Notes under the pieces: generated by a model | Seen by the model: only the letters and a program-made list of their open reading frames with translations | What the model was told of the DNA's origin: nothing | Databases searched by the model: none | Shown: positions 1 through 32,000 of the stretch, piece by piece | Layout of the letters: the number at the start of each line of letters is the position of its first letter | How positions within the stretch are numbered: position 1 is the stretch's first letter | Assembly: GCA_963699255.1 (NCBI GenBank) | Contig: OY969425.1 | Coordinates: forward strand, 270,001-302,000 | DNA: 32,000 bases | Direction: 5' to 3' | Source of the DNA: an uncultured bacterium | GTDB taxonomy: Bacteria > Margulisbacteria > WOR-1 > CAVSGV01 | Translations under genes and position numbers: made by a program

Positions 1-196
1 GTGTAAGGATCGCTGTTGCCATGTTCGTAAGGTTGTTCCAGATAAATTCACCGGTATATCTGAAAAGCATATAGGAAGTGATCAAAAGAAGCGCGGTCGT
101 TATTTCCTTGCTTTTCGCGATCTGTCCCTTTTCCCTGGCCTCGTGCAGCCTGTGAGGGGTAGGTTCCTCGGATTTTTCTCCAGCTTCCTCAGCCAA
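1..196 (-). CDS. flhB: Flagellar export apparatus protein FlhB, N-terminal fragment (runs off window edge)
   Basis: Reverse-strand translation from TTG at 196 gives LAEEAGEKSEEPTPHRLHEAREKGQIAKSKEITTALLLITSYMLF... This matches the conserved FlhB N-terminal motif (E-PTP-RL-EAR-GQ-KS-E). It lies 4 nt downstream of the fliR stop, the canonical fliPQR-flhB order. It is absent from the ORF track because it is open-ended. Confidence 0.75.
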   Translation of the reverse strand, partial: MAEEAGEKSEEPTPHRLHEAREKGQIAKSKEITTALLLITSYMLFRYTGEFIWNNLTNMATAILT

Positions 197-199
197 GCG

Positions 200-976
200 T
201 TACCTCCCGGAGAGCAGAACCAGTGTTCTTGCGATCTGGTTGCTCGTTTCTCCGATCAAATTCACCATATGCCCGATCAATAATGGGGACAGCAACATCA
301 GTCCGAAAAGCCCAAGAGACGGCTTTACCTGGAATCCCAGCATGAAAACGTTCACCTGGGGTGCTACCCTGGAAACTATCCCGAAAGAAAAATCAGAAAG
401 GAATATAAGAAGAAGCATCGGAGCGCAAAGCTGTATGGTGGTTATCCAGAACCAGGTAAGAAGACTAAGGATCTGAAAAAGCAGGTCCGGTTTTGTGAGG
501 TCTATGAAGCTTATGATGGGGATCGCGACAAAGCTCTGATATATGGCGGATAATACAAGATGGTGCCCATTCACTATCAAAAAAACCACCAGCGCTATCA
601 TATACATGAATGTGCCTGTTATGGATGATGCTGCCCCGGACGTGGGGGATAGGACATTTGCGACCGAGAGGCCCATCTGCATATCAAGTATATCTCCAGC
701 TGCCTGGGCGGCCTGAAGGACTATCGAAGCCACGAAACCAATAATATATCCAATTAAAACCTCGACAAATAACGCGAGGACAAAAGTCACAAGGGAATCA
801 GGAAGCATTCTGACCGGGACAACGAACCACATTATTGCTGAGAGCCAGATAGCCAGGCATGTTTTTACCATCATTGGTATGGATTTTGCGCTGAATACGG
901 GAGCGTCAATGAAAAGTCCGGCGACCCGCGCAAGGATCAGGAGAAAGATCTCAATTTGAGGGAGTGATATGACCAT
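200..976 (-). CDS. fliR: Flagellar biosynthesis protein FliR (export gate)
   Basis: 258-aa polytopic membrane protein directly after fliQ. Hydrophobic multi-TM pattern and size are typical of FliR, and the operon context is fliP-fliQ-fliR-flhB. Confidence 0.9.
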   Translation of the reverse strand: MVISLPQIEIFLLILARVAGLFIDAPVFSAKSIPMMVKTCLAIWLSAIMWFVVPVRMLPDSLVTFVLALFVEVLIGYIIGFVASIVLQAAQAAGDILDMQMGLSVANVLSPTSGAASSITGTFMYMIALVVFLIVNGHHLVLSAIYQSFVAIPIISFIDLTKPDLLFQILSLLTWFWITTIQLCAPMLLLIFLSDFSFGIVSRVAPQVNVFMLGFQVKPSLGLFGLMLLSPLLIGHMVNLIGETSNQIARTLVLLSGR

Positions 977-977
977 T

Positions 978-1247
978 TTACCTTACCATTAACGGTATGT
1001 TCGACCAGAGAGTGACCGTAAAATCTATCAGGAGAGAAGCGATCCACGGCGCTGTCATGGCCACTATTCCCAGGACCGCGACAACTTTTGGCACGAAGGT
1101 GAGAGTTTGTTCCTGTATCTGCGTTACCGCCTGGAAAAGACTGATGGCAAAGCCAACTATCAATCCGATCCCAACGGCTGGCATTGAGATCAGCAGCGTC
1201 AATATCACACCATTATAAATTATCTGAACAGCAAAATCAGTGCTCAT
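978..1247 (-). CDS. fliQ: Flagellar biosynthesis protein FliQ
   Basis: 89-aa two-TM protein with the FliQ-like central motif (AISLFQAVTQIQEQTLTFVPK). It overlaps the fliP stop by 4 nt. Confidence 0.9.
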   Translation of the reverse strand: MSTDFAVQIIYNGVILTLLISMPAVGIGLIVGFAISLFQAVTQIQEQTLTFVPKVVAVLGIVAMTAPWIASLLIDFTVTLWSNIPLMVR

Positions 1248-2005
1248 CTAAAGCTCATCAGCAATCCTTTTGTTATTAAATTCCATCCGTCTGAGAGCAC
1301 AAAAAGCAGTATCTTGAACGGCAGTGAGACCATGACGGGAGAGAGCATGAACATGCCCAGCGACAGGAGAATGTTCGATACGACAAGATCTATTATCACG
1401 AACGGGATGAACAGCAAAAAACCTATTTGAAAGGCGGTCTTTAGTTCCGATATCATAAATGCCGGGATAACGACATAGACAGGGATCTCGTTAACGGTTT
1501 TTGGAACCGGGATCTTTGCGAATTGCACAAAAAGCGCAAGATCGGCCGGCCTTGTTTGTCTTAACATGAATTGCTGGAAAGGCTTCATTCCTATTTCAAA
1601 GGCCTTCATCTGGGTGATCTGCCCTTTGTTATAGGGGACGATCGCGGTTTTGTTCACGGCTTCAAAGGTCGGAGCCATCGTATATATCGTCATGAACAGA
1701 GCAAGCCCTATAAGGATGGAATTGGGCGGGACCTGAGCAGTGCCGATCGCGGACCTTATCATTGATAATACTATGATGATCCTTAAGAAGGAAGTGATCG
1801 ACATAAGCAGGAATGGCAGTATCGAAATAACGGATATTGCCAGCAAGAGCTGGATGCTGTTGCTGAACGCCTGGGAGTTCATGACAGTTCCTATGTCCAG
1901 GTTGATCGGCCTTGGTGCGGCATAGGCAGAATCGATGGAAATCAAAAGCATGAAAACAGGGAAAAGTAACAGTGATCTTTTTGATATAAGCTTAAGAATG
2001 TTCAA
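1244..2005 (-). CDS. fliP: Flagellar biosynthesis protein FliP
   Basis: 253 aa with a signal-like N-terminus. Conserved FliP blocks are present (TSFLRIIIVLSMIRSAIGT, PPNSILIGLALFMT, GFLLFIPFVIIDLVVSNILLSLGM). Confidence 0.95.
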   Translation of the reverse strand: MNILKLISKRSLLLFPVFMLLISIDSAYAAPRPINLDIGTVMNSQAFSNSIQLLLAISVISILPFLLMSITSFLRIIIVLSMIRSAIGTAQVPPNSILIGLALFMTIYTMAPTFEAVNKTAIVPYNKGQITQMKAFEIGMKPFQQFMLRQTRPADLALFVQFAKIPVPKTVNEIPVYVVIPAFMISELKTAFQIGFLLFIPFVIIDLVVSNILLSLGMFMLSPVMVSLPFKILLFVLSDGWNLITKGLLMSFR

Positions 2006-2304
2006 GACCCGCTTTCTAGTTTGTCCAGTAAAGTCACGCCTTTATTGCTTACAACGATCAAATACGATTTATCGTGGGCTGATATTATGTATGCGGAAAC
2101 CTGGGGTTCTATGCCTATTCTGTCCAGTATCTGTATCGTTTGTCCGTGGGACGGAAGCTGCAGTTTCGGAAAAATGTATTTGGCGGAAAAATATATAAGT
2201 CCGATGACGACGGCCAGGGATATGATGAGCTGGAAGATATAACCTGCGGTGATAAGAGGCGATCCTGCCGGCAGTACTTCTGGGGAAACAAGAATCTCAA
2301 ACAT
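2002..2304 (-). CDS. fliO: Flagellar protein FliO/FliZ
   Basis: 100-aa single-TM protein between fliN and fliP, overlapping fliP by 4 nt. The C-terminal ILDRIGIEP-VSAYII...YLIVVS pattern fits FliO. Confidence 0.7.
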   Translation of the reverse strand: MFEILVSPEVLPAGSPLITAGYIFQLIISLAVVIGLIYFSAKYIFPKLQLPSHGQTIQILDRIGIEPQVSAYIISAHDKSYLIVVSNKGVTLLDKLESGS

Positions 2305-2348
2305 TTTGTACCTTTCTAATTACCATGAAAGAAGCTCTGCAAGCTTCA

Positions 2349-2657
2349 TTATTTATTTATAAGGACATTCGTTATTTTGAGCCCGTAATAATCGTCGATC
2401 GCGATGACCTCTCCCTGCGCGACAAGCTGGCCGCTTACCTTTAGATCAAGGGGTTCTCCCGCCAATCTGTCAAGTTCCACTATGGAACCTTCCTTCAGGT
2501 CCAGGATATCTTTTAAGCTCATATGTGTGCGGCCCAGTTCCACGCTTACCTCAACGGCAATATCTCCCAGCGTCCTGTCCTGGAATTTGCTTCCCTGATC
2601 CACTTCGGGCAATTCCGGGAACTGAATTTTTTTTAGATCCATTTGATCCCCTCCCAA
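2349..2657 (-). CDS. fliN: Flagellar motor switch protein FliN
   Basis: 102 aa with a SpoA-type C-ring domain (VEVSVELGRTHMSLKDILDLKEGSIVELDRLAGEPLDLKVSGQLVAQGEVIAIDDYYGLKI). Confidence 0.88.
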   Translation of the reverse strand: MGGDQMDLKKIQFPELPEVDQGSKFQDRTLGDIAVEVSVELGRTHMSLKDILDLKEGSIVELDRLAGEPLDLKVSGQLVAQGEVIAIDDYYGLKITNVLINK

Positions 2658-2663
2658 TCTTGC

Positions 2664-3800
2664 TCAGGGCTCAGGTTTTTCATTTTCATCTTCAAATAAT
2701 CCTTCAGTGCCTTCATTATACTCCTCTTTTTCTTCCACTTCCAGAGGCAACTCAATATCCTCTTCCTCTTTTGACGGCGCACTCATCTCTTCCGTTGCTT
2801 TGACCGCTTCTTTTTCAAACATGATCGCCGGAGAGTTTTTTATCTTTTTGACGCTGCCGCCCAGGATCCTTGCCGCGAGGTGGTTGTTTTTTGTTCCGGG
2901 TTGAGCTTTTAACTCGGAAACATATCCAATGGCCAACTTGATCGGGGTGTTTAATTTCCGATCAAGGGAGATCACATCTTCGATCTCGATGTTGGTCAGT
3001 TCTTTAGCGGCGATATTTGTTGTGCCGAGCTGCGCGACAACAGGGATTTCAATTGAATTGAGAAGCTCTTCTGCCAACGAAGAGAAGTTGAGCGGCGCCT
3101 TTTCTTCCTTTTTTGACAGCATATCGTTCAGTTTTTTAAGCGTGCTGTTCTGATAAACGAACGTGAAAGTCGTGGGCGCCGAGTTGGCGATCGAGACCTG
3201 TGTTGTCACCATTGCGATTATCTCGTTCAGATTGATATGTGTTTCCCTCTGAATGTTCGGATAGCCGATGAGCTCGAGGCTCGGCGTCTCAAAGATGTTT
3301 TTCCAGCTGCCCGCGTATTTGTTCAGGACATTGCCAAAAACCGATTGGATTATTGATTCTTCAAGCTCGGTCATCTCCCTTATTTTTGTGTCAACGGACT
3401 GGCAGCCGAGAGAGAAATTTATAACAAGATTCGCCAGCTGGTAATCGATCAGGAAGGTCACTTCGCCGACGCCCTTTATGGACAGCTTGTTGTTGATCTG
3501 CCCCCCGGTCATGCGTTTTAAGAAATCAAGATAGGTGAGCTGCTCGATCGATACACTGAAAATATCCGTGCTGGCTTTAATGGCTTCTTTTAGATATGCG
3601 GAGAATGCACATGCGAAAAAATAATGGGCCTTAAGCGTTTTTTCAAGTTCATCCCTGGAGACCCTGTGAAAACCGTAAACCAGCGGTTTTATTTTTTTCA
3701 CTCTTTCCCTGGTCGGTTTATAGGCTGTCCAGTCCCCGAAAGACGCCGGGAACTTTATTTCTTTTTTGAAGAGCGCGGAAGAATCCTGCTTATCTGCCAA
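2664..3800 (-). CDS. fliM: Flagellar motor switch protein FliM (atypical termini)
   Basis: 378 aa with FliM middle-domain pattern (SVSIEQLTYLDFLKRM, ESIIQSVF) and a C-terminal SpoA-like segment, positioned flgE-fliM-fliN. The N-terminus lacks the LSQxEIDALL CheY-P docking peptide. The C-terminus carries an acidic tail of about 45 aa. Confidence 0.8.
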   Translation of the reverse strand: MADKQDSSALFKKEIKFPASFGDWTAYKPTRERVKKIKPLVYGFHRVSRDELEKTLKAHYFFACAFSAYLKEAIKASTDIFSVSIEQLTYLDFLKRMTGGQINNKLSIKGVGEVTFLIDYQLANLVINFSLGCQSVDTKIREMTELEESIIQSVFGNVLNKYAGSWKNIFETPSLELIGYPNIQRETHINLNEIIAMVTTQVSIANSAPTTFTFVYQNSTLKKLNDMLSKKEEKAPLNFSSLAEELLNSIEIPVVAQLGTTNIAAKELTNIEIEDVISLDRKLNTPIKLAIGYVSELKAQPGTKNNHLAARILGGSVKKIKNSPAIMFEKEAVKATEEMSAPSKEEEDIELPLEVEEKEEYNEGTEGLFEDENEKPEP

Positions 3801-3819
3801 AAGAGTTCCTTTCCATTAA

Positions 3820-4659
3820 TTAAGAGATTCTATTTATGAAATTGGTGATCTCGTCGCTTATCATCCTCAGGATCGTAAGGTTCCCGCTCATTGCCCTTTG
3901 AGCTTCCATTGAATCTATTACTTCACCGGTATAAAAGACGTTCGATTGCTCATAGTTCCTTGGTGCGATGGTCCCATATGTGTCACCTGCGGATTTGTAG
4001 GCCTGGGGTTCACCCGATGCGGGTGTTTCTGCATAAGCATTTCCCGCGGCCTGTGCAAGTCCCGATAGATTCGTGAAAGAGGTAAGCGCTATGTTGTAGC
4101 CGGTATATTTGTTGACGGATGAGTAATCAACCGTTACTCCATCTGCTTTCAAGTTAAATTCAGCGAGCTGGCCGTCGTTCGTCCAGCTGAGCCGATCCGT
4201 GTTGTAAGCCGAAAGCCCGGTTATTGGCACCAGAAGTCCGCCGCTAAAGCCGTAAACCTGCATTCCGTTATCTGTTGTAAGGTTCCCTGAGGAATCGATC
4301 GAAAATTGTCCTGCTCTTGTGTAGAGCTTTGTGGTCCCATCGTCCGGAGAAACAACAAAAAGGCCTGAACCGTTAACGGCCAGGTCCAGGGGTTGGCCTT
4401 CTGTTACACTTCCCTGGCTGAAGTCCAGGCTGGTACTTCCAATCCCAACAGAAGGGCCAAGCTGGATCGGATTTGTCCCGCCGGTATCGGCTCCCGCGGC
4501 TGTTCCCTGGTTGATCAGCTTTTCATAGATCGTTTGAAAGGAAATTTTCATTGATTTATATCCCGGAACGGACATGTTCGCTATATTCGATGAATTTATC
4601 TGAAGCTGAGTGTTATAGGCCTCTATCGCATTCTTTGCTTTGGTCATTAAGTCTAACAT
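3820..4659 (-). CDS. flgE: Flagellar hook protein FlgE (short form)
   Basis: 279 aa. The N-terminal rod/hook motif is present (NSSNIANMSVPGYK), as are LDLAVNGSGLFVV and YTRAGQFSIDSSGNLTT blocks. The C-terminal YEQSNV...EAQRAMSGN helix is also present. It follows flgD as in Bacillus-type operons. Confidence 0.78.
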   Translation of the reverse strand: MLDLMTKAKNAIEAYNTQLQINSSNIANMSVPGYKSMKISFQTIYEKLINQGTAAGADTGGTNPIQLGPSVGIGSTSLDFSQGSVTEGQPLDLAVNGSGLFVVSPDDGTTKLYTRAGQFSIDSSGNLTTDNGMQVYGFSGGLLVPITGLSAYNTDRLSWTNDGQLAEFNLKADGVTVDYSSVNKYTGYNIALTSFTNLSGLAQAAGNAYAETPASGEPQAYKSAGDTYGTIAPRNYEQSNVFYTGEVIDSMEAQRAMSGNLTILRMISDEITNFINRIS

Positions 4660-4678
4660 TTTACATCATCCTCCTTTT

Positions 4679-4705
4679 GTCCGCCTTAGCCCGCCTTAGG
4701 CGGAC
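4679..4705 (-). promoter_or_regulatory. Stem-loop with internal direct repeat in the flgD-flgE intergenic region
   Basis: The sequence is GTCCGCCTTAGCCCGCCTTAGGCGGAC. GTCCGCC pairs with GGCGGAC, and CCGCCTTAG is directly repeated. It sits between the flgD stop (4717) and the flgE start (4659). Confidence 0.35.
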
Positions 4706-4716
4706 TTGGGCGTGAC

Positions 4717-5214
4717 TTATTGGATCTTTAATATGTTCGCTGTTGGGATCATAGCGCCTCCGATATTAAGGACCACCTGACCATTCTGAAGCTGAACACT
4801 TGTTACTTTTCCCGTTATCTGTTTGTTGGTCGTAGGTTGCGTTGCGGTTATGGTCTTGCCTATAAGACTGCTGTACACGCTCATTTGATACTGCGGCGAT
4901 ATTCCCGAGTAATCAGCGGTCTGTCCGAGAACATTAAAATTGCTTGAGGGGGAAGAGGTTGCGTTGAAAATGTCAATGTTCCCGGTGCTGGATGAACCAG
5001 TGGTGTCTTCGCTGCCAAAGAGTATCGAGTTGACGTTATTATTGTACATCTGGCTGAGCAGCATACTTGCGAATTTCGGATCTATGTTCCCGCTCATGAG
5101 CATGGAGGTTAATTGACTGTTGTCTGAAAGAGTATTCTGTTGCAGATCAACATTGTTAACATTAGTATTCCCTGTCCCGGAACTTGATATTGCTGATACT
5201 GCTTCGTTTGCCAT
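4717..5214 (-). CDS. flgD: Flagellar hook capping/assembly protein FlgD
   Basis: 165 aa with a Ser/Asn-rich N-terminal region. A C-terminal FlgD-like block is present (LIGKTITAT...ITGKVTSVQLQNGQVVLNIGG). It lies between fliK and flgE. Confidence 0.75.
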   Translation of the reverse strand: MANEAVSAISSSGTGNTNVNNVDLQQNTLSDNSQLTSMLMSGNIDPKFASMLLSQMYNNNVNSILFGSEDTTGSSSTGNIDIFNATSSPSSNFNVLGQTADYSGISPQYQMSVYSSLIGKTITATQPTTNKQITGKVTSVQLQNGQVVLNIGGAMIPTANILKIQ

Positions 5215-5245
5215 ATATCCCTCCTAATGATTATTTTACCTTAAA

Positions 5246-6010
5246 TCAGCTGGTTTCGCCCTTGTTGTGTTCTCTTCTATCGTCAGAAAGAACGTTCAAG
5301 TTCTCTATGTTGAGGTTGGATTGTTCAAGCGATCTCTTAAGTTCCGCGATATTTTCTTCAAGGACCTGTTTGGCTGCCTGGTCCGCATAAATATTTATTG
5401 AAAGGATGCCTTTATTGCTTGATACGCTCATAAGTATCGTTCCCAGGTTCTCGGGCTTGAGTTCTATCGAAAGTTTGCTTCCCCCGTTTTCCACCAAGAG
5501 TTTGATCTTGTTCTTTATCTGCGCGATCAGATCATCGACATCGATGCTTCTCAGGGAGTCGACCCTGTTCTTTGCTTTGATCACGGCATTATATAGATCA
5601 GCGGACAGCTCGATTTCACCCTCGTATATTTTGTTTATGGCATTTGCCGTGGACTTGATCTGCTCGGCTTTTGTTTCTTTTGTTGTTTCCGCGGCTTTAA
5701 CGGATTGTTCCTGGTTTTGTTCTTTAATGCTTTGCTTGTCGCCGGTCCTGCTTGTTTCAATTGAATTCTGGCGGTAAGAGTTGGTCGCCCCAAGATAGCT
5801 CTCGATCTTGCCTGTGGCTTTGTCCGTTTCAGGGCTGGAAGAGAGGGGGGTGTTGAATAAGGATTGGAAATTCATGGGGATCATTGACGATAAAAGAACT
5901 TTACGCTTTTCCTGTTCGAGCATTTTGGAAAAATTATCGTCACTACGCTGAATATTACTTGGTTCAGGCGTTTTAAGTGTCTCGTTAGTTATTGCTAAAA
6001 CCTGAGACAA
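5246..6010 (-). CDS. fliK: Flagellar hook-length control protein FliK (short)
   Basis: 254 aa with a TTG start preceded by GGGAGGAG. The C-terminal FliK domain pattern is present (LSIELKPENLGTILMSVSSNKGILSINIYADQAAKQVLEENIAELKRSLEQSNL). It sits upstream of flgD. Confidence 0.68.
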   Translation of the reverse strand: MSQVLAITNETLKTPEPSNIQRSDDNFSKMLEQEKRKVLLSSMIPMNFQSLFNTPLSSSPETDKATGKIESYLGATNSYRQNSIETSRTGDKQSIKEQNQEQSVKAAETTKETKAEQIKSTANAINKIYEGEIELSADLYNAVIKAKNRVDSLRSIDVDDLIAQIKNKIKLLVENGGSKLSIELKPENLGTILMSVSSNKGILSINIYADQAAKQVLEENIAELKRSLEQSNLNIENLNVLSDDRREHNKGETS

Positions 6011-6126
6011 TCTTTTACTTTTCTCCTCCCTGTCCCGAAGAGTTTCGGGGCGTTCTATCTATCGTACCGAGGAGCCAAAACCTTGCATTTTGACAAGACT
6101 TCGACGAGCTCAGTCGAGTCGTTCAA

Positions 6127-6208
6127 TGCCGCGGAGAGGACTCGAACCTCCAAGCCTTTCGGCATACGCCCCTCAAACGTACGTGTCTACCAATTCCACC
6201 ACCGCGGC
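6127..6208 (-). tRNA. tRNA-Leu (anticodon GAG), type II with long variable arm
   Basis: I folded the 82-nt sequence by hand into a full cloverleaf.
- Acceptor: GCCGCGG/CCGCGGC.
- D arm: GTG-GAATTGGTAGA-CAC.
- Anticodon stem: TACGT/GCGTA, with loop TTGAGGG.
- Variable arm: 13 nt.
- T arm: GGAGG-TTCGAGT-CCTCT.
- Discriminator: A.
No CCA is encoded. Confidence 0.88.
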
Positions 6209-6241
6209 ACTTCTACAGTGCCAAGCGCACACATCTGACAT

Positions 6242-6270
6242 ATTTTATATTTAATCTGTGCCGCTGTCAA
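6242..6270 (-). promoter_or_regulatory. Sigma70-type promoter for tRNA-Leu
   Basis: On the minus strand: TTGACA (6265-6270), a 17-nt spacer, then TAAAAT (6242-6247). It lies about 34 nt upstream of the mature tRNA 5' end, in the gap after the EamA stop. Confidence 0.55.
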
Positions 6271-6275
6271 ACAAT

Positions 6276-7133
6276 CTATTTGGCCTGTTCGTATTGCTCT
6301 TTTAAGCTGAAAAAAGTCGCGCTCACGAATATCAGGATGGCGCCAATGATCATATTTAACGTCAAATAATCGTGAAAAATGAATATGCCAAGCATCATCG
6401 TTATGACGACACTGCTCATGGAAATAACGCCGCCAAGTGCTGTAGAGCATAATTTGAAAGCGTATGTCTGGAAAAGCTGGCCTGCCGTTCCGAGAAACCC
6501 GATCATAAGCAGGATGATGAGCGTGGAAGCGCCGGGCAGGACAACGTTCCCTTTAAGGGAGAACATGGAGAATATCGTGCCGAAGAACACAAACGAGAGC
6601 ACTATCATCCATGAACTTTCGGTCTTTCTCAATTCCCTTATCGATACGAGAGCGATTCCGGAGGTTATACCCGAGATGAGGGCCAGGAGGTCGCCTATGT
6701 TCAGCAAGGTGTAATCAAACTGAAAAATCAGGAACATTCCAAGGAACGCGCAAACGATAAATGATGCCATTTCCTTTGTCAACTTTTCCTTAAGATATAT
6801 GTTGGAAAAGATCGATGCGAAAATAGGGGAGGTGTAGGAAAGAAGCACGGCATTTGAAACGCTTGTCAGGGTTATCGCGTTAAAATACAGCACAAGAGAT
6901 ATCCCTCCCATTATTCCCCTGAACGCGGCTTTTCCTTTCTCTTTTATCATGAATTTCACTTTTTTCATCGCTATCATTCCAATGATTATCGCGATGCTGA
7001 TGATGGCCCTGAAAAATATTATTTCGGCGGCGGGAACGGAGGAACTGAGCGCTTTCACCATCACCGCCATAATGCTGAAAAGTACGGCGGAGTAGAACAT
7101 CATAAGTGGTCCGGAGATAAGTGATCGTGGCAT
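6276..7133 (-). CDS. EamA/DMT-family (drug/metabolite transporter) permease
   Basis: 285 aa with about 10 predicted TM segments arranged as two EamA-like halves. The start is 1 nt after the murF stop, which suggests translational coupling. Confidence 0.8.
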   Translation of the reverse strand: MPRSLISGPLMMFYSAVLFSIMAVMVKALSSSVPAAEIIFFRAIISIAIIIGMIAMKKVKFMIKEKGKAAFRGIMGGISLVLYFNAITLTSVSNAVLLSYTSPIFASIFSNIYLKEKLTKEMASFIVCAFLGMFLIFQFDYTLLNIGDLLALISGITSGIALVSIRELRKTESSWMIVLSFVFFGTIFSMFSLKGNVVLPGASTLIILLMIGFLGTAGQLFQTYAFKLCSTALGGVISMSSVVITMMLGIFIFHDYLTLNMIIGAILIFVSATFFSLKEQYEQAK

Positions 7134-7134
7134 G

Positions 7135-8484
7135 TTATTTTGTCAATCCATCAACGATGTTTTCCATGTGCATCCCGCGGGAGCCTTTTATCAGGATGGT
7201 GTCGCTGGGTTTAATAATCTTTTTTAATATTTTGACGGCTTCATTATTCGTTTTTGTCGAATAAATGTTCTTAAGGCCGCATGATCCCGCGCTTTTCGCC
7301 GCGTATCTGCTCAGATCTCCAACGGTTACCAGTGCCTCGATGTTCAGATTTGCGGCGAGCCTGCCGATGTTTTCATGGCTTTTTCGGGCAATACGCCCCA
7401 GCTCGAGCATATCTCCCAGAACCGCGATGCGCCTTGGTGGGTGATTTTCAAGAACGCTTAGAGACGCGGCCATTGAATCCGGATTCGCGTTGTATGTGTC
7501 GTCTATGATCTTAACGTCCTTAAAGTGAATTATGTTCAGACGCTTGCTCGAAAGCTTGAGATCCTCAAGCCCTTTCTTTATGTGGGACGGTTTGATGTCA
7601 GCGGCATAAGCTGACGCGGCGGCGGCCAGCGCGTCATATATGTTGTGTTTTCCCGGGAGGGGAAGATCTATCGCGATCTTGAAAGCTCTTGTTTCAATGA
7701 CAAATGACGAGCTGTCCGCCTGAAATCTGATGTTCTTTGCCGAGACATCTGCCGGAGAGTCGATCCCGAAGGAGATCGTTCTTCCCTTCGCTTTCTTTTT
7801 TAGATAGCTGAAGAATTTATCGTCCGCCGGCAATACCGCGATATCTTTCTTTTTCTGGAATTCCAGTATTTCACTCTTGGCTTTTGCCGTGTTCCCTTCG
7901 GACTTGAGACGCTCCATGTGAGCGCTGCCGATGTTCGTTATGACGGCGATCTGGGGCCGGACGATCCATGCGAGCTCTTTGATCTCGCCGGGACCCTGCA
8001 TGGCCATTTCTATCACGGCATATTTATGGGTCTTGTTCAAAGTTAACAGGGTCTTCGGGACGCCGATCTCGTTATTATAATTTTCCTCTGTTTTTAAGGT
8101 CTTGCCCGCGCGGCAGAGGATGGAGGCGAGCATGTCCTTGGTGGTGGTCTTGCCGGAACTTCCGGTTATGCCGATGAATGGGATCCTGTATCTTTCTTTA
8201 TATGCTCTGGCGATCTGATGAAAAGCCCGAAGGGTATCTTTGACAAAGACAATGGTCATATTTTCAAGCGGGATTGTTTTTTTAGATGTCAGCACGCCGG
8301 AAGCTCCGTTTTTCAGCGCGGAAGAAATGAATTTATGGCCGTCAAATCTTGTCCCAATAATTGGGATAAAAAGACAGCTTTTTTTTATCTGCCTGCTGTC
8401 TGTTGAAATGCCGGAAAAGCTCAAAGCATGGCATTTCTTCAAAGTACCGCCTGTCGCGGACAGGACCTCTTTCAGTATGATCAT
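7135..8484 (-). CDS. murF: UDP-N-acetylmuramoyl-tripeptide--D-alanyl-D-alanine ligase MurF
   Basis: 449 aa. The Mur ligase P-loop is present (GITGSSGKTTTKDML), as are the N-terminal GISTDSRQI..LFIPIIG motif, DDTYNANPDSM, and the KGSRGMHME C-terminus. Confidence 0.93.
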   Translation of the reverse strand: MIILKEVLSATGGTLKKCHALSFSGISTDSRQIKKSCLFIPIIGTRFDGHKFISSALKNGASGVLTSKKTIPLENMTIVFVKDTLRAFHQIARAYKERYRIPFIGITGSSGKTTTKDMLASILCRAGKTLKTEENYNNEIGVPKTLLTLNKTHKYAVIEMAMQGPGEIKELAWIVRPQIAVITNIGSAHMERLKSEGNTAKAKSEILEFQKKKDIAVLPADDKFFSYLKKKAKGRTISFGIDSPADVSAKNIRFQADSSSFVIETRAFKIAIDLPLPGKHNIYDALAAAASAYAADIKPSHIKKGLEDLKLSSKRLNIIHFKDVKIIDDTYNANPDSMAASLSVLENHPPRRIAVLGDMLELGRIARKSHENIGRLAANLNIEALVTVGDLSRYAAKSAGSCGLKNIYSTKTNNEAVKILKKIIKPSDTILIKGSRGMHMENIVDGLTK

Positions 8485-8491
8485 TTGGAAT

Positions 8492-8500
8492 ATTATAGCA
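8492..8500 (-). promoter_or_regulatory. Extended -10 promoter element (TGCTATAAT) immediately upstream of murF; implies leaderless mRNA
   Basis: The minus strand reads TGCTATAAT-attccaa-ATG. Only 7 nt separate the -10 hexamer from the murF ATG, and no Shine-Dalgarno sequence is present. Confidence 0.4.
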
Positions 8501-8603
8501 ATTTTTCAGGAAAACTGAAATTTCCACTATTTCGTGCGATATATGAGAAGGTCGAAAATACCGGAAAAACCACACATATATTAAGTGAATTAAACCTGTT
8601 CTT

Positions 8604-9887
8604 TTATTTTACATCCGCTGACGCAAGGAATTGCTTGTTAGACTTATATTCCTTCAGTCTTTCGATCAGCTGCTCCGTTGCTTCCGTGCCTTCATAGTTA
8701 TCAAGCACTTTCCTTAGCAGCCACACCTTCTTGAGCTCTTCTTCCGTCAGAAGGAGCTCTTCTCTTCTTGTCCCGGACATCCTTACATCTATCGCGGGGA
8801 AAATGCGTCTGTCAGCGAGCTTGCGGTTAAGATGGAGCTCCATATTGCCTGTTCCCTTGAATTCTTCATATATAACGTCATCCATTCTTGAGCCGGTCTC
8901 AACGAGCGCCGTTGCAAGGATCGAGAGGCTCCCGCCGTTCTCTATGTTCCTCGCTGCCCCGAAGAACCTTTTCGGCCGGTGAAGGCAGGTCGGATCAAGG
9001 CCGCCGGAAAGCGTCCTTCCGCTCGGAGGGGTTACAAGGTTATAGGCTCTCGCGAGACGCGTGATCGAGTCAAGAAGTATTACGACATGATTGCCCGCTT
9101 CAACCAGCCTTTTTGCCGATTCTATGAGAAGTTCAGATACCTTTATGTGATTCTCCGGCGGCTCGTCAAAAGTGGAGTATATGACCTCTCCTTTAACGGA
9201 GCGCTGCATATCGGTCACTTCCTCCGGGCGCTCGTCAACGAGCAAAACTTTGATAATAACTTCCGGATAATTTGCGGTAATGCTGTTCGCGATGTTCTTC
9301 AATATCGTGGTTTTCCCGGCTTTCGGAGGGGAAACTATCATTCCTCGCTGTCCTCTTCCGATCGGAGCAACAAGGTCGATCAGCCTTGACGCGACAGGGG
9401 CTTTGTCATACTCGAGGCGATACATTACATTCGGGAATATCGGAGTCAGATCCTCATAGGGGACCCTTTCCCTTGCGAGTTCCGGGTCAAGTCCGTTTAT
9501 GGCTTCAACTCTCAGAAGGCTGAAGTACTTTTCCCCTTCCTTCGGCGGCCTGACCTGGCCGGAAACAAGGTCTCCGTTAGTCATGTCGAACCGTCTTATC
9601 TGTGTTTGCGATACATATATATCTTCAGAGCTGGGCAGATATCCGCATGTGCGCAGGAACCCGTAGCCTTCCGGCAGGATCTCAAGTATTCCTTTTGCGA
9701 AGATCAGTCCGTTTGCCTGTGTTTTCGCCTCAAGTATCTTGAATATAAGATCATGCTTCCTGTACTGCCTGTAATTTGAAATGTTCAGTTCCTTTGCAAT
9801 GGTGTACAGATCAGCGGTGTTTTTTGCCTGCAGTTCCGCTATATCGGTCTTTGGCCCTTCAGTTTTTTGTCCTTCTTCTTTAGTCAT
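8604..9887 (-). CDS. rho: Transcription termination factor Rho
   Basis: 427 aa. It has the N-terminal Rho_N domain ([28 protein letters not shown]) and the RNA-binding GYGFLR motif. Walker A (PPKAGKTT) and conserved Q/R-loop blocks are present. A GGAGG Shine-Dalgarno sequence lies upstream. Confidence 0.96.
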
Positions 9888-10105
9888 TATTTTTCCTCCT
9901 CTTTCTCCTCACATCGAGCTCCCCTCCAATTTCATTGGAAAGGAAAAACATTAATCTTTAGTCACGTTTTCCTTCTCCTGCATAGCAGGAGAGGGGACAG
10001 GGTAAGGTTTTTACTTTATTTTGCATTATTTGCTGTGTAAATGAATTTTTTCATTGTGCCGTGCCTGCCGGCAGGGGAGACTTGAGAATTTGCTGATCTT
10101 TTATC

Positions 10106-10134
10106 ATATTAATCGGTAATCGTGTCTTTGTCAA
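10106..10134 (-). promoter_or_regulatory. Sigma70-type promoter for rho (long leader)
   Basis: On the minus strand: consensus TTGACA (10129-10134), a 17-nt spacer, then TAATAT (10106-10111). It lies about 210 nt upstream of the rho ATG. Confidence 0.5.
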
Positions 10135-10169
10135 GCCCTAAAAGAATGCTTTCAGCATCTCTTTAGGGC
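10135..10169 (-). terminator. Candidate terminator hairpin ending the fibre operon
   Basis: Imperfect 35-nt hairpin. The outer stem is GCCCTAAA/TTTAGGGC and the inner stem is ATGCT/AGCAT with a 3-nt loop. It sits 48 nt after the 10217 stop. A second hairpin lies at 10173-10205. There is no clear U-tract, so confidence is modest. Confidence 0.35.
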
Positions 10170-10216
10170 AAGCCCCGAATGAATGCCCGCGTCATCTCAT
10201 CGGGGCAGGCGCGAAG

Positions 10217-11989
10217 TTACGGCGTAACGCCGGCGAAACTCTTGTAATCCTCCATCTCTTTTTCAAACATTCCTGAACGATAGAGCATTTCTATCAGATC
10301 CCCCATAGTGGCTGTCTCTTCAGGCGATCTGCCTGCCAGATATTCCAGAAGGCTGGCCTCATCCACATTTGTCGCTTTCGAAACATATCGCGCGGATTCC
10401 GCCCTTGTGACAGACCGGTCAGGCTTAAAAGTGCCGTCTTCATAATCTGTCATGATGCCGGCAGATTTTACCGCATTTATGAAGCTCGCCGCCCAGTGCA
10501 TGCGGTTTACGTCTTTGGAGACCGTTTTCTGCGTCAGGCTTAGATCAAGTTTTTTGGCTTTTGACATTATCAGTGCCATCAGCCCCCTTGAGAGCGGCTT
10601 GTTCAGTTTGTAATCCTTTCCAAGATAGCCGTAAAGTTCCGTATAGATGACCATGTATGCGAAACTCTTATTTTTTACTTCGTTTATGCTCAGGTCGACG
10701 GGGACATAGAATCTTACTATCCTCCTTGGTATCTCGGCTTCCGAACTGTCCGTATCCCTTAATTTTATTTGTATCTCATTCTTACCTATATTAAGAGGGA
10801 CAGATGCTTCAAATGCTCCGCTGCCTGATACGGCCAGTTTATTGCCGTATATCCAGACATCTGTCACATCAGGATCCACAGTGCCGCTGAAAACCTGTTC
10901 GGTGTCCAGAGTGTACAGGTTGCCGGAAGGAATGAGTGATATCTTCTGCATGACCGTCTTGATCGCGGCGACCTTTTCTGGCGCTGCGGCCGGGGCCGGG
11001 GCTTCTTTTGCAGGCGCGGCTGCCGGCGCAAAAACGGGCGCGCTGTAGAAAGTAAGGGAAACAATATTGGAAGCGATGTTCGTCTGGGCGTAATTCTGCA
11101 GGTATGCAAGATCGATCTTTACCCCTGAATAATCAAAGCCAAGACCAAAAGTAGTGTTGTTCGTCAGTTGCCCGCCGATCGCGGAGCTCGCCTCTTGATT
11201 ATAGCCGGCCCTGAGACTCAAATTCGGATGGACCTTCCATTCCGCGCCAAAGTGCATGGGCCAGGGAACATTGTCTCCGCCAAGGAACATATCCTCATCA
11301 AGCGCGAATTTTGCATTATACTCCAGCCACTGGAACGCCATCCCTATTTTCGTGATGAACGGCATGTCCTCCGTTTCAAAATCCCCGTAGATCTTTGACC
11401 CGCCGATAACGTTTTGGAGGTTCAATCCGTAGGATATCCACTTTTCCGGGGTGTATTTTAATCCAAGGTCAATGTTATAACCCGAGCCGGACCCGTTGAC
11501 GTCGCCGGTGTATCCTTTAGAGTAATATTTTAATGTCGCGCCGCCGTACATGTTCGGCTCATTTCCTGTGGATGGCCCGATCGATCCAAGCTCTTTTCCG
11601 TAGGACAGGACCAGGGCCTGGTTATAGAAATTTGTTGTGCCTGTAGTGCCTCCACCTGAAACATCAATGCCGTTTATTTTTGACGCGACATATCCTATCC
11701 CGAAAACACCCGATGTGGTAGGGATGACGCCGCAAAACATCGTATATTGATATTCATTCAGGAAATTTGAGCTCATCGTGGATATCTGCCAGCTTTTCTG
11801 GCTTCCGAGACCTGCGGGATTCATGAACATGGCGTTCACGTCATCCGCGACCGCAACAAATGCTTTGCCCATGCCCAGCGGGCGGGCCCCGATTCCGACG
11901 GCAATGGGATCGTCATAATAAACGATGCACCAGCAGTTTGCGGAGTACAGGATTAAAAAAGTAGATACCGCTACAAGGAGTTTTTTCAC
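10217..11989 (-). CDS. PorV/PorQ (FadL-like) family outer-membrane beta-barrel protein fused to a C-terminal SLH domain
   Basis: 590 aa with a signal peptide (MKKLLVAVSTFLILYSA). The N-terminal block GIGARPLGMGKAFVAVADDVNAMFMNPAGLG is the signature opening of PorV/PorQ/FadL-type barrels. Aromatic-rich alternating beta-strand sequence runs to about aa 315. An Ala/Pro linker follows (APVFAPAAAPAKEAPAPAAAPEK), then an Ig-like region of about 100 aa, then one SLH domain. Confidence 0.7.
   Translation of the reverse strand: MKKLLVAVSTFLILYSANCWCIVYYDDPIAVGIGARPLGMGKAFVAVADDVNAMFMNPAGLGSQKSWQISTMSSNFLNEYQYTMFCGVIPTTSGVFGIGYVASKINGIDVSGGGTTGTTNFYNQALVLSYGKELGSIGPSTGNEPNMYGGATLKYYSKGYTGDVNGSGSGYNIDLGLKYTPEKWISYGLNLQNVIGGSKIYGDFETEDMPFITKIGMAFQWLEYNAKFALDEDMFLGGDNVPWPMHFGAEWKVHPNLSLRAGYNQEASSAIGGQLTNNTTFGLGFDYSGVKIDLAYLQNYAQTNIASNIVSLTFYSAPVFAPAAAPAKEAPAPAAAPEKVAAIKTVMQKISLIPSGNLYTLDTEQVFSGTVDPDVTDVWIYGNKLAVSGSGAFEASVPLNIGKNEIQIKLRDTDSSEAEIPRRIVRFYVPVDLSINEVKNKSFAYMVIYTELYGYLGKDYKLNKPLSRGLMALIMSKAKKLDLSLTQKTVSKDVNRMHWAASFINAVKSAGIMTDYEDGTFKPDRSVTRAESARYVSKATNVDEASLLEYLAGRSPEETATMGDLIEMLYRSGMFEKEMEDYKSFAGVTP
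10370..10520 (-). other. S-layer homology (SLH) domain within the OM barrel protein
   Basis: KDVNRMHWAASFINAVKSAGIMTDYEDGTFKPDRSVTRAESARYVSKA matches the SLH consensus (DV...HWA...I....G...GY.DG.F.P....TRAE.A). There is a single copy, located at the C-terminus. Confidence 0.75.
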
Positions 11990-11993
11990 GGTG

Positions 11994-12863
11994 TTATTGG
12001 CGGAAGACCGCGACCTTTACTCGGCCAAGCTCTCTGGTGCTGCCGCCAGCATTTGAAACGATGCTGAGGACATAAACGCCTGTAGGCACCTGTTCATTGA
12101 AATAGGTCAGCGCATTCCAGGGGACGGCGTTATCTCCGGCAGAACCGCCGTTCTCTCCCGCGGGGATCGTTTTTTGCCAGATAAGCGCGCCTTTCTGGTT
12201 GAACAGATACAGCGATATTGTCGCCGCGGTATTGAGCTTATATTTTATCATTGTCGGACCCGTGGAAGGATTGAACGGATTTGGATCGTTGGACGGAGTA
12301 CCTATTATATCCACCTGACCCGGAGATTGAACGGTGAATCCGCCGGCCAGAACGCCGATCTTGCCGTAGCCCACGTTCGTGACCAGAACGTTCCTTGGTC
12401 CGACAGCGGCATTGTTCAGGTCAAAAGTGCACTCCATGCTCGTTGAACTTTCGATCGTGACCGTTGTCCCGTTAATGGTCGGCTGGCTCGGGCCGGTCAA
12501 GCTCGCTGTAGCGTCAGTGGAGATCAAGTAGCCGTTGATCACGACCCTGTATGACGCGTTGTTGTAACCTGCGTGCGGATCGATCTTTTTTACTACGGGA
12601 GTTTCTGCCGTGCTGAATGCGCCGGTCCCGTATACCACTCCAATGAACCTGCCTTCAAGCGTAAAACCTGGGCTCGTGGTGATCTGAGGAACGTTATCCC
12701 GCAGCTTGCCGATGAGCCTGTAACCGGATGATTCTATGGATGCGCCCCCAAGGTCCATGACTTCGGCGGATATCGCGTAGTTCGCGCTGGTGGCGGCTTG
12801 AGCGCCGCAACACCAGAAAAACATCAATAAGATCAATACAGACTTTTTTATTTTTGTCATCAA
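11994..12863 (-). CDS. Secreted protein with IPT/Ig-like middle domain and T9SS-type (FlgD-Ig/Por_Secre_tail-like) C-terminal domain
   Basis: 289 aa with a signal peptide (cleavage around AQA-AT). An N-terminal SANYAISAEVMDLGGASIESSGYRL motif is present. The C-terminus begins PNPFNPSTGPTMIKYKL...ISLYLFNQKGALIWQ...PTGVYVLSIV...KVAVFRQ, the characteristic layout of T9SS type-A sorting / FlgD-Ig-like domains. Its stop lies 4 nt from the start of the barrel gene. Confidence 0.6.
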   Translation of the reverse strand: MMTKIKKSVLILLMFFWCCGAQAATSANYAISAEVMDLGGASIESSGYRLIGKLRDNVPQITTSPGFTLEGRFIGVVYGTGAFSTAETPVVKKIDPHAGYNNASYRVVINGYLISTDATASLTGPSQPTINGTTVTIESSTSMECTFDLNNAAVGPRNVLVTNVGYGKIGVLAGGFTVQSPGQVDIIGTPSNDPNPFNPSTGPTMIKYKLNTAATISLYLFNQKGALIWQKTIPAGENGGSAGDNAVPWNALTYFNEQVPTGVYVLSIVSNAGGSTRELGRVKVAVFRQ

Positions 12864-12886
12864 TATTGTTTTTTCATGATATGAAT

Positions 12887-14197
12887 TTATTTGTAAGCAC
12901 GAATAATTATCACTCCGTTCGCGCCGGCTCCGCCAGTTGCGGTATAGGTAGTGGTATTGGATCTTTGCGCGGAACCTCCCGCTCCGCCGCCTCCGTATAA
13001 CGAACCGGCTGTTCCTGTAGTGGCAGTATTGGTAGTAGCTATAAATACACTAGGGCTATGTGTGCTGAATAAGGAATTGCCGCCTGCGCCTGAAATACCG
13101 GAAGTAGATGACAGACGGTATCCCGCTCCGCCGGCGCCGCCCGGAATATTTATATCGCCAGTTGCTCCCGCTGTACCTCCTGCGCCGCCTGCGGCAGTTA
13201 AGGTAGTAGTTCCAGAGGCCATATTTGTACCTCCGCTGCCTCCATTTGCGGTAATAGCGGAAGCATTGAATTGAGTCGGGTTTCCTGCAGTGCCTACGGC
13301 AGTGCTGCCTCCTGCGCCGCCAGTTCCTACTGAGAAAGTATATGTAGTGCCCGGGCTGGTCGCGATACGCTTTATTGTGCATGCTCCGCCGCCTCCGCCT
13401 CCACCCACAGCTCCAGAGGGATTGGCACCAGTAGTACCGCCGGAACCGCCGCCGCCACCACCGATCAAAATAACTTCAATATCAGTTACGCCGGCGGGAA
13501 CAGTAAACGGGCTTGTGCTTGCCGTTGTTAATACTGCGATTCCGGAGAGAACCCCGAGATTTGTTAGGTTCGCTCCGCTGCCGGCAAAAGCAGTTGCGGT
13601 CACGGTTCCTATAAAATTCGCGTCGCCGCTTACGCCAAGAGTCGTGCTGAATGTACTGTATGTTCCGATAGATAATTTATTTTTAAAGGCGCAATAGGAA
13701 TCGCCAACGGAGAGGGAAGGATTGTCCGGATCCGCGGTTGCTCCGGAACCTCCGCCGATGTGAAATGAGGGGTCGCCTGTGCGCGCGCTCGCCGCCCTTG
13801 CTTCAAGTCTGATATTCCGCTGGCCTGATGTCACATCGGCGGTCTTGAAAATAAAATCGATCAGGGTGGTGGTAGGATCTGTCGATTCGTATATCGCGCC
13901 GTTTTCACCGTTCCTGTTGCGCAGGCGCAAGATGGATGAACCGTAGACGTCGCCGTCCTGACGCATGACCAATTCTTTGGAAGCGACAATAGTCCCGCCT
14001 TCCGTTGTGCCGACCCCGATATTTCCGTATACATCCAGCATCTGCACGGGATTTGTTTTTCCGATCGCCACCTGGGTGGTTACATCAACTGTGCCTATCA
14101 CGGTCAAGAACCCCTCGACCGACACATCTTTTGTTACGGCAAAAGCCGGAACAGAAACGATGCATATTATTAATATAAAAAATAGTATATTTTTCAT
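12887..14197 (-). CDS. Secreted glycine-rich repeat protein (paralogue 1), tail-fibre-like N-terminus
   Basis: 436 aa with signal peptide MKNILFFILIICIVSVPAFA. An N-terminal IGKTNPVQMLDVYGNIGVG motif is shared with the giant proteins. The FTVPAGVTDIEVILIGGGGGGSGG entry motif is followed by about 200 aa of Gly/Ala/Thr/Ser-rich sequence ending GVIIIRAYK. Confidence 0.6.
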   Translation of the reverse strand: MKNILFFILIICIVSVPAFAVTKDVSVEGFLTVIGTVDVTTQVAIGKTNPVQMLDVYGNIGVGTTEGGTIVASKELVMRQDGDVYGSSILRLRNRNGENGAIYESTDPTTTLIDFIFKTADVTSGQRNIRLEARAASARTGDPSFHIGGGSGATADPDNPSLSVGDSYCAFKNKLSIGTYSTFSTTLGVSGDANFIGTVTATAFAGSGANLTNLGVLSGIAVLTTASTSPFTVPAGVTDIEVILIGGGGGGSGGTTGANPSGAVGGGGGGGACTIKRIATSPGTTYTFSVGTGGAGGSTAVGTAGNPTQFNASAITANGGSGGTNMASGTTTLTAAGGAGGTAGATGDINIPGGAGGAGYRLSSTSGISGAGGNSLFSTHSPSVFIATTNTATTGTAGSLYGGGGAGGSAQRSNTTTYTATGGAGANGVIIIRAYK

Positions 14198-14221
14198 TCT
14201 GACAAAATTCTTACCGCGAAA

Positions 14222-15181
14222 TTAGTAATATACGATAACGAGTCCCGCAGCTCCGGCCCCGCCTGCTCCGCCATTCTCCTGGCCGCCGCCGCCACCGCCG
14301 CCGGGAGGAGTTCCTGCTCTTCCGGCAACGCCCCCTCCAGCGGCATTAGCGCCGGGGCCGCCAGCTCCGCCTGAACCGCCCATCGGGCTTCCGCCTCCTG
14401 TGCCGCCGCTGGCTCCATCAGCTGCTTGAGAATTTCCGCCTGTTCCGCCTGTGAGATTAATTGTCCCGCCTGATCCTGCGCCTCCTGCCCCGCCTGTAGT
14501 TGTGGCTCCTGTTGAACCGCCGGCACCCGTAAAAGTGGTTCCGCCGGCAAAACTGCTGTTGTTGCCGTTTGCTCCGGCGCCTCCGCCGGTTCCAACTGTT
14601 ACGGTCACACTAGCACCGCTTACACTTACAAGACCCGCGCTATAACCTCCGCCTCCGCCTCCGCCTCCGGATGTATTATTGCCTGCCGTTACTCCTCCTC
14701 CTCCTCCTCCCCAAACCTGAACGTAAACTTTACTTACTCCCGCAGGTCTTGTCCATGTTCCGCTGGATGTAAACACTTGTATGTTTTGCGGGACTCCTGT
14801 TCCAGGTACCCAGGCTCTGGTTTCTGACGCTGGGAGGGAAGACGCTTCAAAAGTCACTTTTTTAGTGTTGTCAGCGCCATTCTGGATATATGTGGAAGTA
14901 TCGGTCATGGTCTTATTTGTCAGGGTCTGTGTTTCCGCGGTCATTGCGAAGGTATCATTGGCGCCGGGATCCGATATGGTAAGCGTTCTTGCGGCAGCAG
15001 GGTTGTTCCAAAGAAGCGTGTAATTAGCCGTTGTCTGTTTGAACAGGATATTTGTGTTAAGGTCCAGCTGGCCTTCAATTGTGATATTGCCTGTTACGGC
15101 AAAAGCGCCGCATGAAAAAAATAATACAAGAAAAAAACAGGCAAAATTTCTTTTCATGAATATTCGCTCATAATAATTCAT
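14222..15181 (-). CDS. Secreted glycine-rich repeat protein (paralogue 2)
   Basis: 319 aa. The likely true start is the ATG at 15157 (MKRNFACFFLVLFFSCGAFA signal peptide). It contains the QTLTNKTMTD motif shared with the giant proteins. WTRPAGVSKVYVQVWGGGGGG then leads into a Gly-rich C-terminal half ending GLVIVYY. Confidence 0.6.
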   Translation of the reverse strand: MNYYERIFMKRNFACFFLVLFFSCGAFAVTGNITIEGQLDLNTNILFKQTTANYTLLWNNPAAARTLTISDPGANDTFAMTAETQTLTNKTMTDTSTYIQNGADNTKKVTFEASSLPASETRAWVPGTGVPQNIQVFTSSGTWTRPAGVSKVYVQVWGGGGGGVTAGNNTSGGGGGGGGYSAGLVSVSGASVTVTVGTGGGAGANGNNSSFAGGTTFTGAGGSTGATTTGGAGGAGSGGTINLTGGTGGNSQAADGASGGTGGGSPMGGSGGAGGPGANAAGGGVAGRAGTPPGGGGGGGQENGGAGGAGAAGLVIVYY

Positions 15182-18100
15182 TAATACTTATATATCAGCA
15201 CAGAAACGCTGTTGCCTGATCCTGCCGCGCTTGTTACTGCTATTCCTATCATCTTGCCTGTTTGGAGATTGGAATAACCGTTCACACTGCCGGCAGCCGT
15301 AGATGTGCATATCGCGTCGCCGATGTTTATCGCCTGATTGGCAACTGCGTTCGTTATCCTTCCCGAAACGGCTACATATGCCGTGGTTCCTTCAACGGCC
15401 TGAACGAAACCAACAACATTTGGATCTTTTGCAGTGGTAGATGTTTTTACCGTATTGGCACTTGTCGTATCAAGGACAACAACATTACCCGCCACGACAG
15501 TGCCTGAAAAAGCAAAAGGCACAACAATAAGTCCTGATCCGGAGGTTGAAGTATTTAATCTGGCCGTGTTAGCCGTAACGGTATCTATAGTGACCAGGGC
15601 GGTTGTGCTTATGTCGGAACCGGTTATCGTTCCATTAAGGATCGCATCCGATGTGACCGAGCCTGTTGCCATCTTTGCCGCCGTTATCGTGTTAGACGCA
15701 ATTGCGTCAGAAGTTACTGAACCAGTTGCCATCTTCGCAGCTGTGATGGTGTTAGCCGCGATCGCATCTGAAGTGACTGAACTTGTAGCTATCTTGGCTG
15801 CTGTGATGGTGTTAGCAGCAATAGCATCAGAAGTGATTGAACTGGTTGCCATGTTGGCGGCAGTGATGGTGTTATTACCGAGTTTAGCCCCTGTTATCGC
15901 ATTAGCAGCGATCGCGTCTGAAGTGATTGAACTGGTTGCCATATTAGCGGCAGTGATAGTATTGTTCCCGAGCTTAGCGCCTGTTATCGCGTTAGCGGCA
16001 ATAGCATCTGAAGTGATTGAACCGGTTGCCATATTAACAGCGGTGATAGTGTTGCCTGCGATCTTGGCATTGGTTACCGAACCGCTGGTCAAGTCACCTG
16101 CAACAATGCTGTTGGAGAGGTTCAATTTAGAGTAGGCGATAGCAGCGGATCCGTTAATGTCGACATTGAGTATTGTGCCATCAAGGATGGCGTCTGAAGT
16201 GATAGACCCTGTTGCCATATTGGCAGCAGTGATGGTGTTGTTACCGAGCTTAGCGCCTGTAATCGCGTTAGCCGCGATCGCATCTGAAGTGATTGAACCG
16301 GTAGCCATGTTTGCAGCGGTGATAGTGTTGTTGCCGATTTTTGTGCCTGTTACCGAGCCGCTGGTCAGATCACCGGCGACGATACTATTGGAGAGGTTCA
16401 ATTTAGAGTAGGCGATAGCAGCGGATCCGTTAATGTCGACATTGAGTATTGTGCCATCAAGGATGGCGTCTGAAGTGATAGACCCTGTTGCCATATTGGC
16501 AGCAGTGATGGTGTTGTTACCGAGCTTAGCGCCTGTAATCGCGTTAGCCGCGATCGCATCTGAAGTGATTGAACCGGTAGCCATGTTTGCAGCGGTGATA
16601 GTGTTGTTGCCGATCTTTGTGCCTGTTACCGAGCCACTTGTCAGATCACCGGCGACGATGCTGTTCGATAGGTTCAACTTCGAGTAGGCGATAGCCGCAG
16701 ATCCGTTTATATCCGCATTGAGTATCGTTCCGTCAAGGATCGCATCTGAAGTTACAGAACCTGTTGCCAGCTTTGATGCGGTTATGGCTCCGTCGCTTAC
16801 AGTTGCGGCTGTCGAAGCATTTCCAGCCAAGGTTGCATAGTTTGCTGAGACTGCAGAAGTTGCTGAGCCTGCCAAAGCTGCATAATTGGCTGAAGTGGCA
16901 GTGCCTGCCAAAGTAGCTGAGCCGGCCAAAGTAGCATAGTTAGCATTTGTAGCGAGATCGGCGTAGGCAGCAGTCGATGCATTTCCAGCCAAGGTTGCAT
17001 AGTTAGCTGAGACTGCGGACGTTGCTGAGCCAGCCAAAGTTGCATAATTAGCAGAAGTAGCAGCGCCTGCGGAGGTTGCAGTACCTGCTAGGGCTGCGTA
17101 GTTAGCAGAAGTAGCAGTGCCTGCCAAAGTAGCTGAGCCGGCCAAAGCAGCATAGTTAGCATTTGTAGCGAGATCTGCAGAAGCAGCAGTAGAAGCATTT
17201 CCTGCCAAAGTTGCATAATTGGCGGAAGTTGCAGTCCCTGCAGAAGTAGCAGAGCCAGCTAAGGTTGAGTAGTTTGCAGATGAAGCAGTGACTGCCGAGG
17301 TTGCAGTTCCGGCTAAAGTTGCATAGTTAGCAGAAGTTGCATTTCCTATTACCGTTCCACTAAGAGTCCCGCTGAAGGTCTCTGCGGTTACTATTCCTGT
17401 TACAGCGAGATTGCCTGTTGCCCTGTCAAAAGAATAGGTTTTTGTGCCGCCGTTGTTATTCAGATAAAAATCTTTATCATCTACCCTGAAGATATATTGC
17501 TGGACACCCGCAATAGTATCGAACAATCCAATGCGCATAGGTTTGATGCGTGCGTAACCATAATTATTCCCATCAAAAACGCCTTGAGTATTGGCCCCAA
17601 CTACAACAATACCTTCCGATGTCGCATTTTCGGGATCGCCGTCAGCCGTAAAAGCACCTAATTTTATCACACTGCTATTTTCATAGTTCCATATCATTGT
17701 TCTTCCATATGGGTCGATATTGCCTAATATTATTTTTGCTTTTATTCGATCCGTTTCAGCTGAGATATAGCCTGTTGTGTTGATATTGATGGCCGATGCC
17801 AGATCAACTCCTAATATAGTTCCATCAAGGATCGCATCAGAAGTTACAGAGCCGGTTGCCATTTTTGACGCGGTTATTGCTCCGTCACTTACCGTAGCAG
17901 CGGTAGAAGCATTTCCTGCCAAGGTTGCATAGTTAGCTGATGTGGCAGTGCCTGCGGAAGTTGCAGTAGCTGCCAATGAAGCATAGTTAGCAGAAACAGC
18001 GCTGGTGGCAGTACCAGCTAAAGTTGCATAATTAGCAGAGATAGCAGTTCCTGCTGAAGTTGCAGTACCGGCCAGAGTTGCGTAATTTGCGGAGGCTGCA

Positions 18101-19689
18101 GAGGTTGATGTGCCTGCTAATATCGCATAATTAGCATTTGTAGCGAGGTCAGCTGAGGCAGCAGTGGATGCATTTCCTGCCAAAGCTGCATAGTTAGCTG
18201 AAGTAGCAGTGCCTGCGGAGGTTGCAGTACCCGCTAGAGCCGCATAGTTAGCAGAAGTAGCGGTTCCTGCCGAAGTTGCAGTGCCAGATAAGATCGCATA
18301 ATTTGCATTAGTAGCAAGATCAGCCGACACTGCGGTCGATGCAGTTCCTGACAGGTTTGCGTAATTTGCGGAAGCAGCTGAAGTTGAGATCCCGGCTAAT
18401 GTTGCGAAGTTAGCTGATGTGGCAGTTCCTGCAGAAGTTGCTGTACCGGCCAGAGTTGCGTAATTTGCGGAGGCTGCAGAGGTTGATGTGCCTGCTAATA
18501 TCGCATAGTTAGCATTCGTAGCGAGGTCAGCTGAGGCAGCGGTAGAAGCATTTCCAGCCAAGGTTGCATAATTGGCAGAAGAAGCAGTGCCTGCGGAGGT
18601 TGCAGTACCCGCTAGAGCCGCATAGTTAGCAGAAGTAGCGGTTCCTGCCGAAGTAGCAGTGCCAGATAAGATCGCATAATTTGCATTAGTAGCAAGATCA
18701 GCCGACACTGCGGTCGATGCAGTTCCTGACAGGTTTGCGTAATTTGCGGAAGCAGCTGAAGTTGATATCCCGGCTAATGTTGCGAAATTAGCTGATGTGG
18801 CAGTTCCTGCAGAAGTTGCTGTACCTGCTAGAGCTGCATAATTAGCGGAAGAAGCATTGGTAGCATTTGTTGCGTTGGTAGCGTTATTTGCATTGTTAGC
18901 CCAATCAACTTTTGGAGAGCCAGAAGATCCACCACCGGAGCCAGCCCAGTTAGTGGCATTAGTCGCATTGGTGGCGTTGGTAGCTGAAGCAGCAAGTATC
19001 GCGTAATCAGCAGTAGAAGCACTGGAAGCAGTTCCTGCAGAAGTTGCTGTACCTGCCAGAGTTGCATAATTAGCAGAAGTAGCAGTTCCTGCGGAAGTTG
19101 TAGTGCCGGCCAAAATTGCATAGCTGGCATTTATAGCAAGATCGGCGGATGCAGAGGTAGAAGCATTTCCTGCCAGAGTTGCATAATTAGCAGAAGTAGC
19201 AGTTCCTGCGGAAGTTGCTGAGCCAGCCAAAGCTGCATAGTTAGCTGAAGTAGCAGTTCCTGCCGAAGTTGCAGTGCCAGATAAGATCGCATAATTTGCA
19301 TTTGTGGCAAGATCAGCCGAAGCAGCAGTGGAAGCATTTCCTGCTAGAGCTGCATAATTGGCGGATGAAGCAGTGCTTGCAGAAGTAGCTGTGCCGGCTA
19401 ATGTTGCGAAGTTAGCGCTGGTCGCTGTGATATTTGTGATCGTATTTAGTGAACCATCTATGGTCTTGTTCGTCAGCACTTGAGCATCCGATGTTCCGAC
19501 AATTCGACCAATCGTTCCATGTGAAATAACCTCAGCTGTATGAGTATTGAATGTAGAAAGATCTGTCTTTAAATCAACTGATGACGCAGTCGCGAAGTAG
19601 GAGGGGAGGCTCCCGCCTAATTTGTTCGCGTCTTCGGACGTTCCCATGACCGTTCCGTTAAATGTCCCGCTGAACGATTCGGCTGTCAC
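15181..19689 (-). CDS. Giant repeat fibre protein B, C-terminal portion (no own signal peptide; reading frame is open and homologous up to 19815)
   Basis: 1502 aa.
- The N-terminal about 90 aa align with aa about 610-700 of the 2022-aa protein ([20 protein letters not shown]...[21 protein letters not shown]).
- Next come long Ala/Ser/Thr 'SANYAxLAG' 18/21-residue repeats.
- A unique globular insert of about 150 aa follows.
- Decapeptide 'xITxxx[ILM]xx[GN]' repeats come next.
- The last about 120 aa form a C-terminal domain shared with the 2022-aa protein.
Only a GTG is available as a start, and the upstream in-frame sequence is homologous to the paralogue. Confidence 0.7.
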   Translation of the reverse strand: MTAESFSGTFNGTVMGTSEDANKLGGSLPSYFATASSVDLKTDLSTFNTHTAEVISHGTIGRIVGTSDAQVLTNKTIDGSLNTITNITATSANFATLAGTATSASTASSANYAALAGNASTAASADLATNANYAILSGTATSAGTATSANYAALAGSATSAGTATSANYATLAGNASTSASADLAINASYAILAGTTTSAGTATSANYATLAGTATSAGTASSASTADYAILAASATNATNATNATNWAGSGGGSSGSPKVDWANNANNATNATNATNASSANYAALAGTATSAGTATSANFATLAGISTSAASANYANLSGTASTAVSADLATNANYAILSGTATSAGTATSANYAALAGTATSAGTASSANYATLAGNASTAASADLATNANYAILAGTSTSAASANYATLAGTATSAGTATSANFATLAGISTSAASANYANLSGTASTAVSADLATNANYAILSGTATSAGTATSANYAALAGTATSAGTATSANYAALAGNASTAASADLATNANYAILAGTSTSAASANYATLAGTATSAGTAISANYATLAGTATSAVSANYASLAATATSAGTATSANYATLAGNASTAATVSDGAITASKMATGSVTSDAILDGTILGVDLASAININTTGYISAETDRIKAKIILGNIDPYGRTMIWNYENSSVIKLGAFTADGDPENATSEGIVVVGANTQGVFDGNNYGYARIKPMRIGLFDTIAGVQQYIFRVDDKDFYLNNNGGTKTYSFDRATGNLAVTGIVTAETFSGTLSGTVIGNATSANYATLAGTATSAVTASSANYSTLAGSATSAGTATSANYATLAGNASTAASADLATNANYAALAGSATLAGTATSANYAALAGTATSAGAATSANYATLAGSATSAVSANYATLAGNASTAAYADLATNANYATLAGSATLAGTATSANYAALAGSATSAVSANYATLAGNASTAATVSDGAITASKLATGSVTSDAILDGTILNADINGSAAIAYSKLNLSNSIVAGDLTSGSVTGTKIGNNTITAANMATGSITSDAIAANAITGAKLGNNTITAANMATGSITSDAILDGTILNVDINGSAAIAYSKLNLSNSIVAGDLTSGSVTGTKIGNNTITAANMATGSITSDAIAANAITGAKLGNNTITAANMATGSITSDAILDGTILNVDINGSAAIAYSKLNLSNSIVAGDLTSGSVTNAKIAGNTITAVNMATGSITSDAIAANAITGAKLGNNTITAANMATSSITSDAIAANAITGAKLGNNTITAANMATSSITSDAIAANTITAAKIATSSVTSDAIAANTITAAKMATGSVTSDAIASNTITAAKMATGSVTSDAILNGTITGSDISTTALVTIDTVTANTARLNTSTSGSGLIVVPFAFSGTVVAGNVVVLDTTSANTVKTSTTAKDPNVVGFVQAVEGTTAYVAVSGRITNAVANQAINIGDAICTSTAAGSVNGYSNLQTGKMIGIAVTSAAGSGNSVSVLIYKY
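16114..16665 (-). repeat. 276-bp (92-aa) in-frame tandem duplication, 2 near-identical copies plus degenerate flanking copies
   Basis: 16114-16389 and 16390-16665 differ at only a handful of positions. The antisense ORFs at 16157-16411 and 16433-16687 have near-identical translations. The repeat encodes SAAIAYSKLNLSNSIVAGDLTSGSVTGTKIGNNTITAANMATGSITSDAIAANAITGAKLGNNTITAANMATGSITSDAILDGTILNVDING. Confidence 0.9.
18060..18816 (-). repeat. 378-bp (126-aa) in-frame tandem duplication within the SANYA stalk
   Basis: Sequence starting at 18066 (taccggccagagttgcgtaatttgcggaggctgcagagg...) recurs at 18444. Sequence at 18301 recurs at 18679. The offset is exactly 378 bp, with high identity. Confidence 0.85.
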
Positions 19690-20681
19690 AACACCAGATG
19701 TGTTGATGTTGATATTGGATGCAAGGGAACCGCCCGATATTTTATTTGTTGAGGTATCAACTTTGATCCAGTCAACACCGGATATTTGTGAATTAGATAT
19801 ACCGGAATTTTTACTTCAAGTGAACCATTACCATTCAGATCAACAGTGACATTATCGTACTTATTTGTTGCGGCTTCACCGGTCGGACCAATAAGGCCTT
19901 GAATTCCTTGAGGCCCGGCTTCACCAGTTAAGCCTATAGGACCTTGGGGACCAATAGCTCCAGTCTCACCAGTTGCACCGATAGGGCCTTGAATTCCTTG
20001 AGGCCCGGCTTCACCAGTTAATCCGATAGGACCTTGGGGACCAATAGCGCCAGTTTCACCAGTTGCACCGATAGGACCTTGAATTCCTTGAGGGCCGGCT
20101 TCACCGGTTAATCCGATAGGGCCTTGTATACCTTGAGGCCCGGCTTCACCAGTTAATCCGATAGGACCTTGTGGACCAACAGCGCCAGTCTCACCGGTTA
20201 GACCGATCGGCCCTTGCATTCCTTGAATGCCTTGGATACCTTGAGGGCCAGCTTCACCGGTTGGGCCTTGTGGGCCTGCTTCGCCCGATGCCCAGATCGG
20301 ATTTTGAGATGCGCCTTGGGTCTTTAAAAAGTATCCGCTGGTTCCTGCCGTAAGACTTGCCCAATTTGTCCCATTGAAATAAAGAATATCTCCTTGAACC
20401 TGGCCGGGAATGTTAAGACCCGCAGCCATCGATGCCGTTCCTGATAAAGGGGTGTAATTTGCCGTGATATTTGAAAGAGCAGAGCCGTTTCCAATGAAGA
20501 AGTCTGCTTCAACCGTGCCTCCGTTAGCCAGTATTCCCGACGGCGTGAATAATTGAGATTCTATCGTTGCAGCTCCCAGAACTATAAGACCACCGGGGAC
20601 CTTTAATCCCAGGGCAACAGGATACGCAGCACCTCCAAACAGGAAGATCAGAATCAGTACGGTAAGTACCATTCTTTTCAT
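19686..20681 (-). CDS. Giant repeat fibre protein B, N-terminal portion (signal peptide + collagen-like domain)
   Basis: 331 aa with signal peptide MKRMVLTVLILIFLFGGAAYP. The block [35 protein letters not shown] is homologous to the 2022-aa protein. There are 46 uninterrupted Gly-X-Y triplets, then ATNKYDNVTVDLNGNGSLEVK. The last 40 codons are out-of-frame nonsense relative to the paralogue. Confidence 0.7.
   Translation of the reverse strand: MKRMVLTVLILIFLFGGAAYPVALGLKVPGGLIVLGAATIESQLFTPSGILANGGTVEADFFIGNGSALSNITANYTPLSGTASMAAGLNIPGQVQGDILYFNGTNWASLTAGTSGYFLKTQGASQNPIWASGEAGPQGPTGEAGPQGIQGIQGMQGPIGLTGETGAVGPQGPIGLTGEAGPQGIQGPIGLTGEAGPQGIQGPIGATGETGAIGPQGPIGLTGEAGPQGIQGPIGATGETGAIGPQGPIGLTGEAGPQGIQGLIGPTGEAATNKYDNVTVDLNGNGSLEVKIPVYLIHKYPVLTGSKLIPQQIKYRAVPLHPISTSTHLVL
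19872..20287 (-). repeat. Collagen-like Gly-X-Y region (46 triplets)
   Basis: Hand count of uninterrupted [18 protein letters not shown] ... GPT GEA triplets, covering aa 133-270 of the 331-aa ORF. Confidence 0.9.
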
Positions 20682-20726
20682 TTCAGCACCTTCATTTTAT
20701 TTGTATGTTGCTTGCTTATATACATT

Positions 20727-23700
20727 TTAGAATTTATGGATCCAGATCGTGACTGTCCCTCCCGAATCATTGGTCAATGCTATGCCTATGCATGCGCCAA
20801 CCGTCAAATCGCCGGGTACGGACTGTATTTTGCCGGGCGCTAAGTCTGTTTCAACAGCATCTCCGCGGTGTATCGTACCTGTCGCTTTCGCGTTGGTCAC
20901 CCTGCCGGAGTATGCGACATATACTGTCTGGCCCGCGGCGGTTGTTGTGTTCATCGCAAAGCCCATCACGCCCTGGTCCGCTTCAACCGTTGTTTCCCTT
21001 ACCTGATTATCGGCGCTAGGATCATAGGCCACAACATCCCCGGCCGCTATGGCTGAAGCCGCTGTCATTGGAAGTGCAATGGTGCCGCTGCCGGAAGTGG
21101 AACTGTCGCTTAAATATGCATTTTTGCCGCTCGGGATAACAACATCCCCGCCGTTAAAGGATTCGGCCGTAACATATCCGCTCGTGCTGATATTGATCGC
21201 GCTAGATACGTTTGCCGCCGTTGAAGCAGTCCCTGCCAATGTAGCATAATCAGCGGAAACGGCGGTAGTAGAAGTTCCCGCCAGAGTCGCATAATTTGCT
21301 GTTGCTGCATTTGTGGCCGTGACTCCGGTCAGCTTCGATCCATCACCGTAGAATCTGCCGGTTGAGGATTCGATAGAAGCTGAACCGATCTTGACATTTC
21401 CGTTGACTGACAACTCATATCCCGCTTCGGGGGTCAAAGTTCCCAAGCCGGTGCTGCCATTCATAACAAGGAACCTTCCGGTATCAGCAGCGCTACCGCC
21501 GCTCCCCAAACTGACCTTGAAATCTCCGCCCTTTGTGCCGGGTCCGCCCGAGCCGGTCCCTGTAGTAAAGAGCATGCTTCCTCCCGCCACCCCACCTCCG
21601 AGGCCTGCAGTAAAAGAAAACCCGCCGGCGTTTATGCTGCCCGAAGAGGCCGTGAAAGAGAAAGAACCGCCGCCGCCGGACCCGCCTCCGGTGGACATTG
21701 ATATTCCTCCACCAACGCCGCTGGCCGTAGCGCCGGAAACTGTAAATGTTCCTCCGGTACCTCCGGGAGAAGTATTAGCACCGCCTGTTAGAATTACGCT
21801 GCCACCCGCGCCTGATCCTATTGGCCCGCTACCGGCGGTCAATCTAATGGCTTCTCCCGATGTGCCGTCATTGCCGCCCACGACATGCAGGACACCGGTC
21901 GGATTTGAAGTCCCGATGCCGACGTTGCCGCCAAAAGTGGCCCCTGCCGAATTAGTCAAAGTTCCCGTCATGATATCGCCGGCCTTAAGGACTGCTGTCG
22001 TGGCAACTGTTGAAGTGCCGGACAAAGTTGCATAAGCTGCGGCAGCCGCAGTCGATACCGTGCCAGCTAAATCAGCATAATTAGCTGTGTTAGAATTTCC
22101 AGAGCAAGTAGAGGATGTTCCTGATAAAGCAGCGAAATCAGCAGAGGCGGCAGAAGTTGCAGTTCCTGCCAAGGTTGCATAATTAGCAGAAGCGGCAGTA
22201 GTAGAAGTTCCTGCCAGGGTCGAATAATTTGCCGTTGCTGCATTTGTTGCCGTTATGCCGGTCAGCGCCGATCCATCGCCGTAATATTTGCCGGTTGAGG
22301 ATTCAATAGAAGCTGAACCGATCTTGACATTTCCGATGACAGAGAGCCTGATTCCGGCTTCCGGGGTCAATGTTCCTATCCCGACGTTGCCGCCCATAAA
22401 AGTAAATTTAGCATTATTTCCACCTTCGGAGAGATTCGTAAAGAACATAGATCCGGGTGTTGGAGAATTGGACAGGATGAAATTAAGATCGCCGGCATTG
22501 CCAGCACTGCCGCCTACACCCGTCGTTAATGTTATATTACCCCCTTTTTCATTTTCGCCCGCGGAGGTAGTTCCATTTTGGCCTGTTATGGTTATAGCCG
22601 CCCCCGGATTGCCGCTTGGGGCGCTTCCGCCATTTACGCTTAAAATTCCTCTAACATCCAGCTTCGCTCCCGGACTCGTGGTTCCAATGCCGACGTTGCC
22701 GCCTGAAACAATAAGTTGATTAGTACCGACTGTTAATCCGCTTGCGGGCAAGGTCAGAGTTCCGGTCATGGTGTCGCCGGCTTTTAGCACATTGTCTGAG
22801 GCCGCGCCCGAACAGGCGGACGAAGTTCCACTCAAAGTAGCAAAATCAGCAGAAGAGGCGGTAGTAGCAGTTCCTGCCAAAGACGCGTAATTTGCAGCAG
22901 CCGCAGCCGATACCGTTCCAGCTAAATCAGCATAATTAGCTGTGTTAGAATTTCCAGAGCAAGTAGAGGATGTTCCTGATAAAGCAGCGAAATCAGCAGA
23001 GGCGGCAGAAGTTGCAGTTCCTGCCAAGGTTGCATAATTAGCAGAAGCGGCAGTAGTAGAAGTTCCTGCCAGGGTCGAATAATTTGCCGTTGCTGCATTT
23101 GTTGCCGTTATGCCGGTCAGCGCCGATCCATCGCCGTAATATTTGCCGGTTGAGGATTCAATAGAAGCTGAACCGATATTGACATTTCCGTTTACTGACA
23201 ATTCGTATCCGGCTTCCGGAGTCATCGTTCCCAATCCGATGCTGCCGTTCATAACGCTGAATCTTCCGTTATCGGCGGCACTGCCACCGCTACCCAAATT
23301 GACCCTAAAATCCCCGCCCCTTGTGCCGGGCCCACCCGAGCCAATTCCTGTAGTAAATGTCATTCCCCCTCCCGTACCTCCGCCGCCGAGGCCGGCAGTA
23401 AAGGAAAATCCGCCGCCGGCACCGGCCCCTGAAGCAGCCGTGAAAGAGAAAGAACCGTTACCGCCGGATCCTGCTGCGGAGGTCATTGATATACCCCCGC
23501 CTCCGCCGCCGATTGAACCGCCGGAAACTGTTATCGCTGCTCCGCCAGCACCGGGAGAAAGAGAACCACCACCATTTATCAGGACACTACCACCCGCGCC
23601 TCCTCCTGCTGGTCCAGCACCCGCAATCAATCGAATGGATTCTCCCGATACGCCGTTGTTGTCGCCCACAACATGCAGTTTTCCTGTCGGACTCGTCGTC

Positions 23701-26700
23701 CCGATGCCGACATCGCCTCCTATGACAACAAGTTGACTGGTGCCGACCAATAAACCGCTGGCGGGCAGAGTCAAAGTTCCGGTCATGGTATCGCCGGCCT
23801 TAAGGACTGCTGTCGTGGCAACCGTTGAAGTGCCGGACAAAATTGCGTAATCTGCAAAAGCTGCAGTCGATGCCGTTCCAGCTAAATCAGCATAATTAGC
23901 TGTGTTAGAATTTCCAGAGCAAGTAGAGGATGTTCCTGATAAGATCGCGTAAGAAGCTGAGCCTGAACAGGATGACGCAGTTCCACTCAAAGTCGCATAA
24001 CCCGCATTAGTTGCTGTTCCACTTAAAGTTGCGTATACTGCGGTTGAAGATGTGCCGGATAATACGGCATAATTTGCCGTCGTTGCCGTGACCCCGGTCA
24101 GCGCAGATCCGTCGCCGTAATATTTGCCTCCGGCTTCCAGAGTGATGCTTCCAGCCACCTGAAGTTTTTGTAAAGGATTCGTTGTCCCGATGCCGACATT
24201 GCCGACCGCATTAGAGCCATTATGCGCTAAAATAACATTACCCGAAGTCCCCCCCGTAATCCCAGATACATAAACAGAACCACCATTTGGCCCGGCACCC
24301 CCAAAAAGATACAGGTTGCCTGGAGTGCCGCTGCTAGATCCCGCCTGTACAGTAAGATTTCTACCAGTGGTAGCTTCACCTTGTATGGATATGGTTCTGG
24401 CGGCTCCCGAAGATAGCAGGATATTACCGTTAACCTCAAGGCTTGCTCCCGGACTCGTTGTCCCGATGCCGACCTTGCCGCCTGAAACAACCAGTTGACT
24501 GGTGCCGACTGTTAAACCGTTTGCGGGCAAAGTCAGCGTTCCTGTCATTGTATCGCCGGCCTTAAGGACTGCTGTGGTGGCAACTGTTGAAGTGCCGGAC
24601 AAGGTTGCATAATTTGCATTGGCCGCGGTGACATTTGTAATTGTATTGAGCGAGCCGTCTATTGTCTTATTGGTCAGCACTTGAGCATCCGATGTCCCGA
24701 CTATCTGGCCGGTCGTTCCGTGCGCTATCACTTCACCTGTATGGGTATTGAAGGTGGCAAGGTCAGCCTTAGATTCAACTGATGCCGCTGTTGCAAAGTA
24801 GGAGGGGAGGTTACCGCCTAACCTGTTCGTGTCCTCGGAAGTACCCGTGAATGTCCCGCTGAACGCTGTCGCGGTTACAAGTCCTGTTGTGTTGATATTT
24901 ATATTCGTTGCAAGAGCGCTGTCCGCTATCTTATTCGTGGCCGTGTCAATTTTGCTCCAGTCAACCCCCGATATTTGCGAATTGGATATACCCAAAGCTT
25001 TTACCTCAAGTGACTGATTGCCATTCAGATCAACAGTGATATTATCGTACTTATTTGTTGCGGCTTCACCGGTTAATCCGATAGGTCCTTGAGGACCGAC
25101 AGCACCAGCTTCACCAGTCAAACCGATAGGACCTTGAGGACCGATAGCTCCAGTTTCACCAGTCAAACCGATAGGACCTTGAGGACCGATAGCTCCAGTT
25201 TCACCAGTAGGACCAACAGCGCCAGTCTCACCTGTTAAACCAATAGGACCTTGAATGCCTTGAATACCTTGTGGTCCGGCTTCACCAGTTAAGCCTATAG
25301 GACCTTGCGAACCGACAGCGCCAGTTTCGCCAGTTGCACCAGTTAGACCTTGAATTCCCTGAATACCTTGTATACCTTGAGGACCTGCTTCACCAGTTAA
25401 ACCTATAGGACCTTGCGGACCGACAGCGCCAGTTTCGCCAGTTGCACCAGTTAGACCTTGAATTCCCTGAATACCTTGTATACCTTGAGGACCTGCTTCA
25501 CCAGTTAAACCTATAGGACCTTGCGGACCGACAGCGCCAGTTTCGCCAGTTGCACCAGTTAGACCTTGAATTCCCTGAATACCTTGTATACCTTGAGGAC
25601 CTGCTTCACCAGTTAAGCCTACAGGACCTTGAGGACCGATAGCTCCGGTTTCTCCTGTTGCACCAGTCAGACCAATAGGACCTTGAATTCCTTGAATACC
25701 TTGAAGGCCTTGAATGCCTTGTAAACCTTGAGGCCCAGCTTCGCCAGTCAGACCGATCGGACCTTGAATTCCCTGTAAACCTTGAGGTCCTGCTTCGCCA
25801 GTTGGACCTTGCGGGCCTGCTTCGCCCGATGCCGGCGCCCAGATCGGATTTTGAGATGCGCCCTGGGTCTTGAGGAAAAGTCCATTAGTTCCTGCTGTAA
25901 GCCTTGTCCATCTTGATCCATTGTAATACAGAACATCACCTTGCGATGCGGCATCTGTTGTTACAACAGTTGAAGATAATCTTGTGTTGCTGATCGTCCC
26001 TGATGTGATATTCGTCGCGCTCAGGTTTGTGAGAGAGTTGCTTCCTCCGTCCAAAGTTTTGTTGGTCAATGTTTGCGCGTCCGTTGTAGTTACGACCACG
26101 TTCGTATCGATCGTTAAAGTTCCTGTCGCTGTTATCGGGCCTCCAAGCAATCCTACACTTGTGTTGACCTGGGTGACAGTGCCTCCGCCCCCTCCGCCTC
26201 CTGTTGCAGATATTTCGATCGTTTGACCGCTTTGAGAGAGAGAGACATTCGTTCCGCCTTTAAGGATTACAGTTCCAGTTAAAACAGTCGCGCCGGATGA
26301 GGATATTCCTGTAACAGAGACCGGAAATATTGAAGAGGCGAGTTTTCCAGTGCCGTCGGTAAACGGAATTATGTCGGCTCCCGACGCTTCTATCGATTTT
26401 CCAGCGACTGTTGTTGAATCGTCCGCCTGAAGCGCCCTGTACGCGTGCGCCGCGCTCGCTATCTGGACCCTTGGCGTCATTTCGCCGTCCGATCCGATCT
26501 CAACACCCAACCATCTGTTCGAGCCGTTAAAAGCATTGGACTGGAAAAAAATTGCCGCGCTGAATATGCCGTTGCTGTCCGGAGTAAGAGCTTCCGTGGA
26601 TGTGCCGTTCGTGACTGGAACGCCGCCGCTTGCCTGGCTGTATAACCTGAATGTGAAGCTTTGGGAAGTTGTTACGGGATTGCCGCTTGAATCCGTCAGC

Positions 26701-26795
26701 CGTCCCTCATAACCAATTATTTGCGGTATTGCCGCATAACACACCCCTGCGAAGAGTGATAATATGAACAGTAAAAAGATAAATTTCTTGAACAT
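20727..26795 (-). CDS. Giant secreted fibre protein A: N-terminal domain, collagen-like stalk, four tail-fibre-like units with glycine-rich inserts, conserved C-terminal domain
   Basis: 2022 aa with signal peptide [21 protein letters not shown] and a GGGAGGG Shine-Dalgarno sequence.
- 85 uninterrupted Gly-X-Y triplets span aa 324-578.
- 'LKAGD(T/I)MTGTLT ... (V/I)GIGT(T/S)(S/N)P' occurs four times.
- '(Y/F)YGDGS(A/K)LTG(V/I)TAT' occurs four times.
- SANYA-type stalk repeats and Gly-rich blocks are present (e.g. [29 protein letters not shown]).
- The C-terminal about 125 aa are homologous to the end of the 1502-aa ORF. Confidence 0.8.
22063..22322 (-). repeat. 260-bp perfect intragenic repeat, copy 1
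   Basis: Base-for-base identical to 22918-23177 (offset 855 bp) on manual alignment. It encodes the stalk segment ...[82 protein letters not shown]. Confidence 0.9.
22918..23177 (-). repeat. 260-bp perfect intragenic repeat, copy 2 (a third 65-bp copy of its core lies at 23878-23942)
   Basis: Identical to 22063-22322. The first 65 bp (ccagctaaatcagcataattagctgtgttagaatttccagagcaagtagaggatgttcctgataa) also recur at 23878-23942. Confidence 0.9.
25062..25828 (-). repeat. Collagen-like Gly-X-Y region (85 triplets) containing a 108-bp tandem repeat
   Basis: Hand count gives 85 uninterrupted triplets. 108-bp (12-triplet) units start at 25321, 25429 and 25537 and are nearly identical. They encode [36 protein letters not shown] three times. 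Confidence 0.9.
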
Positions 26796-26887
26796 ACAAT
26801 ACCCTCCCGCTTAATTTTCTAAGGGTTTCTGTTCTGTTACGATATTTACATTAATATATAGATGACATTTGGTAATAAAACAATATT

Positions 26888-26916
26888 ATTTTACCGCTTT
26901 CATTTTTACGCGTCAA
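26888..26916 (-). promoter_or_regulatory. Sigma70-type promoter for the fibre operon
   Basis: On the minus strand: TTGACG (26911-26916), a 17-nt spacer, then TAAAAT (26888-26893). It lies in an AT-rich 218-bp intergenic region, about 93 nt upstream of the ATG at 26795. Confidence 0.45.
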
Positions 26917-27013
26917 GCAGGCATTTATTAGTATTTATTGAACTTAAGAAGCGGGATATTCAATGTTTACTGGAGGGGAAATTTAAGAAAACACACTTTA
27001 CGCTAAAGAAGGA

Positions 27014-27532
27014 TTATTCCAGCTTTGCGTCTTTTACTTCAATGTCCCATGAACCCTTATCTGTGACAAGAAGGAACTGTATCTTAAAGAGTTTCTTTAT
27101 TTTCCCTTCAAGGGGAACGGATATGGTCGCATATTCATCATCTTTAAGCGTGAACGAGGTTTTTGTCACGGACGGGGTATAGTCGTCATCCTTTTCATCA
27201 TAAACCTGAACAACGGGGAAGCACCACTGCCCCTGTTTGATCAGTTTGCCCCTGATGGCGAAAGTGAAGTATTTCGGGTTGGAAACGTCTTTGTCTATTT
27301 TTTCAAAATAAACGCCGGGATCCGTCGCGTCATTCGCAAATATCCTTATGAGGTTCTCCTTGTATTCGTATTCGCAGTTGTTGAAAGCGCCTGAAGATTT
27401 TGCGGCATAGAGGATATTATCCTTTGAGGCCTGATCATCGTTCTTTGTTGCCTGATCGTCGTTCGCGGGTTGGACGAACCCGCAGGCCAGGACCACAAGC
27501 AGTAATGCTACGGAGATTTTTAATGAACGCAT
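27014..27532 (-). CDS. Lipoprotein of unknown function
   Basis: The ORF track extends to a GTG at 27577. However, the ATG at 27532 has a GAGGA Shine-Dalgarno sequence and yields MRSLKISVALLLVVLAC-G, a lipobox (VLAC). A promoter lies inside the longer version. I recognise no conserved family. Confidence 0.6.
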   Translation of the reverse strand: MRSLKISVALLLVVLACGFVQPANDDQATKNDDQASKDNILYAAKSSGAFNNCEYEYKENLIRIFANDATDPGVYFEKIDKDVSNPKYFTFAIRGKLIKQGQWCFPVVQVYDEKDDDYTPSVTKTSFTLKDDEYATISVPLEGKIKKLFKIQFLLVTDKGSWDIEVKDAKLE

Positions 27533-27558
27533 ATATTCCTCTGTGTATTTATCGTAAC

Positions 27559-27587
27559 ATTTTACCGGAAAATTCACTAAATTTCAA
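27559..27587 (-). promoter_or_regulatory. Sigma70-type promoter for the lipoprotein gene
   Basis: On the minus strand: TTGAAA (27582-27587), a 17-nt spacer, then TAAAAT (27559-27564). It lies about 27 nt upstream of the ATG at 27532. Confidence 0.45.
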
Positions 27588-27664
27588 CATTGTAAACCGC
27601 TTCAAATGGGGGAGGATATCTCCTGATTACGCCCTTTTCTCTTCGATACGCCTATTAATATGGT

Positions 27665-28729
27665 TTATGTCCGGGAAACTTTAGGCAGAAGGACCCTGAA
27701 AATAGTCCCTTTGCCGTATTCCGACTCCACTTCAATGCTTCCTTTGTGCGCTTCGACAAATGACTTTGAGATATAAAGGCCCAGCCCGGTCCCCTTGTAA
27801 CCCGGAACGTGTTTCGTGAATTTATTGAATATCGTGTCCAGGTTTTCTTTTTTGATGCCGATCCCCGTATCTTTAACATCCATTTCAATATTATCGCCCG
27901 AACTTTTGATGCTGATATTGATCGATCCTTTTTCAGGGGTGTATTTTATGGAGTTGTCTATCAGATTAAATATTATCTGCTTCAATTTCTGGGGGTCCGC
28001 ATAAATCGTCATAGTGGGGTCGTCTATCTTTGTGGTTATCTTTATTTTCTTCTTTTCGGCCTCCGGCCTTATCGACAGGATCACTTCTTCGATCAGGTTG
28101 AAAAGAGGGGAGATCTCAGGGTAGACCTCGATCTTGCCGGATTCGATCTTTGAAAGCTCGATAAGATTGTTGGTCAAGCGGAGCATATCCTGCCCGCTTT
28201 TTTCGATGATGTTCATTAGTTTGAGCTGGCTTTCGTTAAGCTTGGATATTCCGTGCGCCTTGAAAATGTCCATGCCGCTGATGATCGCGGTAATGGGCTC
28301 TTTTAGTTCGTGATTTATTATGCCGATCAATTCGTTTTTCATTTGATTGATCTTGATCTGTTCTTCGTTGCTTTTTTGCAGTTCAATGGCCTTCAAAGTC
28401 GCTTTTTTTTCCGCTTCTTTCAGCTCCTTGTTCATCCTCGCAAGCAGAACGTTATTGACGACGACCTCATTGGTTTCTTTGGAGGCAAGATAATCCAGCA
28501 GCGCCACGAGCAGTATGATCACTATCATGATGTCGAGCACAATGGTCGGAAGATCGCTTATGAAAAAGGTCGTTATGAGCAGCGCGATGATCGAAGCGGA
28601 GATCACAAAGAACTCTATGCCGAAGCATTGTTGGATCCGCTTTTCGCAATATTCGCAGCGCTTGAATGGTTTTAAACCCGTGAGATTTACAAGTATGCAA
28701 TTAAAAGCGTGATTATTATTATTTGCCAT
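27665..28729 (-). CDS. Sensor histidine kinase (membrane-anchored, HisKA + HATPase_c), no adjacent response regulator
   Basis: 354 aa. It has an N-terminal Cys cluster (CEYCEKRIQQC), two TM segments and a coiled-coil. The H-box is INHELKEPITAI. The N box (IFNLIDNSIKYT), G1 (DTGIGI) and G2 (GTGLGL) are all present. Confidence 0.88.
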   Translation of the reverse strand: MANNNNHAFNCILVNLTGLKPFKRCEYCEKRIQQCFGIEFFVISASIIALLITTFFISDLPTIVLDIMIVIILLVALLDYLASKETNEVVVNNVLLARMNKELKEAEKKATLKAIELQKSNEEQIKINQMKNELIGIINHELKEPITAIISGMDIFKAHGISKLNESQLKLMNIIEKSGQDMLRLTNNLIELSKIESGKIEVYPEISPLFNLIEEVILSIRPEAEKKKIKITTKIDDPTMTIYADPQKLKQIIFNLIDNSIKYTPEKGSINISIKSSGDNIEMDVKDTGIGIKKENLDTIFNKFTKHVPGYKGTGLGLYISKSFVEAHKGSIEVESEYGKGTIFRVLLPKVSRT

Positions 28730-28730
28730 T

Positions 28731-29201
28731 TTAGCGCTCCTTAGATAGACCTTCTGCCTGCCTGCCGGTAGGCAGGGGATACCTTGCCTCGATCGTCGCC
28801 GTCATCCCGCCTCTGGCGTTGAAATTCCCCGTAACGGCCGCCCACTTCGGCTTGCAGGCTTTAACGACATCGTTAAGGATCCTGTTCACGATGTTCTCAT
28901 AGAAGATCCCCAGGACCCGATATCCGATAATGTAATACTTAAGAGATTTAAGCTCAATGCAAAATTTATCCGGCATATATTTTATAATGATCGTTCCGAA
29001 ATCAGGCAATCCGGTCTTAGGGCAGACCGATGTATATTCGGGGATATTTATCGTGATCTCATAGCCCTTGTGCATATTCGGGATGCATTCGATCTTCGGG
29101 AGACTGGTCTCGATCCCGGATACGGAGTGTTTCTTTGTGTATCTGTTCATTTGCAAAGACATTATAGCATACGGATAAAAAATATTTTGCAAAAACATCA
29201 A
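28731..29201 (-). CDS. queF: NADPH-dependent 7-cyano-7-deazaguanine (preQ0) reductase QueF, type I
   Basis: The QueF catalytic block is present (PEYTSVCPKTGLPDFGTIIIKYMPDKFCIELKSLKYYIIGYR). The true start is probably the ATG at 29150 (MNRYTKKH...), because a TGCTATAAT element lies at 29161-29169 inside the longer ORF. The stop is 1 nt before the kinase start. Confidence 0.88.
   Translation of the reverse strand: MMFLQNIFYPYAIMSLQMNRYTKKHSVSGIETSLPKIECIPNMHKGYEITINIPEYTSVCPKTGLPDFGTIIIKYMPDKFCIELKSLKYYIIGYRVLGIFYENIVNRILNDVVKACKPKWAAVTGNFNARGGMTATIEARYPLPTGRQAEGLSKER
29161..29169 (-). promoter_or_regulatory. Extended -10 element (TGCTATAAT) for queF-kinase transcript
   Basis: The minus strand reads TGCTATAAT-gtctttgcaa-ATG(29150). 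This implies a leader of only a few nt and no Shine-Dalgarno sequence. Confidence 0.35.
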
Positions 29202-29214
29202 AATGCTGTAAAAT
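29187..29214 (+). promoter_or_regulatory. Sigma70-type promoter for the polyamine cluster (divergent from queF)
   Basis: TTGCAA (29187-29192), a 16-nt spacer, then TAAAAT (29209-29214). The ATG at 29225 is only 10 nt downstream of the -10 element. Confidence 0.4.
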
Positions 29215-29224
29215 AAAAAAGATC

Positions 29225-30391
29225 ATGCAGGAAAAAAACGGCAAAAAACTGAAAAGGGAAAAGTGCAAATATTTAAAAGGTAAAAAAATACTTCCTCCGC
29301 CTATCAGAAAAGATGATTCTCTCTCCGACTTGATCGACCGTCACATGCTTGCTTATAACGGGGGCCGTATACGGGCCGCCTGCCATCTCCTGAAAGAAAA
29401 AATGATGAAACCCGATGTTACGGTTTGCATGACACTCGCGGGAGCTTTGACCCCTGCGGGACTTGGCGCGTCAAGCTTGATACCGCTCATCAAGGAGGGT
29501 TTTGTGGATTGGATCATCGCGACGGGCGCCAATATTTATCATGACATGCACTTTGCTTTCAATATGGACCTGAGGCAGGGCTCCCACATGATGAACGATA
29601 CGGAACTCAGGAAAAGCGGGGTCGTGCGCATTTATGACATTGTCCTTGATAATAACGTCCTGCTTAAGACCGATGCCATTTTAAGGCATATGCTTGCGAG
29701 ACCCGAGTTCCAGAAAGAAATGGGGACATGCGAGTTCTATTACAAGCTCGGGAAACTTCTTTATGAAAAAGAGAGGGCATCGGGGCTGAAAGACGCAAGC
29801 GTTCTCTCGGCTTGCTACCAGAACGATGTCCCTGTGTTCACGTCCAGTCCAGGGGATTCCACCATAGGCATGGATATCGCCAGCATGGAGCTGATATCGA
29901 AGAAATTCAGGTTGAGGATAAACCCGAGCATTGACGTGAACGAATCGACATCTATAGTTTATGCGGCAAAGGCAAAAGGCGGGAAAACGGGGGTCATCAT
30001 TTGCGGAGGGGGGTCCCCGAAGAACTTTCTTCTTCAGACCGAACCGCAGATACAGGAAGTCCTGATGATACCGGATGTAGGGCAGGACTACTTTTTGCAA
30101 ATAACGGATGCGCGTCCCGATACCGGAGGACTTTCCGGCGCAACGCCGTCAGAAGCTGTGAGCTGGGGCAAAGTGGATCCCGACAACATTGGTGATGCGG
30201 TCATTGTCTACAGCGACGCTACCATAGTGCTTCCGCTGGTGACCTCTTATCTTTTGCAGAACGTAAAGCCGAGGAAGTTGAAAAGACTGTACAAAGAAAA
30301 AGGGGAGAGTCTCGATCTGCTCAAAAAAGCATTCCATAAGCACAATACTTATTTTAAGGAGATAAATGCCATCCTCGACAAAAATGCCTAA
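29225..30391 (+). CDS. Deoxyhypusine synthase-like protein (DHS family; candidate aminobutyl transferase / homospermidine synthase-like)
   Basis: 388 aa with DHS-family blocks: TLAGALTPAGLG, IIATGANIYHDMHFAF, VIICGGGSPKNFLLQTEP and LSGATPSEAVSWGK. Confidence 0.8.
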   Translation: MQEKNGKKLKREKCKYLKGKKILPPPIRKDDSLSDLIDRHMLAYNGGRIRAACHLLKEKMMKPDVTVCMTLAGALTPAGLGASSLIPLIKEGFVDWIIATGANIYHDMHFAFNMDLRQGSHMMNDTELRKSGVVRIYDIVLDNNVLLKTDAILRHMLARPEFQKEMGTCEFYYKLGKLLYEKERASGLKDASVLSACYQNDVPVFTSSPGDSTIGMDIASMELISKKFRLRINPSIDVNESTSIVYAAKAKGGKTGVIICGGGSPKNFLLQTEPQIQEVLMIPDVGQDYFLQITDARPDTGGLSGATPSEAVSWGKVDPDNIGDAVIVYSDATIVLPLVTSYLLQNVKPRKLKRLYKEKGESLDLLKKAFHKHNTYFKEINAILDKNA

Positions 30392-31514
30392 GAACCTGAA
30401 GGTGCTGGCGAAAAAATACGGAACGCCCTTGCTTGTGATAGACCATGCAAGGATCAGGGATAAATACGCCCAATTCAGAAAACATCTGCCGAGGATAGGC
30501 GTGTATTACGCCATAAAAGCAAATCCGGAACCGGATATAATCAAGACACTTCACGCCCTTAACAGCGGATTTGATGTCGCGAGCCAGGAAGAATTCGAGA
30601 TGGTCATGGCCGCCGTGCCAAGGTCCGTGCTGAAAAAGAAGATCGATTTTGTTTACAACGACGTCATCCTCGCGAACACCATAAAGCCTGTCGAGACGCT
30701 GAAGAAGATGATCCCGTACAGGACTTTGATGACCTTTGACAACCTCGATGAGTTGAAGAAGATAAAAAAGTATTGTCCCAATGCCGGGCTTATCATCAGG
30801 CTGAGAGTCCCGAACATTGGTTCCGTTGTCGAGCTCTCTTCCAAATTCGGCATCGAGCCGTCCCAGGCCATGCCTCTTATAGACGCTGCGATAGGGATGG
30901 GCGTGGACGTGGAGGGGATCAGCTTCCACGTTGGGAGCCAGTGTCTGAACATTGAAAATTACATGAATGCCTTTAATGCCGCCTCTGAACTCCTCAGATC
31001 CGCAAGAAGCAAAGGATATAATGTGAGGCTGATAAACATCGGCGGAGGTTTTCCGGCGAATTATGAGGGAGTGGACGTGTCGTTCCCCGCGTTCGCAAAA
31101 AAACTTTCGCAGGAGATCGACAGGCTTTTCTCGAAAGAGATCGAGATTGTGGCCGAGCCGGGCCGGTACCTTGTGGCGGAGTCGGCAAAACTGGTCGTAA
31201 AGATCATCGGCAAAGCTTACAGGGACGGCAAGACGTTCTATTACATCAATGACGGAGTATATAATACTCTGTCAGGCGTTATTTTTGACCACTGCGTATA
31301 CCATTTCCACGCTTTTAAGGGAGGCAAGGCATCGACAAGCGCCGTGGTCGGGCCGACCTGCGACGCGCTTGACACCGTTTCATTGAGCGAGAACCTGCCG
31401 GACATGGAGATCGGCGACCTATTATATGTAAATGACATCGGAGCCTACAGCAGCGCGTCGGCGACGAACTTCAATGGTTTTGCAAAGGCGAAGATAGTCC
31501 ATATCAACAAATAA
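30366..31514 (+). CDS. PLP-dependent (alanine-racemase fold) basic amino acid decarboxylase, ornithine/lysine decarboxylase-like
   Basis: 382 aa. The motifs are YAIKANPEPDIIKTL (PLP lysine), ISFHVGSQC, INIGGGFP, EPGRYLVAES and GPTCDALD. A strong AAGGAG Shine-Dalgarno sequence lies 5 nt upstream. The gene overlaps the DHS-like gene by 26 nt. Confidence 0.85.
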   Translation: MPSSTKMPKNLKVLAKKYGTPLLVIDHARIRDKYAQFRKHLPRIGVYYAIKANPEPDIIKTLHALNSGFDVASQEEFEMVMAAVPRSVLKKKIDFVYNDVILANTIKPVETLKKMIPYRTLMTFDNLDELKKIKKYCPNAGLIIRLRVPNIGSVVELSSKFGIEPSQAMPLIDAAIGMGVDVEGISFHVGSQCLNIENYMNAFNAASELLRSARSKGYNVRLINIGGGFPANYEGVDVSFPAFAKKLSQEIDRLFSKEIEIVAEPGRYLVAESAKLVVKIIGKAYRDGKTFYYINDGVYNTLSGVIFDHCVYHFHAFKGGKASTSAVVGPTCDALDTVSLSENLPDMEIGDLLYVNDIGAYSSASATNFNGFAKAKIVHINK

Positions 31515-31532
31515 AAAAGGAGTGATGATAAA

Positions 31533-32000
31533 ATGAAGAACGGTCAATTTAACGGAAAAATCCTTGTTATCGGATGCGGCTCGGTCGCACAGTGCGCCAT
31601 TCCCCTGATACCAAGGATCCTCGGAGTTCCCCATCAGAACATAAGCATAATCGATTTCGTTGATAACAGGCACCGCATAAGAGATTCGTTAAAGATGGGC
31701 ATGTCGTACGATGTGGACAGGATAACGCCGGAAAATTACTCCGTACTCTTAAAAAAATATGTCGGCCCGGGAGACCTTATCATAGACCTTGCCTGGAACA
31801 TCGAGACGAAAACGATGCTGCAGTGGTGCAGGAAGAACGGGGTCCTGTACGTTAACACATCCGTTGAAGAATGGGACCCGTATAAAGACAAAGAGAGGAA
31901 AGATCCGACCAGATACACGCTTTACTTCAGGCAGATGCAGATTAAGGAAATGATAAATAGGTGGGGGGACAACGAGGGCCCGACCGCGATAGTGGACCAC
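31533..32000 (+). CDS. hss: Homospermidine synthase (bacterial Hss, saccharopine-dehydrogenase-like), N-terminal fragment running off window
   Basis: It is not in the ORF track because it is open-ended. The ATG at 31533 follows AAGGAG. Translation gives MKNGQFNGKILVIGCGSVAQCAIPLIPRILG...DRITPENYSVLLKKYVGPGDLIIDLAWNIETKTMLQWCRKNGVLYVNTSVEEWDPY...GPTAIVDH. This matches the Rossmann N-terminus and conserved blocks of bacterial Hss. Confidence 0.75.
   Translation, partial: MKNGQFNGKILVIGCGSVAQCAIPLIPRILGVPHQNISIIDFVDNRHRIRDSLKMGMSYDVDRITPENYSVLLKKYVGPGDLIIDLAWNIETKTMLQWCRKNGVLYVNTSVEEWDPYKDKERKDPTRYTLYFRQMQIKEMINRWGDNEGPTAIVDH

What the first reader, a model, noticed from the sequence alone, without database searches (positions are those of the whole stretch)
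10217..26795. 16.6-kb operon of collagen-stalked, tail-fibre-like giant proteins with a dedicated PorV-like/SLH outer-membrane component: candidate new surface-fibre system
**What the sequence shows.** Seven consecutive same-strand ORFs (six genes once the frameshift is repaired) are separated by only 4-45 bp. They follow a TTGACG-N17-TAAAAT promoter and end at a hairpin. Every complete protein starts with a Sec signal peptide.

The gene order is:
1. Giant fibre A (2022 aa).
2. Giant fibre B (split).
3. Two Gly-rich paralogues.
4. A small protein with a T9SS-type CTD-like end.
5. A PorV/FadL-like barrel with an SLH anchor.

Short motifs are shared across the large and small proteins: QxLTNKT(L/I/M), IG(I/K)GT(T/S)xPxxxLxVxG, and SANYA. 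This argues that they belong to one structure.

**Why this is not a prophage.** The fibre modules look like phage tail-fibre parts: GDTMTGxL, GDGSxLTG, and collagen-like stalks. However, there is no sheath, tube, baseplate, capsid, terminase, integrase or lysis gene. The flanks are housekeeping genes (rho, a kinase).

**Hypothesis.** This is a chromosomal system that exports trimeric fibres and tethers them to the outer membrane and cell wall, for adhesion to surfaces or to partner or prey cells. I do not know of a characterised system with this gene combination.
Basis: partly seen in the sequence, partly recalled or inferred. Interest (0 to 1): 0.85.

Follow-up and report, generated by a model that had tools for sequence, protein, structure and literature searches.

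The report
Phage-like surface fibres with PorV-type anchor
A chromosomal operon from a Margulisbacteria-like bacterium encodes giant exported fibres that resemble phage tail fibres, together with a conserved two-gene outer-membrane and cell-wall anchor related to the type IX secretion attachment proteins, a combination the papers I could search do not describe.

Summary
On the minus strand (26795 to 10217) six genes lie −1 to 45 bp apart. They are:
- Fibre A, 2022 aa.
- Fibre B, 1833 aa once a 1-base deletion in an A5 run is repaired.
- Two proteins with Gly_rich_2 tips.
- A 289-aa protein with two Ig-like domains, the last resembling a T9SS C-terminal domain (CTD).
- A 590-aa PorV-family barrel followed by a linker, an Ig domain and an SLH domain.

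The locus is not a prophage. The same operon sits next to rho and flagellar genes in two independent metagenome contigs, and the barrel has no relative in viral contigs.

The constant core is the small-protein/barrel pair. It recurs, with varying tail-fibre-like cargo, across Margulisbacteria and Saganbacteria. These cargo proteins end in collagen/cement, Gly-rich or Peptidase_S74 tips, or are DUF2341/LamG proteins. More broadly, half of 82 PorV-like barrel genes have an ORF ending in this CTD directly upstream.

My best model is that the adaptor docks by its CTD on the barrel, as PorU does on PorV. The barrel is tied to peptidoglycan by SLH, and the mosaic fibres hang from the adaptor. The route across the outer membrane and the fibre–adaptor contact are inferred, not shown. 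I rate it a new variant of known kinds, interest about 0.62.

The parts
26888..26916 (-). Sigma-70-like promoter match, TTGACG-N17-TAAAAT, about 90 nt upstream of the fibre A start codon
   Evidence: (10 of 12 positions) and the sequence read. This is a consensus match only.
20727..26795 (-). Fibre A, 2022 aa. In order: Sec signal peptide; N-terminal domain (aa 22-320); collagen stalk; four repeated modules marked by GDTMTG, VGIGTTxP and GDGSxLTG; SANYA-type repeats; C-terminal tip.
   Evidence: There are many hits to PHROG tail-fibre families and a weak hit to the Bdellovibrio MAT fibre Bd2133 (8ond, E 0.0055).
25062..25826 (-). Collagen triple-helix region of fibre A (aa 324-578; 85 uninterrupted G-X-Y triplets)
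   Evidence: Pfam Collagen at 89 bits; matches to solved collagen structures.
20730..21095 (-). C-terminal tip domain of fibre A (aa about 1901-2022), resembling a phage cement protein
   Evidence: PF09956 Phage_cement_2 at 32 bits against a cut-off of 24. It is 40% identical to the C-terminus of fibre B. The same tip is found in L001, L083 and L006.
15181..20681 (-). Fibre B, 1833 aa when repaired. In order: signal peptide; B-type N-terminal domain; 46 G-X-Y triplets; about 33 SANYA-type repeats; tandem 92-aa repeats; cement-like tip.
19808..19812 (-). A5 homopolymer where one base is missing, which splits fibre B into ORFs of 331 and 1502 aa
   Evidence: Inserting one A restores an 1833-aa ORF whose junction matches the L001 orthologue.
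14222..15181 (-). Gly1, 319 aa: signal peptide, short N-terminal module containing QTLTNKT, then a Gly_rich_2 tip domain
   Evidence: PF21722 at 42 bits; phrog_863 at 1e-39; orthologue in L083.
12887..14197 (-). Gly2, 436 aa: signal peptide, N-terminal module, then a Gly_rich_2 tip domain
   Evidence: PF21722 at 68 bits; tail-fibre proteins of cyanophage Pam3, 7ypx and 7yfw, at E about 1e-5. The same tip is fused to a collagen fibre in L001.
11994..12863 (-). Adaptor protein, 289 aa. In order: signal peptide; conserved N-terminal segment (aa 24-86) with three S-x-x-Y/F-x-I/L repeats, predicted unstructured as a monomer; IPT-like Ig domain (aa 88-180); T9SS-type CTD-like beta-sandwich (aa 183-289).
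   Evidence: The gene lies directly upstream of the barrel in all close orthologous loci.
10217..11989 (-). Anchor protein, 590 aa. In order: signal peptide; PorV/PorQ-family 14-strand barrel (aa about 27-315); Ala/Pro linker; Ig-like domain (aa 350-426); three-repeat SLH domain (aa 435-585) with one TRAE motif.
   Evidence: NF033709 at 98.6 bits against a cut-off of 90, and SLH at 46.8 bits. Model pLDDT is 76. The top Foldseek hits are PorV (8gl6_F, 6h3i_F), then FadL, and SLH structures for the C-terminal part. SLH proteins also match by profile search of solved structures.
10130..10214 (-). Two imperfect GC-rich hairpins after the barrel stop codon, followed by a separate promoter-like site for rho (10134-10106)
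   Evidence: Sequence read; promoter match. The scan called no canonical T-run terminator here.

Best explanation
This is a chromosomal operon for a cell-surface fibre apparatus in a flagellated bacterium with two membranes. Its nearest named relatives are Candidatus Margulisiibacteriota.

**Fibres.** Four Sec-exported proteins (fibres A and B, Gly1 and Gly2) are mosaics of modules also found in phage tail fibres. These modules are a collagen triple-helix stalk, repeated beta-helix-type units, and swappable C-terminal tips of the cement-protein or glycine-rich type. They most likely form trimeric adhesive fibres, in the manner of the Bdellovibrio MAT fibres.

**Anchor.** The last two genes are the constant core. 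The adaptor is a 289-aa protein whose C-terminal beta-sandwich resembles a type IX secretion CTD. The other is a PorV/PorQ-family 14-strand barrel.

**Proposed mechanism.**
1. The adaptor keeps its CTD and docks with it on the extracellular face of the barrel, as PorU docks on PorV and PorZ on PorQ.
2. The barrel's periplasmic tail (linker, Ig domain, SLH domain) binds cell-wall polymer, so the complex is fixed to both the outer membrane and the wall.
3. The adaptor's conserved N-terminal segment carries three repeats and is predicted disordered on its own. I propose it holds the fibres.

**Shown:** the domain identities, the predicted folds, the conserved gene linkage, the chromosomal context and the mosaic exchange of fibre modules.

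**Inferred:** trimerisation, surface location, CTD-barrel docking, adaptor-fibre contact, adhesive function, and the route across the outer membrane, which is unknown.
For: **Domains and folds.**
- PorV_fam scores above its curated cut-off, and SLH is present.
- The barrel model's best structural matches are PorV itself (8gl6_F and 6h3i_F, TM-score normalised to the target 0.57-0.63). The tail matches three-repeat SLH structures.
- The adaptor model has two confident Ig-like domains, and its best structural match is PorU.
- The adaptor's C-terminal domain carries the PNPFNP...GVY motif pattern. A profile built from it finds the C-terminal ends of 57 ORFs next to PorV-like barrels. One of them (L013, 1463 aa) passes the Pfam FlgD_ig cut-off.

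**Linkage.**
- The adaptor gene lies directly upstream of the barrel in L001, L003-L006, L083, L116 and the P0027 contig, and one short ORF away in L002. The adaptor and barrel homologues come from contigs of matching length.
- The window's own genome holds a second adaptor/barrel pair (P0083 and P0006, both from the 1,770,855-bp contig).
- L083 repeats all six genes in the same order at the same chromosomal site.
- L116 puts a fibre ending in Peptidase_S74 in front of the same pair.
- Of 82 barrel genes with enough upstream sequence, 41 have an ORF ending in this CTD directly upstream.

**Wall binding.** The C-terminal wall-binding domain is interchangeable within the barrel family: SLH, SPOR or LysM. 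That fits a periplasmic tethering role.

**Fibre nature.**
- PHROG tail-fibre families match the fibre and Gly-rich proteins.
- Gly2 matches the Pam3 tail fibre, and the fibre A tip matches the cement domain.
- In L001 the Gly-rich tip sits on a collagen fibre, which shows tip exchange.
- All of these proteins carry signal peptides. That fits export, not cytoplasmic assembly of a phage.

**Precedents in the literature.** PorU:PorV and PorZ:PorQ anchoring (PMC5562754); the PorE-PorP-cargo complex (PMC9143113); MAT fibres whose surface anchor is still unknown (PMC10769870).
Against: - No component able to move folded trimeric fibres, or the adaptor, across the outer membrane is present in the window or in the related loci examined (one search found no SprA-like gene next to these barrels).
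- The CTD of the window's adaptor scores below the curated cut-offs.
- There is no direct evidence that the fibres touch the adaptor. The shared SANYA motif does not vary together with the fibre repeats across loci.
- The fibre modules are not exclusive to these cassettes. Relatives of fibre A's N-terminal region occur in a Bacteroidota-like contig with no adjacent barrel and in a phage contig.
- About 40% of PorV-like barrel genes in the survey have no CTD neighbour.
- Fibre B is interrupted in this assembly.
Confidence: 0.5

Rival explanations
1. The barrel and adaptor belong to a complete type IX secretion system encoded elsewhere in the genome. The barrel would then be an ordinary PorV/PorQ shuttle or attachment protein and the adaptor an ordinary T9SS cargo or PorZ-like component. 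The fibres would reach the surface by some other route and only share the operon.
For: The barrel passes the PorV_fam cut-off and resembles PorV in structure. The adaptor's end resembles a type A CTD, and its best fold match is PorU. Cargo ending in a CTD next to PorV-like barrels is common across phyla. Neighbouring proteins in L116 and L013 carry Por_Secre_tail or FlgD_ig domains.
Against: No T9SS core gene was seen in the window or in the neighbourhoods checked. The equivalog models for PorV, PorQ and PorV2 score far below their cut-offs (33-55 bits against 220-325). The searchable papers place T9SS in Bacteroidetes (PMC11611037 abstract), and none mentions PorV together with these phyla. 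The tight pairing with one specific adaptor, and the fusion to SLH, SPOR or LysM, are not features of canonical PorV.
Confidence: 0.2
2. The linkage has no functional meaning. The barrel-SLH protein would be a general tether between outer membrane and wall, or a FadL-type channel for hydrophobic compounds, and would merely sit next to surface-protein genes.
For: FadL and TodX channels are the next-best structural matches. SLH-bearing outer-membrane proteins such as OmpM and SlpA match the SLH part. The family has several copies per genome, and some copies lie in housekeeping contexts with no CTD neighbour (L007, L011).
Against: The adaptor-barrel adjacency is kept down to 37% barrel identity and at two different chromosomal sites. 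The cargo upstream is always a secreted fibre-like or lectin-like protein. Half of the barrels have a CTD neighbour, against about 4% of ORFs overall in the same loci (the background figure is my rough estimate).
Confidence: 0.12
3. The fibre genes are leftovers of a phage, or are spare fibres for a tailocin or contractile particle encoded elsewhere. The barrel pair would be unrelated.
For: Every fibre module has profile-level relatives among phage tail-fibre families. One short match lies in a phage contig.
Against: All four proteins have Sec signal peptides. The window holds no capsid, terminase, sheath, tube, baseplate, integrase or lysis gene. The operon is syntenic in two other assemblies. 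tblastn found no match in 50,697 phage records, although the low-complexity filter may hide some. The barrel has no relative in viral contigs.
Confidence: 0.05

Closest known systems
T9SS attachment complex of Porphyromonas gingivalis (PorU:PorV and PorZ:PorQ; PMC5562754)
   Same: A PorV/PorQ-family barrel is paired with a surface protein that ends in a CTD-type beta-sandwich. From my own knowledge, porU lies directly upstream of porV, which matches the gene order here. PorV and PorU are the best structural matches for the two models.
   Different: The adaptor has no C25 peptidase domain. The barrel is fused to a linker, an Ig domain and SLH. The host phylum is outside the Bacteroidetes. No T9SS core genes are in view. 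The equivalog models for PorV and PorQ are far below their cut-offs.
PorE-PorP-type B CTD cargo complex and SprF-SprB (PMC9143113)
   Same: The logic is the same: a surface protein is held by its CTD on a cognate outer-membrane barrel, which is connected to a peptidoglycan-binding module.
   Different: The barrel here belongs to the PorV family, not the PorP/SprF family. The wall-binding module (SLH) is fused to the barrel rather than being a separate protein. The CTD resembles type A.
Bdellovibrio bacteriovorus MAT (mosaic adhesive trimer) fibres (PMC10769870)
   Same: These are chromosomal, signal-peptide-bearing proteins resembling phage tail fibres, with repeated beta-helix modules and swappable tips. 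A relative here (L116) has a Peptidase_S74 tip. There is a weak sequence hit to Bd2133.
   Different: The proteins here have collagen stalks, cement-like and Gly_rich_2 tips, and different N-terminal domains. They are genetically coupled to an outer-membrane anchor pair, whereas the MAT surface anchor is unidentified.
OmpM/SlpA-type outer-membrane proteins with SLH domains
   Same: An outer-membrane beta-barrel is joined to an SLH domain that ties the outer membrane to the wall. The SLH part matches these proteins.
   Different: The domain order is reversed: the barrel is N-terminal and the SLH C-terminal. The barrel is a 14-strand PorV/FadL type rather than a porin, and it is paired with a dedicated CTD protein.
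Bacterial collagen-like adhesins (Legionella Lcl, Streptococcus Scl1/2, Bacillus BclA)
   Same: All have long G-X-Y triple-helix stalks on exported proteins. The collagen regions match the Lcl and Scl models and BclA.
   Different: All scores are far below the family cut-offs and come from the collagen repeats alone. The non-collagen domains and the way the proteins are anchored are different.
Phage tail fibres (for example cyanophage Pam3) and phage cement proteins
   Same: The Gly_rich_2 tip, the cement-like tip, the collagen stalk and the repeat modules all have profile-level relatives in phages.
   Different: These proteins have signal peptides, sit in a chromosomal housekeeping context, are not near any virion genes, and have no BLAST-level similarity to sequenced phages.

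Membership tests
PorV/PorQ family (NCBIfam NF033709) | Whole-protein score at or above the curated cut-off | tested here: met
   98.6 bits against a cut-off of 90.
PorV/PorQ family (NCBIfam NF033709) | 14-strand FadL-like barrel resembling solved PorV | tested here: met
   The model has about 14 strands over aa 68-315. The top Foldseek hits are PorV chains 8gl6_F and 6h3i_F.
Canonical T9SS PorV, PorQ or PorV2 (equivalog models) | Score at or above the equivalog cut-off | tested here: not met
   PorV 33.5 bits against 250; PorQ 35.4 against 220; PorV2 55.1 against 325.
Type IX secretion system | Core translocon and motor genes (SprA/Sov, PorK-N, PorU) present in the same genome | not testable with these tools
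   Only 32 kb of the genome is available. None is in the window, and none was seen next to related barrels.
T9SS type A CTD (TIGR04183 / PF13860 FlgD_ig) | Score at or above the curated cut-off at the extreme C-terminus | tested here: not met
   The window protein scores 17.8 bits against 23 and 18.8 against 27. Some homologues carry PF13860, or PF13585 in one case, in precomputed annotation.
T9SS type A CTD (TIGR04183 / PF13860 FlgD_ig) | C-terminal Ig-like beta-sandwich with the conserved motif pattern | tested here: met
   Confident beta-sandwich over aa 186-289. The PNPFNP...GVY...L motifs are present. The family profile also hits an ORF that passes the FlgD_ig cut-off.
SLH domain (PF00395) | Score above the cut-off and a three-repeat SLH fold | tested here: met
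   46.8 bits against 20.8. Matches to Sap, SbsB, SpaA and OmpM-type SLH proteins. One TRAE motif was read in the sequence.
Collagen triple helix (PF01391) | Long uninterrupted G-X-Y repeats | tested here: met
   85 triplets in A and 46 in B; Pfam scores of 89 and 81 bits.
Gly_rich_2 (PF21722) | Score above the cut-off | tested here: met
   68 and 42 bits against a cut-off of 24.3.
Phage_cement_2 (PF09956) | Score above the cut-off | tested here: met
   The fibre A tip scores 32 bits against 24. The fibre B tip scores 19 bits, below the cut-off, but is 40% identical to the A tip.
Bdellovibrio MAT fibre family | Sequence or structural homology to MAT beta-helix regions, and the invariant MAT N-terminal domain | tested here: inconclusive
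   There is only a weak hit to Bd2133 (E 0.0055). The MAT N-terminal domain was not compared, and no fibre structure was predicted.
Prophage or tailocin | Virion, packaging, integration or lysis genes adjacent to the fibre genes | tested here: not met
   The flanks are rho, a Mur ligase, flagellar genes, a kinase and QueF. The locus is syntenic in L001 and L083. The barrel is absent from viral contigs.
OmpM-type SLH porin | N-terminal SLH followed by a C-terminal porin barrel | tested here: not met
   The order here is barrel first and SLH last, and the barrel is of the PorV/FadL type.

The most novel reading that the evidence does not exclude
A PorV-like barrel with a CTD protein encoded beside it may be a self-contained module for displaying proteins on the cell surface, and possibly for moving them there, that works without the type IX machinery. 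It would be widespread outside the Bacteroidetes group (Margulisbacteria, Saganbacteria, Elusimicrobia, Poribacteria and others). In this lineage it would be fused to a wall-binding domain and specialised, through a small adaptor, to carry exchangeable adhesive fibres resembling phage tail fibres. That would also point to the kind of anchor still missing for Bdellovibrio MAT-type fibres.
Probability: 0.3. Interest if true: 0.8.

Novelty: new variant of a known kind. Interest (0 to 1): 0.62.

Why it matters
**Open problem it touches.** Chromosomal fibres that resemble phage tail fibres were recently shown to let a predatory bacterium recognise prey, but how such fibres are fixed to the cell is unknown (PMC10769870). 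This locus links them genetically to a specific outer-membrane and cell-wall anchor, which gives a testable candidate.

**Reach of the T9SS parts.** The locus also suggests that the barrel-plus-CTD docking principle of the type IX attachment complex is used in phyla where the papers I could search do not mention that secretion system. Here the barrel is fused directly to SLH, SPOR or LysM wall-binding domains.

**The organisms.** For uncultured Margulisbacteria, some of which live attached to other cells (my own knowledge, not tested here), this operon is a plausible attachment apparatus. The exchange of tips between relatives would then be a record of changing targets.

Tried and rejected
- **Context of the window's own genes and the second copy.** Look-ups for the window barrel and its in-genome paralogue P0006 found nothing on record. 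The second cassette could only be inferred from the shared contig length and from orthologous loci L002-L005.
- **Naming the genome.** The cluster look-up gave no accession or name.
- **SprA-like translocon.** I looked for one among large ORFs next to related barrels. They were DNA polymerase III alpha, UvrA, ClpB and CTD-bearing surface proteins, and a 2354-aa ORF had no family hit.
- **Phage records.** tblastn of Gly1 and of two thirds of fibre A against phage genomes found nothing. The low-complexity filter may contribute to this.
- **Profile search with the adaptor family.** The search of 1.84 billion proteins was swamped by giant proteins with many IPT-type Ig repeats. Only about 15 full-length adaptor-type cluster representatives appeared in the top 150.
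- **Fibre A N-terminal region.** The search returned only 17 hits, mostly on short contigs. The two long contexts were a Bacteroidota-like contig and a phage, so these modules are not exclusive to the barrel cassettes.
- **SANYA as a sign of adaptor-fibre contact.** Rejected, because the motif does not vary together with the fibre repeats across loci.
- **Regulatory RNA.** Rfam found none in the operon leader.
- **Literature.** Searches for PorV together with Margulisbacteria, SLH or related phyla found nothing.


Full report
**1. What is in the sequence.**

The feature lies on the minus strand from 26795 to 10217. The genes, in order, are:

| Gene | Coordinates | Size |
|---|---|---|
| Fibre A | 20727-26795 | 2022 aa |
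| Fibre B | 15181-20681 | split into 331 + 1502 aa |
| Gly1 | 14222-15181 | 319 aa |
| Gly2 | 12887-14197 | 436 aa |
| Adaptor | 11994-12863 | 289 aa |
| Barrel protein | 10217-11989 | 590 aa |

- Gaps between genes are 45, -1, 24, 23 and 4 bp.
- The split in B is a one-base deletion. Adding one A to the A5 run at 19808-19812 gives one 1833-aa ORF. Its junction, DLNGNGSLEVKNSGISN, equals that of the intact orthologue in locus L001. This is either a homopolymer sequencing error or a slippery tract.
- A TTGACG-N17-TAAAAT site lies at 26916-26888.
- Two imperfect GC-rich hairpins follow the last stop codon. No T-run terminator was called there.
- Each complete protein begins with a typical signal peptide (read).
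- Rfam finds no regulatory RNA in the leader.

**2. What the parts are.**

*The fibres.*
- Fibre A has 85 uninterrupted G-X-Y triplets (aa 324-578) and fibre B has 46.
- After the collagen stalk, A carries four repeated modules marked by GDTMTG and GDGSxLTG.
- B carries about 33 SANYA-type repeats and long tandem repeats with DNA periods of 276 and 378 bp.
- Both end in a 120-aa domain that is 40% identical between them. In A this domain passes the Pfam cut-off for Phage_cement_2 (32 bits against 24).
- Gly1 and Gly2 end in Gly_rich_2 domains. These match the solved tail-fibre proteins of cyanophage Pam3 and PHROG tail families.
- Fibre A gives a weak hit to the Bdellovibrio fibre Bd2133 (E 0.0055).
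- BLAST-level similarity to sequenced phages is absent.

*The barrel protein.*
- It passes the NCBIfam PorV/PorQ family cut-off (98.6 bits against 90). It falls far below the equivalog models for PorV, PorQ and PorV2.
- Its model (pLDDT 76) shows about 14 strands (aa 68-315), an Ala/Pro linker, an Ig-like domain and a helical domain.
- Foldseek ranks PorV from the type IX translocon complexes first (8gl6_F, 6h3i_F), then FadL-type channels. The tail matches three-repeat SLH structures.
- A profile search of solved structures also finds SLH proteins, including OmpM-type proteins and SlpA.
- Both ends of a 14-strand barrel face the periplasm (established knowledge). So the SLH tail should be periplasmic and bind wall polymer.

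*The adaptor.*
- It has a conserved N-terminal segment (aa 24-86) with three S-x-x-Y/F-x-I/L repeats. This segment is predicted unstructured in the monomer (pLDDT below 50).
- Two confident Ig-like domains follow.
- The last domain carries the PNPFNP...GVY pattern of type A CTD / FlgD_ig domains. In this protein it scores just under the curated cut-offs.
- The best structural match of the model is PorU, although generic Ig folds follow closely.

**3. Evidence from related sequences.**

*The organism.* The barrel has 64 relatives in the large protein collection. The named ones are Candidatus Margulisiibacteriota. The window's own contig is 1,770,855 bp long and holds a second barrel (P0006, 61% identical) and a second adaptor (P0083, 65% identical).

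*Conserved operon.*
- Locus L083 (barrel 72% identical) repeats the whole operon next to rho, the Mur ligase, EamA and flagellar genes. Its genes are 2243 aa, 1542 aa, two Gly_rich_2 proteins, an adaptor and a barrel.
- L001 (79% identical) is syntenic too, but there the Gly-rich tip is fused to a collagen fibre that has B's N-terminus.

*Second type of cassette.* It lies beside yggS, sepF and relA-type genes (L002-L005 and the P0027 contig). It keeps the adaptor and the barrel but carries other cargo: DUF2341/LamG proteins, a K1-lyase-like protein, and large proteins with A's N-terminal domain.

*A distant relative.* In L116 (barrel 37% identical, with SPOR instead of SLH) a fibre ending in Peptidase_S74 sits in front of the same pair.

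*Wider survey of 82 genome loci.*
- A profile of the adaptor's CTD hits the extreme C-termini of 57 ORFs of 60 to 3297 aa.
- Of 82 barrel genes with at least 900 bp upstream, 41 have such an ORF directly upstream and 7 more have one directly downstream.
- This holds both in Margulisbacteria and Saganbacteria and in other phyla.

*Viral contigs.* The barrel has no relative there. The adaptor matches only at the level of the generic CTD.

*Wall-binding domain.* Within the barrel family it is exchanged among SLH, SPOR and LysM.

**4. How it most likely works.**

The constant element is the adaptor-barrel pair, and the fibres are variable cargo. In Porphyromonas, PorU and PorZ keep their CTDs and are held on the surface by PorV and PorQ (PMC5562754). 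Type B CTD proteins are held by PorP-like barrels, which connect to the periplasmic, outer-membrane-associated protein PorE (PMC9143113).

By analogy, I propose three steps:
1. The adaptor docks on the barrel by its CTD.
2. The barrel is fixed to the wall by its SLH tail.
3. The adaptor's conserved N-terminal segment, disordered on its own, holds the trimeric fibres.

The fibres themselves look like the mosaic adhesive trimers of Bdellovibrio, whose anchor is still unknown (PMC10769870).

- **Shown here:** domain identity, predicted folds, gene linkage, chromosomal context and module exchange.
- **Inferred:** surface location, trimerisation, both protein contacts and the adhesive function.
- **Main gap:** how folded fibres and the adaptor cross the outer membrane. 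No translocon is visible.

**5. Rivals.**
- A full type IX system may exist elsewhere in the genome. This could not be tested.
- The barrel could be only a general tether or a FadL-type channel. The conserved pairing argues against that.
- A phage or tailocin origin for the present function is unlikely, given the signal peptides, the synteny and the absence of virion genes.

**6. Novelty.**

Each part belongs to a known kind, but the combination does not match any system I found. That combination is a PorV-family barrel fused to SLH, a dedicated small CTD adaptor, and exchangeable collagen-stalked fibres resembling phage tail fibres, in a phylum outside the Bacteroidetes group. Full-text searches for PorV together with Margulisbacteria, SLH or related phyla returned nothing. 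I therefore class it as a new variant of known kinds and as a good candidate for experiment, not as a demonstrated new system.

Noticed in passing
not in the window; proteins P0006 and P0083 from the same 1,770,855-bp contig: The genome carries a second adaptor-barrel pair (61% and 65% identical to the pair in the window). Judging from orthologous loci L002-L005, it probably lies beside yggS, sepF and relA-type genes and carries different cargo (DUF2341/LamG proteins).
   Followed up: partly
loci L007-L082 (82 genome loci): Across several phyla, half of the PorV-like barrel genes have an ORF directly upstream that ends in the same CTD-type domain (sizes 60-3297 aa). The phyla include Saganbacteria, Elusimicrobiota, Poribacteria, Desantisbacteria and MAGs labelled Clostridia. 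This may be a general cargo-barrel gene pair outside the Bacteroidetes group.
   Followed up: partly
proteins P0037, P0041 (SPOR), P0038, P0044 (LysM), P0048-P0064 (TPR): Homologues of the barrel carry different C-terminal domains in place of SLH. Two of them (SPOR and LysM) also bind peptidoglycan.
   Followed up: no
window 19808-19812: A one-base deletion in an A5 run splits fibre B. It could be a long-read homopolymer error or a phase-variable tract.
   Followed up: partly
window 15640-16769 and 18017-19416: Fibre B contains long, near-identical tandem DNA repeats (period 276 bp with 3.1 copies at 90% identity; period 378 bp with 2.2 copies at 93%). Copy number may be collapsed or variable in assemblies.
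   Followed up: no
L001 4686-7304: An 872-aa protein joins B's N-terminal domain, a collagen stalk, B-type repeats and a Gly2-type glycine-rich tip. This is direct evidence of tip exchange between relatives.
   Followed up: partly
L002 3925-7452, L004 5978-6619, L006 948-4439: A third type of fibre C-terminus ends in a conserved ...V(L/F)(I/V)xYKR(R/A)P. It was not assigned to any family.
   Followed up: no
window 27014-27577 (-): A 187-aa ORF lies just upstream of the operon promoter. It has no Pfam or PHROG match, and its relation to the operon is unknown.
   Followed up: no
window 28731-31514: A QueF-like gene on the minus strand is followed on the plus strand by a deoxyhypusine-synthase-family gene that overlaps an ornithine/DAP/arginine decarboxylase gene. 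This is possibly a polyamine (homospermidine-type) pathway.
   Followed up: no
window 6126-6209 (-): A tRNA-Leu (anticodon GAG) lies between the EamA transporter gene and the flagellar fliK-like gene.
   Followed up: yes
window 200-6010 (-): A flagellar gene cluster (FliK-like, FlgD-like, hook/rod protein, FliM, FliN, FliO, FliP, FliQ, FliR) lies downstream of rho, the Mur ligase and EamA. The organism is therefore probably motile.
   Followed up: no

Follow-up and report, generated by a model that had tools for sequence, protein, structure and literature searches.

A PorV-family outer-membrane barrel with a C-terminal SLH module encoded next to a CTD protein gene in a Margulisiibacteriota genome

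The barrel gene and its operon

The 32,000-nt window analyzed here carries, on its minus strand, an intact 590-aa ORF with a GTG start and no internal stops. The encoded protein combines a PorV-family β-barrel with a linker, an Ig-like domain and an SLH module, and these parts follow each other in the AlphaFold2 model (pLDDT 78.5) as barrel strands (68-315), linker (316-345), Ig sandwich (350-426) and three helix-pair repeats (435-586) (Table 1). The initial annotation had described an Ala/Pro-rich spacer followed by an Ig-like module; both are present in the model, and the Pfam Glucodextran_B profile matches residues 367-424 with 30.1 bits (cutoff 27). With the domain architecture mapped, the PorV_fam, Glucodextran_B and SLH matches all exceed their curated cutoffs. 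Asn at −1 does not suit a lipobox, and reading the signal peptide (…YSANC) as that of a lipoprotein was therefore rejected, a judgment made on sequence inspection.

The barrel gene belongs to a surface-fibre operon that also encodes collagen-like and Gly_rich_2 proteins. Its most informative context is the gene of a T9SS-type CTD protein immediately upstream. In the product of this gene, an IPT/Ig domain and a type-A-like T9SS CTD accompany three SxSYxL motifs, which the model shows as disordered. The CTD matches an HMM built on nine above-cutoff TIGR04183 domains from this genome (E 2e-20, 70 bits). The two C-terminal domains of this partner are modeled with pLDDT >90, the CTD as a β-sandwich, and the top fold match of the partner is PorU. 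On the 3′ side of the barrel gene, a simple terminator scan found no terminator; a hairpin with a 9-bp stem and no T-run lies at about 10135-10165.

Table 1 Features of the barrel gene and its operon (window positions)
Feature	Position	Strand	Basis or remark
Whole gene: PorV-family barrel, linker, Ig-like domain and SLH module	10217..11989	-	Stop codon included; profiles, model, fold
Signal peptide, ~residues 1-21 (MKKLLVAVSTFLILYSA...)	11927..11989	-	Sequence inspection; residues 2-15 helix in model
N-terminal hatch/plug, residues 26-63, GARPxGMGxAFVAxADD...NPAGL	11801..11914	-	Conservation, fold matches
Transmembrane β-barrel, residues 64-315, ~14 strands	11045..11800	-	DSSP of model; Foldseek
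Disordered Ala/Pro-rich linker, residues 316-345	10955..11044	-	Sequence; pLDDT ~31
Ig-like β-sandwich (Glucodextran_B), residues 346-430	10700..10954	-	Pfam profile; model
Three-repeat SLH module, residues 431-590	10220..10699	-	Fold, conservation, profile
SLH repeat 2, sequence-recognizable, residues 492-531	10397..10516	-	Pfam SLH profile
Partner, 289-aa secreted protein	11994..12863	-	4 nt upstream of barrel gene
Partner CTD, residues 188-272	12048..12302	-	Genome-derived HMM, model, fold
Two secreted Gly_rich_2 (PF21722) proteins, same operon	12887..15181	-	Pfam
Three large operon proteins	15181..26795	-	1502 aa without assigned family; collagen-like 331 aa and 2022 aa

The barrel fold and the wall-binding tail

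The NCBIfam PorV_fam profile (NF033709, cutoff 90 bits) scores 98.6 bits over residues 31-312, and 99.9 bits when the whole genome was searched. The protein thus shares its family with PorV and PorQ of the Bacteroidota T9SS, but it remains far below the equivalog cutoffs of PorV proper (NF033710, 33.5 versus 250 bits) and PorQ proper (NF033711, 35.4 versus 220 bits). In Foldseek, the best matches are the PorV chains 8gl6_F and 6h3i_F of F. johnsoniae (E 1e-9, TM 0.61), the top match being PorV within the substrate-bound T9SS translocon, followed by FadL/TodX structures (E 2e-9 to 1e-6) that include FadL NPA mutants. The superposition is better with PorV (TM 0.61, rmsd 4.3 Å) than with FadL (TM 0.42-0.53, rmsd 7-11 Å), and Pfam Toluene_X (PF03349, FadL/OMPP1/TodX) does not match the 590-aa protein at E <= 1. 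The AlphaFold2 model shows ~14 strands and an N-terminal plug segment; a barrel of this size, an N-terminal hatch and a conserved NPA motif, the motif of FadL-type hatches, are also what the protein shares with FadL/TodX channels. Residues G34, R36, P37, M40, G41, A43, V45, D50, N57, P58 and G60 are near-invariant across 31 homologues. The first reading of the N-terminal half as a PorV/FadL-type barrel opening with a hallmark motif is therefore borne out by profile and fold, and the motif is present and nearly invariant among these homologues.

At the other end, the Pfam SLH profile matches residues 492-531, corresponding to repeat 2, with 46.8 bits (cutoff 20.8). The HMM detects neither repeat 1 nor repeat 3, which are both degenerate in this copy. 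Repeat 1 keeps R468, which is invariant among homologues, and repeat 2 contains the conserved TRAE (T528-R529-A530-E531). The C-terminal 140-150 residues superpose on the complete SLH modules of SpaA and Sap (TM 0.54-0.61, rmsd 3.0-3.6 Å), whose trimodules bind pyruvylated SCWP, and a phmmer alignment to Sap covers two SLH repeats. The initial annotation reported one clear SLH domain. The C-terminal SLH is genuine, but it is not a single domain, since the fold is a complete three-repeat module in which sequence alone reveals just repeat 2.

In close relatives, the position of the SLH module is taken by SPOR (P0037, P0041 and L050) or LysM (P0038 and P0044), which are peptidoglycan binders. The genome contains csaB (262 bits, cutoff 213), a gene the initial annotation had suggested looking for, and a search with a valid control found no OmpA/Pal domains in it. 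Homospermidine genes are located near the barrel gene, which makes polyamine-modified peptidoglycan another candidate to consider as ligand. These module swaps, the presence of csaB and the lack of OmpA/Pal matches support a role of the tail as a wall binder, in keeping with the earlier idea of a tether to peptidoglycan or a secondary wall polymer. The genome also encodes BamA and LpxC, indicating a true outer membrane, and an even number of strands in an outer-membrane barrel places both termini in the periplasm, on the wall side. A location of the SLH module outside the cell, where it would attach an S-layer or surface polymer to the outer face of the barrel, is consequently very unlikely: monoderm SLH domains do anchor S-layers outside the cytoplasmic membrane and Glucodextran_B is common in surface proteins, but ~14 strands would leave both termini periplasmic, and the modules that substitute at the SLH position bind peptidoglycan.

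Gene pairing, copies and secretion machinery

Margulisbacteria are relatives of cyanobacteria, and Margulisiibacteriota belong to Terrabacteria. In the 1.77-Mb genome of this uncultured member of the Margulisiibacteriota, the PorV family is represented by 13 genes, and six of these encode a C-terminal SLH module. Two ORFs in the same genome have SLH at the usual N-terminal position. All 64 genomes surveyed from the same class have matches (4-11 each), many running from barrel to SLH, so that the architecture, whose distribution had been marked for a survey, is found throughout the class. The initial annotation had called the architecture unrecognized. Our literature searches on PorV with SLH, SLH with type IX secretion, and Margulisbacteria or Saganbacteria with T9SS returned nothing relevant, and the barrel-first, SLH-last PorV design is, as far as we could find, undescribed, but with six copies here and many across the class it is not rare.

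A PorV gene directly follows a CTD gene at 9 of the 12 loci (out of 13 PorV-family genes) included in the pairing test, where 0.14 were expected and the maximum in 20,000 shuffles was 3. In other genomes, 46 of the 73 loci where it could be observed have the same order, and the ~290-aa partner family is conserved upstream at >20 loci. Records from Elusimicrobia, Calditrichaeota and Bacteroidota contain CTD-PorV gene pairs as well. The CTD gene is missing upstream of 3 of the 12 tested genes, all SLH-bearing, and at 8 of 25 SLH-bearing loci elsewhere. Divergence of the barrel and of its upstream CTD correlates strongly over 10 within-genome pairs (Mantel r 0.94), but three recent duplications of whole cassettes account for this value; when each duplicate group is represented once, the correlation is not significant (r 0.31, p 0.13). 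We therefore rejected co-evolution of barrel and CTD as an explanation, and the drop on collapsing duplicates indicates that the CTD-barrel cassettes were duplicated as units.

These data bear on whether the protein mainly transports hydrophobic solutes in the manner of FadL and, in addition, connects the outer membrane to the wall, comparable to the porin and tether functions of OmpM, with the CTD gene being incidental. The strong FadL/TodX fold matches and the near-invariant NPA hatch motif fit such a channel, as do the high copy number, the absence of any OmpA/Pal-type wall tether among the domains found in the genome and the three SLH-bearing paralogues that have no upstream CTD gene. On the other hand, the profiles that match are those of PorV/PorQ and not Toluene_X, PorV superposes better than FadL, the CTD adjacency is far above chance and the gene is located within a surface-fibre operon. 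We consider this reading improbable.

Of the secretion machinery that accompanies PorV in Bacteroidota, SprA and PorU are absent. SprA gave only partial matches of 18-38 bits against a cutoff of 200, while in a Bacteroidota control genome the true protein reached as many as 716 bits. The PorU sortase is absent from the genome, with PorU profile matches being confined to its CTD region. GldL and GldM were not matched either; these searches lacked a positive control, making their absence less secure than that of SprA. The genome encodes two outer-membrane proteins of 1132 and 1135 aa, located two genes downstream of PorV genes, that have a segment resembling SprA positions 558-712. We rejected them as a hidden translocon, since their matches reach just 31-38 bits against the cutoff of 200, they have no PDB sequence match and the family is unlinked to PorV genes at 80 other loci.

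One could nevertheless suppose that the barrel is part of a divergent or minimal type IX-like pathway, with the SLH tail fixing the machine in place; the barrel would take CTD cargo from an unrecognized translocon, or act as the exporter, either via a lateral opening of the FadL type or jointly with BAM. The 19 proteins with type-A CTDs, mostly at the extreme C-terminus, the 13 PorV-family barrels, the two SprA-like proteins near PorV genes and the CTD-PorV pairs in other phyla would agree with this. However, the low SprA-like scores, the missing linkage of that family and the absence of PorU, together with the unmatched GldL and GldM, argue against it, and a barrel stapled to the wall would be unable to shuttle laterally as PorV does. 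We regard such a pathway as unlikely.

A possible wall-tethered dock for surface proteins

We think that the protein probably serves as a static dock tied to the wall, on which the CTD protein and the collagen-like fibres of the operon are held. It would be a one-chain analogue of the PorP-PorE-cargo complexes and also a staple between outer membrane and wall. The PorV-type fold, the exchangeable wall-binding tail and the conserved pairing with CTD cargo genes favor this reading. In this model, the surface loops of the barrel would hold the type-A-like CTD of the 289-aa partner, which probably stays uncleaved since the PorU sortase is absent. Via the partner, the barrel may also hold the operon's fibre proteins, collagen-like and glycine-rich alike, which would give it a putative role in fibre handling. 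On the periplasmic side, the C-terminus would reach the wall through the flexible linker, the Ig spacer and the SLH module, and the latter may bind the cell wall, most likely a pyruvylated polymer made with CsaB. The result would be a static chain from surface protein to barrel to wall, and the six barrels of this kind in the genome would in addition act as staples that keep outer membrane and wall together.

In the Bacteroidota T9SS, one PorV serves all type-A cargo as a single-chain carrier, and the attachment sub-complexes of P. gingivalis are PorU-PorV and PorZ-PorQ. To our knowledge, PorV-CTD recognition has been studied solely in the Bacteroidota T9SS. Our protein shares with PorV and PorQ the plugged FadL-like barrel and the association with type-A CTD proteins, but it adds a 275-residue periplasmic tail with the SLH module, is encoded one-to-one behind its own cargo gene, and occurs in a genome without SprA and PorU (GldL and GldM being unmatched in searches lacking a positive control), outside the phylum where T9SS has been described. 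The extracellular loops of PorV bind CTDs with the assistance of SprA in Bacteroidota (PMC10994853), and the absence of this helper here speaks against the dock. So do the SLH-bearing genes that have no CTD gene upstream, the lack of a significant barrel-CTD correlation after collapsing duplicates, the CTD-like internal repeats of giant proteins described below and the degenerate SLH repeats 1 and 3.

A functional parallel is provided by PorE-PorP-PG1035 of P. gingivalis, a wall-anchored complex, in which, as in the F. johnsoniae operons of PorE-like, type-B cargo and SprF-like genes, the CTD cargo gene is followed by the cognate barrel gene (PMC9143113, PMC12618676). There, a bridge between barrel and peptidoglycan makes the surface complex a static one, which is the logic that we propose here. 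The components differ, however, in that those systems use a PorP/SprF-type barrel and a type-B CTD, whereas ours has a PorV-type barrel (by the PorV_fam profile) and a type-A-like CTD. Their link to the wall is a separate lipoprotein, PorE, with an OmpA_C-like domain, while here SLH, SPOR or LysM is fused to the barrel. FadL channels, by comparison, are not known to have a wall-binding tail or a CTD-cargo context.

As in the OmpM/Mep45/Slp-type proteins (V. parvula OmpM1, 8bym/8bys; cyanobacterial SLH-porins), the barrel is covalently joined to SLH, which in those tethers is periplasmic and fixes the outer membrane to the wall. The order is reversed, as had been noted at the outset: OmpM starts with SLH, continues as a coiled-coil stalk and ends in a porin barrel, while our protein runs from a PorV/FadL-type barrel, not a porin, through linker and Ig domain to SLH. 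Moreover, a single chain carries the three-repeat SLH module here, whereas each subunit of the OmpM trimer contributes one repeat. OmpM homologues have been reported for the phylum to which Margulisbacteria belong (bioRxiv 10.1101/2021.05.31.446380). If our reading is correct, a second, structurally unrelated class of SLH tethers would stand beside the OmpM paradigm, which is used in reconstructing the evolution of the Terrabacteria envelope, and this class is multi-copy in every genome of the class examined.

The widespread PorV-CTD pair in a phylum without SprA or PorU raises the questions by which route CTD proteins get across the outer membrane there and whether cargo-anchor pairs are older than the full T9SS. 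The design is compact, with cargo tag, barrel and wall binder in two genes, following the logic recently proposed for the PorE-PorP-cargo complexes, and the CTD-barrel pair is small enough for heterologous testing. More speculatively, and with little confidence, we suggest that CTD protein and PorV-like barrel pairs are self-contained surface display systems that operate independently of SprA and of a motor, and that they may represent an ancestral or minimal type IX system in Terrabacteria. Export and permanent retention of the cognate cargo would then both fall to the barrel, acting by itself or together with BAM or the SprA-like proteins of ~1135 aa, and in Margulisbacteria the fusion to SLH, SPOR or LysM would make the barrel a major outer membrane-wall staple as well. 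Weak CTD-like matches were also found as internal repeats of giant proteins, indicating that the CTD fold is not exclusively a sorting tag.

The barrel and its C-terminal module

The target ORF is intact and encodes 590 amino acids, of which residues 31–312 belong to the PorV/PorQ family (NCBIfam NF033709, 98.6 bits vs a cutoff of 90), with residues 367–424 (Glucodextran_B, Ig-like) and 492–531 (SLH) above their Pfam cutoffs. The N-terminal motif that the initial annotation took as a PorV/FadL hallmark is near-invariant in 31 homologues and ends at N57-P58-A59-G60-L61, the NPA motif of FadL-type hatch domains. With the AlphaFold2 model (31-sequence alignment, mean pLDDT 78.5), the top Foldseek matches in the PDB were PorV chains from the T9SS translocon of F. 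johnsoniae (8gl6_F and 6h3i_F; E ~1e-9, target TM 0.61, rmsd 4.3–4.7 Å), while FadL, TodX and CymD ranked below PorV and superposed more poorly. Given this ranking, we find it quite unlikely that the target is a FadL-like channel that also tethers, despite its hatch motif. As is general for outer-membrane barrels, the strand count bears on the location of the termini, and the ~14 modeled strands (DSSP counts 15 elements, one of just four residues) imply that both are probably periplasmic; an extracellular SLH domain is very improbable.

The sole PDB sequence matches of the target are SLH domains, those of Sap and of chains 8bym, 8bys and 8bz2, titled just 'S-layer homology domain-containing protein', which we take to be V. 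parvula OmpM. Over all three repeats, the C-terminal 140–150 residues of the model resemble the complete SLH modules known from SpaA and Sap (TM 0.54–0.61, rmsd 3.0–3.6 Å). Of the three repeats, the SLH HMM detects repeat 2 alone, where T-R-A-E is conserved; in repeat 1, the invariant R468 occupies the TRAE-equivalent position in the 31-homologue alignment. The fold match and these residues indicate that the "one clear SLH" described earlier is real but not single, being the best-preserved repeat of a whole trimodule.

Features of the target, its operon and other loci (window positions, target residues, or G000:C1 positions in the target's own genome)
Feature	Position	Strand	Basis
Operon gene 1, 2022-aa collagen-like protein		(-)	
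Operon gene 2, 331-aa collagen-like protein		(-)	
Operon gene 3, 1502-aa protein, family not assigned		(-)	
Operon genes 4, two Gly_rich_2 proteins		(-)	
Operon gene 5, 289-aa partner	window 11994..12863	(-)	
Operon gene 6, PorV-family barrel (target)	window 10217-11989	(-)	
Signal-peptide helix	N-terminal start of target		AlphaFold2 model
Short helical hatch segment	residues 28-63		AlphaFold2 model
~14 barrel strands	residues 68-315		AlphaFold2 model; DSSP
Ala/Pro linker, disordered	residues 316-345		AlphaFold2 model
Beta-sandwich	residues 350-426		AlphaFold2 model
Three helix-pair repeats	residues 435-586		AlphaFold2 model
319-aa Gly_rich_2 gene	window 14222-15181	(-)	
133-aa ORF	window 14194-14595	(-)	
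Homospermidine biosynthesis and decarboxylase genes	window 29225-31514	(+)	
~1135-aa protein (L022)	G000:C1:498231-501629		
~1135-aa protein (L020)	G000:C1:1088250-1091657		
Barrel with TPR tail (L015)	G000:C1:904995-906287		
473-aa AAA ATPase (L028)	G000:C1:903565-904986		
CTD-protein/PorV cassette	G000:C1:202045-204757		
CTD-protein/PorV cassette, opposite orientation	G000:C1:1259626-1261736		
Locus with 4722-aa CTD adhesin	G000:C1:481069-496591		
Locus with 3365-aa CTD adhesin	G000:C1:922198-933293		
Locus with 3552-aa CTD adhesin	G000:C1:1075559-1087230		
417-aa SLH protein (L023)	G000:C1:1342961-1344214		
PorV-SLH paralogue	G000:C1:1341195-1342964		
797-aa PdxJ-SLH ORF (L027:345-2738)	G000:C1:165844-168237		

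Recurrence of the fusion

The host genome (a single 1.77-Mb contig, 95% complete) contains 13 good PorV-family genes. Six have a C-terminal SLH (the target and those of 862, 563, 643, 596 and 589 aa), each showing between one and five or more detected repeats; among the other seven, one carries a TPR tail and the remaining six are tailless. When 146 genomes of the phylum were searched, every one of the 64 from the same class gave 4–11 matches, and many of these alignments extend past the barrel as far as the SLH region (query positions 1 to ~545). The homologues that carry a name are from Candidatus Margulisiibacteriota, Saganbacteria and WOR-1. Among 80 loci of GTDB species representatives, the 29 full barrels with a C-terminal SLH are all in Margulisiibacteriota, Saganbacteria, WOR-1 or unnamed records, and the barrels of Elusimicrobia, Calditrichaeota, Bacteroidota and others are bare or have a TPR. 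The fusion is systematic and not a single case. In close relatives of the target barrel, the SLH is replaced by SPOR (P0037, P0041, L050) or LysM (P0038, P0044), and finding three unrelated kinds of wall-binding module in the same place is, among the sequence-level evidence, the strongest argument that the tail binds the wall.

The TPR-tailed form is found in Elusimicrobia, Calditrichaeota and Marinimicrobia; the host copy lies downstream of a 1610-aa CTD protein, and the next gene encodes an AAA ATPase with zinc ribbons.

Full-text literature searches for PorV with SLH, S-layer homology with type IX secretion, and Margulis- or Saganbacteria with T9SS returned nothing relevant. A survey of outer-membrane tethers lists OmpM homologues in Margulisbacteria and Saganbacteria, with PorV/FadL barrels unmentioned (bioRxiv 10.1101/2021.05.31.446380), and public annotation is just 'S-layer homology domain-containing protein' or 'PorV/PorQ family protein'. 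We class the target as a putative cargo-anchoring barrel of the PorV/PorQ family with a fused wall-binding module, outside the canonical T9SS.

CTD partners and T9SS components

The target is the final gene of a same-strand operon, and its GTG start follows the end of the partner gene by 4 nt. The C-terminal region of the partner matches Por_Secre_tail and FlgD_ig weakly in public libraries. A CTD HMM built from nine above-cutoff TIGR04183 domains of the host genome matches its residues 188–272 (E 2e-20, 70 bits) and scores similarly on a 291-aa protein upstream of a 62%-identical paralogue of the target. In the partner model, the Ig/IPT domain and the CTD sandwich that follows both have pLDDT >90, and the top fold match is P. 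gingivalis PorU, whose own CTD remains bound to PorV; the rest are generic tandem Ig domains. A basic residue in the last strand (K in 17/19 sequences, R in 2/19) recalls the single conserved Lys through which type-A CTDs contact PorV (PMC10994853).

Residues 18–85 of the partner, low-confidence in the monomer model, contain three conserved SxSYxL motifs, which might be strands that fold only when bound to another protein, for instance a barrel or fibre subunit. Upstream, the 133-aa ORF occupies a different frame and runs over the 3' end of the 319-aa Gly_rich_2 gene.

Nineteen host ORFs carry a partner-type CTD, and a CTD gene lies directly upstream of 9 of 12 PorV genes (10/13 counting a copy lost to ORF overlap), against a chance mean of 0.14 and maximum of 3 in 20,000 random placements. 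In other genomes, a CTD gene precedes 46 of the 73 barrels whose upstream region could be observed (17/25 with SLH, 29/48 without), including Bacteroidota, Elusimicrobia and Calditrichaeota records, and the ~290-aa partner family is found upstream of the barrel in >20 loci, where the barrel tail is SLH, SPOR or none. The cassettes are duplicated as whole units in the host genome, and barrel-CTD co-divergence beyond this duplication was not significant.

SprA is absent from the host genome, which gave just 18–38-bit partial matches (up to 716 bits for a Bacteroidota genome in the same search). PorU is likewise absent, apart from profile matches to its own CTD region, and searches for GldM and GldL, run with no positive control, gave no match. 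These absences indicate that the host system is not a canonical T9SS. That the target serves export in a divergent or minimal T9SS-like system is an unlikely reading.

The two ~1135-aa host proteins match OMP_b-brl at the C-terminus and contain a segment like SprA positions 558–712 (31–38 bits), a stretch of SprA that a 1154-aa Marinifilum ORF also matches (55.8 bits); the two proteins could be reduced SprA-like barrels. At both loci the gene order is giant CTD adhesin, PorV-like barrel, NHL-repeat protein, ~1135-aa protein. All three giant adhesins contain many weak internal CTD/FlgD_ig-like repeats, and the gene after each one encodes a tailless PorV-like barrel; these barrels are mutually 90–92% identical. 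In the two oppositely oriented cassettes, the barrels are 100% identical and the CTDs just 84%, suggesting that the cassette was recently duplicated, or forms an inverted repeat, and that its cargo has changed faster.

A proposed wall-tethered dock and the host envelope

In Bacteroidota, the extracellular loops of PorV bind type-A CTDs (PMC10994853). A type-B cargo gene has the gene for its cognate PorP/SprF barrel after it, and PorE bridges PorP to peptidoglycan in static, wall-anchored complexes (PMC9143113, PMC12618676). The target resembles such a barrel and wall bridge in one chain, here with a PorV-type barrel and a type-A-like CTD instead of a PorP/SprF barrel and type-B cargo. Because of this resemblance, we favor, with moderate confidence, a static wall-tethered dock, for which we infer the CTD binding, the ligand, the link to collagen-like fibres and the export route. 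The barrel loops would hold the CTD of the partner, which probably stays uncleaved since PorU is missing; the ~30 disordered residues and the Ig domain would let the tail reach the wall, where it would bind a CsaB-dependent polymer.

The host genome encodes CsaB (262 bits vs a cutoff of 213), and the presence of BamA (191.6 and 79.4 bits) and LpxC (305 bits) marks it as a true LPS diderm. No OmpA/Pal-type domain was found in the host genome by a profile search whose controls worked. With this absence and six SLH copies, the SLH-tailed barrels probably make a material contribution to outer-membrane tethering as well. An SLH close to the N-terminus, as in OmpM-type proteins, occurs in two tandem ORFs (484 and 558 aa).

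Polyamine-modified peptidoglycan is the ligand of some SLH tethers, which makes relevant a homospermidine biosynthesis gene (NF001980, 517 bits vs a cutoff of 450) in the window, followed by a PLP-dependent Orn/Lys/DAP-type decarboxylase gene. The 417-aa protein has a Glucodextran_B domain and three SLH repeats with no barrel, and its gene, directly upstream of a PorV-SLH paralogue with a 4-nt overlap, takes the CTD-protein position. The 797-aa ORF joins a complete PdxJ domain (residues 6–233) to an SLH repeat (349–391): either a cytoplasmic enzyme has been oddly fused to a wall binder, or mechanical ORF calling has run two genes together.

Follow-up and report, generated by a model that had tools for sequence, protein, structure and literature searches.

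A small protein with a type-A-like C-terminal domain and a PorV-family barrel with a putative wall anchor form a recurrent gene pair in Margulisbacteria

Described systems of tails and barrels

Type IX secretion, and with it the pairing of C-terminal domains (CTDs) with PorV-type outer-membrane barrels, has been described for Bacteroidota. In P. gingivalis and F. johnsoniae, porU adjoins porV, in the same order as the two genes studied here. The OmpM/Slp-type proteins of Terrabacteria diderms are outer-membrane barrels joined to the wall by SLH; OmpM combines an N-terminal SLH with a porin barrel. Margulisbacteria, to which our organism belongs, are relatives (a sister phylum) of cyanobacteria. 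PorV, a mobile carrier, serves every type A substrate and acts together with SprA, and type A CTDs fold as a beta-sandwich of seven strands in which a Lys close to the C-terminus is nearly invariant (PMC10994853). Genes for type B cargoes are linked to private outer-membrane barrels that recognise the tails and anchor them on the surface, and the PorE-PorP-PG1035 complex of P. gingivalis is tied to peptidoglycan through PorE (PMC9143113; PMC12618676).

Within a 32,000-nucleotide stretch of DNA from an uncultured member of the Margulisbacteria (the window; contig OY969425.1), we analysed a small protein with a tail of this kind, encoded directly upstream of a PorV-family barrel. By analogy, the pair may correspond to PorU-PorV and PorZ-PorQ of the T9SS attachment complex, in which a type-A-like-CTD protein is held on a PorV/PorQ-family barrel. 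However, unlike PorU and PorZ, the small protein has neither a peptidase (sortase) domain nor PorZ-like propellers, and unlike PorV and PorQ the barrel carries fused Ig and SLH domains and is one of about 13 such barrels in the genome, not one of two. As for type B CTD proteins with PorP/SprF-like barrels, the tail gene is linked to an apparently private barrel gene, but this gene linkage is all that is shared: the tail here is type-A-like, the barrel is not of the PorP/SprF kind and the organism is not one of the Bacteroidota. Wall binding would be fused to the barrel here (through SLH, SPOR or LysM), whereas in PorE-PorP it belongs to a separate OmpA-like protein. The combination of an outer-membrane barrel with an SLH wall link recalls OmpM, and the genome encodes a CsaB-type pyruvyl transferase; unlike in OmpM, SLH stands C-terminal after an Ig spacer, the barrel is PorV/FadL-type and a tail-bearing partner gene is attached. 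Finally, unlike the PorV carrier, this barrel would be wall-tethered and private to one partner, and SprA was not found. No publication describing the tail/barrel module was found in the literature.

In Margulisbacteria, the CTD tail and the PorV-type barrel thus appear as private, genetically welded pairs, several of the barrels carrying a cell-wall anchor, with the known pore and sortase apparently absent. The small protein is the most conserved such partner. If its tail docks on the barrel, the pair would offer a simple, testable model of how tails and barrels recognise each other and how this recognition evolved separately from the translocon; it would also represent a new way in which deep-branching diderms connect outer membrane and wall, and a two-gene module for surface display.

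The small protein and its barrel neighbour

The gene of the small protein (positions 11994..12863, minus strand) was read from the sequence as an ORF of 289 aa with an alternative ATG start at 12860; the database copy has 288 aa and starts one codon later. The family comprises 44 clusters (47-100% identity), all of about 290 aa, and occurs across a whole class of Margulisbacteria. A Sec signal peptide was read directly at aa 1-23 (12795..12863, minus), with predicted cleavage between AQA and A. In the family alignment, the hydrophobic leader is variable, has small residues at its end and is followed straight away by a conserved block. The conserved N-terminal module (aa 24-83; 12615..12794, minus; 62% mean pairwise identity) is made of three loose S-x-N/S-Y-x-L units, the first of them at the mature N-terminus, and is predicted to be disordered on its own (AlphaFold2 pLDDT <50). 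Only two copies of it were found in the genome. By using phmmer against 1.84 billion representatives, we obtained 13 matches to the module, of which 4 were genuine: these are proteins of 279-297 aa that align at their own N-terminus, as in the small-protein family. Matches over multiple stretches were discarded as sushi, cadherin or junk repeats, leaving the ~290-aa family alone as real, and nowhere else among these representatives was the 60-residue module found.

An IPT/TIG Ig-like domain (aa 87-181; 12321..12605, minus) follows, matched by PF01833 in 14 of 31 family members, modelled as a confident beta-sandwich (AlphaFold2 pLDDT ~90) and doubled in relatives of ~380 aa. With a mean pairwise identity of 53%, it is less conserved than the N-terminal module or the tail (63%), so that the small protein is constrained at both ends more than in the TIG domain. 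A PDB profile search with the family gave nothing significant, and a fold search with the whole protein returned generic tandem-Ig matches, among which PorU (6za2) ranked second without being discriminating.

Based on profiles and the model, the last domain (aa 187-289; 11997..12305, minus) is a T9SS type-A-like/FlgD-Ig-like CTD placed at the extreme C-terminus of a protein with a Sec signal peptide. The ~100 C-terminal residues read as first described, with a PNPFNP start, an I.LY.FN..G strand and GVY near the end. The assignment of this tail to the T9SS CTDs, made in the preliminary description, is supported for the family but not by curated cut-offs for the small protein itself, which scored 18.8 bits against Pfam FlgD_ig (cut-off 27) and 17.8 bits against TIGR04183 (cut-off 23), and hence is not a curated-threshold member; it matched neither PF18962 nor the type B tail model TIGR04131. 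Among 31 homologues, by contrast, TIGR04183 was matched by 30 (E<=0.01, best 3.2e-7), the C-terminal domain of the PorU model by 29 (best 3.2e-11) and FlgD_ig by 22, and CHU_C (PF13585) weakly by 8. The family tail thus resembles PorU: its matches to the PorU model, in the C-terminal domain, are better than those to the generic TIGR04183 model. With an HMM of the family tail, we found 18 ORFs of the genome with such a domain at the C-terminus, including the small protein and its paralogue, and some of the tails reached in this way lie above the TIGR04183 cut-off (25-49 bits). Judged from these profile matches, the tail of the small protein is homologous to T9SS type-A/FlgD-Ig-like CTDs at the family level.

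The AlphaFold2 model (pLDDT ~85-90 in the tail) places strands at 185-192, 203-209, 215-220, 226-232, 242-248, 261-269 and 276-285, and at least 90% of members share a Lys near the end (K283 in ORF numbering, K282 in alignment numbering). The six to seven predicted strands and the near-terminal Lys agree with a type A CTD. Yet FlgD-Ig-like domains occur also in organisms without type IX secretion and, in this same genome, as internal repeats in giant proteins, and therefore the fold alone is no proof of a role in sorting or docking.

The adjacent gene (10217..11989, minus) encodes a 590-aa protein identified as a PorV-family barrel with a wall anchor from its ORF, NF033709, the model and a fold search. 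Its PorV/PorQ-family barrel (aa 31-312; 11054..11899, minus) begins with an N-terminal G-A-R-P-L-G-M-G hatch motif followed by ~14 strands. First, the protein scored 98.6 bits against NF033709 (cut-off 90; 99.9 bits in the genome search). Second, with its AlphaFold2 model (pLDDT 79) the top Foldseek match in the PDB was 6h3i_F, the PorV of the SprA complex (E 4.5e-9, TM 0.64, 19% identity), and FadL/TodX ranked behind (TM 0.42-0.52). The likeness to PorV in the SprA translocon (6h3i) thus lies in the best structural match of the barrel, and also in the beta-sandwich tail and conserved Lys of its partner. The neighbour is therefore PorV-related by both profile and fold, and the tail family does match CTD profiles, the two points on which the proposed CTD-PorV pair stood to fall. 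The barrel nevertheless missed the equivalog cut-offs of PorV (NF033710; 33.5 vs 250 bits), PorQ (NF033711; 35.4 vs 220) and PorV2 (55.1 vs 325), as did nine other barrels of the genome, and PorP/SprF models were not among its NCBIfam matches even at E<=1.

The barrel is followed by an Ala/Pro-rich disordered linker (aa 321-342; 10964..11029, minus; pLDDT ~34), an Ig-like, Glucodextran_B-like domain modelled as a beta-sandwich (aa 350-426; 10712..10942, minus; PF09136, 30.1 bits vs 27) and an SLH cell-wall-binding region (aa 435-586; 10232..10687, minus). The presence of an SLH domain on this outer-membrane protein, already noticed from its sequence, was confirmed by PF00395 (46.8 bits) and by fold matches to the SLH trimers 3pyw, 7sv4 and 6cwl (TM 0.6-0.73); Pfam recognises one repeat (492-531), and the model shows a three-repeat-like helical fold. 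Some homologues of the barrel have SPOR or LysM where SLH stands here, and PorV-like barrels account for 6 of the genome's 10 ORFs with SLH.

Gene pairing and the type IX core

The two genes are separated by the 4-nt gap reported before: the TAA stop of the small protein is followed by CACC and then by the GTG start of the 590-aa ORF. The barrel lies directly 3' of the small-protein gene at each of 30 loci (29 Margulisbacteria genomes), and the same downstream barrel was found in all five metagenome contexts. In this genome, 10 of the 13 PorV-family ORFs directly follow an ORF with such a tail at its end (chance probability 1e-17 by a rough binomial estimate), and once recent duplicates are collapsed 6 of 9 barrel classes are still paired (1e-10). 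The adjacency of tail and barrel is thus far beyond chance. Moreover, the tail-then-barrel order was observed in 25 of the 29 top PorV-family loci of other Margulisbacteria genomes, which makes the succession of tail gene and PorV-like barrel a rule throughout the phylum.

The Ig-SLH extension is present in only 3 of the 10 paired barrels of the genome, which indicates that the common partner of the tail is the barrel itself. The genome holds ~13 barrels for ~19 tail proteins, ~8 of which have no adjacent barrel, and the pairs fall into six divergent tail/barrel classes (20-39% identity). These six barrel classes look like private sockets rather than one common carrier. Across loci, the identities of small protein and barrel fall together (82/79, 69/60, 65/61, 59/49 and 49/40%), but the weight of these parallel values is limited since any co-inherited neighbours are expected to co-diverge or co-duplicate. 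Likewise, a Mantel test of tail against barrel distances within the genome gave r 0.94 (p 1e-4; Spearman 0.41), a signal driven by recent cassette duplicates, which we attribute to co-duplication and not to co-adaptation.

Then, we searched the genome, a single contig that is 95% complete, for the type IX core. The SprA model (TIGR04189, cut-off 200) gave only local matches of 31-68 bits, whereas the same full-length model reached 873 bits in a Bacteroidota control genome. The best score against the PorU sortase (NF033707, cut-off 420) was 45.6 bits, with only model positions ~850-1095 matched, that is, within the C-terminal domains corresponding to the tail part, to which all PorU matches in the genome are confined. 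GldL, GldM and GldN were unmatched and GldK scored 26.6 bits, but the same searches failed in the SprA-positive control (GldL in the control genome, GldM also in 12 relatives, GldN also in three relatives, and GldK under its cut-off there). The earlier placing of the pair outside a classical type IX system therefore holds as far as SprA and PorU were not found, while for PorK/L/M/N the searches failed here and in the controls alike, so that these negatives weigh little.

Two other families were considered as SprA relatives and rejected, because the likeness of the ~1,130-aa barrels (31-38 bits against the SprA model) and of a ~1,350-aa family is local (~100 residues). Neither has sequence relatives in the PDB. 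The ~1,130-aa family adjoins giant cargoes, and one family of genomes lacks it while keeping the pair. Neither family can be called a translocon, and the genome searches identified no route across the outer membrane for the small protein.

A docked partner on a wall-bound barrel and its alternatives

Taking the analogy with PorV complexes into account, we favour, with some reservation, a reading in which the small protein is a partner that keeps its tail and is docked on a private barrel stapled to the wall. First, both proteins are exported by Sec, as their directly read signal peptides show. Second, the 590-aa protein inserts as a PorV-type, FadL-like barrel into the outer membrane, as shown by its profile and fold. 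Third, because the strand number of FadL-type barrels is even, its C-terminal extension is periplasmic; the Ala/Pro linker and the Ig spacer would then reach the wall, which the SLH module would bind, probably via a pyruvylated wall polymer. Fourth, the tail of the small protein would dock non-covalently on the barrel, presumably on its extracellular loops by analogy with PorV, and would probably be kept rather than cut off, since no PorU-type sortase was found. The outcome would be an outer-membrane post, stapled to the wall and bearing one TIG domain and the highly conserved N-terminal module. This module is likely to bind another conserved component; more speculatively, that component could be the surface fibres where these are encoded upstream.

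A broader reading, which we advance tentatively, would extend this arrangement to a system of cassettes. Nearly every protein with a type-A-like tail would have its own PorV-like socket, several sockets would be fixed to the cell wall through SLH, SPOR or LysM, and the system would work without SprA, PorU and perhaps PorKLMN. Recognition between tails and PorV-type barrels might then be older than, or independent of, type IX secretion, with a powered translocon coupled to it later in Bacteroidota, and the 289-aa family might serve as a universal base plate whose N-terminal module recruits other surface structures.

Alternatively, the small protein might be an ordinary type-IX-like cargo, that is, a secreted or surface adhesin whose tail is a transient export signal, with the barrel acting as a shuttle that hands it on before the tail is removed or the protein released. 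Such a role would fit the homology of its tail to type A CTDs and the fact that the PorV family is a known shuttle (PMC10994853), and the ~8 tail proteins that lack an adjacent barrel must use some common route. We nevertheless consider it unlikely: neither a PorU-like sortase domain nor SprA was found, a barrel tethered by SLH is not free to diffuse in the way of a shuttle, the tail ranks with the best-conserved regions of the small protein, unlike a generic signal, and barrels and cargoes are near one-to-one and strictly adjacent.

It is also improbable, in our view, that the small protein never crosses the outer membrane and instead contributes to setting or regulating how the outer membrane is tethered to the wall, binding the periplasmic face of the barrel, its Ig spacer or SLH part, or the wall. 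Docking on extracellular loops would be impossible for a periplasmic protein. That no translocon was identified speaks for this location, as do the large periplasmic extension of the barrel and the PorV-SLH fusions, which represent the majority of the SLH proteins encoded here and have the appearance of major tethers; in addition, the periplasmic PorE of P. gingivalis forms a complex with PorP and a CTD protein (PMC9143113). However, the tail-then-barrel order is also seen for short barrels without a periplasmic extension and for repeat proteins of 1,000-4,700 aa resembling surface adhesins, and the solved complexes show the CTD bound to extracellular PorV loops (PMC10994853), as the docked-partner reading would have it.

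The pair stands at the end of an operon whose upstream genes lie on the same strand (12887..26795, minus), namely two Gly_rich_2 proteins (12887-14197 and 14222-15181, minus) and giant fibre-like ORFs (15181-19689, 19686-20681 and 20727-26795, minus), preceded by a promoter-like site (26916-26888, minus). We weighed a function in fibre or pilus assembly, in which the barrel would be an export or anchor pore for the fibre proteins and the small protein their tip, base or adaptor, its N-terminal module entering a fibre subunit as in donor-strand exchange. A pair that closes an operon of Sec-exported fibre-like proteins, here and in ~9-10 of 29 related loci, is compatible with this, as is a module conserved though predicted to be disordered alone, and an N-terminal insertion of the anchoring protein into the pilin has been proposed for CPR Pam pili (PMC13278184). 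Yet, among the 29 related loci where a frame lies upstream, ~2/3 have an unrelated neighbour there that is not fibre-like, and relative to these loci the fibre genes are mosaic and variable, with no constant terminal module found in common, whereas the tail/barrel pair is constant. The upstream genes thus appear as accessory and not as constant partners, the 62% identity of the N-terminal module implies a conserved partner, and a FadL-type barrel with an N-terminal hatch would be narrow for the export of folded fibres. We give fibre assembly little credence. For the same reasons, the suggestion that the small protein is an adaptor between the fibres and the barrel did not stand as worded, because the pair often occurs without fibre genes and these genes vary; the small protein may still act as an adaptor through the conserved N-terminal module.

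Two candidate links of the N-terminus to fibres were rejected. A likeness between the mature N-terminus (ATSANYA) and the fibre B repeats was treated as coincidence, SANYA repeats being confined to the fibre of this operon and absent upstream in loci whose small protein has the same N-terminus. Matches to PamT, the CPR pilus tip protein, were weak, occurred in only 2 of 31 members and most likely reflect generic Ig likeness, PamT being a truncated Ig domain (PMC13278184); they are uninformative on the N-terminal module.

Last, the two genes might merely share an operon, one encoding an Ig-fold protein and the other a channel of the FadL kind for hydrophobic substrates; this would agree with the resemblance of the barrel to FadL/TodX and with the sub-threshold tail, but it is highly improbable given that the order recurs in six divergent classes of one genome and in 25 of 29 loci of the phylum, with a chance probability of 1e-10 or less.

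When a collection of genomes was scanned with the small protein, the sole match was a weak likeness of the tail in a protein from a Bacteroidota MAG, whose own tail is sub-threshold as well.

A conserved pair of tail and barrel genes

The window (G000:C1:270001-302000) comes from a single-contig genome of 1.77 Mb (95% complete). On its minus strand, a tight operon runs from giant fibre-like ORFs (20727-26795, 19686-20681 and 15181-19689, transcribed in that order) through two Gly_rich_2 proteins (14222-15181 and 12887-14197) to a small protein of 289 aa (11994-12863) and a 590-aa barrel ORF (10217-11989), which starts after the small protein's TAA and four bases. Hairpins and a promoter-like site for rho lie downstream of the barrel ORF.

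The central finding is the pairing of the last two genes. By surveying the genome for PorV-family ORFs, we found 13, and directly upstream of 10 of them, on the same strand, lies an ORF ending in a T9SS-style C-terminal domain (hereafter the tail), with gaps of -4 to 484 nt. A rough binomial gives this a chance of 1e-17, or 1e-10 when recent duplicates, in which tail and barrel genes were copied together, are collapsed. The ten pairs form six classes, between which tails and barrels are only 20-39% identical. In the small-protein family, the barrel lies immediately downstream in 5/5 metagenome contexts and in 30/30 loci from 29 genomes of the phylum, and the identities of both proteins fall together from locus to locus. 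Irrespective of the small-protein family, we also examined the single best PorV-family locus of each of 29 further high-quality genomes across the phylum: in 25 of them, the open frame just before the PorV-family gene has a tail domain at its end. The adjacency noted in the preliminary description reflects a conserved gene pair. Genomes of the same class carry 5-19 PorV-family genes.

The widespread locus of the pair adjoins a 101-aa gene, YggS, SepF, ProC and YggT. This genome's paralogue sits at the YggS/SepF/ProC/YggT location, and the copy beside rho in the window is a duplicate that close relatives also have. At two loci of the genome (G000:C1:202045-204757 and 1259626-1261736), identical 347-aa short barrels come after small tail proteins of a second class (299-302 aa); one of these loci has a further 164-aa tail protein after the barrel.

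Architecture of the small protein

The small-protein family is compact, with 44 clusters at 47-100% identity and nearly all members 275-300 aa long. An alignment of 31 members distinguishes four parts: a variable signal peptide with small residues at its end (before aa 24), a conserved N-module (aa 24-83) whose start coincides exactly with the mature N-terminus as predicted, an IPT/TIG domain (aa 87-181) and the tail (aa 187-289). The tail (63%) and the N-module (62%) have a higher mean pairwise identity than TIG (53%). With the family alignment, AlphaFold2 models TIG and tail as confident beta-sandwiches (pLDDT ~85-92) and leaves the N-module at pLDDT <50.

Taken alone, the window's tail scores below curated thresholds, with 18.8 bits for FlgD_ig (cut-off 27) and 17.8 bits for TIGR04183 (cut-off 23). 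At the family level, however, TIGR04183 is matched by 30/31 members (best 3.2e-7), the C-terminal domain of the PorU model by 29/31 (best 3.2e-11), FlgD_ig by 22/31 and CHU_C, weakly, by 8/31. A family-tail HMM places the domain at the very end of 18 ORFs of this genome, including the small protein, its paralogue and proteins passing TIGR04183 at 25-49 bits. The tail model has 6-7 strands and a Lys seven residues from the C-terminus is kept in at least 90% of the members, both being features of type A CTDs (PMC10994853). Together, these data make a good case, for the family, for the type IX style tail first proposed from the window's sequence. Since FlgD-Ig-like domains also occur as internal repeats in giant proteins of this genome, the fold alone is no proof of a signal.

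The N-module has only two copies in the genome, in the window's protein and its paralogue (C1:819177-820052). Among 1.84 billion representative proteins, it was found only at the N-terminus of four 279-297-aa proteins with the layout of the small-protein family; other matches were spurious, involving sushi, cadherin or low-complexity repeats. Being strongly conserved yet unstructured in the model, the N-module calls for a conserved partner, which could be the barrel or some other component of the envelope. In several families of the same class, a ~380-aa small protein carries two tandem TIG domains between N-module and tail (loci L026, L030-L032, L034-L036, L038 and L044-L047), so stalk length varies while both ends stay constant.

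A PorV-like barrel with a probable wall anchor

The neighbouring ORF had been described as PorV-like, and this relationship is borne out. First, the barrel scores 98.6 bits against the PorV/PorQ family model NF033709 (cut-off 90), but lies far below the cut-offs of the PorV, PorQ and PorV2 equivalog models. Second, its AlphaFold2 model (24 sequences, pLDDT 79) has a helical N-terminal hatch with an invariant G-A-R-P-L-G-M-G motif and ~14 strands up to residue 315, followed by a disordered Ala/Pro linker, an Ig domain and a helical C-terminal region. Third, the best Foldseek match in the PDB is PorV of the SprA-PorV complex (6h3i_F, TM 0.64, 19% identity), with FadL and TodX ranking behind.

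For the C-terminal region, Foldseek returned SLH trimers whose ligand is pyruvylated wall polymer (3pyw, 7sv4 and 6cwl), and the genome has a gene for a CsaB-type pyruvyl transferase. Both ends of an even-stranded FadL-type barrel are periplasmic, so the extension would point to the wall. Some barrel homologues carry SPOR (P0081, P0085) or LysM (P0082, P0088) in place of SLH, as expected if this end of the protein binds the wall; among relatives, different wall anchors are swapped onto the same PorV-like barrel. Judging by the NCBI names of the barrel homologues, the lineage belongs to Candidatus Margulisiibacteriota. The Ig-SLH extension occurs in 6/13 PorV-family barrels of the genome, which make up 6/10 of its SLH-bearing ORFs. 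That leaves only about four SLH-bearing ORFs outside the PorV-like barrels (493, 564, 831 and 421 aa; listed at G000:C1:1713308-1715129 and 166888-167016). As only 3/10 paired barrels are extended, what is common to all pairs is the tail and the barrel proper.

Type IX components, proposed docking and upstream genes

CTD recognition had been proposed to operate outside a classical T9SS, and such a setting is supported in part. The SprA model, which reached 873 bits in a control genome from the Bacteroidota, gave only local matches of 31-68 bits in this 95% complete genome, and matches to the PorU model were limited to its C-terminal domains. Searches for GldK, L, M and N found none here, but they drew no response in the controls either, so these negatives carry little weight. 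The local SprA matches fall in two ~1,130-aa putative barrels (G000:C1:498231-501629 and 1088250-1091657) and an 845-aa ORF. Both putative barrels lie beside giant cargo cassettes, where they are preceded by giant tail-bearing cargo, a PorV-like barrel and a propeller gene. Many genomes of the class have full-length homologues, but the ~1,130-aa family is missing from one family of genomes (8 genomes) that keeps the small-protein/barrel pair.

Another family, of ~1,350 aa, shares this local SprA likeness; it is almost universal and lacks informative relatives. In this family (~1,350-1,800 aa, in nearly every genome of the phylum, without PDB sequence relative), a ~100-residue domain corresponds to SprA positions ~560-690 at 40-68 bits. 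It is represented here by overlapping 845-aa and 643-aa ORFs (G000:C1:1409949-1414377), and a relative's member (L054:1565-5638) adjoins fabF and fabK.

From the domains, folds and conserved gene syntax observed here, we lean towards a reading in which the small protein would keep its tail and use it to dock on the barrel as its private socket. The small protein would be surface-exposed, and the barrel protein would bind the wall, which would staple the socket in place. The closest known cases are PorU-PorV, PorZ-PorQ, type-B-tail proteins on their own PorP/SprF barrels, and the peptidoglycan-linked PorE-PorP-PG1035 complex (PMC9143113, PMC12618676). Several features set the present system apart: a type-A-like tail, a PorV-family barrel that is not itself PorV or PorQ, a wall anchor forming part of the barrel protein, a new phylum, and a pore (SprA) and sortase (PorU) that were not found. 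Full-text searches found no paper on type IX secretion in Margulisbacteria, or on PorV in combination with SLH; some of these barrels are already labelled 'PorV/PorQ family protein' at NCBI.

This window's operon by itself invites the earlier idea that the small protein is an adaptor joining upstream fibres to the barrel. However, the wider comparison does not single out fibres: of the 29 related loci that have a frame upstream, about two thirds show an unrelated gene there, SANYA likeness is confined to the window's operon and the fibre genes are mosaic. Where fibres are present, they are a possible partner of the N-module.

The mosaic structure appeared by comparing window positions 12887-20681 with relatives' loci L010, L013 and L017. 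The window's 436-aa protein has two different counterparts: over its first 187 aa a 405-aa protein encoded at another locus (69%), and over its last 250 aa the end of a close relative's 872-aa protein (75%). The 872-aa protein also unites segments of two other ORFs of the window, those of 331 aa and 1502 aa. These two ORFs overlap by 4 nt (19686-19689) and jointly resemble single genes of relatives, which could reflect a frameshift or a genuine split. The fibre and Gly-rich proteins whose ORFs end at 12887, 14222, 15181 and 20727 finish with a hydrophobic strand and then an aromatic or basic residue (…IWIHKF, …LIYKY, …LVIVYY, …IIIRAYK), reminiscent of C-terminal signals of outer-membrane proteins, and similar endings recur upstream of the small-protein/barrel pair in four relatives.

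What the first reader, a model, noticed from the sequence alone, without database searches (positions are those of the whole stretch)
21100..24620. Four concatenated tail-fibre-like units in one polypeptide, each with a glycine-rich insert
After the collagen stalk, protein A repeats a composite unit four times. LKAGD motifs are encoded near 24555, 23785, 22775 and 21975.

Each unit has this layout:
1. An SANYA-type Ala/Ser/Thr stalk.
2. LKAGD(T/I)MTGTLT...[16 protein letters not shown].
3. A Gly-rich block of about 150-200 aa (e.g. [52 protein letters not shown]).
4. IGLGT(L/M)TPEAG(Y/I)(E/R)LSV(N/I)GNV(K/N)[26 protein letters not shown].

Unit 3 carries a different insert ([42 protein letters not shown]). 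The motifs GDTMTGxL and GDGSxLTG are, to my knowledge, typical of phage and viral fibre proteins, where they normally occur once per fibre.

A beads-on-a-string array of four such units on a collagen stalk is unusual. It suggests multivalent or multi-specific binding.
Basis: partly seen in the sequence, partly recalled or inferred. Interest (0 to 1): 0.6.

Follow-up and report, generated by a model that had tools for sequence, protein, structure and literature searches.

The report
Bacterial surface fibre with four beta-helix modules
A 2,022-residue secreted fibre protein of an uncultured Margulisbacteria bacterium really does repeat one composite module four times, but that module is the loop-capped beta-helix already known from phage tail fibres and Bdellovibrio adhesin fibres, and strings of such modules are common, so this is an ordinary if elaborate member of a known kind.

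Summary
**Observation: confirmed.** One ORF (window 20727-26795, minus strand, 2,022 aa) has a signal peptide, a conserved N-domain and 85 uninterrupted collagen triplets. Four homologous units follow, with LKAGD at aa 744, 998, 1337 and 1603.

**What a unit is.** Each unit has a GDxMTG head and a VGIGTTxP capping loop. A Gly/Ser/Thr-rich body follows, with 6 (U1, U3) or 9 (U2, U4) amphipathic strands. It ends in a second capping loop and a [12 protein letters not shown] tail.

**Closest relatives.** A profile of the four units matches the solved trimeric beta-helix tips of Bdellovibrio MAT fibres (Bd2133 E=5e-11, Bd3182 E=2e-6). The so-called Gly-rich insert is therefore the beta-helix body itself.

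**Interpretation: partly supported.**
- The unit is tail-fibre-like.
- It is not normally single-copy. The unit profile hits 50,394 cluster representatives, and the best hits carry 8-53 matched stretches each.
- Other Margulisbacteria fibres have at least 4 to 6 units.
- The genome encodes six proteins with this N-domain and differing C-terminal parts, as in the MAT family.
- An orthologue fragment has a YadA-head body inside the same head/tail frame, so the bodies are swappable cassettes.

**Limits.** Both AlphaFold monomer models were poor, and read mapping was unavailable.

**Verdict.** This is a MAT-like trimeric surface fibre and a new member of a known kind. An earlier scan note covers the same operon.

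The parts
26733..26795 (-). Sec-type signal peptide (aa 1-21). The predicted cleavage is after C-Y-A and before A-I-P-Q.
   Evidence: Read directly from the translation. Homologues P0003, P0005 and P0026 have the same signal peptide and the same A/T-I/V-P start of the mature protein.
26421..26732 (-). Conserved N-terminal domain (aa 22-125), probably the end of the fibre nearest the cell, which anchors it.
   Evidence: It is shared with large fibres of several phyla. Six ORFs in this genome carry it. After one profile iteration it reaches the N-termini of Bdellovibrio sp. fibre proteins (E 1e-7 to 5e-9 in a small database).
25830..26420 (-). N-proximal shaft (aa 126-322), Thr/Ser/Gly-rich, containing a TNKTLD motif.
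   Evidence: Translation. No family match.
25062..25826 (-). Collagen triple-helix segment: 85 uninterrupted Gly-X-Y triplets (aa 324-578), built from 108-nt DNA repeats.
   Evidence: PF01391 E=1.3e-25. Triplet count. DNA repeats D1 and D2.
24579..25061 (-). Linker and first stalk (aa 579-739). It is paralogous to the junction region of the neighbouring split fibre.
24081..24578 (-). Unit 1 (aa 740-905): GDTMTG head, proximal cap, 73-aa body of 6 strands, distal cap, [12 protein letters not shown] tail.
   Evidence: The PDB match to Bd2133 covers this unit.
23817..24080 (-). Stalk 1 (aa 906-993): Ala/Ser/Thr/Gly-rich, with ANYA-type repeats and two Cys residues.
23100..23816 (-). Unit 2 (aa 994-1232): same frame, with a 138-aa body of 9 strands (37% Gly).
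22800..23099 (-). Stalk 2 (aa 1233-1332). Y/F-x-x-L recurs mostly every 15 residues. It is 93% nt-identical to stalk 3.
22245..22799 (-). Unit 3 (aa 1333-1517): same frame, with an 84-aa body of 6 strands of a third sequence type.
22002..22244 (-). Stalk 3 (aa 1518-1598).
21312..22001 (-). Unit 4 (aa 1599-1828): shortened head, with a 138-aa body of 9 strands that is 68% identical to the body of unit 2.
21159..21311 (-). Stalk 4 (aa 1829-1879).
20730..21158 (-). C-terminal tip domain (aa 1880-2022), resembling the Phage_cement_2 family (DUF2190). It is shared with the neighbouring fibre and with the orthologue.
   Evidence: PF09956 E=2.1e-7, 31.7 bits against a cut-off of 24; 2 of 3 members match. 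Alignment A3. Only two copies exist in the genome.

Best explanation
**What it is.** The gene encodes a Sec-exported, homotrimeric cell-surface fibre of a Margulisbacteria-class bacterium. It is built on the same plan as the 'mosaic adhesive trimer' (MAT) fibres of Bdellovibrio.

**Layout from cell to tip.**
1. A conserved N-terminal domain holds the fibre at the cell surface.
2. An 85-triplet collagen triple helix, about 73 nm long, forms a long stalk.
3. Four rigid beads follow, separated by Ala/Ser/Thr-rich stalks with hydrophobic residues mostly every 15 residues.
4. A small C-terminal domain resembling phage cement proteins caps the distal end.

**What each bead is.** Each bead is a three-sided, intertwined trimeric beta-helix closed at both ends by a capping loop (V-G-I-G-T-x-x-P-x-x-x-L). 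The Gly-rich 'insert' is the helix body. It has 6 strands per chain in units 1 and 3 and 9 strands per chain in units 2 and 4, which I read as about two and three turns.

**What the beads most likely do.** They mainly lock the three chains in register and stiffen and lengthen the shaft that presents the tip. Any ligand binding by their surfaces is secondary.

**Frame and cassette.** The conserved head (LKAGDxMTG plus cap) and tail (cap plus [12 protein letters not shown]) form a frame into which different bodies can be fitted.

**Shown.** The sequence anatomy, the homology of the units to solved MAT beta-helices, the commonness of arrays, the gene family in this genome, and the cassette difference in the orthologue.

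**Inferred.** Trimer formation, the turn count, the fibre dimensions, surface anchoring and an adhesive role.
For: - **Anatomy and repeat structure:**
- **Cellular context:** the window carries flagellar genes, rho, a Mur ligase and a histidine kinase, and no phage genes.
- **Unit profile against PDB sequences:**
  - With the four window units alone: 8OND Bd2133 E=4.6e-11, with cap-to-cap alignment over its first beta-helix domain; 8OJN/8ONB/8ONC E=2e-6.
  - With 19 homologues added: 8OND 2e-19, 8OML 1e-13, 8ON4, 8OL4 and MyRF 7DC3 8e-6.
- **Published structures (PMC10769870):**
  - These regions are trimeric beta-helices bounded by two identical capping loops.
  - Bd2133 has two such helices in tandem.
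  - They superpose on phage K1F and T5 S74 fibres.
- **Body length:** the short bodies (73-84 aa) match the roughly 82 aa between the Bd3182 caps at R656-H669 and F752-H765.
- **Arrays are the norm:**
- **N-domain:**
  - It is shared with fibres in many phyla.
  - After one profile iteration it also matches Bdellovibrio sp. proteins that carry the same head.
- **Gene family in this genome:**
  - Six N-domain ORFs have different C-terminal parts.
  - The tip occurs only in the two window fibres.
- **Cassette difference in the orthologue:** orthologue fragment P0002 has a YadA_head body (PF05658, E=3.7e-19) between the same head and tail.
Against: - No confident 3-D model was obtained. The AlphaFold2 monomer of unit 2 had pLDDT 56 and gave no Foldseek hit. 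The tip model had pLDDT 41. The fold assignment therefore rests on sequence profiles plus published structures.
- The GDxMTG head is not covered by any solved structure.
- The N-domain link to Bdellovibrio needed one profile iteration in a small database. It was not tested against the B. bacteriovorus HD100 MAT proteins themselves.
- The tip matches only part of PF09956 (profile positions 47-101 of 103). It has no PDB or PHROG match.
- There is no experimental evidence for localisation, trimerisation or any ligand.
- Only 2 of 20 related genomes have strong unit matches, so the function is accessory.
Confidence: 0.7

Rival explanations
1. Each of the four beads is an independent receptor-binding module, so one fibre binds several ligands (multi-specific) or one ligand with high avidity (multivalent).
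For: - In S74-type fibres the beta-helix surface forms a cleft between the two capping loops, and the phage relatives use it for glycan binding (PMC10769870).
- The bodies fall into three sequence types (29-42% identity).
- The orthologue replaces one body with YadA-head repeats. From general knowledge, not tested here, that is an adhesive fold in trimeric autotransporters.
Against: - The bodies are 52-69% Gly/Ala/Ser/Thr with few aromatic or charged residues. That is poor material for specific pockets.
- U2 and U4 are 68% identical in their bodies.
- Bd2133's beta-helices lack the cleft.
- Relatives carry up to 53 matched stretches per chain, which is more easily read as shaft building.
Confidence: 0.17
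2. A non-adhesive structural fibre: a component of a surface coat, sheath or spacer layer that sets cell-to-cell or cell-to-surface distance, with no specific ligand.
For: - The operon also encodes a second fibre, two secreted Gly_rich_2 proteins and an SLH-anchored PorV-like barrel.
- The composition is very low in complexity.
- The tip resembles a capsid cement or decoration protein rather than a lectin.
Against: - Distribution is patchy even within the family and class.
- The genes form a mosaic family with swapped C-terminal parts. Both features are typical of fast-evolving recognition proteins.
- The closest characterised relatives are adhesins (PMC10769870).
Confidence: 0.09
3. A tail fibre of a prophage, tailocin or contractile injection system, not a cellular surface protein.
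For: - PHROG tail-fibre families hit the protein.
- Head-plus-cap modules occur on some uncultured viral contigs.
- The tip matches a phage cement family.
Against: - The PHROG hits lie in or next to the collagen segment (best stretches within aa 285-754), apart from one weak hit over aa 849-948.
- No capsid, tail, baseplate, terminase or integrase gene was found in the 32-kb window.
- The protein has a Sec signal peptide and the cellular N-domain, which five other chromosomal ORFs also carry.
- Synteny with rho and a Mur ligase is conserved in a relative.
- The unit, head and tail hit 1, 0 and 1 of 50,697 phage records.
Confidence: 0.03
4. The four units are an assembly artefact, that is, collapsed or duplicated repeats.
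For: - The gene is highly repetitive.
- One 300-nt stretch is 96% identical between two places.
- The orthologue's contig breaks inside the gene.
Against: - The units differ at 13-28% of DNA positions, and their bodies fall into three types.
- The reading frame is open over 6,069 nt.
- The genome is a single 1.77-Mb contig.
- An independent assembly shows the same multi-unit design.
Confidence: 0.01

Closest known systems
Bdellovibrio bacteriovorus mosaic adhesive trimer (MAT) fibres (Bd2133, Bd3182, Bd1334, Bd2439; Caulton et al. 2024, PMC10769870; PDB 8OND, 8OJN/8ONB/8ONC, 8OML, 8OL4)
   Same: - A signal peptide followed by a conserved N-domain of about 100-130 aa.
- A long trimeric shaft.
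- Beta-helix domains bounded by two V-G-I-(G/N)-x-x-x-P-x-x-x-L capping loops.
- A non-S74 alternative tip, and a multi-gene family with swapped distal parts.
- Tandem beta-helices, which already occur in Bd2133.
   Different: - The host is a Margulisbacteria-class bacterium that is not known to be predatory.
- An 85-triplet collagen helix is inserted in the shaft. The word 'collagen' does not occur in the MAT paper.
- There are four beta-helix modules, spaced by Ala/Ser/Thr stalks of 81-100 aa.
- Each module is framed by a GDxMTG head and a [12 protein letters not shown] tail.
- The tip resembles Phage_cement_2.
- The protein is about twice the typical MAT length.
Phage S74-type tail fibres and tailspikes (T5 L-shaped tail fibre pb1, PDB 4UW8; K1F endosialidase, PDB 3GW6) and the many 'tail fiber domain-containing proteins' ending in Peptidase_S74 (PF13884)
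   Same: - The same capped triple beta-helix module (structural equivalence taken from PMC10769870).
- Many sequence relatives of the unit end in PF13884.
   Different: - P0001 has no S74 intramolecular chaperone (no PF13884 hit).
- It is chromosomal and carries a signal peptide.
- Direct sequence searches did not reach the phage structures.
Bacterial collagen-like surface proteins (streptococcal Scl1/Scl2, Legionella Lcl, Bacillus BclA)
   Same: A secreted trimeric protein with a long Gly-X-Y stalk presenting globular domains. NCBIfam Lcl and Scl models hit the collagen part.
   Different: - All scores are far below the family cut-offs (170 against 500 bits, and similar), so only the collagen part is shared.
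- There is no LPXTG anchor.
- The non-collagen parts are unrelated.
Chlorovirus fibre glycoprotein Vp260 (PBCV-1 A122/123R, P22 in PDB 8H2I) and the Chlorovirus glycoprotein repeat PF06598
   Same: The unit's tail motif (aromatic-x-GDGSxLTG) matches Vp260 (E=1.5e-4). Vp260 forms a homotrimeric beta-helical fibre (PMC9617893).
   Different: - Only about 27 residues match.
- PF06598 itself does not score on P0001.
- In Vp260 the profile matched two stretches, so there too the motif is not single-copy.
Trimeric autotransporter adhesins (YadA family)
   Same: A beads-on-a-string trimeric design of alternating heads and stalks. The orthologue P0002 carries true YadA_head repeats in one unit.
   Different: No autotransporter membrane anchor was detected. 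P0001 itself has no YadA_head repeats.

Membership tests
MAT-like trimeric surface fibres (Caulton et al. 2024) | N-terminal signal peptide | tested here: met
   A typical Sec leader at aa 1-21 is read from the translation. It is conserved in homologues.
MAT-like trimeric surface fibres (Caulton et al. 2024) | Conserved beta-rich domain of about 130 aa immediately after the signal peptide | tested here: inconclusive
   - A conserved domain (aa 22-125) is present. It is shared with fibres of many phyla and with 5 other ORFs of this genome.
- After one profile iteration it hits Bdellovibrio sp. HCB288 and HCB274 and Bdellovibrionaceae proteins that carry the same unit head (E 5e-9 to 7e-7; small database).
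- It was not compared with the HD100 MAT proteins themselves.
MAT-like trimeric surface fibres (Caulton et al. 2024) | Trimeric beta-helix bounded by two capping loops (V-G-I-G/N-x-x-x-P-x-x-x-L) | tested here: met
   - Two cap motifs per unit.
- The profile of the window units aligns cap to cap with the Bd2133 beta-helix (E=4.6e-11) and with Bd3182 (E=2e-6).
- This is met at sequence level only; the 3-D model was of low confidence.
MAT-like trimeric surface fibres (Caulton et al. 2024) | Homotrimer formation | not testable with these tools
   Only monomer prediction is offered. Eighty-five collagen triplets imply a three-chain helix, from established knowledge of collagen.
MAT-like trimeric surface fibres (Caulton et al. 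2024) | Multi-gene family with exchanged distal domains | tested here: met
   - Six N-domain ORFs in the genome.
- The unit is strong only in this ORF.
- The tip occurs only in two ORFs.
- The orthologue has a different cassette.
MAT-like trimeric surface fibres (Caulton et al. 2024) | Surface display and a role in recognising other cells | not testable with these tools
   This needs microscopy and binding assays.
Peptidase S74 / intramolecular chaperone tail-fibre proteins (PF13884) | C-terminal S74 chaperone-protease domain | tested here: not met
   No PF13884 hit on P0001 at E<=0.01. The C-terminus is a different domain. Many relatives of the unit do have PF13884.
Collagen triple-helix repeat proteins (PF01391) | Long uninterrupted Gly-X-Y run | tested here: met
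   PF01391 E=1.3e-25, above the cut-off. There are 85 consecutive triplets at aa 324-578.
Phage_cement_2 / DUF2190 (PF09956) | Full-length match above Pfam's gathering score | tested here: inconclusive
   - The score of 31.7 bits exceeds the cut-off of 24 (E=2.1e-7).
- The best stretch covers only profile positions 47-101 of 103.
- Two of 3 tip sequences match.
- There is no PHROG or PDB match, and the model was of low confidence.
Chlorovirus glycoprotein repeat (PF06598) | Match to the Pfam model | tested here: not met
   - No PF06598 hit on P0001 or on the two units scanned, U1 and U2.
- The neighbouring ORF scores below the cut-off (16.9 against 27 bits).
- A short profile match to Vp260 exists.

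The most novel reading that the evidence does not exclude
The conserved head (LKAGDxMTG plus cap), the tail (cap plus [12 protein letters not shown]) and the ANYA-type stalks may be more than structural joints. They could serve as DNA-level recombination handles that let beta-helix or adhesin cassettes be swapped in and out of fibre genes. That would give this streamlined 1.77-Mb bacterium a combinatorial surface-recognition repertoire.

Three observations are compatible with this reading:
- The frames keep 48-92% identical codons at identical residues, against 19-44% for bodies of different types.
- One tail-plus-stalk segment is about 96% identical between two positions.
- An orthologue carries a YadA-head cassette in the same frame.
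Probability: 0.22. Interest if true: 0.5.

Novelty: new member of a known kind. Interest (0 to 1): 0.3.

Why it matters
The result extends the phage-tail-fibre-like MAT fibre design from predatory Bdellovibrio to an uncultured Margulisbacteria lineage. The same capped beta-helix module is shown combined with a long collagen helix, spaced repeats and a cement-like tip.

The practical value is for annotation. The VGIGTxxP pairs mark beta-helix modules, and the Gly-rich stretch between them is the helix body rather than an insertion or disordered filler. The module is found in at least 50,000 protein clusters.

A family of six such fibres in a 1.77-Mb genome hints that attachment to other cells or surfaces matters for this organism. 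It does not open a new kind of system.

Tried and rejected
- **AlphaFold2 monomer of unit 2** with a 23-sequence alignment gave pLDDT 56 and pTM 0.30. Foldseek against the PDB then found nothing. This was expected for one chain of an intertwined trimer, so the model was not used as evidence.
- **AlphaFold2 of the tip** with 3 sequences gave pLDDT 41. It was not used, and no fold search was run on it.
- **Tip searched for small stand-alone relatives:** none found.
- **Tip profile against PDB sequences:** only chance-level hits.
- **Tip against PHROGs:** nothing.
- **Stalk plus distal part of unit 2 against the PDB:** only a chance hit to a lectin. The fold of the stalk remains unknown.
- **Pfam on single units:** no family.
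- **Phage records:** the whole unit, the head and the tail gave 1, 0 and 1 phage hits.
- **Prophage or tailocin origin:** considered and rejected on gene context.
- **Literature search** for Margulisbacteria fibres: nothing relevant found.

Full report
**1. What is in the sequence**

The finding lies inside one open reading frame, window 20727-26795 on the minus strand, 2,022 aa.

- The LKAGD motif is encoded at 24566-24552, 23804-23790, 22787-22773 and 21989-21975 (aa 744, 998, 1337, 1603).
- GDGSxLTG lies at aa 894, 1221, 1506 and 1817.
- A G(I/L)GT..P motif occurs twice in each unit.
- The four units (aa 740-905, 994-1232, 1333-1517, 1599-1828) align over their whole length, with 53 invariant columns.

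Two details need correction. The Gly-rich body between the two G(I/L)GT..P motifs is 73, 138, 84 and 138 aa long (21-37% Gly), not 150-200 aa. Unit 1 has a short divergent body just as unit 3 does.

**2. Not an artefact**

- At DNA level the units are 72-87% identical.
- Only one 300-nt stretch, the end of a unit plus the following stalk, is 96% identical between two places.
- The frame stays open for 6 kb, and the genome is a single 1.77-Mb contig.
- The orthologue in an independent metagenome assembly (P0002) is cut by the start of its contig. It still shows at least four units and the same C-terminus.

**3. Context**

The window is chromosomal. It carries flagellar export, hook and switch genes, rho, a Mur ligase, a histidine kinase, queF and polyamine genes, and no phage genes.

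The organism is a Margulisbacteria-class bacterium:
- The closest large homologues of the fibre are named Candidatus Saganbacteria and Margulisiibacteriota.
- A same-class genome (G019) has a hit on a contig of the same length, 45,604 bp, as the Saganbacteria contig that carries P0013 and L028.
- Earlier scan notes on this genome say the same.

Downstream in the same direction lie:
- a second fibre gene, split in two (19686-20681 plus 15181-19689);
- two secreted Gly_rich_2 proteins;
- a small protein with a weak T9SS-type tail;
- a PorV-like barrel with an SLH domain.

The fibre, a protein of about 289 aa, an SLH-domain protein of similar size (585 aa) and rho are syntenic in the relative. 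PorV-likeness of the relative's SLH protein was not tested.

**4. What the unit is**

*Matches to solved structures.* A plain sequence search of aa 701-2022 against all PDB chains gave one hit, Bd2133 of Bdellovibrio bacteriovorus (8OND, E=0.0015).
- A profile made only of the four window units raises this to E=4.6e-11. It adds Bd3182 (8OJN/8ONB/8ONC, E=2e-6).
- A profile that also includes 19 short homologues gives 8OND 2e-19, 8OML 1e-13, 8ON4, 8OL4 and the S74 protein MyRF (7DC3, 8e-6).

*What the published structures show.* Caulton et al. 2024 (PMC10769870) solved these Bdellovibrio structures.
- The matched regions are intertwined trimeric beta-helices whose two ends are closed by capping loops of identical structure.
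- Bd2133 has two such helices in tandem.
- The helices superpose on the S74 fibres of phages K1F and T5 (RMSD 2.4-2.5 Å).
- In the alignments the Bd2133 caps read V-G-I-(G/N)-x-x-x-P-x-x-K-L, the same as [12 protein letters not shown] here.

*Reading of the unit.* Each unit is proximal cap, beta-helix body, distal cap. The 'glycine-rich insert' is the body.
- The body consists of amphipathic strands (hydrophobic-x-hydrophobic) spaced 10-20 residues apart, mostly 14-17.
- There are six strands in units 1 and 3, and nine in units 2 and 4.
- Multiples of three fit a three-sided helix with about two or three turns per chain. This is an inference.
- The short bodies (73-84 aa) equal the roughly 82 residues between the Bd3182 caps.

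*The head and the tail.* The head (LKAGDxMTG) precedes the first cap and is not covered by any solved structure. The tail ([12 protein letters not shown]) matches the chlorovirus fibre protein Vp260 (8H2I chain P22, E=1.5e-4). Vp260 forms a homotrimeric beta-helical fibre (PMC9617893).

*Structure predictions.* My own predictions did not help. One chain of unit 2 folded with pLDDT 56 and found no Foldseek match.

**5. How common arrays are**

- The unit profile, run against 1.84 billion cluster representatives, finds 50,394 proteins at E<=0.001, 12,185 at E<=1e-10 and 1,007 at E<=1e-30.
- The best 150 are 950-7,725 aa long, with 8-53 matched stretches each.
- Among 144 of them (P0155-P0298) the median number of cap motifs per protein is 22.
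- Many relatives end in the S74 chaperone (PF13884) and are named 'tail fiber domain-containing protein'.

Strings of capped beta-helix modules in one chain are therefore the rule, not an oddity.

The full frame with head and tail is less common. Only 2 of those 144 proteins have at least two heads and two tails. It does recur in the same phylum:
- a Margulisiibacteriota ORF with six heads;
- another ORF with a collagen segment plus many caps and seven tails;
- two Saganbacteria ORFs with four heads each.

The head motif is found in Bdellovibrionaceae, Pseudobdellovibrionaceae, Elusimicrobia, Verrucomicrobiota, Geobacteraceae, Woesearchaeota and others. It also occurs on a few uncultured viral contigs. 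It is nearly absent from sequenced phage genomes.

**6. Frame and cassette**

Within the protein, heads, tails and stalks are much more alike than bodies of different types:
- Heads and tails are 50-85% identical at amino-acid level, and 48-84% of identical residues use the same codon.
- One stalk pair (stalks 2 and 3) is 93% identical at both the amino-acid and nucleotide level, with 92% of identical residues using the same codon.
- Bodies of different types are 29-42% identical, with 19-44% same codons.

In the orthologue P0002, one unit keeps the head and the tail but contains YadA_head repeats instead of a Gly-rich helix (PF05658, E=3.7e-19). The body is thus an exchangeable cassette. This agrees with the 'mosaic' principle described for MAT fibres.

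**7. The rest of the protein**

- **Signal peptide and N-domain.** After the signal peptide comes a domain (aa 22-125) shared with large fibres of several phyla and with five other ORFs of this genome. After one profile iteration it matches the N-termini of Bdellovibrio sp. proteins that carry the same unit head.
- **Collagen.** The segment is 85 uninterrupted triplets. At 0.286 nm per residue, a textbook value, that is about 73 nm.
- **Stalks.** They are 68-75% Ala/Ser/Thr/Gly, with Tyr/Phe-x-x-Leu mostly every 15 residues. Their fold is unknown.
- **Tip.** The last 143 residues match Pfam Phage_cement_2 (PF09956, 31.7 bits against a cut-off of 24, but a partial match). The neighbouring fibre (40% identity) and the orthologue (78% identity) share this domain. 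It occurs nowhere else in the genome.

**8. Mechanism**

The best-supported reading, with about 0.7 confidence, is a Sec-exported homotrimeric surface fibre of the MAT type.
- The N-domain sits at the cell.
- The collagen helix and the stalks provide reach.
- The four capped beta-helices lock chain register and stiffen the shaft.
- The tip, and possibly some cassettes, make contact with a target.

The Gly/Ala/Ser/Thr-dominated bodies and the similarity of units 2 and 4 weaken it. So do the absence of a cleft in Bd2133 and the very long arrays in relatives. Prophage origin and assembly error are unlikely.

**9. Novelty**

This is a new member of a known kind.

What departs from the described MAT proteins:
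- the collagen insert;
- the spacing of the modules by stalks;
- the head/tail frame;
- the cement-like tip;
- the host lineage.

None of these is a new principle. An earlier first-stage note of this scan (e1-2527876) describes the same operon.

Noticed in passing
window 19800-19818 (ORFs 19686-20681 and 15181-19689, minus strand): The 331-aa collagen ORF and the 1,502-aa ORF are one paralogue of the fibre, split at a run of five A in GTA-AAA-ATT. Reading one base back restores ...[16 protein letters not shown]..., which parallels [16 protein letters not shown] in the intact fibre. The cause could be a homopolymer error, a pseudogene, phase variation or ribosomal slippage. It could not be checked with reads.
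   Followed up: partly
own genome G000:C1 at 199531-199836, 832760-833071, 1247831-1248133, 1254062-1254364 and 1259032-1259334: Five further ORFs (867-1,707 aa) carry the same N-terminal domain (36-75% identity). Three of them lie in a cluster at 1.24-1.26 Mb and have weak unit matches. Together with this ORF they form a small family of mosaic fibres in a 1.77-Mb genome.
   Followed up: partly
L001:2122-2961 (orthologue P0002, aa 686-965): One unit of the orthologous fibre carries YadA_head repeats (PF05658, E=3.7e-19) between the conserved head and tail. Another unit is preceded by an unassigned domain of about 150 aa (aa 270-420).
   Followed up: partly
window 12887-14197 and 14222-15181 (minus strand): Two secreted proteins with the Gly_rich_2 domain (PF21722, E=1.5e-18 and 1.4e-10) lie directly downstream of the fibres. 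One carries the cap-like stretch V-A-I-G-K-T-N-P-x-x-M-L-D-V, and the other a QTLTNKT motif like those in the fibres.
   Followed up: no
window 10217-11989 and 11994-12863 (minus strand): A PorV/PorQ-family barrel (NF033709, 98.6 bits against a cut-off of 90) is fused to an SLH domain. It is preceded by a 289-aa secreted protein with a weak T9SS-type C-terminal tail. A protein of about 289 aa and an SLH-domain protein of similar size keep the same positions next to the orthologous fibre (L001). This could be the export or anchoring partner of the fibres.
   Followed up: no
window 22009-22308 and 22864-23163: A 300-nt stretch covering the end of a unit and most of the following stalk is 96% identical between units 2 and 3, while the bodies differ. 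This suggests a recent duplication or gene conversion limited to the frame.
   Followed up: partly
window 21159-24080 (stalks, aa 906-993, 1233-1332, 1518-1598, 1829-1879): The Ala/Ser/Thr-rich stalks have Tyr/Phe-x-x-Leu mostly every 15 residues (19 where an [10 protein letters not shown] stretch intervenes). Stalks 1-3 have one or two Cys each. The fold is unknown, and no PDB or Pfam match was found.
   Followed up: partly
L043 (Candidatus Margulisiibacteriota isolate Prado142, scaffold_0): Another Margulisiibacteriota fibre ORF (over 2,200 aa) combines the N-domain, a collagen segment, about 20 cap motifs, seven GDGS tails and two GDxMTG heads. The pairing of collagen with multiple units therefore recurs in the phylum.
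   Followed up: partly
window 27014-27577 (minus strand): A 187-aa ORF between the fibre gene and the histidine kinase has a hydrophobic N-terminal stretch and matches no family in Pfam, PHROGs or NCBIfam.
   Followed up: no

Follow-up and report, generated by a model that had tools for sequence, protein, structure and literature searches.

In the window analysed here (the whole 32,000-nt stretch of DNA), one large reverse-strand gene combines phage-tail-fibre-like modules with a long run of collagen-like Gly-X-Y triplets. The question raised by this locus is whether such a protein, called fibre A here, acts on the surface of a cell or in the tail of a virion, and what the collagen-like run contributes to it. 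Bacterial collagen-like stalks are well known, and their repeat number varies and sets fibre length in BclA, Scl and Lcl. Fibre A is an instance of a common bacterial design, in which surface fibres are made from phage-tail-fibre parts and a variable-length collagen spacer. As read from its sequence, it is probably a Sec-exported, homotrimeric cell-surface fibre of the MAT (mosaic adhesive trimer) type known from Bdellovibrio bacteriovorus, consisting of phage-tail-fibre-like modules with an inserted collagen-like spacer. With this case, the design reaches a candidate phylum without cultured members (probably Margulisbacteria); current understanding is not overturned.

Domain organisation of fibre A

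Fibre A is encoded by an intact ORF of 2,022 aa (20727..26795; translation). This gene and all features described below lie on the reverse (-) strand. A sigma-70-like promoter match, TTGACG-17-TAAAAT, was found about 93 bp upstream of the ATG (26888..26916), on the basis of consensus matching only. The first 21 residues of the translation read as a putative Sec-type signal peptide (26733..26795), with Lys-Lys near the N-terminus, a 14-residue hydrophobic core, and a CYA ending before AIPQ. In 24 homologues, too, a hydrophobic leader precedes a mature start that is conserved as A-[VI]-P.

Directly after the signal peptide, in the MAT-type position, lies a conserved N-terminal domain (N-domain; aa 22-128, 26412..26732), delimited by homologues and by an AF2 model, which predicts a beta-sandwich of eight strands (pLDDT 75.6, pTM 0.71). 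A Pfam search of the N-domain gave zero matches. A Foldseek search of the model against the PDB revealed nothing at E<0.02 and only generic Ig-like sandwiches at E>=0.02, in agreement with the statement in the MAT paper that there is no PDB homologue (PMC10769870). The family itself is very large: 79,126 clusters (50% identity) were matched at E<=1e-3, and the N-domain was present in 35 of 41 related genomes, in many copies per genome. It is always N-terminal in the homologues, and its partners in other proteins include Peptidase_S74 (a chaperone), the K1-lyase C-domain and a Gly_rich_2 end. The source genome has at least seven N-domain fibre genes, and among them only fibre A and a paralogue, C, contain collagen. 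A MAFFT alignment of the N-terminal 323 aa with full-length homologues scattered the query past about aa 130, and was discarded. The main use of the present findings lies in the annotation of this N-domain fibre family, for which there is no Pfam model, and in raw material for recombinant collagen.

The collagen-like region is bordered by two junction modules, and conserved modules on both sides of the array were seen in several homologues. The pre-collagen module (aa 285-323, 25827..25943), with the motif GDxLYYxGxxWxRLxxGxxGxxLxTQGxxxxPxW, is conserved ahead of collagen in fibre A, in its paralogues B and C, and in the homologues P0196, G016 and G019; it is covered by the tail-fibre family phrog_5073, and occurs without collagen in gp31 of Pelagibacter phage HTVC028P. 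The post-collagen module (aa 579-625, 24921..25061; ATNKYDN...SLEVK...ISGVDW...TNKIA), defined from homologues, is identical at 51 of 55 positions in paralogue C and at 35 of 52 in P0196, and is recognisable in G016.

Downstream of this module, a predicted stalk (about aa 700-1860, 21216..24698) was delineated from internal repeats and a structural match, and comprises Ala/Ser/Thr repeats of tail-fibre-like character together with four modules of the beta-helix type, which carry Gly-rich inserts. Residues 712-958 align over 247 residues to Bdellovibrio Bd2133 (PDB 8ond_A; E 4.7e-4), with G-x-VGIGT-x-x-P motifs in common. This match is weak but specific, and is the sole non-collagen PDB match of fibre A. 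The C-terminal tip domain (about aa 1890-2022, 20730..21128) matches Pfam PF09956, Phage_cement_2 (E 4.6e-6; 27.4 bits vs a cut-off of 24), and is 78% identical to the tip of the syntenic relative P0026 and 40% identical to that of paralogue B. An AF2 model of the tip, built from a 5-sequence alignment, had a pLDDT of 47 and was unusable. Fibre A ends in WIHKF, and S74 is absent, which makes it a fibre of the non-S74 type.

The collagen-like array

An earlier note on this DNA had reported 85 unbroken triplets at aa 324-578, and a regular-expression count on the translation gave the same figure, in one run with zero interruptions (25062..25826). The start coordinates that it gave for this array and for that of paralogue B were right, whereas both ends were 2 nt over (25828 should read 25826, and 20287 should read 20285). 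When the complete 1.77-Mb genome was scanned in all six frames, only three Gly-X-Y runs of at least nine triplets emerged, with 85, 71 and 46 triplets, which indicates that the fibre A array did not arise by chance.

The triplet counts agree with those listed in the earlier note. The most frequent triplets are GIQ (15), GPQ (13), GLT (13), GEA (9), GPI (9), GET (7) and GAV (5), followed by GAT (4), GLQ (3), GAI (3), GPT (2), GPV (1) and GSQ (1). The X position is occupied by Pro (25), Glu (16), Leu (16), Ile (15), Ala (12) and Ser (1), and the Y position by Gln (32), Thr (26), Ile (12), Ala (9) and Val (6). Pro thus makes up 29% of X and 0% of Y, in keeping with the earlier claim that it is confined to X and that GPP is absent, and Gln and Thr together account for 68% of Y (58/85). 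Across the three arrays, the restriction of Pro, Glu and Leu to X, and of Gln, Thr and Val to Y, holds in 202 of 202 triplets. Lys, Arg and Asp are all absent from the fibre A array, which is also unusually rich in aliphatic residues (Ile, Leu and Val make up about 19% of residues, and Pro about 10%).

Collagen-like membership was defined by at least six contiguous Gly-X-Y triplets and a score above the Pfam gathering threshold. With 85 triplets, a PF01391 (Collagen) score of 89.3 bits vs the cut-off of 27.2, Pro in X and Gln/Thr in Y, fibre A belongs with the bacterial collagen-like proteins, in which the same placement of Pro, Gln and Thr has been described (PMC3368898; PMC8968730). The hydroxyproline-independent bacterial style proposed before was borne out by the composition, which, in Table 4 of PMC3368898, comes near the row for "Gram-positive bacteria" and lies further from the viral row, where 38% of Y is Lys/Arg. 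A search of the genome for P4H-type 2OG oxygenases (PF13640) gave no match. KGE/KGD salt bridges are reported to be over-represented in collagens of all groups (PMC11923368). The absence of Lys and Arg leaves the fibre A array without them and, together with its unusually aliphatic composition, makes its stability uncertain.

Three near-identical 108-bp units had been noted at 25321, 25429 and 25537; the first two proved to be 100% identical, and the third is 95.4% identical. An exact self-match of 198 bp at offset 108 defines a perfect tandem block of 306 bp (25311..25616), corresponding to 2.83 copies of the 12-triplet unit, and TRF reported a period of 108 with 3.9 copies and 94% matches. 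The perfect block supports the recent in-frame expansion that had been suspected. The diverged copies that flank it also stay in frame.

Paralogues and variation in array length

Two further arrays are present in the genome: one of 46 triplets in the frameshifted neighbour B, and one of 71 triplets at another chromosomal site, in paralogue C. The first ORF of B (331 aa, 19686..20681) carries a signal peptide and the pre-collagen module, without the MAT-type N-domain. Its collagen-like region (19872..20285; triplet count and Pfam) has the 46 triplets counted earlier. The gene is, however, broken by a 1-nt deletion 63 nt past the array, just after GTAAAA (19802..19814), where one base is missing relative to A and C. 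The fibre continues in the -1 frame in a second ORF (1,502 aa, 15181..19689), with the same tip domain at its end. Paralogue C is missing both a clean start and a signal peptide. The state of B and C suggests that the fibre family may be decaying in the source genome. The three arrays use one triplet vocabulary with different unit structures, which points to independent expansion.

Depending on the protein, the cassette between the conserved flanks holds 16, 46, 71, 85 or about 137 triplets, and proteins of relatives that combine the N-domain with collagen have from 12 to 726 triplets, the largest number in a genome of the same family. These comparisons show, at the level of sequence, that cassette length is plastic between paralogues and between species. 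A five- to eight-fold length spread of homologous cassettes could be explained by slippage or unequal recombination of the in-frame units. A similar situation is described for bclA: according to the passage of PMC1479350 that cites Sylvestre 2003, its collagen repeat is a VNTR of high polymorphism and determines how long the filament is. For triple-helix biophysics, natural sequences become available, including the 255-residue candidate helix of fibre A, with zero basic residues, and a same-family relative with 590 uninterrupted triplets.

The exact fibre A protein is absent from the public protein collection, in which the proteins of its neighbours are present. No same-species sequence was found, and a metagenome scan with the post-collagen module gave short motif matches only, and no close relative. 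The orthologous fibre locus of relative L058 adjoins Rho, on a contig that begins inside the fibre gene; a contig of relative L059 begins inside a collagen run, and the Rho contigs of other relatives stop just upstream of Rho. The close relative G062, whose Rho is 96% identical, showed no collagen in its 1.2-Mb assembly, which is incomplete and does not imply absence.

Genomic setting

The source genome is a single contig of 1.77 Mb, with a completeness of 95% and a contamination of 0.1%. The fibre locus is chromosomal and surrounded by housekeeping genes, with Rho, Mur ligase and flagellar genes on one side and QueF and polyamine genes on the other. The fibre genes have a GC content of 0.50-0.55 compared to about 0.46; this difference was rejected as evidence of transfer because it is explained by Gly/Ala-rich coding. 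The genome is of the diderm type, and encodes SLH/PorV-like outer-membrane proteins.

Proposed architecture and alternatives

In the MAT model, the conserved N-domain is proposed to be cell-proximal, and the trimerisation of the fibres is described as invariant (PMC10769870). Fibre A resembles these proteins in having a predicted beta-sandwich N-domain directly after the putative signal peptide, a predicted beta-helix stalk, and multiple paralogues with apparently swappable tips. In the arrangement proposed here, the signal peptide of fibre A would be cleaved off, and the beta-sandwich N-domain would remain beside the cell envelope. The 255-residue Gly-X-Y run would associate with those of two sister chains in a triple helix of about 73 nm, at 0.286 nm per residue, and the junction modules on either side probably nucleate this helix and hold its register. 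The helix would then project the four beta-helix modules and the Phage_cement_2-like tip off the cell, where the tip may serve as an adhesin or recognition head. With neither hydroxyproline nor Lys-Gly-Glu/Asp salt bridges available, the stability of the helix could come from Pro in X, from Gln and Thr in Y (through hydration networks, and possibly Thr glycosylation), and from beta-branched aliphatics. Stalk length would be given by the number of triplet codons, and could be altered by slippage or unequal recombination between the long, near-identical in-frame units. A rigid trimer projecting the tail-fibre-like units had been envisaged in the earlier note. The trimeric stalk agrees with the MAT model (PMC10769870), whereas rigidity is not retained, because semi-flexibility is more likely in a helix so poor in imino acids, with Pro at about 10% of residues.

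The tail-fibre likeness could also mean that fibre A belongs to a prophage or tailocin, remnant or active, with the collagen forming the shaft of a virion fibre and not a structure on the cell surface. Matches to many PHROG tail-fibre families fall in the collagen and its junctions (phrog_5073, for instance, with E 4e-67), but it is the collagen repeat itself that drives most of these matches. The pre-collagen module adjoins a tail-fibre gene in phage HTVC028P, the tip has its match in a family of phage cement proteins, and the two downstream Gly_rich_2 proteins match phrog_863 ("tail fiber assembly"). The entire fibre cluster is, in addition, missing between the same flanking genes in one close relative. 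A syntenic copy is nevertheless found beside Rho in another organism, and the N-domain family, with its roughly 79,000 clusters, has multiple copies in the genomes of cells. Capsid, portal, terminase, tape-measure, baseplate and integrase genes were not found in the 32-kb window. Putative Sec signal peptides are present in fibre A and, in paralogue B, at the start of the first ORF; a virion fibre has no need of one. Fibre A was, therefore, not placed among virion tail fibres, in view of its signal peptide and a window free of phage structural modules, and a virion origin is considered very unlikely. A second alternative, in which the Gly-X-Y run forms no triple helix and serves as a flexible linker of low complexity, is also improbable. 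Such a reading would fit the low Pro content and the lack of hydroxyproline, of stabilising Arg in Y and of Lys-Glu/Asp pairs, and AF2 monomer models cannot reveal a triple helix. However, a linker needs neither Gly at every third residue 85 times over, nor a strict segregation of eight residue types between X and Y that persists across the three arrays and recurs in distant homologues. Recombinant hydroxyproline-free bacterial collagens are stable, with a Tm of about 36-39 C above about 150 residues (PMC7824840), and the array sits within a fibre family whose trimerisation is called invariant.

A different doubt concerns not the array but its length, since the figure of 85 triplets might be a product of assembly, with a true copy number that differs or is heterogeneous in the population. 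The 306-bp perfect repeat exceeds typical short reads, from which its copy number is hard to assemble, and the metagenome contigs of relatives (those of L058 and L059, and the Rho contigs) break in or next to the orthologous fibre genes. Yet the single-contig genome, with its high completeness and low contamination, points to sequencing with long reads or to curation, and the diverged copies on either side of the block keep the reading frame of an ORF that is intact. This explanation is judged unlikely, and it would shift the count by multiples of 12 triplets at most, leaving the nature of the feature unchanged. The surface fibre with a collagen spacer, as preferred here, could also be part of something more specialised: a length-tunable ruler, in which Gly-X-Y units between two junction modules would belong to a surface-fibre system specific to these diderm bacteria. 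Its MAT-like fibres would be exported and anchored by dedicated, adjacent PorV-family/SLH partners, without a SprA-type type IX translocon. Length (16 to >700 triplets) and on/off state (through the 1-nt frameshift in B) would be varied as contingency, and the helix would be Lys/Arg-free and aliphatic, with neither salt bridges nor hydroxyproline. We hold this extended version to be rather improbable.

Comparison with known systems

The closest counterparts in layout are the Bdellovibrio bacteriovorus MATs (Bd2133 and Bd3182; Caulton et al. 2024, PMC10769870), which also have a signal peptide followed by a beta-rich N-domain of about 110-130 aa, a long beta-helix stalk, variable, swappable C-terminal tips, many paralogues per genome, and both S74 and non-S74 versions. 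The tip of fibre A is different (Phage_cement_2-like). The host also differs, in being a non-predatory-looking organism of another phylum with a small genome. A collagen segment is not mentioned in the MAT paper (PMC10769870). The present analysis places a collagen cassette with conserved junction modules in MAT-type fibres, the published description of which is without collagen.

BclA, of the exosporium nap of Bacillus anthracis/cereus, likewise has a collagen-like stalk, with an N-terminal region for attachment at one end and a globular C-terminal tip at the other. It also resembles fibre A, as proposed here, in its hydroxyproline-independent stability and Thr-rich Y position, and in the control of length by an in-frame VNTR. 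However, BclA has about 200-400 aa, carries a C1q/TNF-like tip and is found on spores, whereas fibre A, from a genome of the diderm type, has 2,022 aa, with 1,440 aa of beta-helix and tail-fibre modules after the collagen. The match of fibre A to BclA (1wck_A) was weak and involved the collagen part only. Membership in the BclA family was rejected because the tips do not match, fibre A has no C1q-like domain, and the collagen part alone aligns.

Streptococcal Scl1/Scl2 and Lcl of Legionella are likewise exported proteins with hydroxyproline-free collagen stalks of variable repeat number. The corresponding NCBIfam models matched the collagen region below their cut-offs (Lcl, 170.7 vs 500; SclB, 154 vs 325; SclA, 126 vs 400), and no LPXTG was found at the fibre A C-terminus; fibre A was, therefore, not assigned to these families. 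Scl2 relies on charged residues, whereas the fibre A array is without basic residues. The same difference separates it from the side tail fibres EPclA-D of lambdoid/EHEC prophages, in which Lys/Arg occupy 31% of Y and Asp/Glu 36% of X (Ghosh et al. 2012, PMC3368898), as against 0% Lys/Arg in fibre A. Unlike fibre A, the EPclPs are virion parts, encoded inside prophages and without signal peptides. They resemble it in combining a collagen shaft with trimeric phage-fibre modules, in confining Pro to X, and in the common use of GPQ and GET triplets.

The collagen-like array of fibre A

Fibre A, a minus-strand ORF product of 2,022 aa (window 20727-26795), contains a single run of 85 consecutive Gly-X-Y triplets (aa 324-578; window 25062-25826, minus strand). 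A pattern count on the translation gave the same 85 uninterrupted triplets as the earlier note, whose span of 25062-25828 was right at the start and 2 nt too long at the end. The Pfam Collagen model scored 89.3 bits against fibre A (cut-off 27.2), and animal collagens were the top matches in a PDB sequence search. A six-frame scan of all 1.77 Mb of the genome yielded only three runs of nine or more triplets, which excludes chance as their source: the fibre A array, 46 triplets in paralogue B (window 19872-20285; the same number had been counted previously, with the end set at 20287), and 71 triplets in paralogue C (genome position 831284-831922). The array of fibre A is thus real, and belongs to a well-described type of feature.

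The triplets comprise GIQ (15), GPQ (13), GLT (13), GEA (9), GPI (9), GET (7), GAV (5), GAT (4), GLQ (3), GAI (3), GPT (2), GPV (1), and GSQ (1). Position X is occupied by Pro (25), Glu (16), Leu (16), Ile (15), Ala (12), and Ser (1), and position Y by Gln (32), Thr (26), Ile (12), Ala (9), and Val (6), with no other residues at either. It follows that Lys, Arg, Asp, His, and aromatic residues are absent from all 85 triplets, and that, as had been proposed, Pro is confined to X (25 in X, 0 in Y) and GPP does not occur. Pro occupies 29% of the X positions but none of the Y positions, 68% of which hold Gln or Thr. The composition had been likened to the hydroxyproline-independent style of bacterial and phage collagens; the array matched the “Gram-positive bacteria” class of Table 4 in PMC3368898 and not the viral class, in which Lys/Arg occupy 38% of Y positions. 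By residue fraction, Pro amounts to 9.8% and Gln+Thr to 22.7%; the collagen-like regions of Firmicutes contain ~10% Pro and ~24% Thr+Gln (PMC8968730). The array departs from these references in two respects: it lacks basic residues altogether, and it is rich in aliphatic ones.

Three near-identical 108-bp units had been described at 25321, 25429, and 25537; the first two proved identical, and the third shows 95.4% identity. The exact self-match at offset 108 extends over 198 bp, and therefore window 25311-25616 is a perfect tandem repeat of 306 bp, in which a 12-triplet unit of 36 codons is repeated 2.83 times; TRF gave a period of 108 with 3.9 copies and 94% matches.

Domain architecture and comparison with MAT fibres

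The translation begins with a predicted Sec-type signal peptide (cleavage before AIPQ), followed by the conserved N-domain (aa 22-128; window 26412-26732, minus strand). Linker modules come next, the last of them being the conserved pre-collagen module (aa 285-323), and lead into the collagen run, behind which lies a conserved post-collagen module. The stalk that follows comprises ~1,200 aa of Ala/Ser/Thr tail-fibre-like repeats with four beta-helix-type modules bearing Gly-rich inserts, and the C-terminal domain (~130 aa) gives a match to Pfam Phage_cement_2 (E 4.6e-6; 27.4 bits, cut-off 24). A sigma-70-like promoter match is located 93 bp upstream. The exact 2,022-aa product is absent from a 15-billion-protein collection that does include what the neighbouring genes of this genome encode; in public annotation, the gene is probably called differently or treated as a pseudogene.

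The sole non-collagen PDB match of fibre A was Bd2133 of Bdellovibrio (8ond_A; E 4.7e-4, aa 712-958), and the two proteins share G-x-VGIGT-x-x-P motifs. Mosaic adhesive trimer (MAT) fibres were described by Caulton et al. as phage-tail-fibre-like trimers with beta-helix stalks and variable S74 or non-S74 tips, and with an N-domain proposed to be cell-adjacent, which has no PDB homologue (PMC10769870). All of the architectural hallmarks of MAT fibres were found in fibre A, which by its architecture is a candidate MAT fibre. Collagen is nowhere mentioned in the MAT paper (PMC10769870). Fibre A is best read as a predicted Sec-exported, trimeric surface fibre. The N-domain would lie at the cell, followed by a collagen spacer of ~73 nm (255 x 0.286 nm) and a beta-helix stalk of very roughly ~55 nm, scaled from Bd2133 (14.2 nm per 370 residues; PMC10769870), and the cement-protein-like tip would act as the binding head.

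The N-domain is present in 35 of 41 related genomes, mostly in several copies. Its profile matched 79,126 clusters (50% identity) among 1.84 billion representative proteins, with 36,547 clusters reaching E<=1e-10, and the match almost always lies at residues ~10-130. Pfam holds no model for it. AF2 predicts a beta-sandwich of eight strands (pLDDT 75.6), for which the PDB yielded no significant neighbour. The nearest named sequences come from Candidatus Margulisiibacteriota MAGs, one of which encodes a Rho 76% identical to that of the fibre A genome; this suggests that the organism is of Margulisbacteria type. The C-terminal ends of homologues vary, and include a Peptidase_S74 chaperone, a K1-lyase C-domain, and a Gly_rich_2 domain; collagen occurs in 6 of the 148 best representatives, with a longest run of 28 triplets.

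Paralogues and plasticity of the collagen cassette

The genome encodes at least seven N-domain fibre genes, of which two (A and C) contain collagen; paralogue B contains collagen and lacks the N-domain. Paralogue B lies downstream of fibre A, and in its first ORF (331 aa) a signal peptide and the pre-collagen module precede the 46 triplets. This ORF is cut short 63 nt beyond the array, where B lacks one nucleotide that A and C have (window 19802-19814, right after GTAAAA), and the -1 frame runs straight on into a 1,502-aa ORF that ends in the same tip domain as fibre A. The split could mean that B is a pseudogene, but it could equally be a phase switch or come from an error in sequencing. Paralogue C (L050:1553-4222, equal to genome C1:830552-833221, minus strand) has a short C-terminal end unlike that of A, no ATG at the site of A's start, and an insertion of ~20 aa within the signal-peptide region. 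Its best listed start is a GTG without a basic n-region, and the protein may be export-defective.

The three arrays draw on one triplet vocabulary (EA, PQ, IQ, PI, LT, ET, and AV/AI), but their units differ (12 triplets in A; 5, 10, and 15 in B; ~13-14 in C), and each array has therefore expanded independently. The post-collagen module of A is identical to that of C at 51 of 55 positions, and to that of P0196, a protein from another organism, at 35 of 52; the array of P0196 has only 16 triplets, of conventional Lys/Asp-rich composition. A recognisably related cassette in another genome (G016) carries 137 triplets, and further N-domain proteins in the class have 12, 14, 19, 39, or 60. P0009, a B-type orthologue, contains three pre-collagen modules but lacks collagen altogether; the adjoining A-type gene has a collagen run, where the contig breaks. 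In a same-family genome (L043:1360-9348, G002:C8), a 2,663-aa ORF passes directly from the N-domain into 726 triplets, 590 of them uninterrupted, which as a triple helix would be ~0.5 micrometre long. GNT (207) and GPQ (122) predominate in this ORF.

The pre-collagen module also occurs, collagen-free, in the hypothetical protein gp31 of Pelagibacter phage HTVC028P (L062:2300-3148), adjoining a tail-fibre gene, where the motif QGDVLY..G....RL.AGTSGQFLKTQG...NP.W gives 64% identity over 36 aa to the pre-collagen junction, and within the tail-fibre family phrog_5073. Collagen is thus an optional, length-plastic cassette common to phage fibres too, and its variation in length between paralogues and between species is demonstrated. 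The bclA collagen repeat, which sets filament length and ranks among the B. anthracis VNTRs with the highest polymorphism (PMC1479350), offers by analogy a strong precedent for variation between strains.

Genomic setting and alternative explanations

The genome is a single contig of 1,770,855 bp, 95% complete. Downstream of B lie two Gly_rich_2 proteins, a 289-aa protein, and a protein with a PorV-family barrel and an SLH domain. The flanks of the cluster are ordinary chromosome, with Rho, a Mur ligase, EamA, and flagellar genes on one side, and a histidine kinase, QueF, and polyamine genes on the other. A relative with a 96% identical Rho (L063) runs from QueF to Rho without any fibre genes in between (compare window 10217-27577), and another (L058) has a shorter cluster of a fibre, 872-aa and 288-aa proteins, an SLH protein, and Rho. 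Judged by gene order, the locus between Rho and QueF is a variable island. That fibre A belongs to a prophage or tailocin, as its cement-like tip and the module shared with gp31 might suggest, is very improbable; genes for a phage capsid, portal, terminase, or baseplate are missing from the 32-kb window.

It is quite improbable that the Gly-X-Y run is a non-helical linker. The array has no basic residues, so that KGE/KGD triplets, reported to be anomalously frequent in all groups (PMC11923368), cannot contribute in fibre A, and a search of this genome found no P4H-type oxygenase. Hyp-free bacterial collagens longer than ~150 residues melt at ~36-39 C (PMC7824840), which by analogy makes the predicted 255-residue triple helix plausible. 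Mis-assembly of the repeat copy number is unlikely, and would be compatible with a surface fibre. Related assemblies have contig breaks inside or beside fibre genes. A metagenome scan with the post-collagen module found no close relative.

No SprA above its cut-off was found in the genome, which has ~13 PorV-family barrel genes (C1 203334-204191, 281054-281899 (window 11054-11899), 1259674-1260531, 818236-819081, and others). At least three directly adjoin N-domain fibre genes, and the one in the window also bears the SLH domain. This adjacency suggests that the fibres have a dedicated partner in the outer membrane, supplied by PorV-family proteins.
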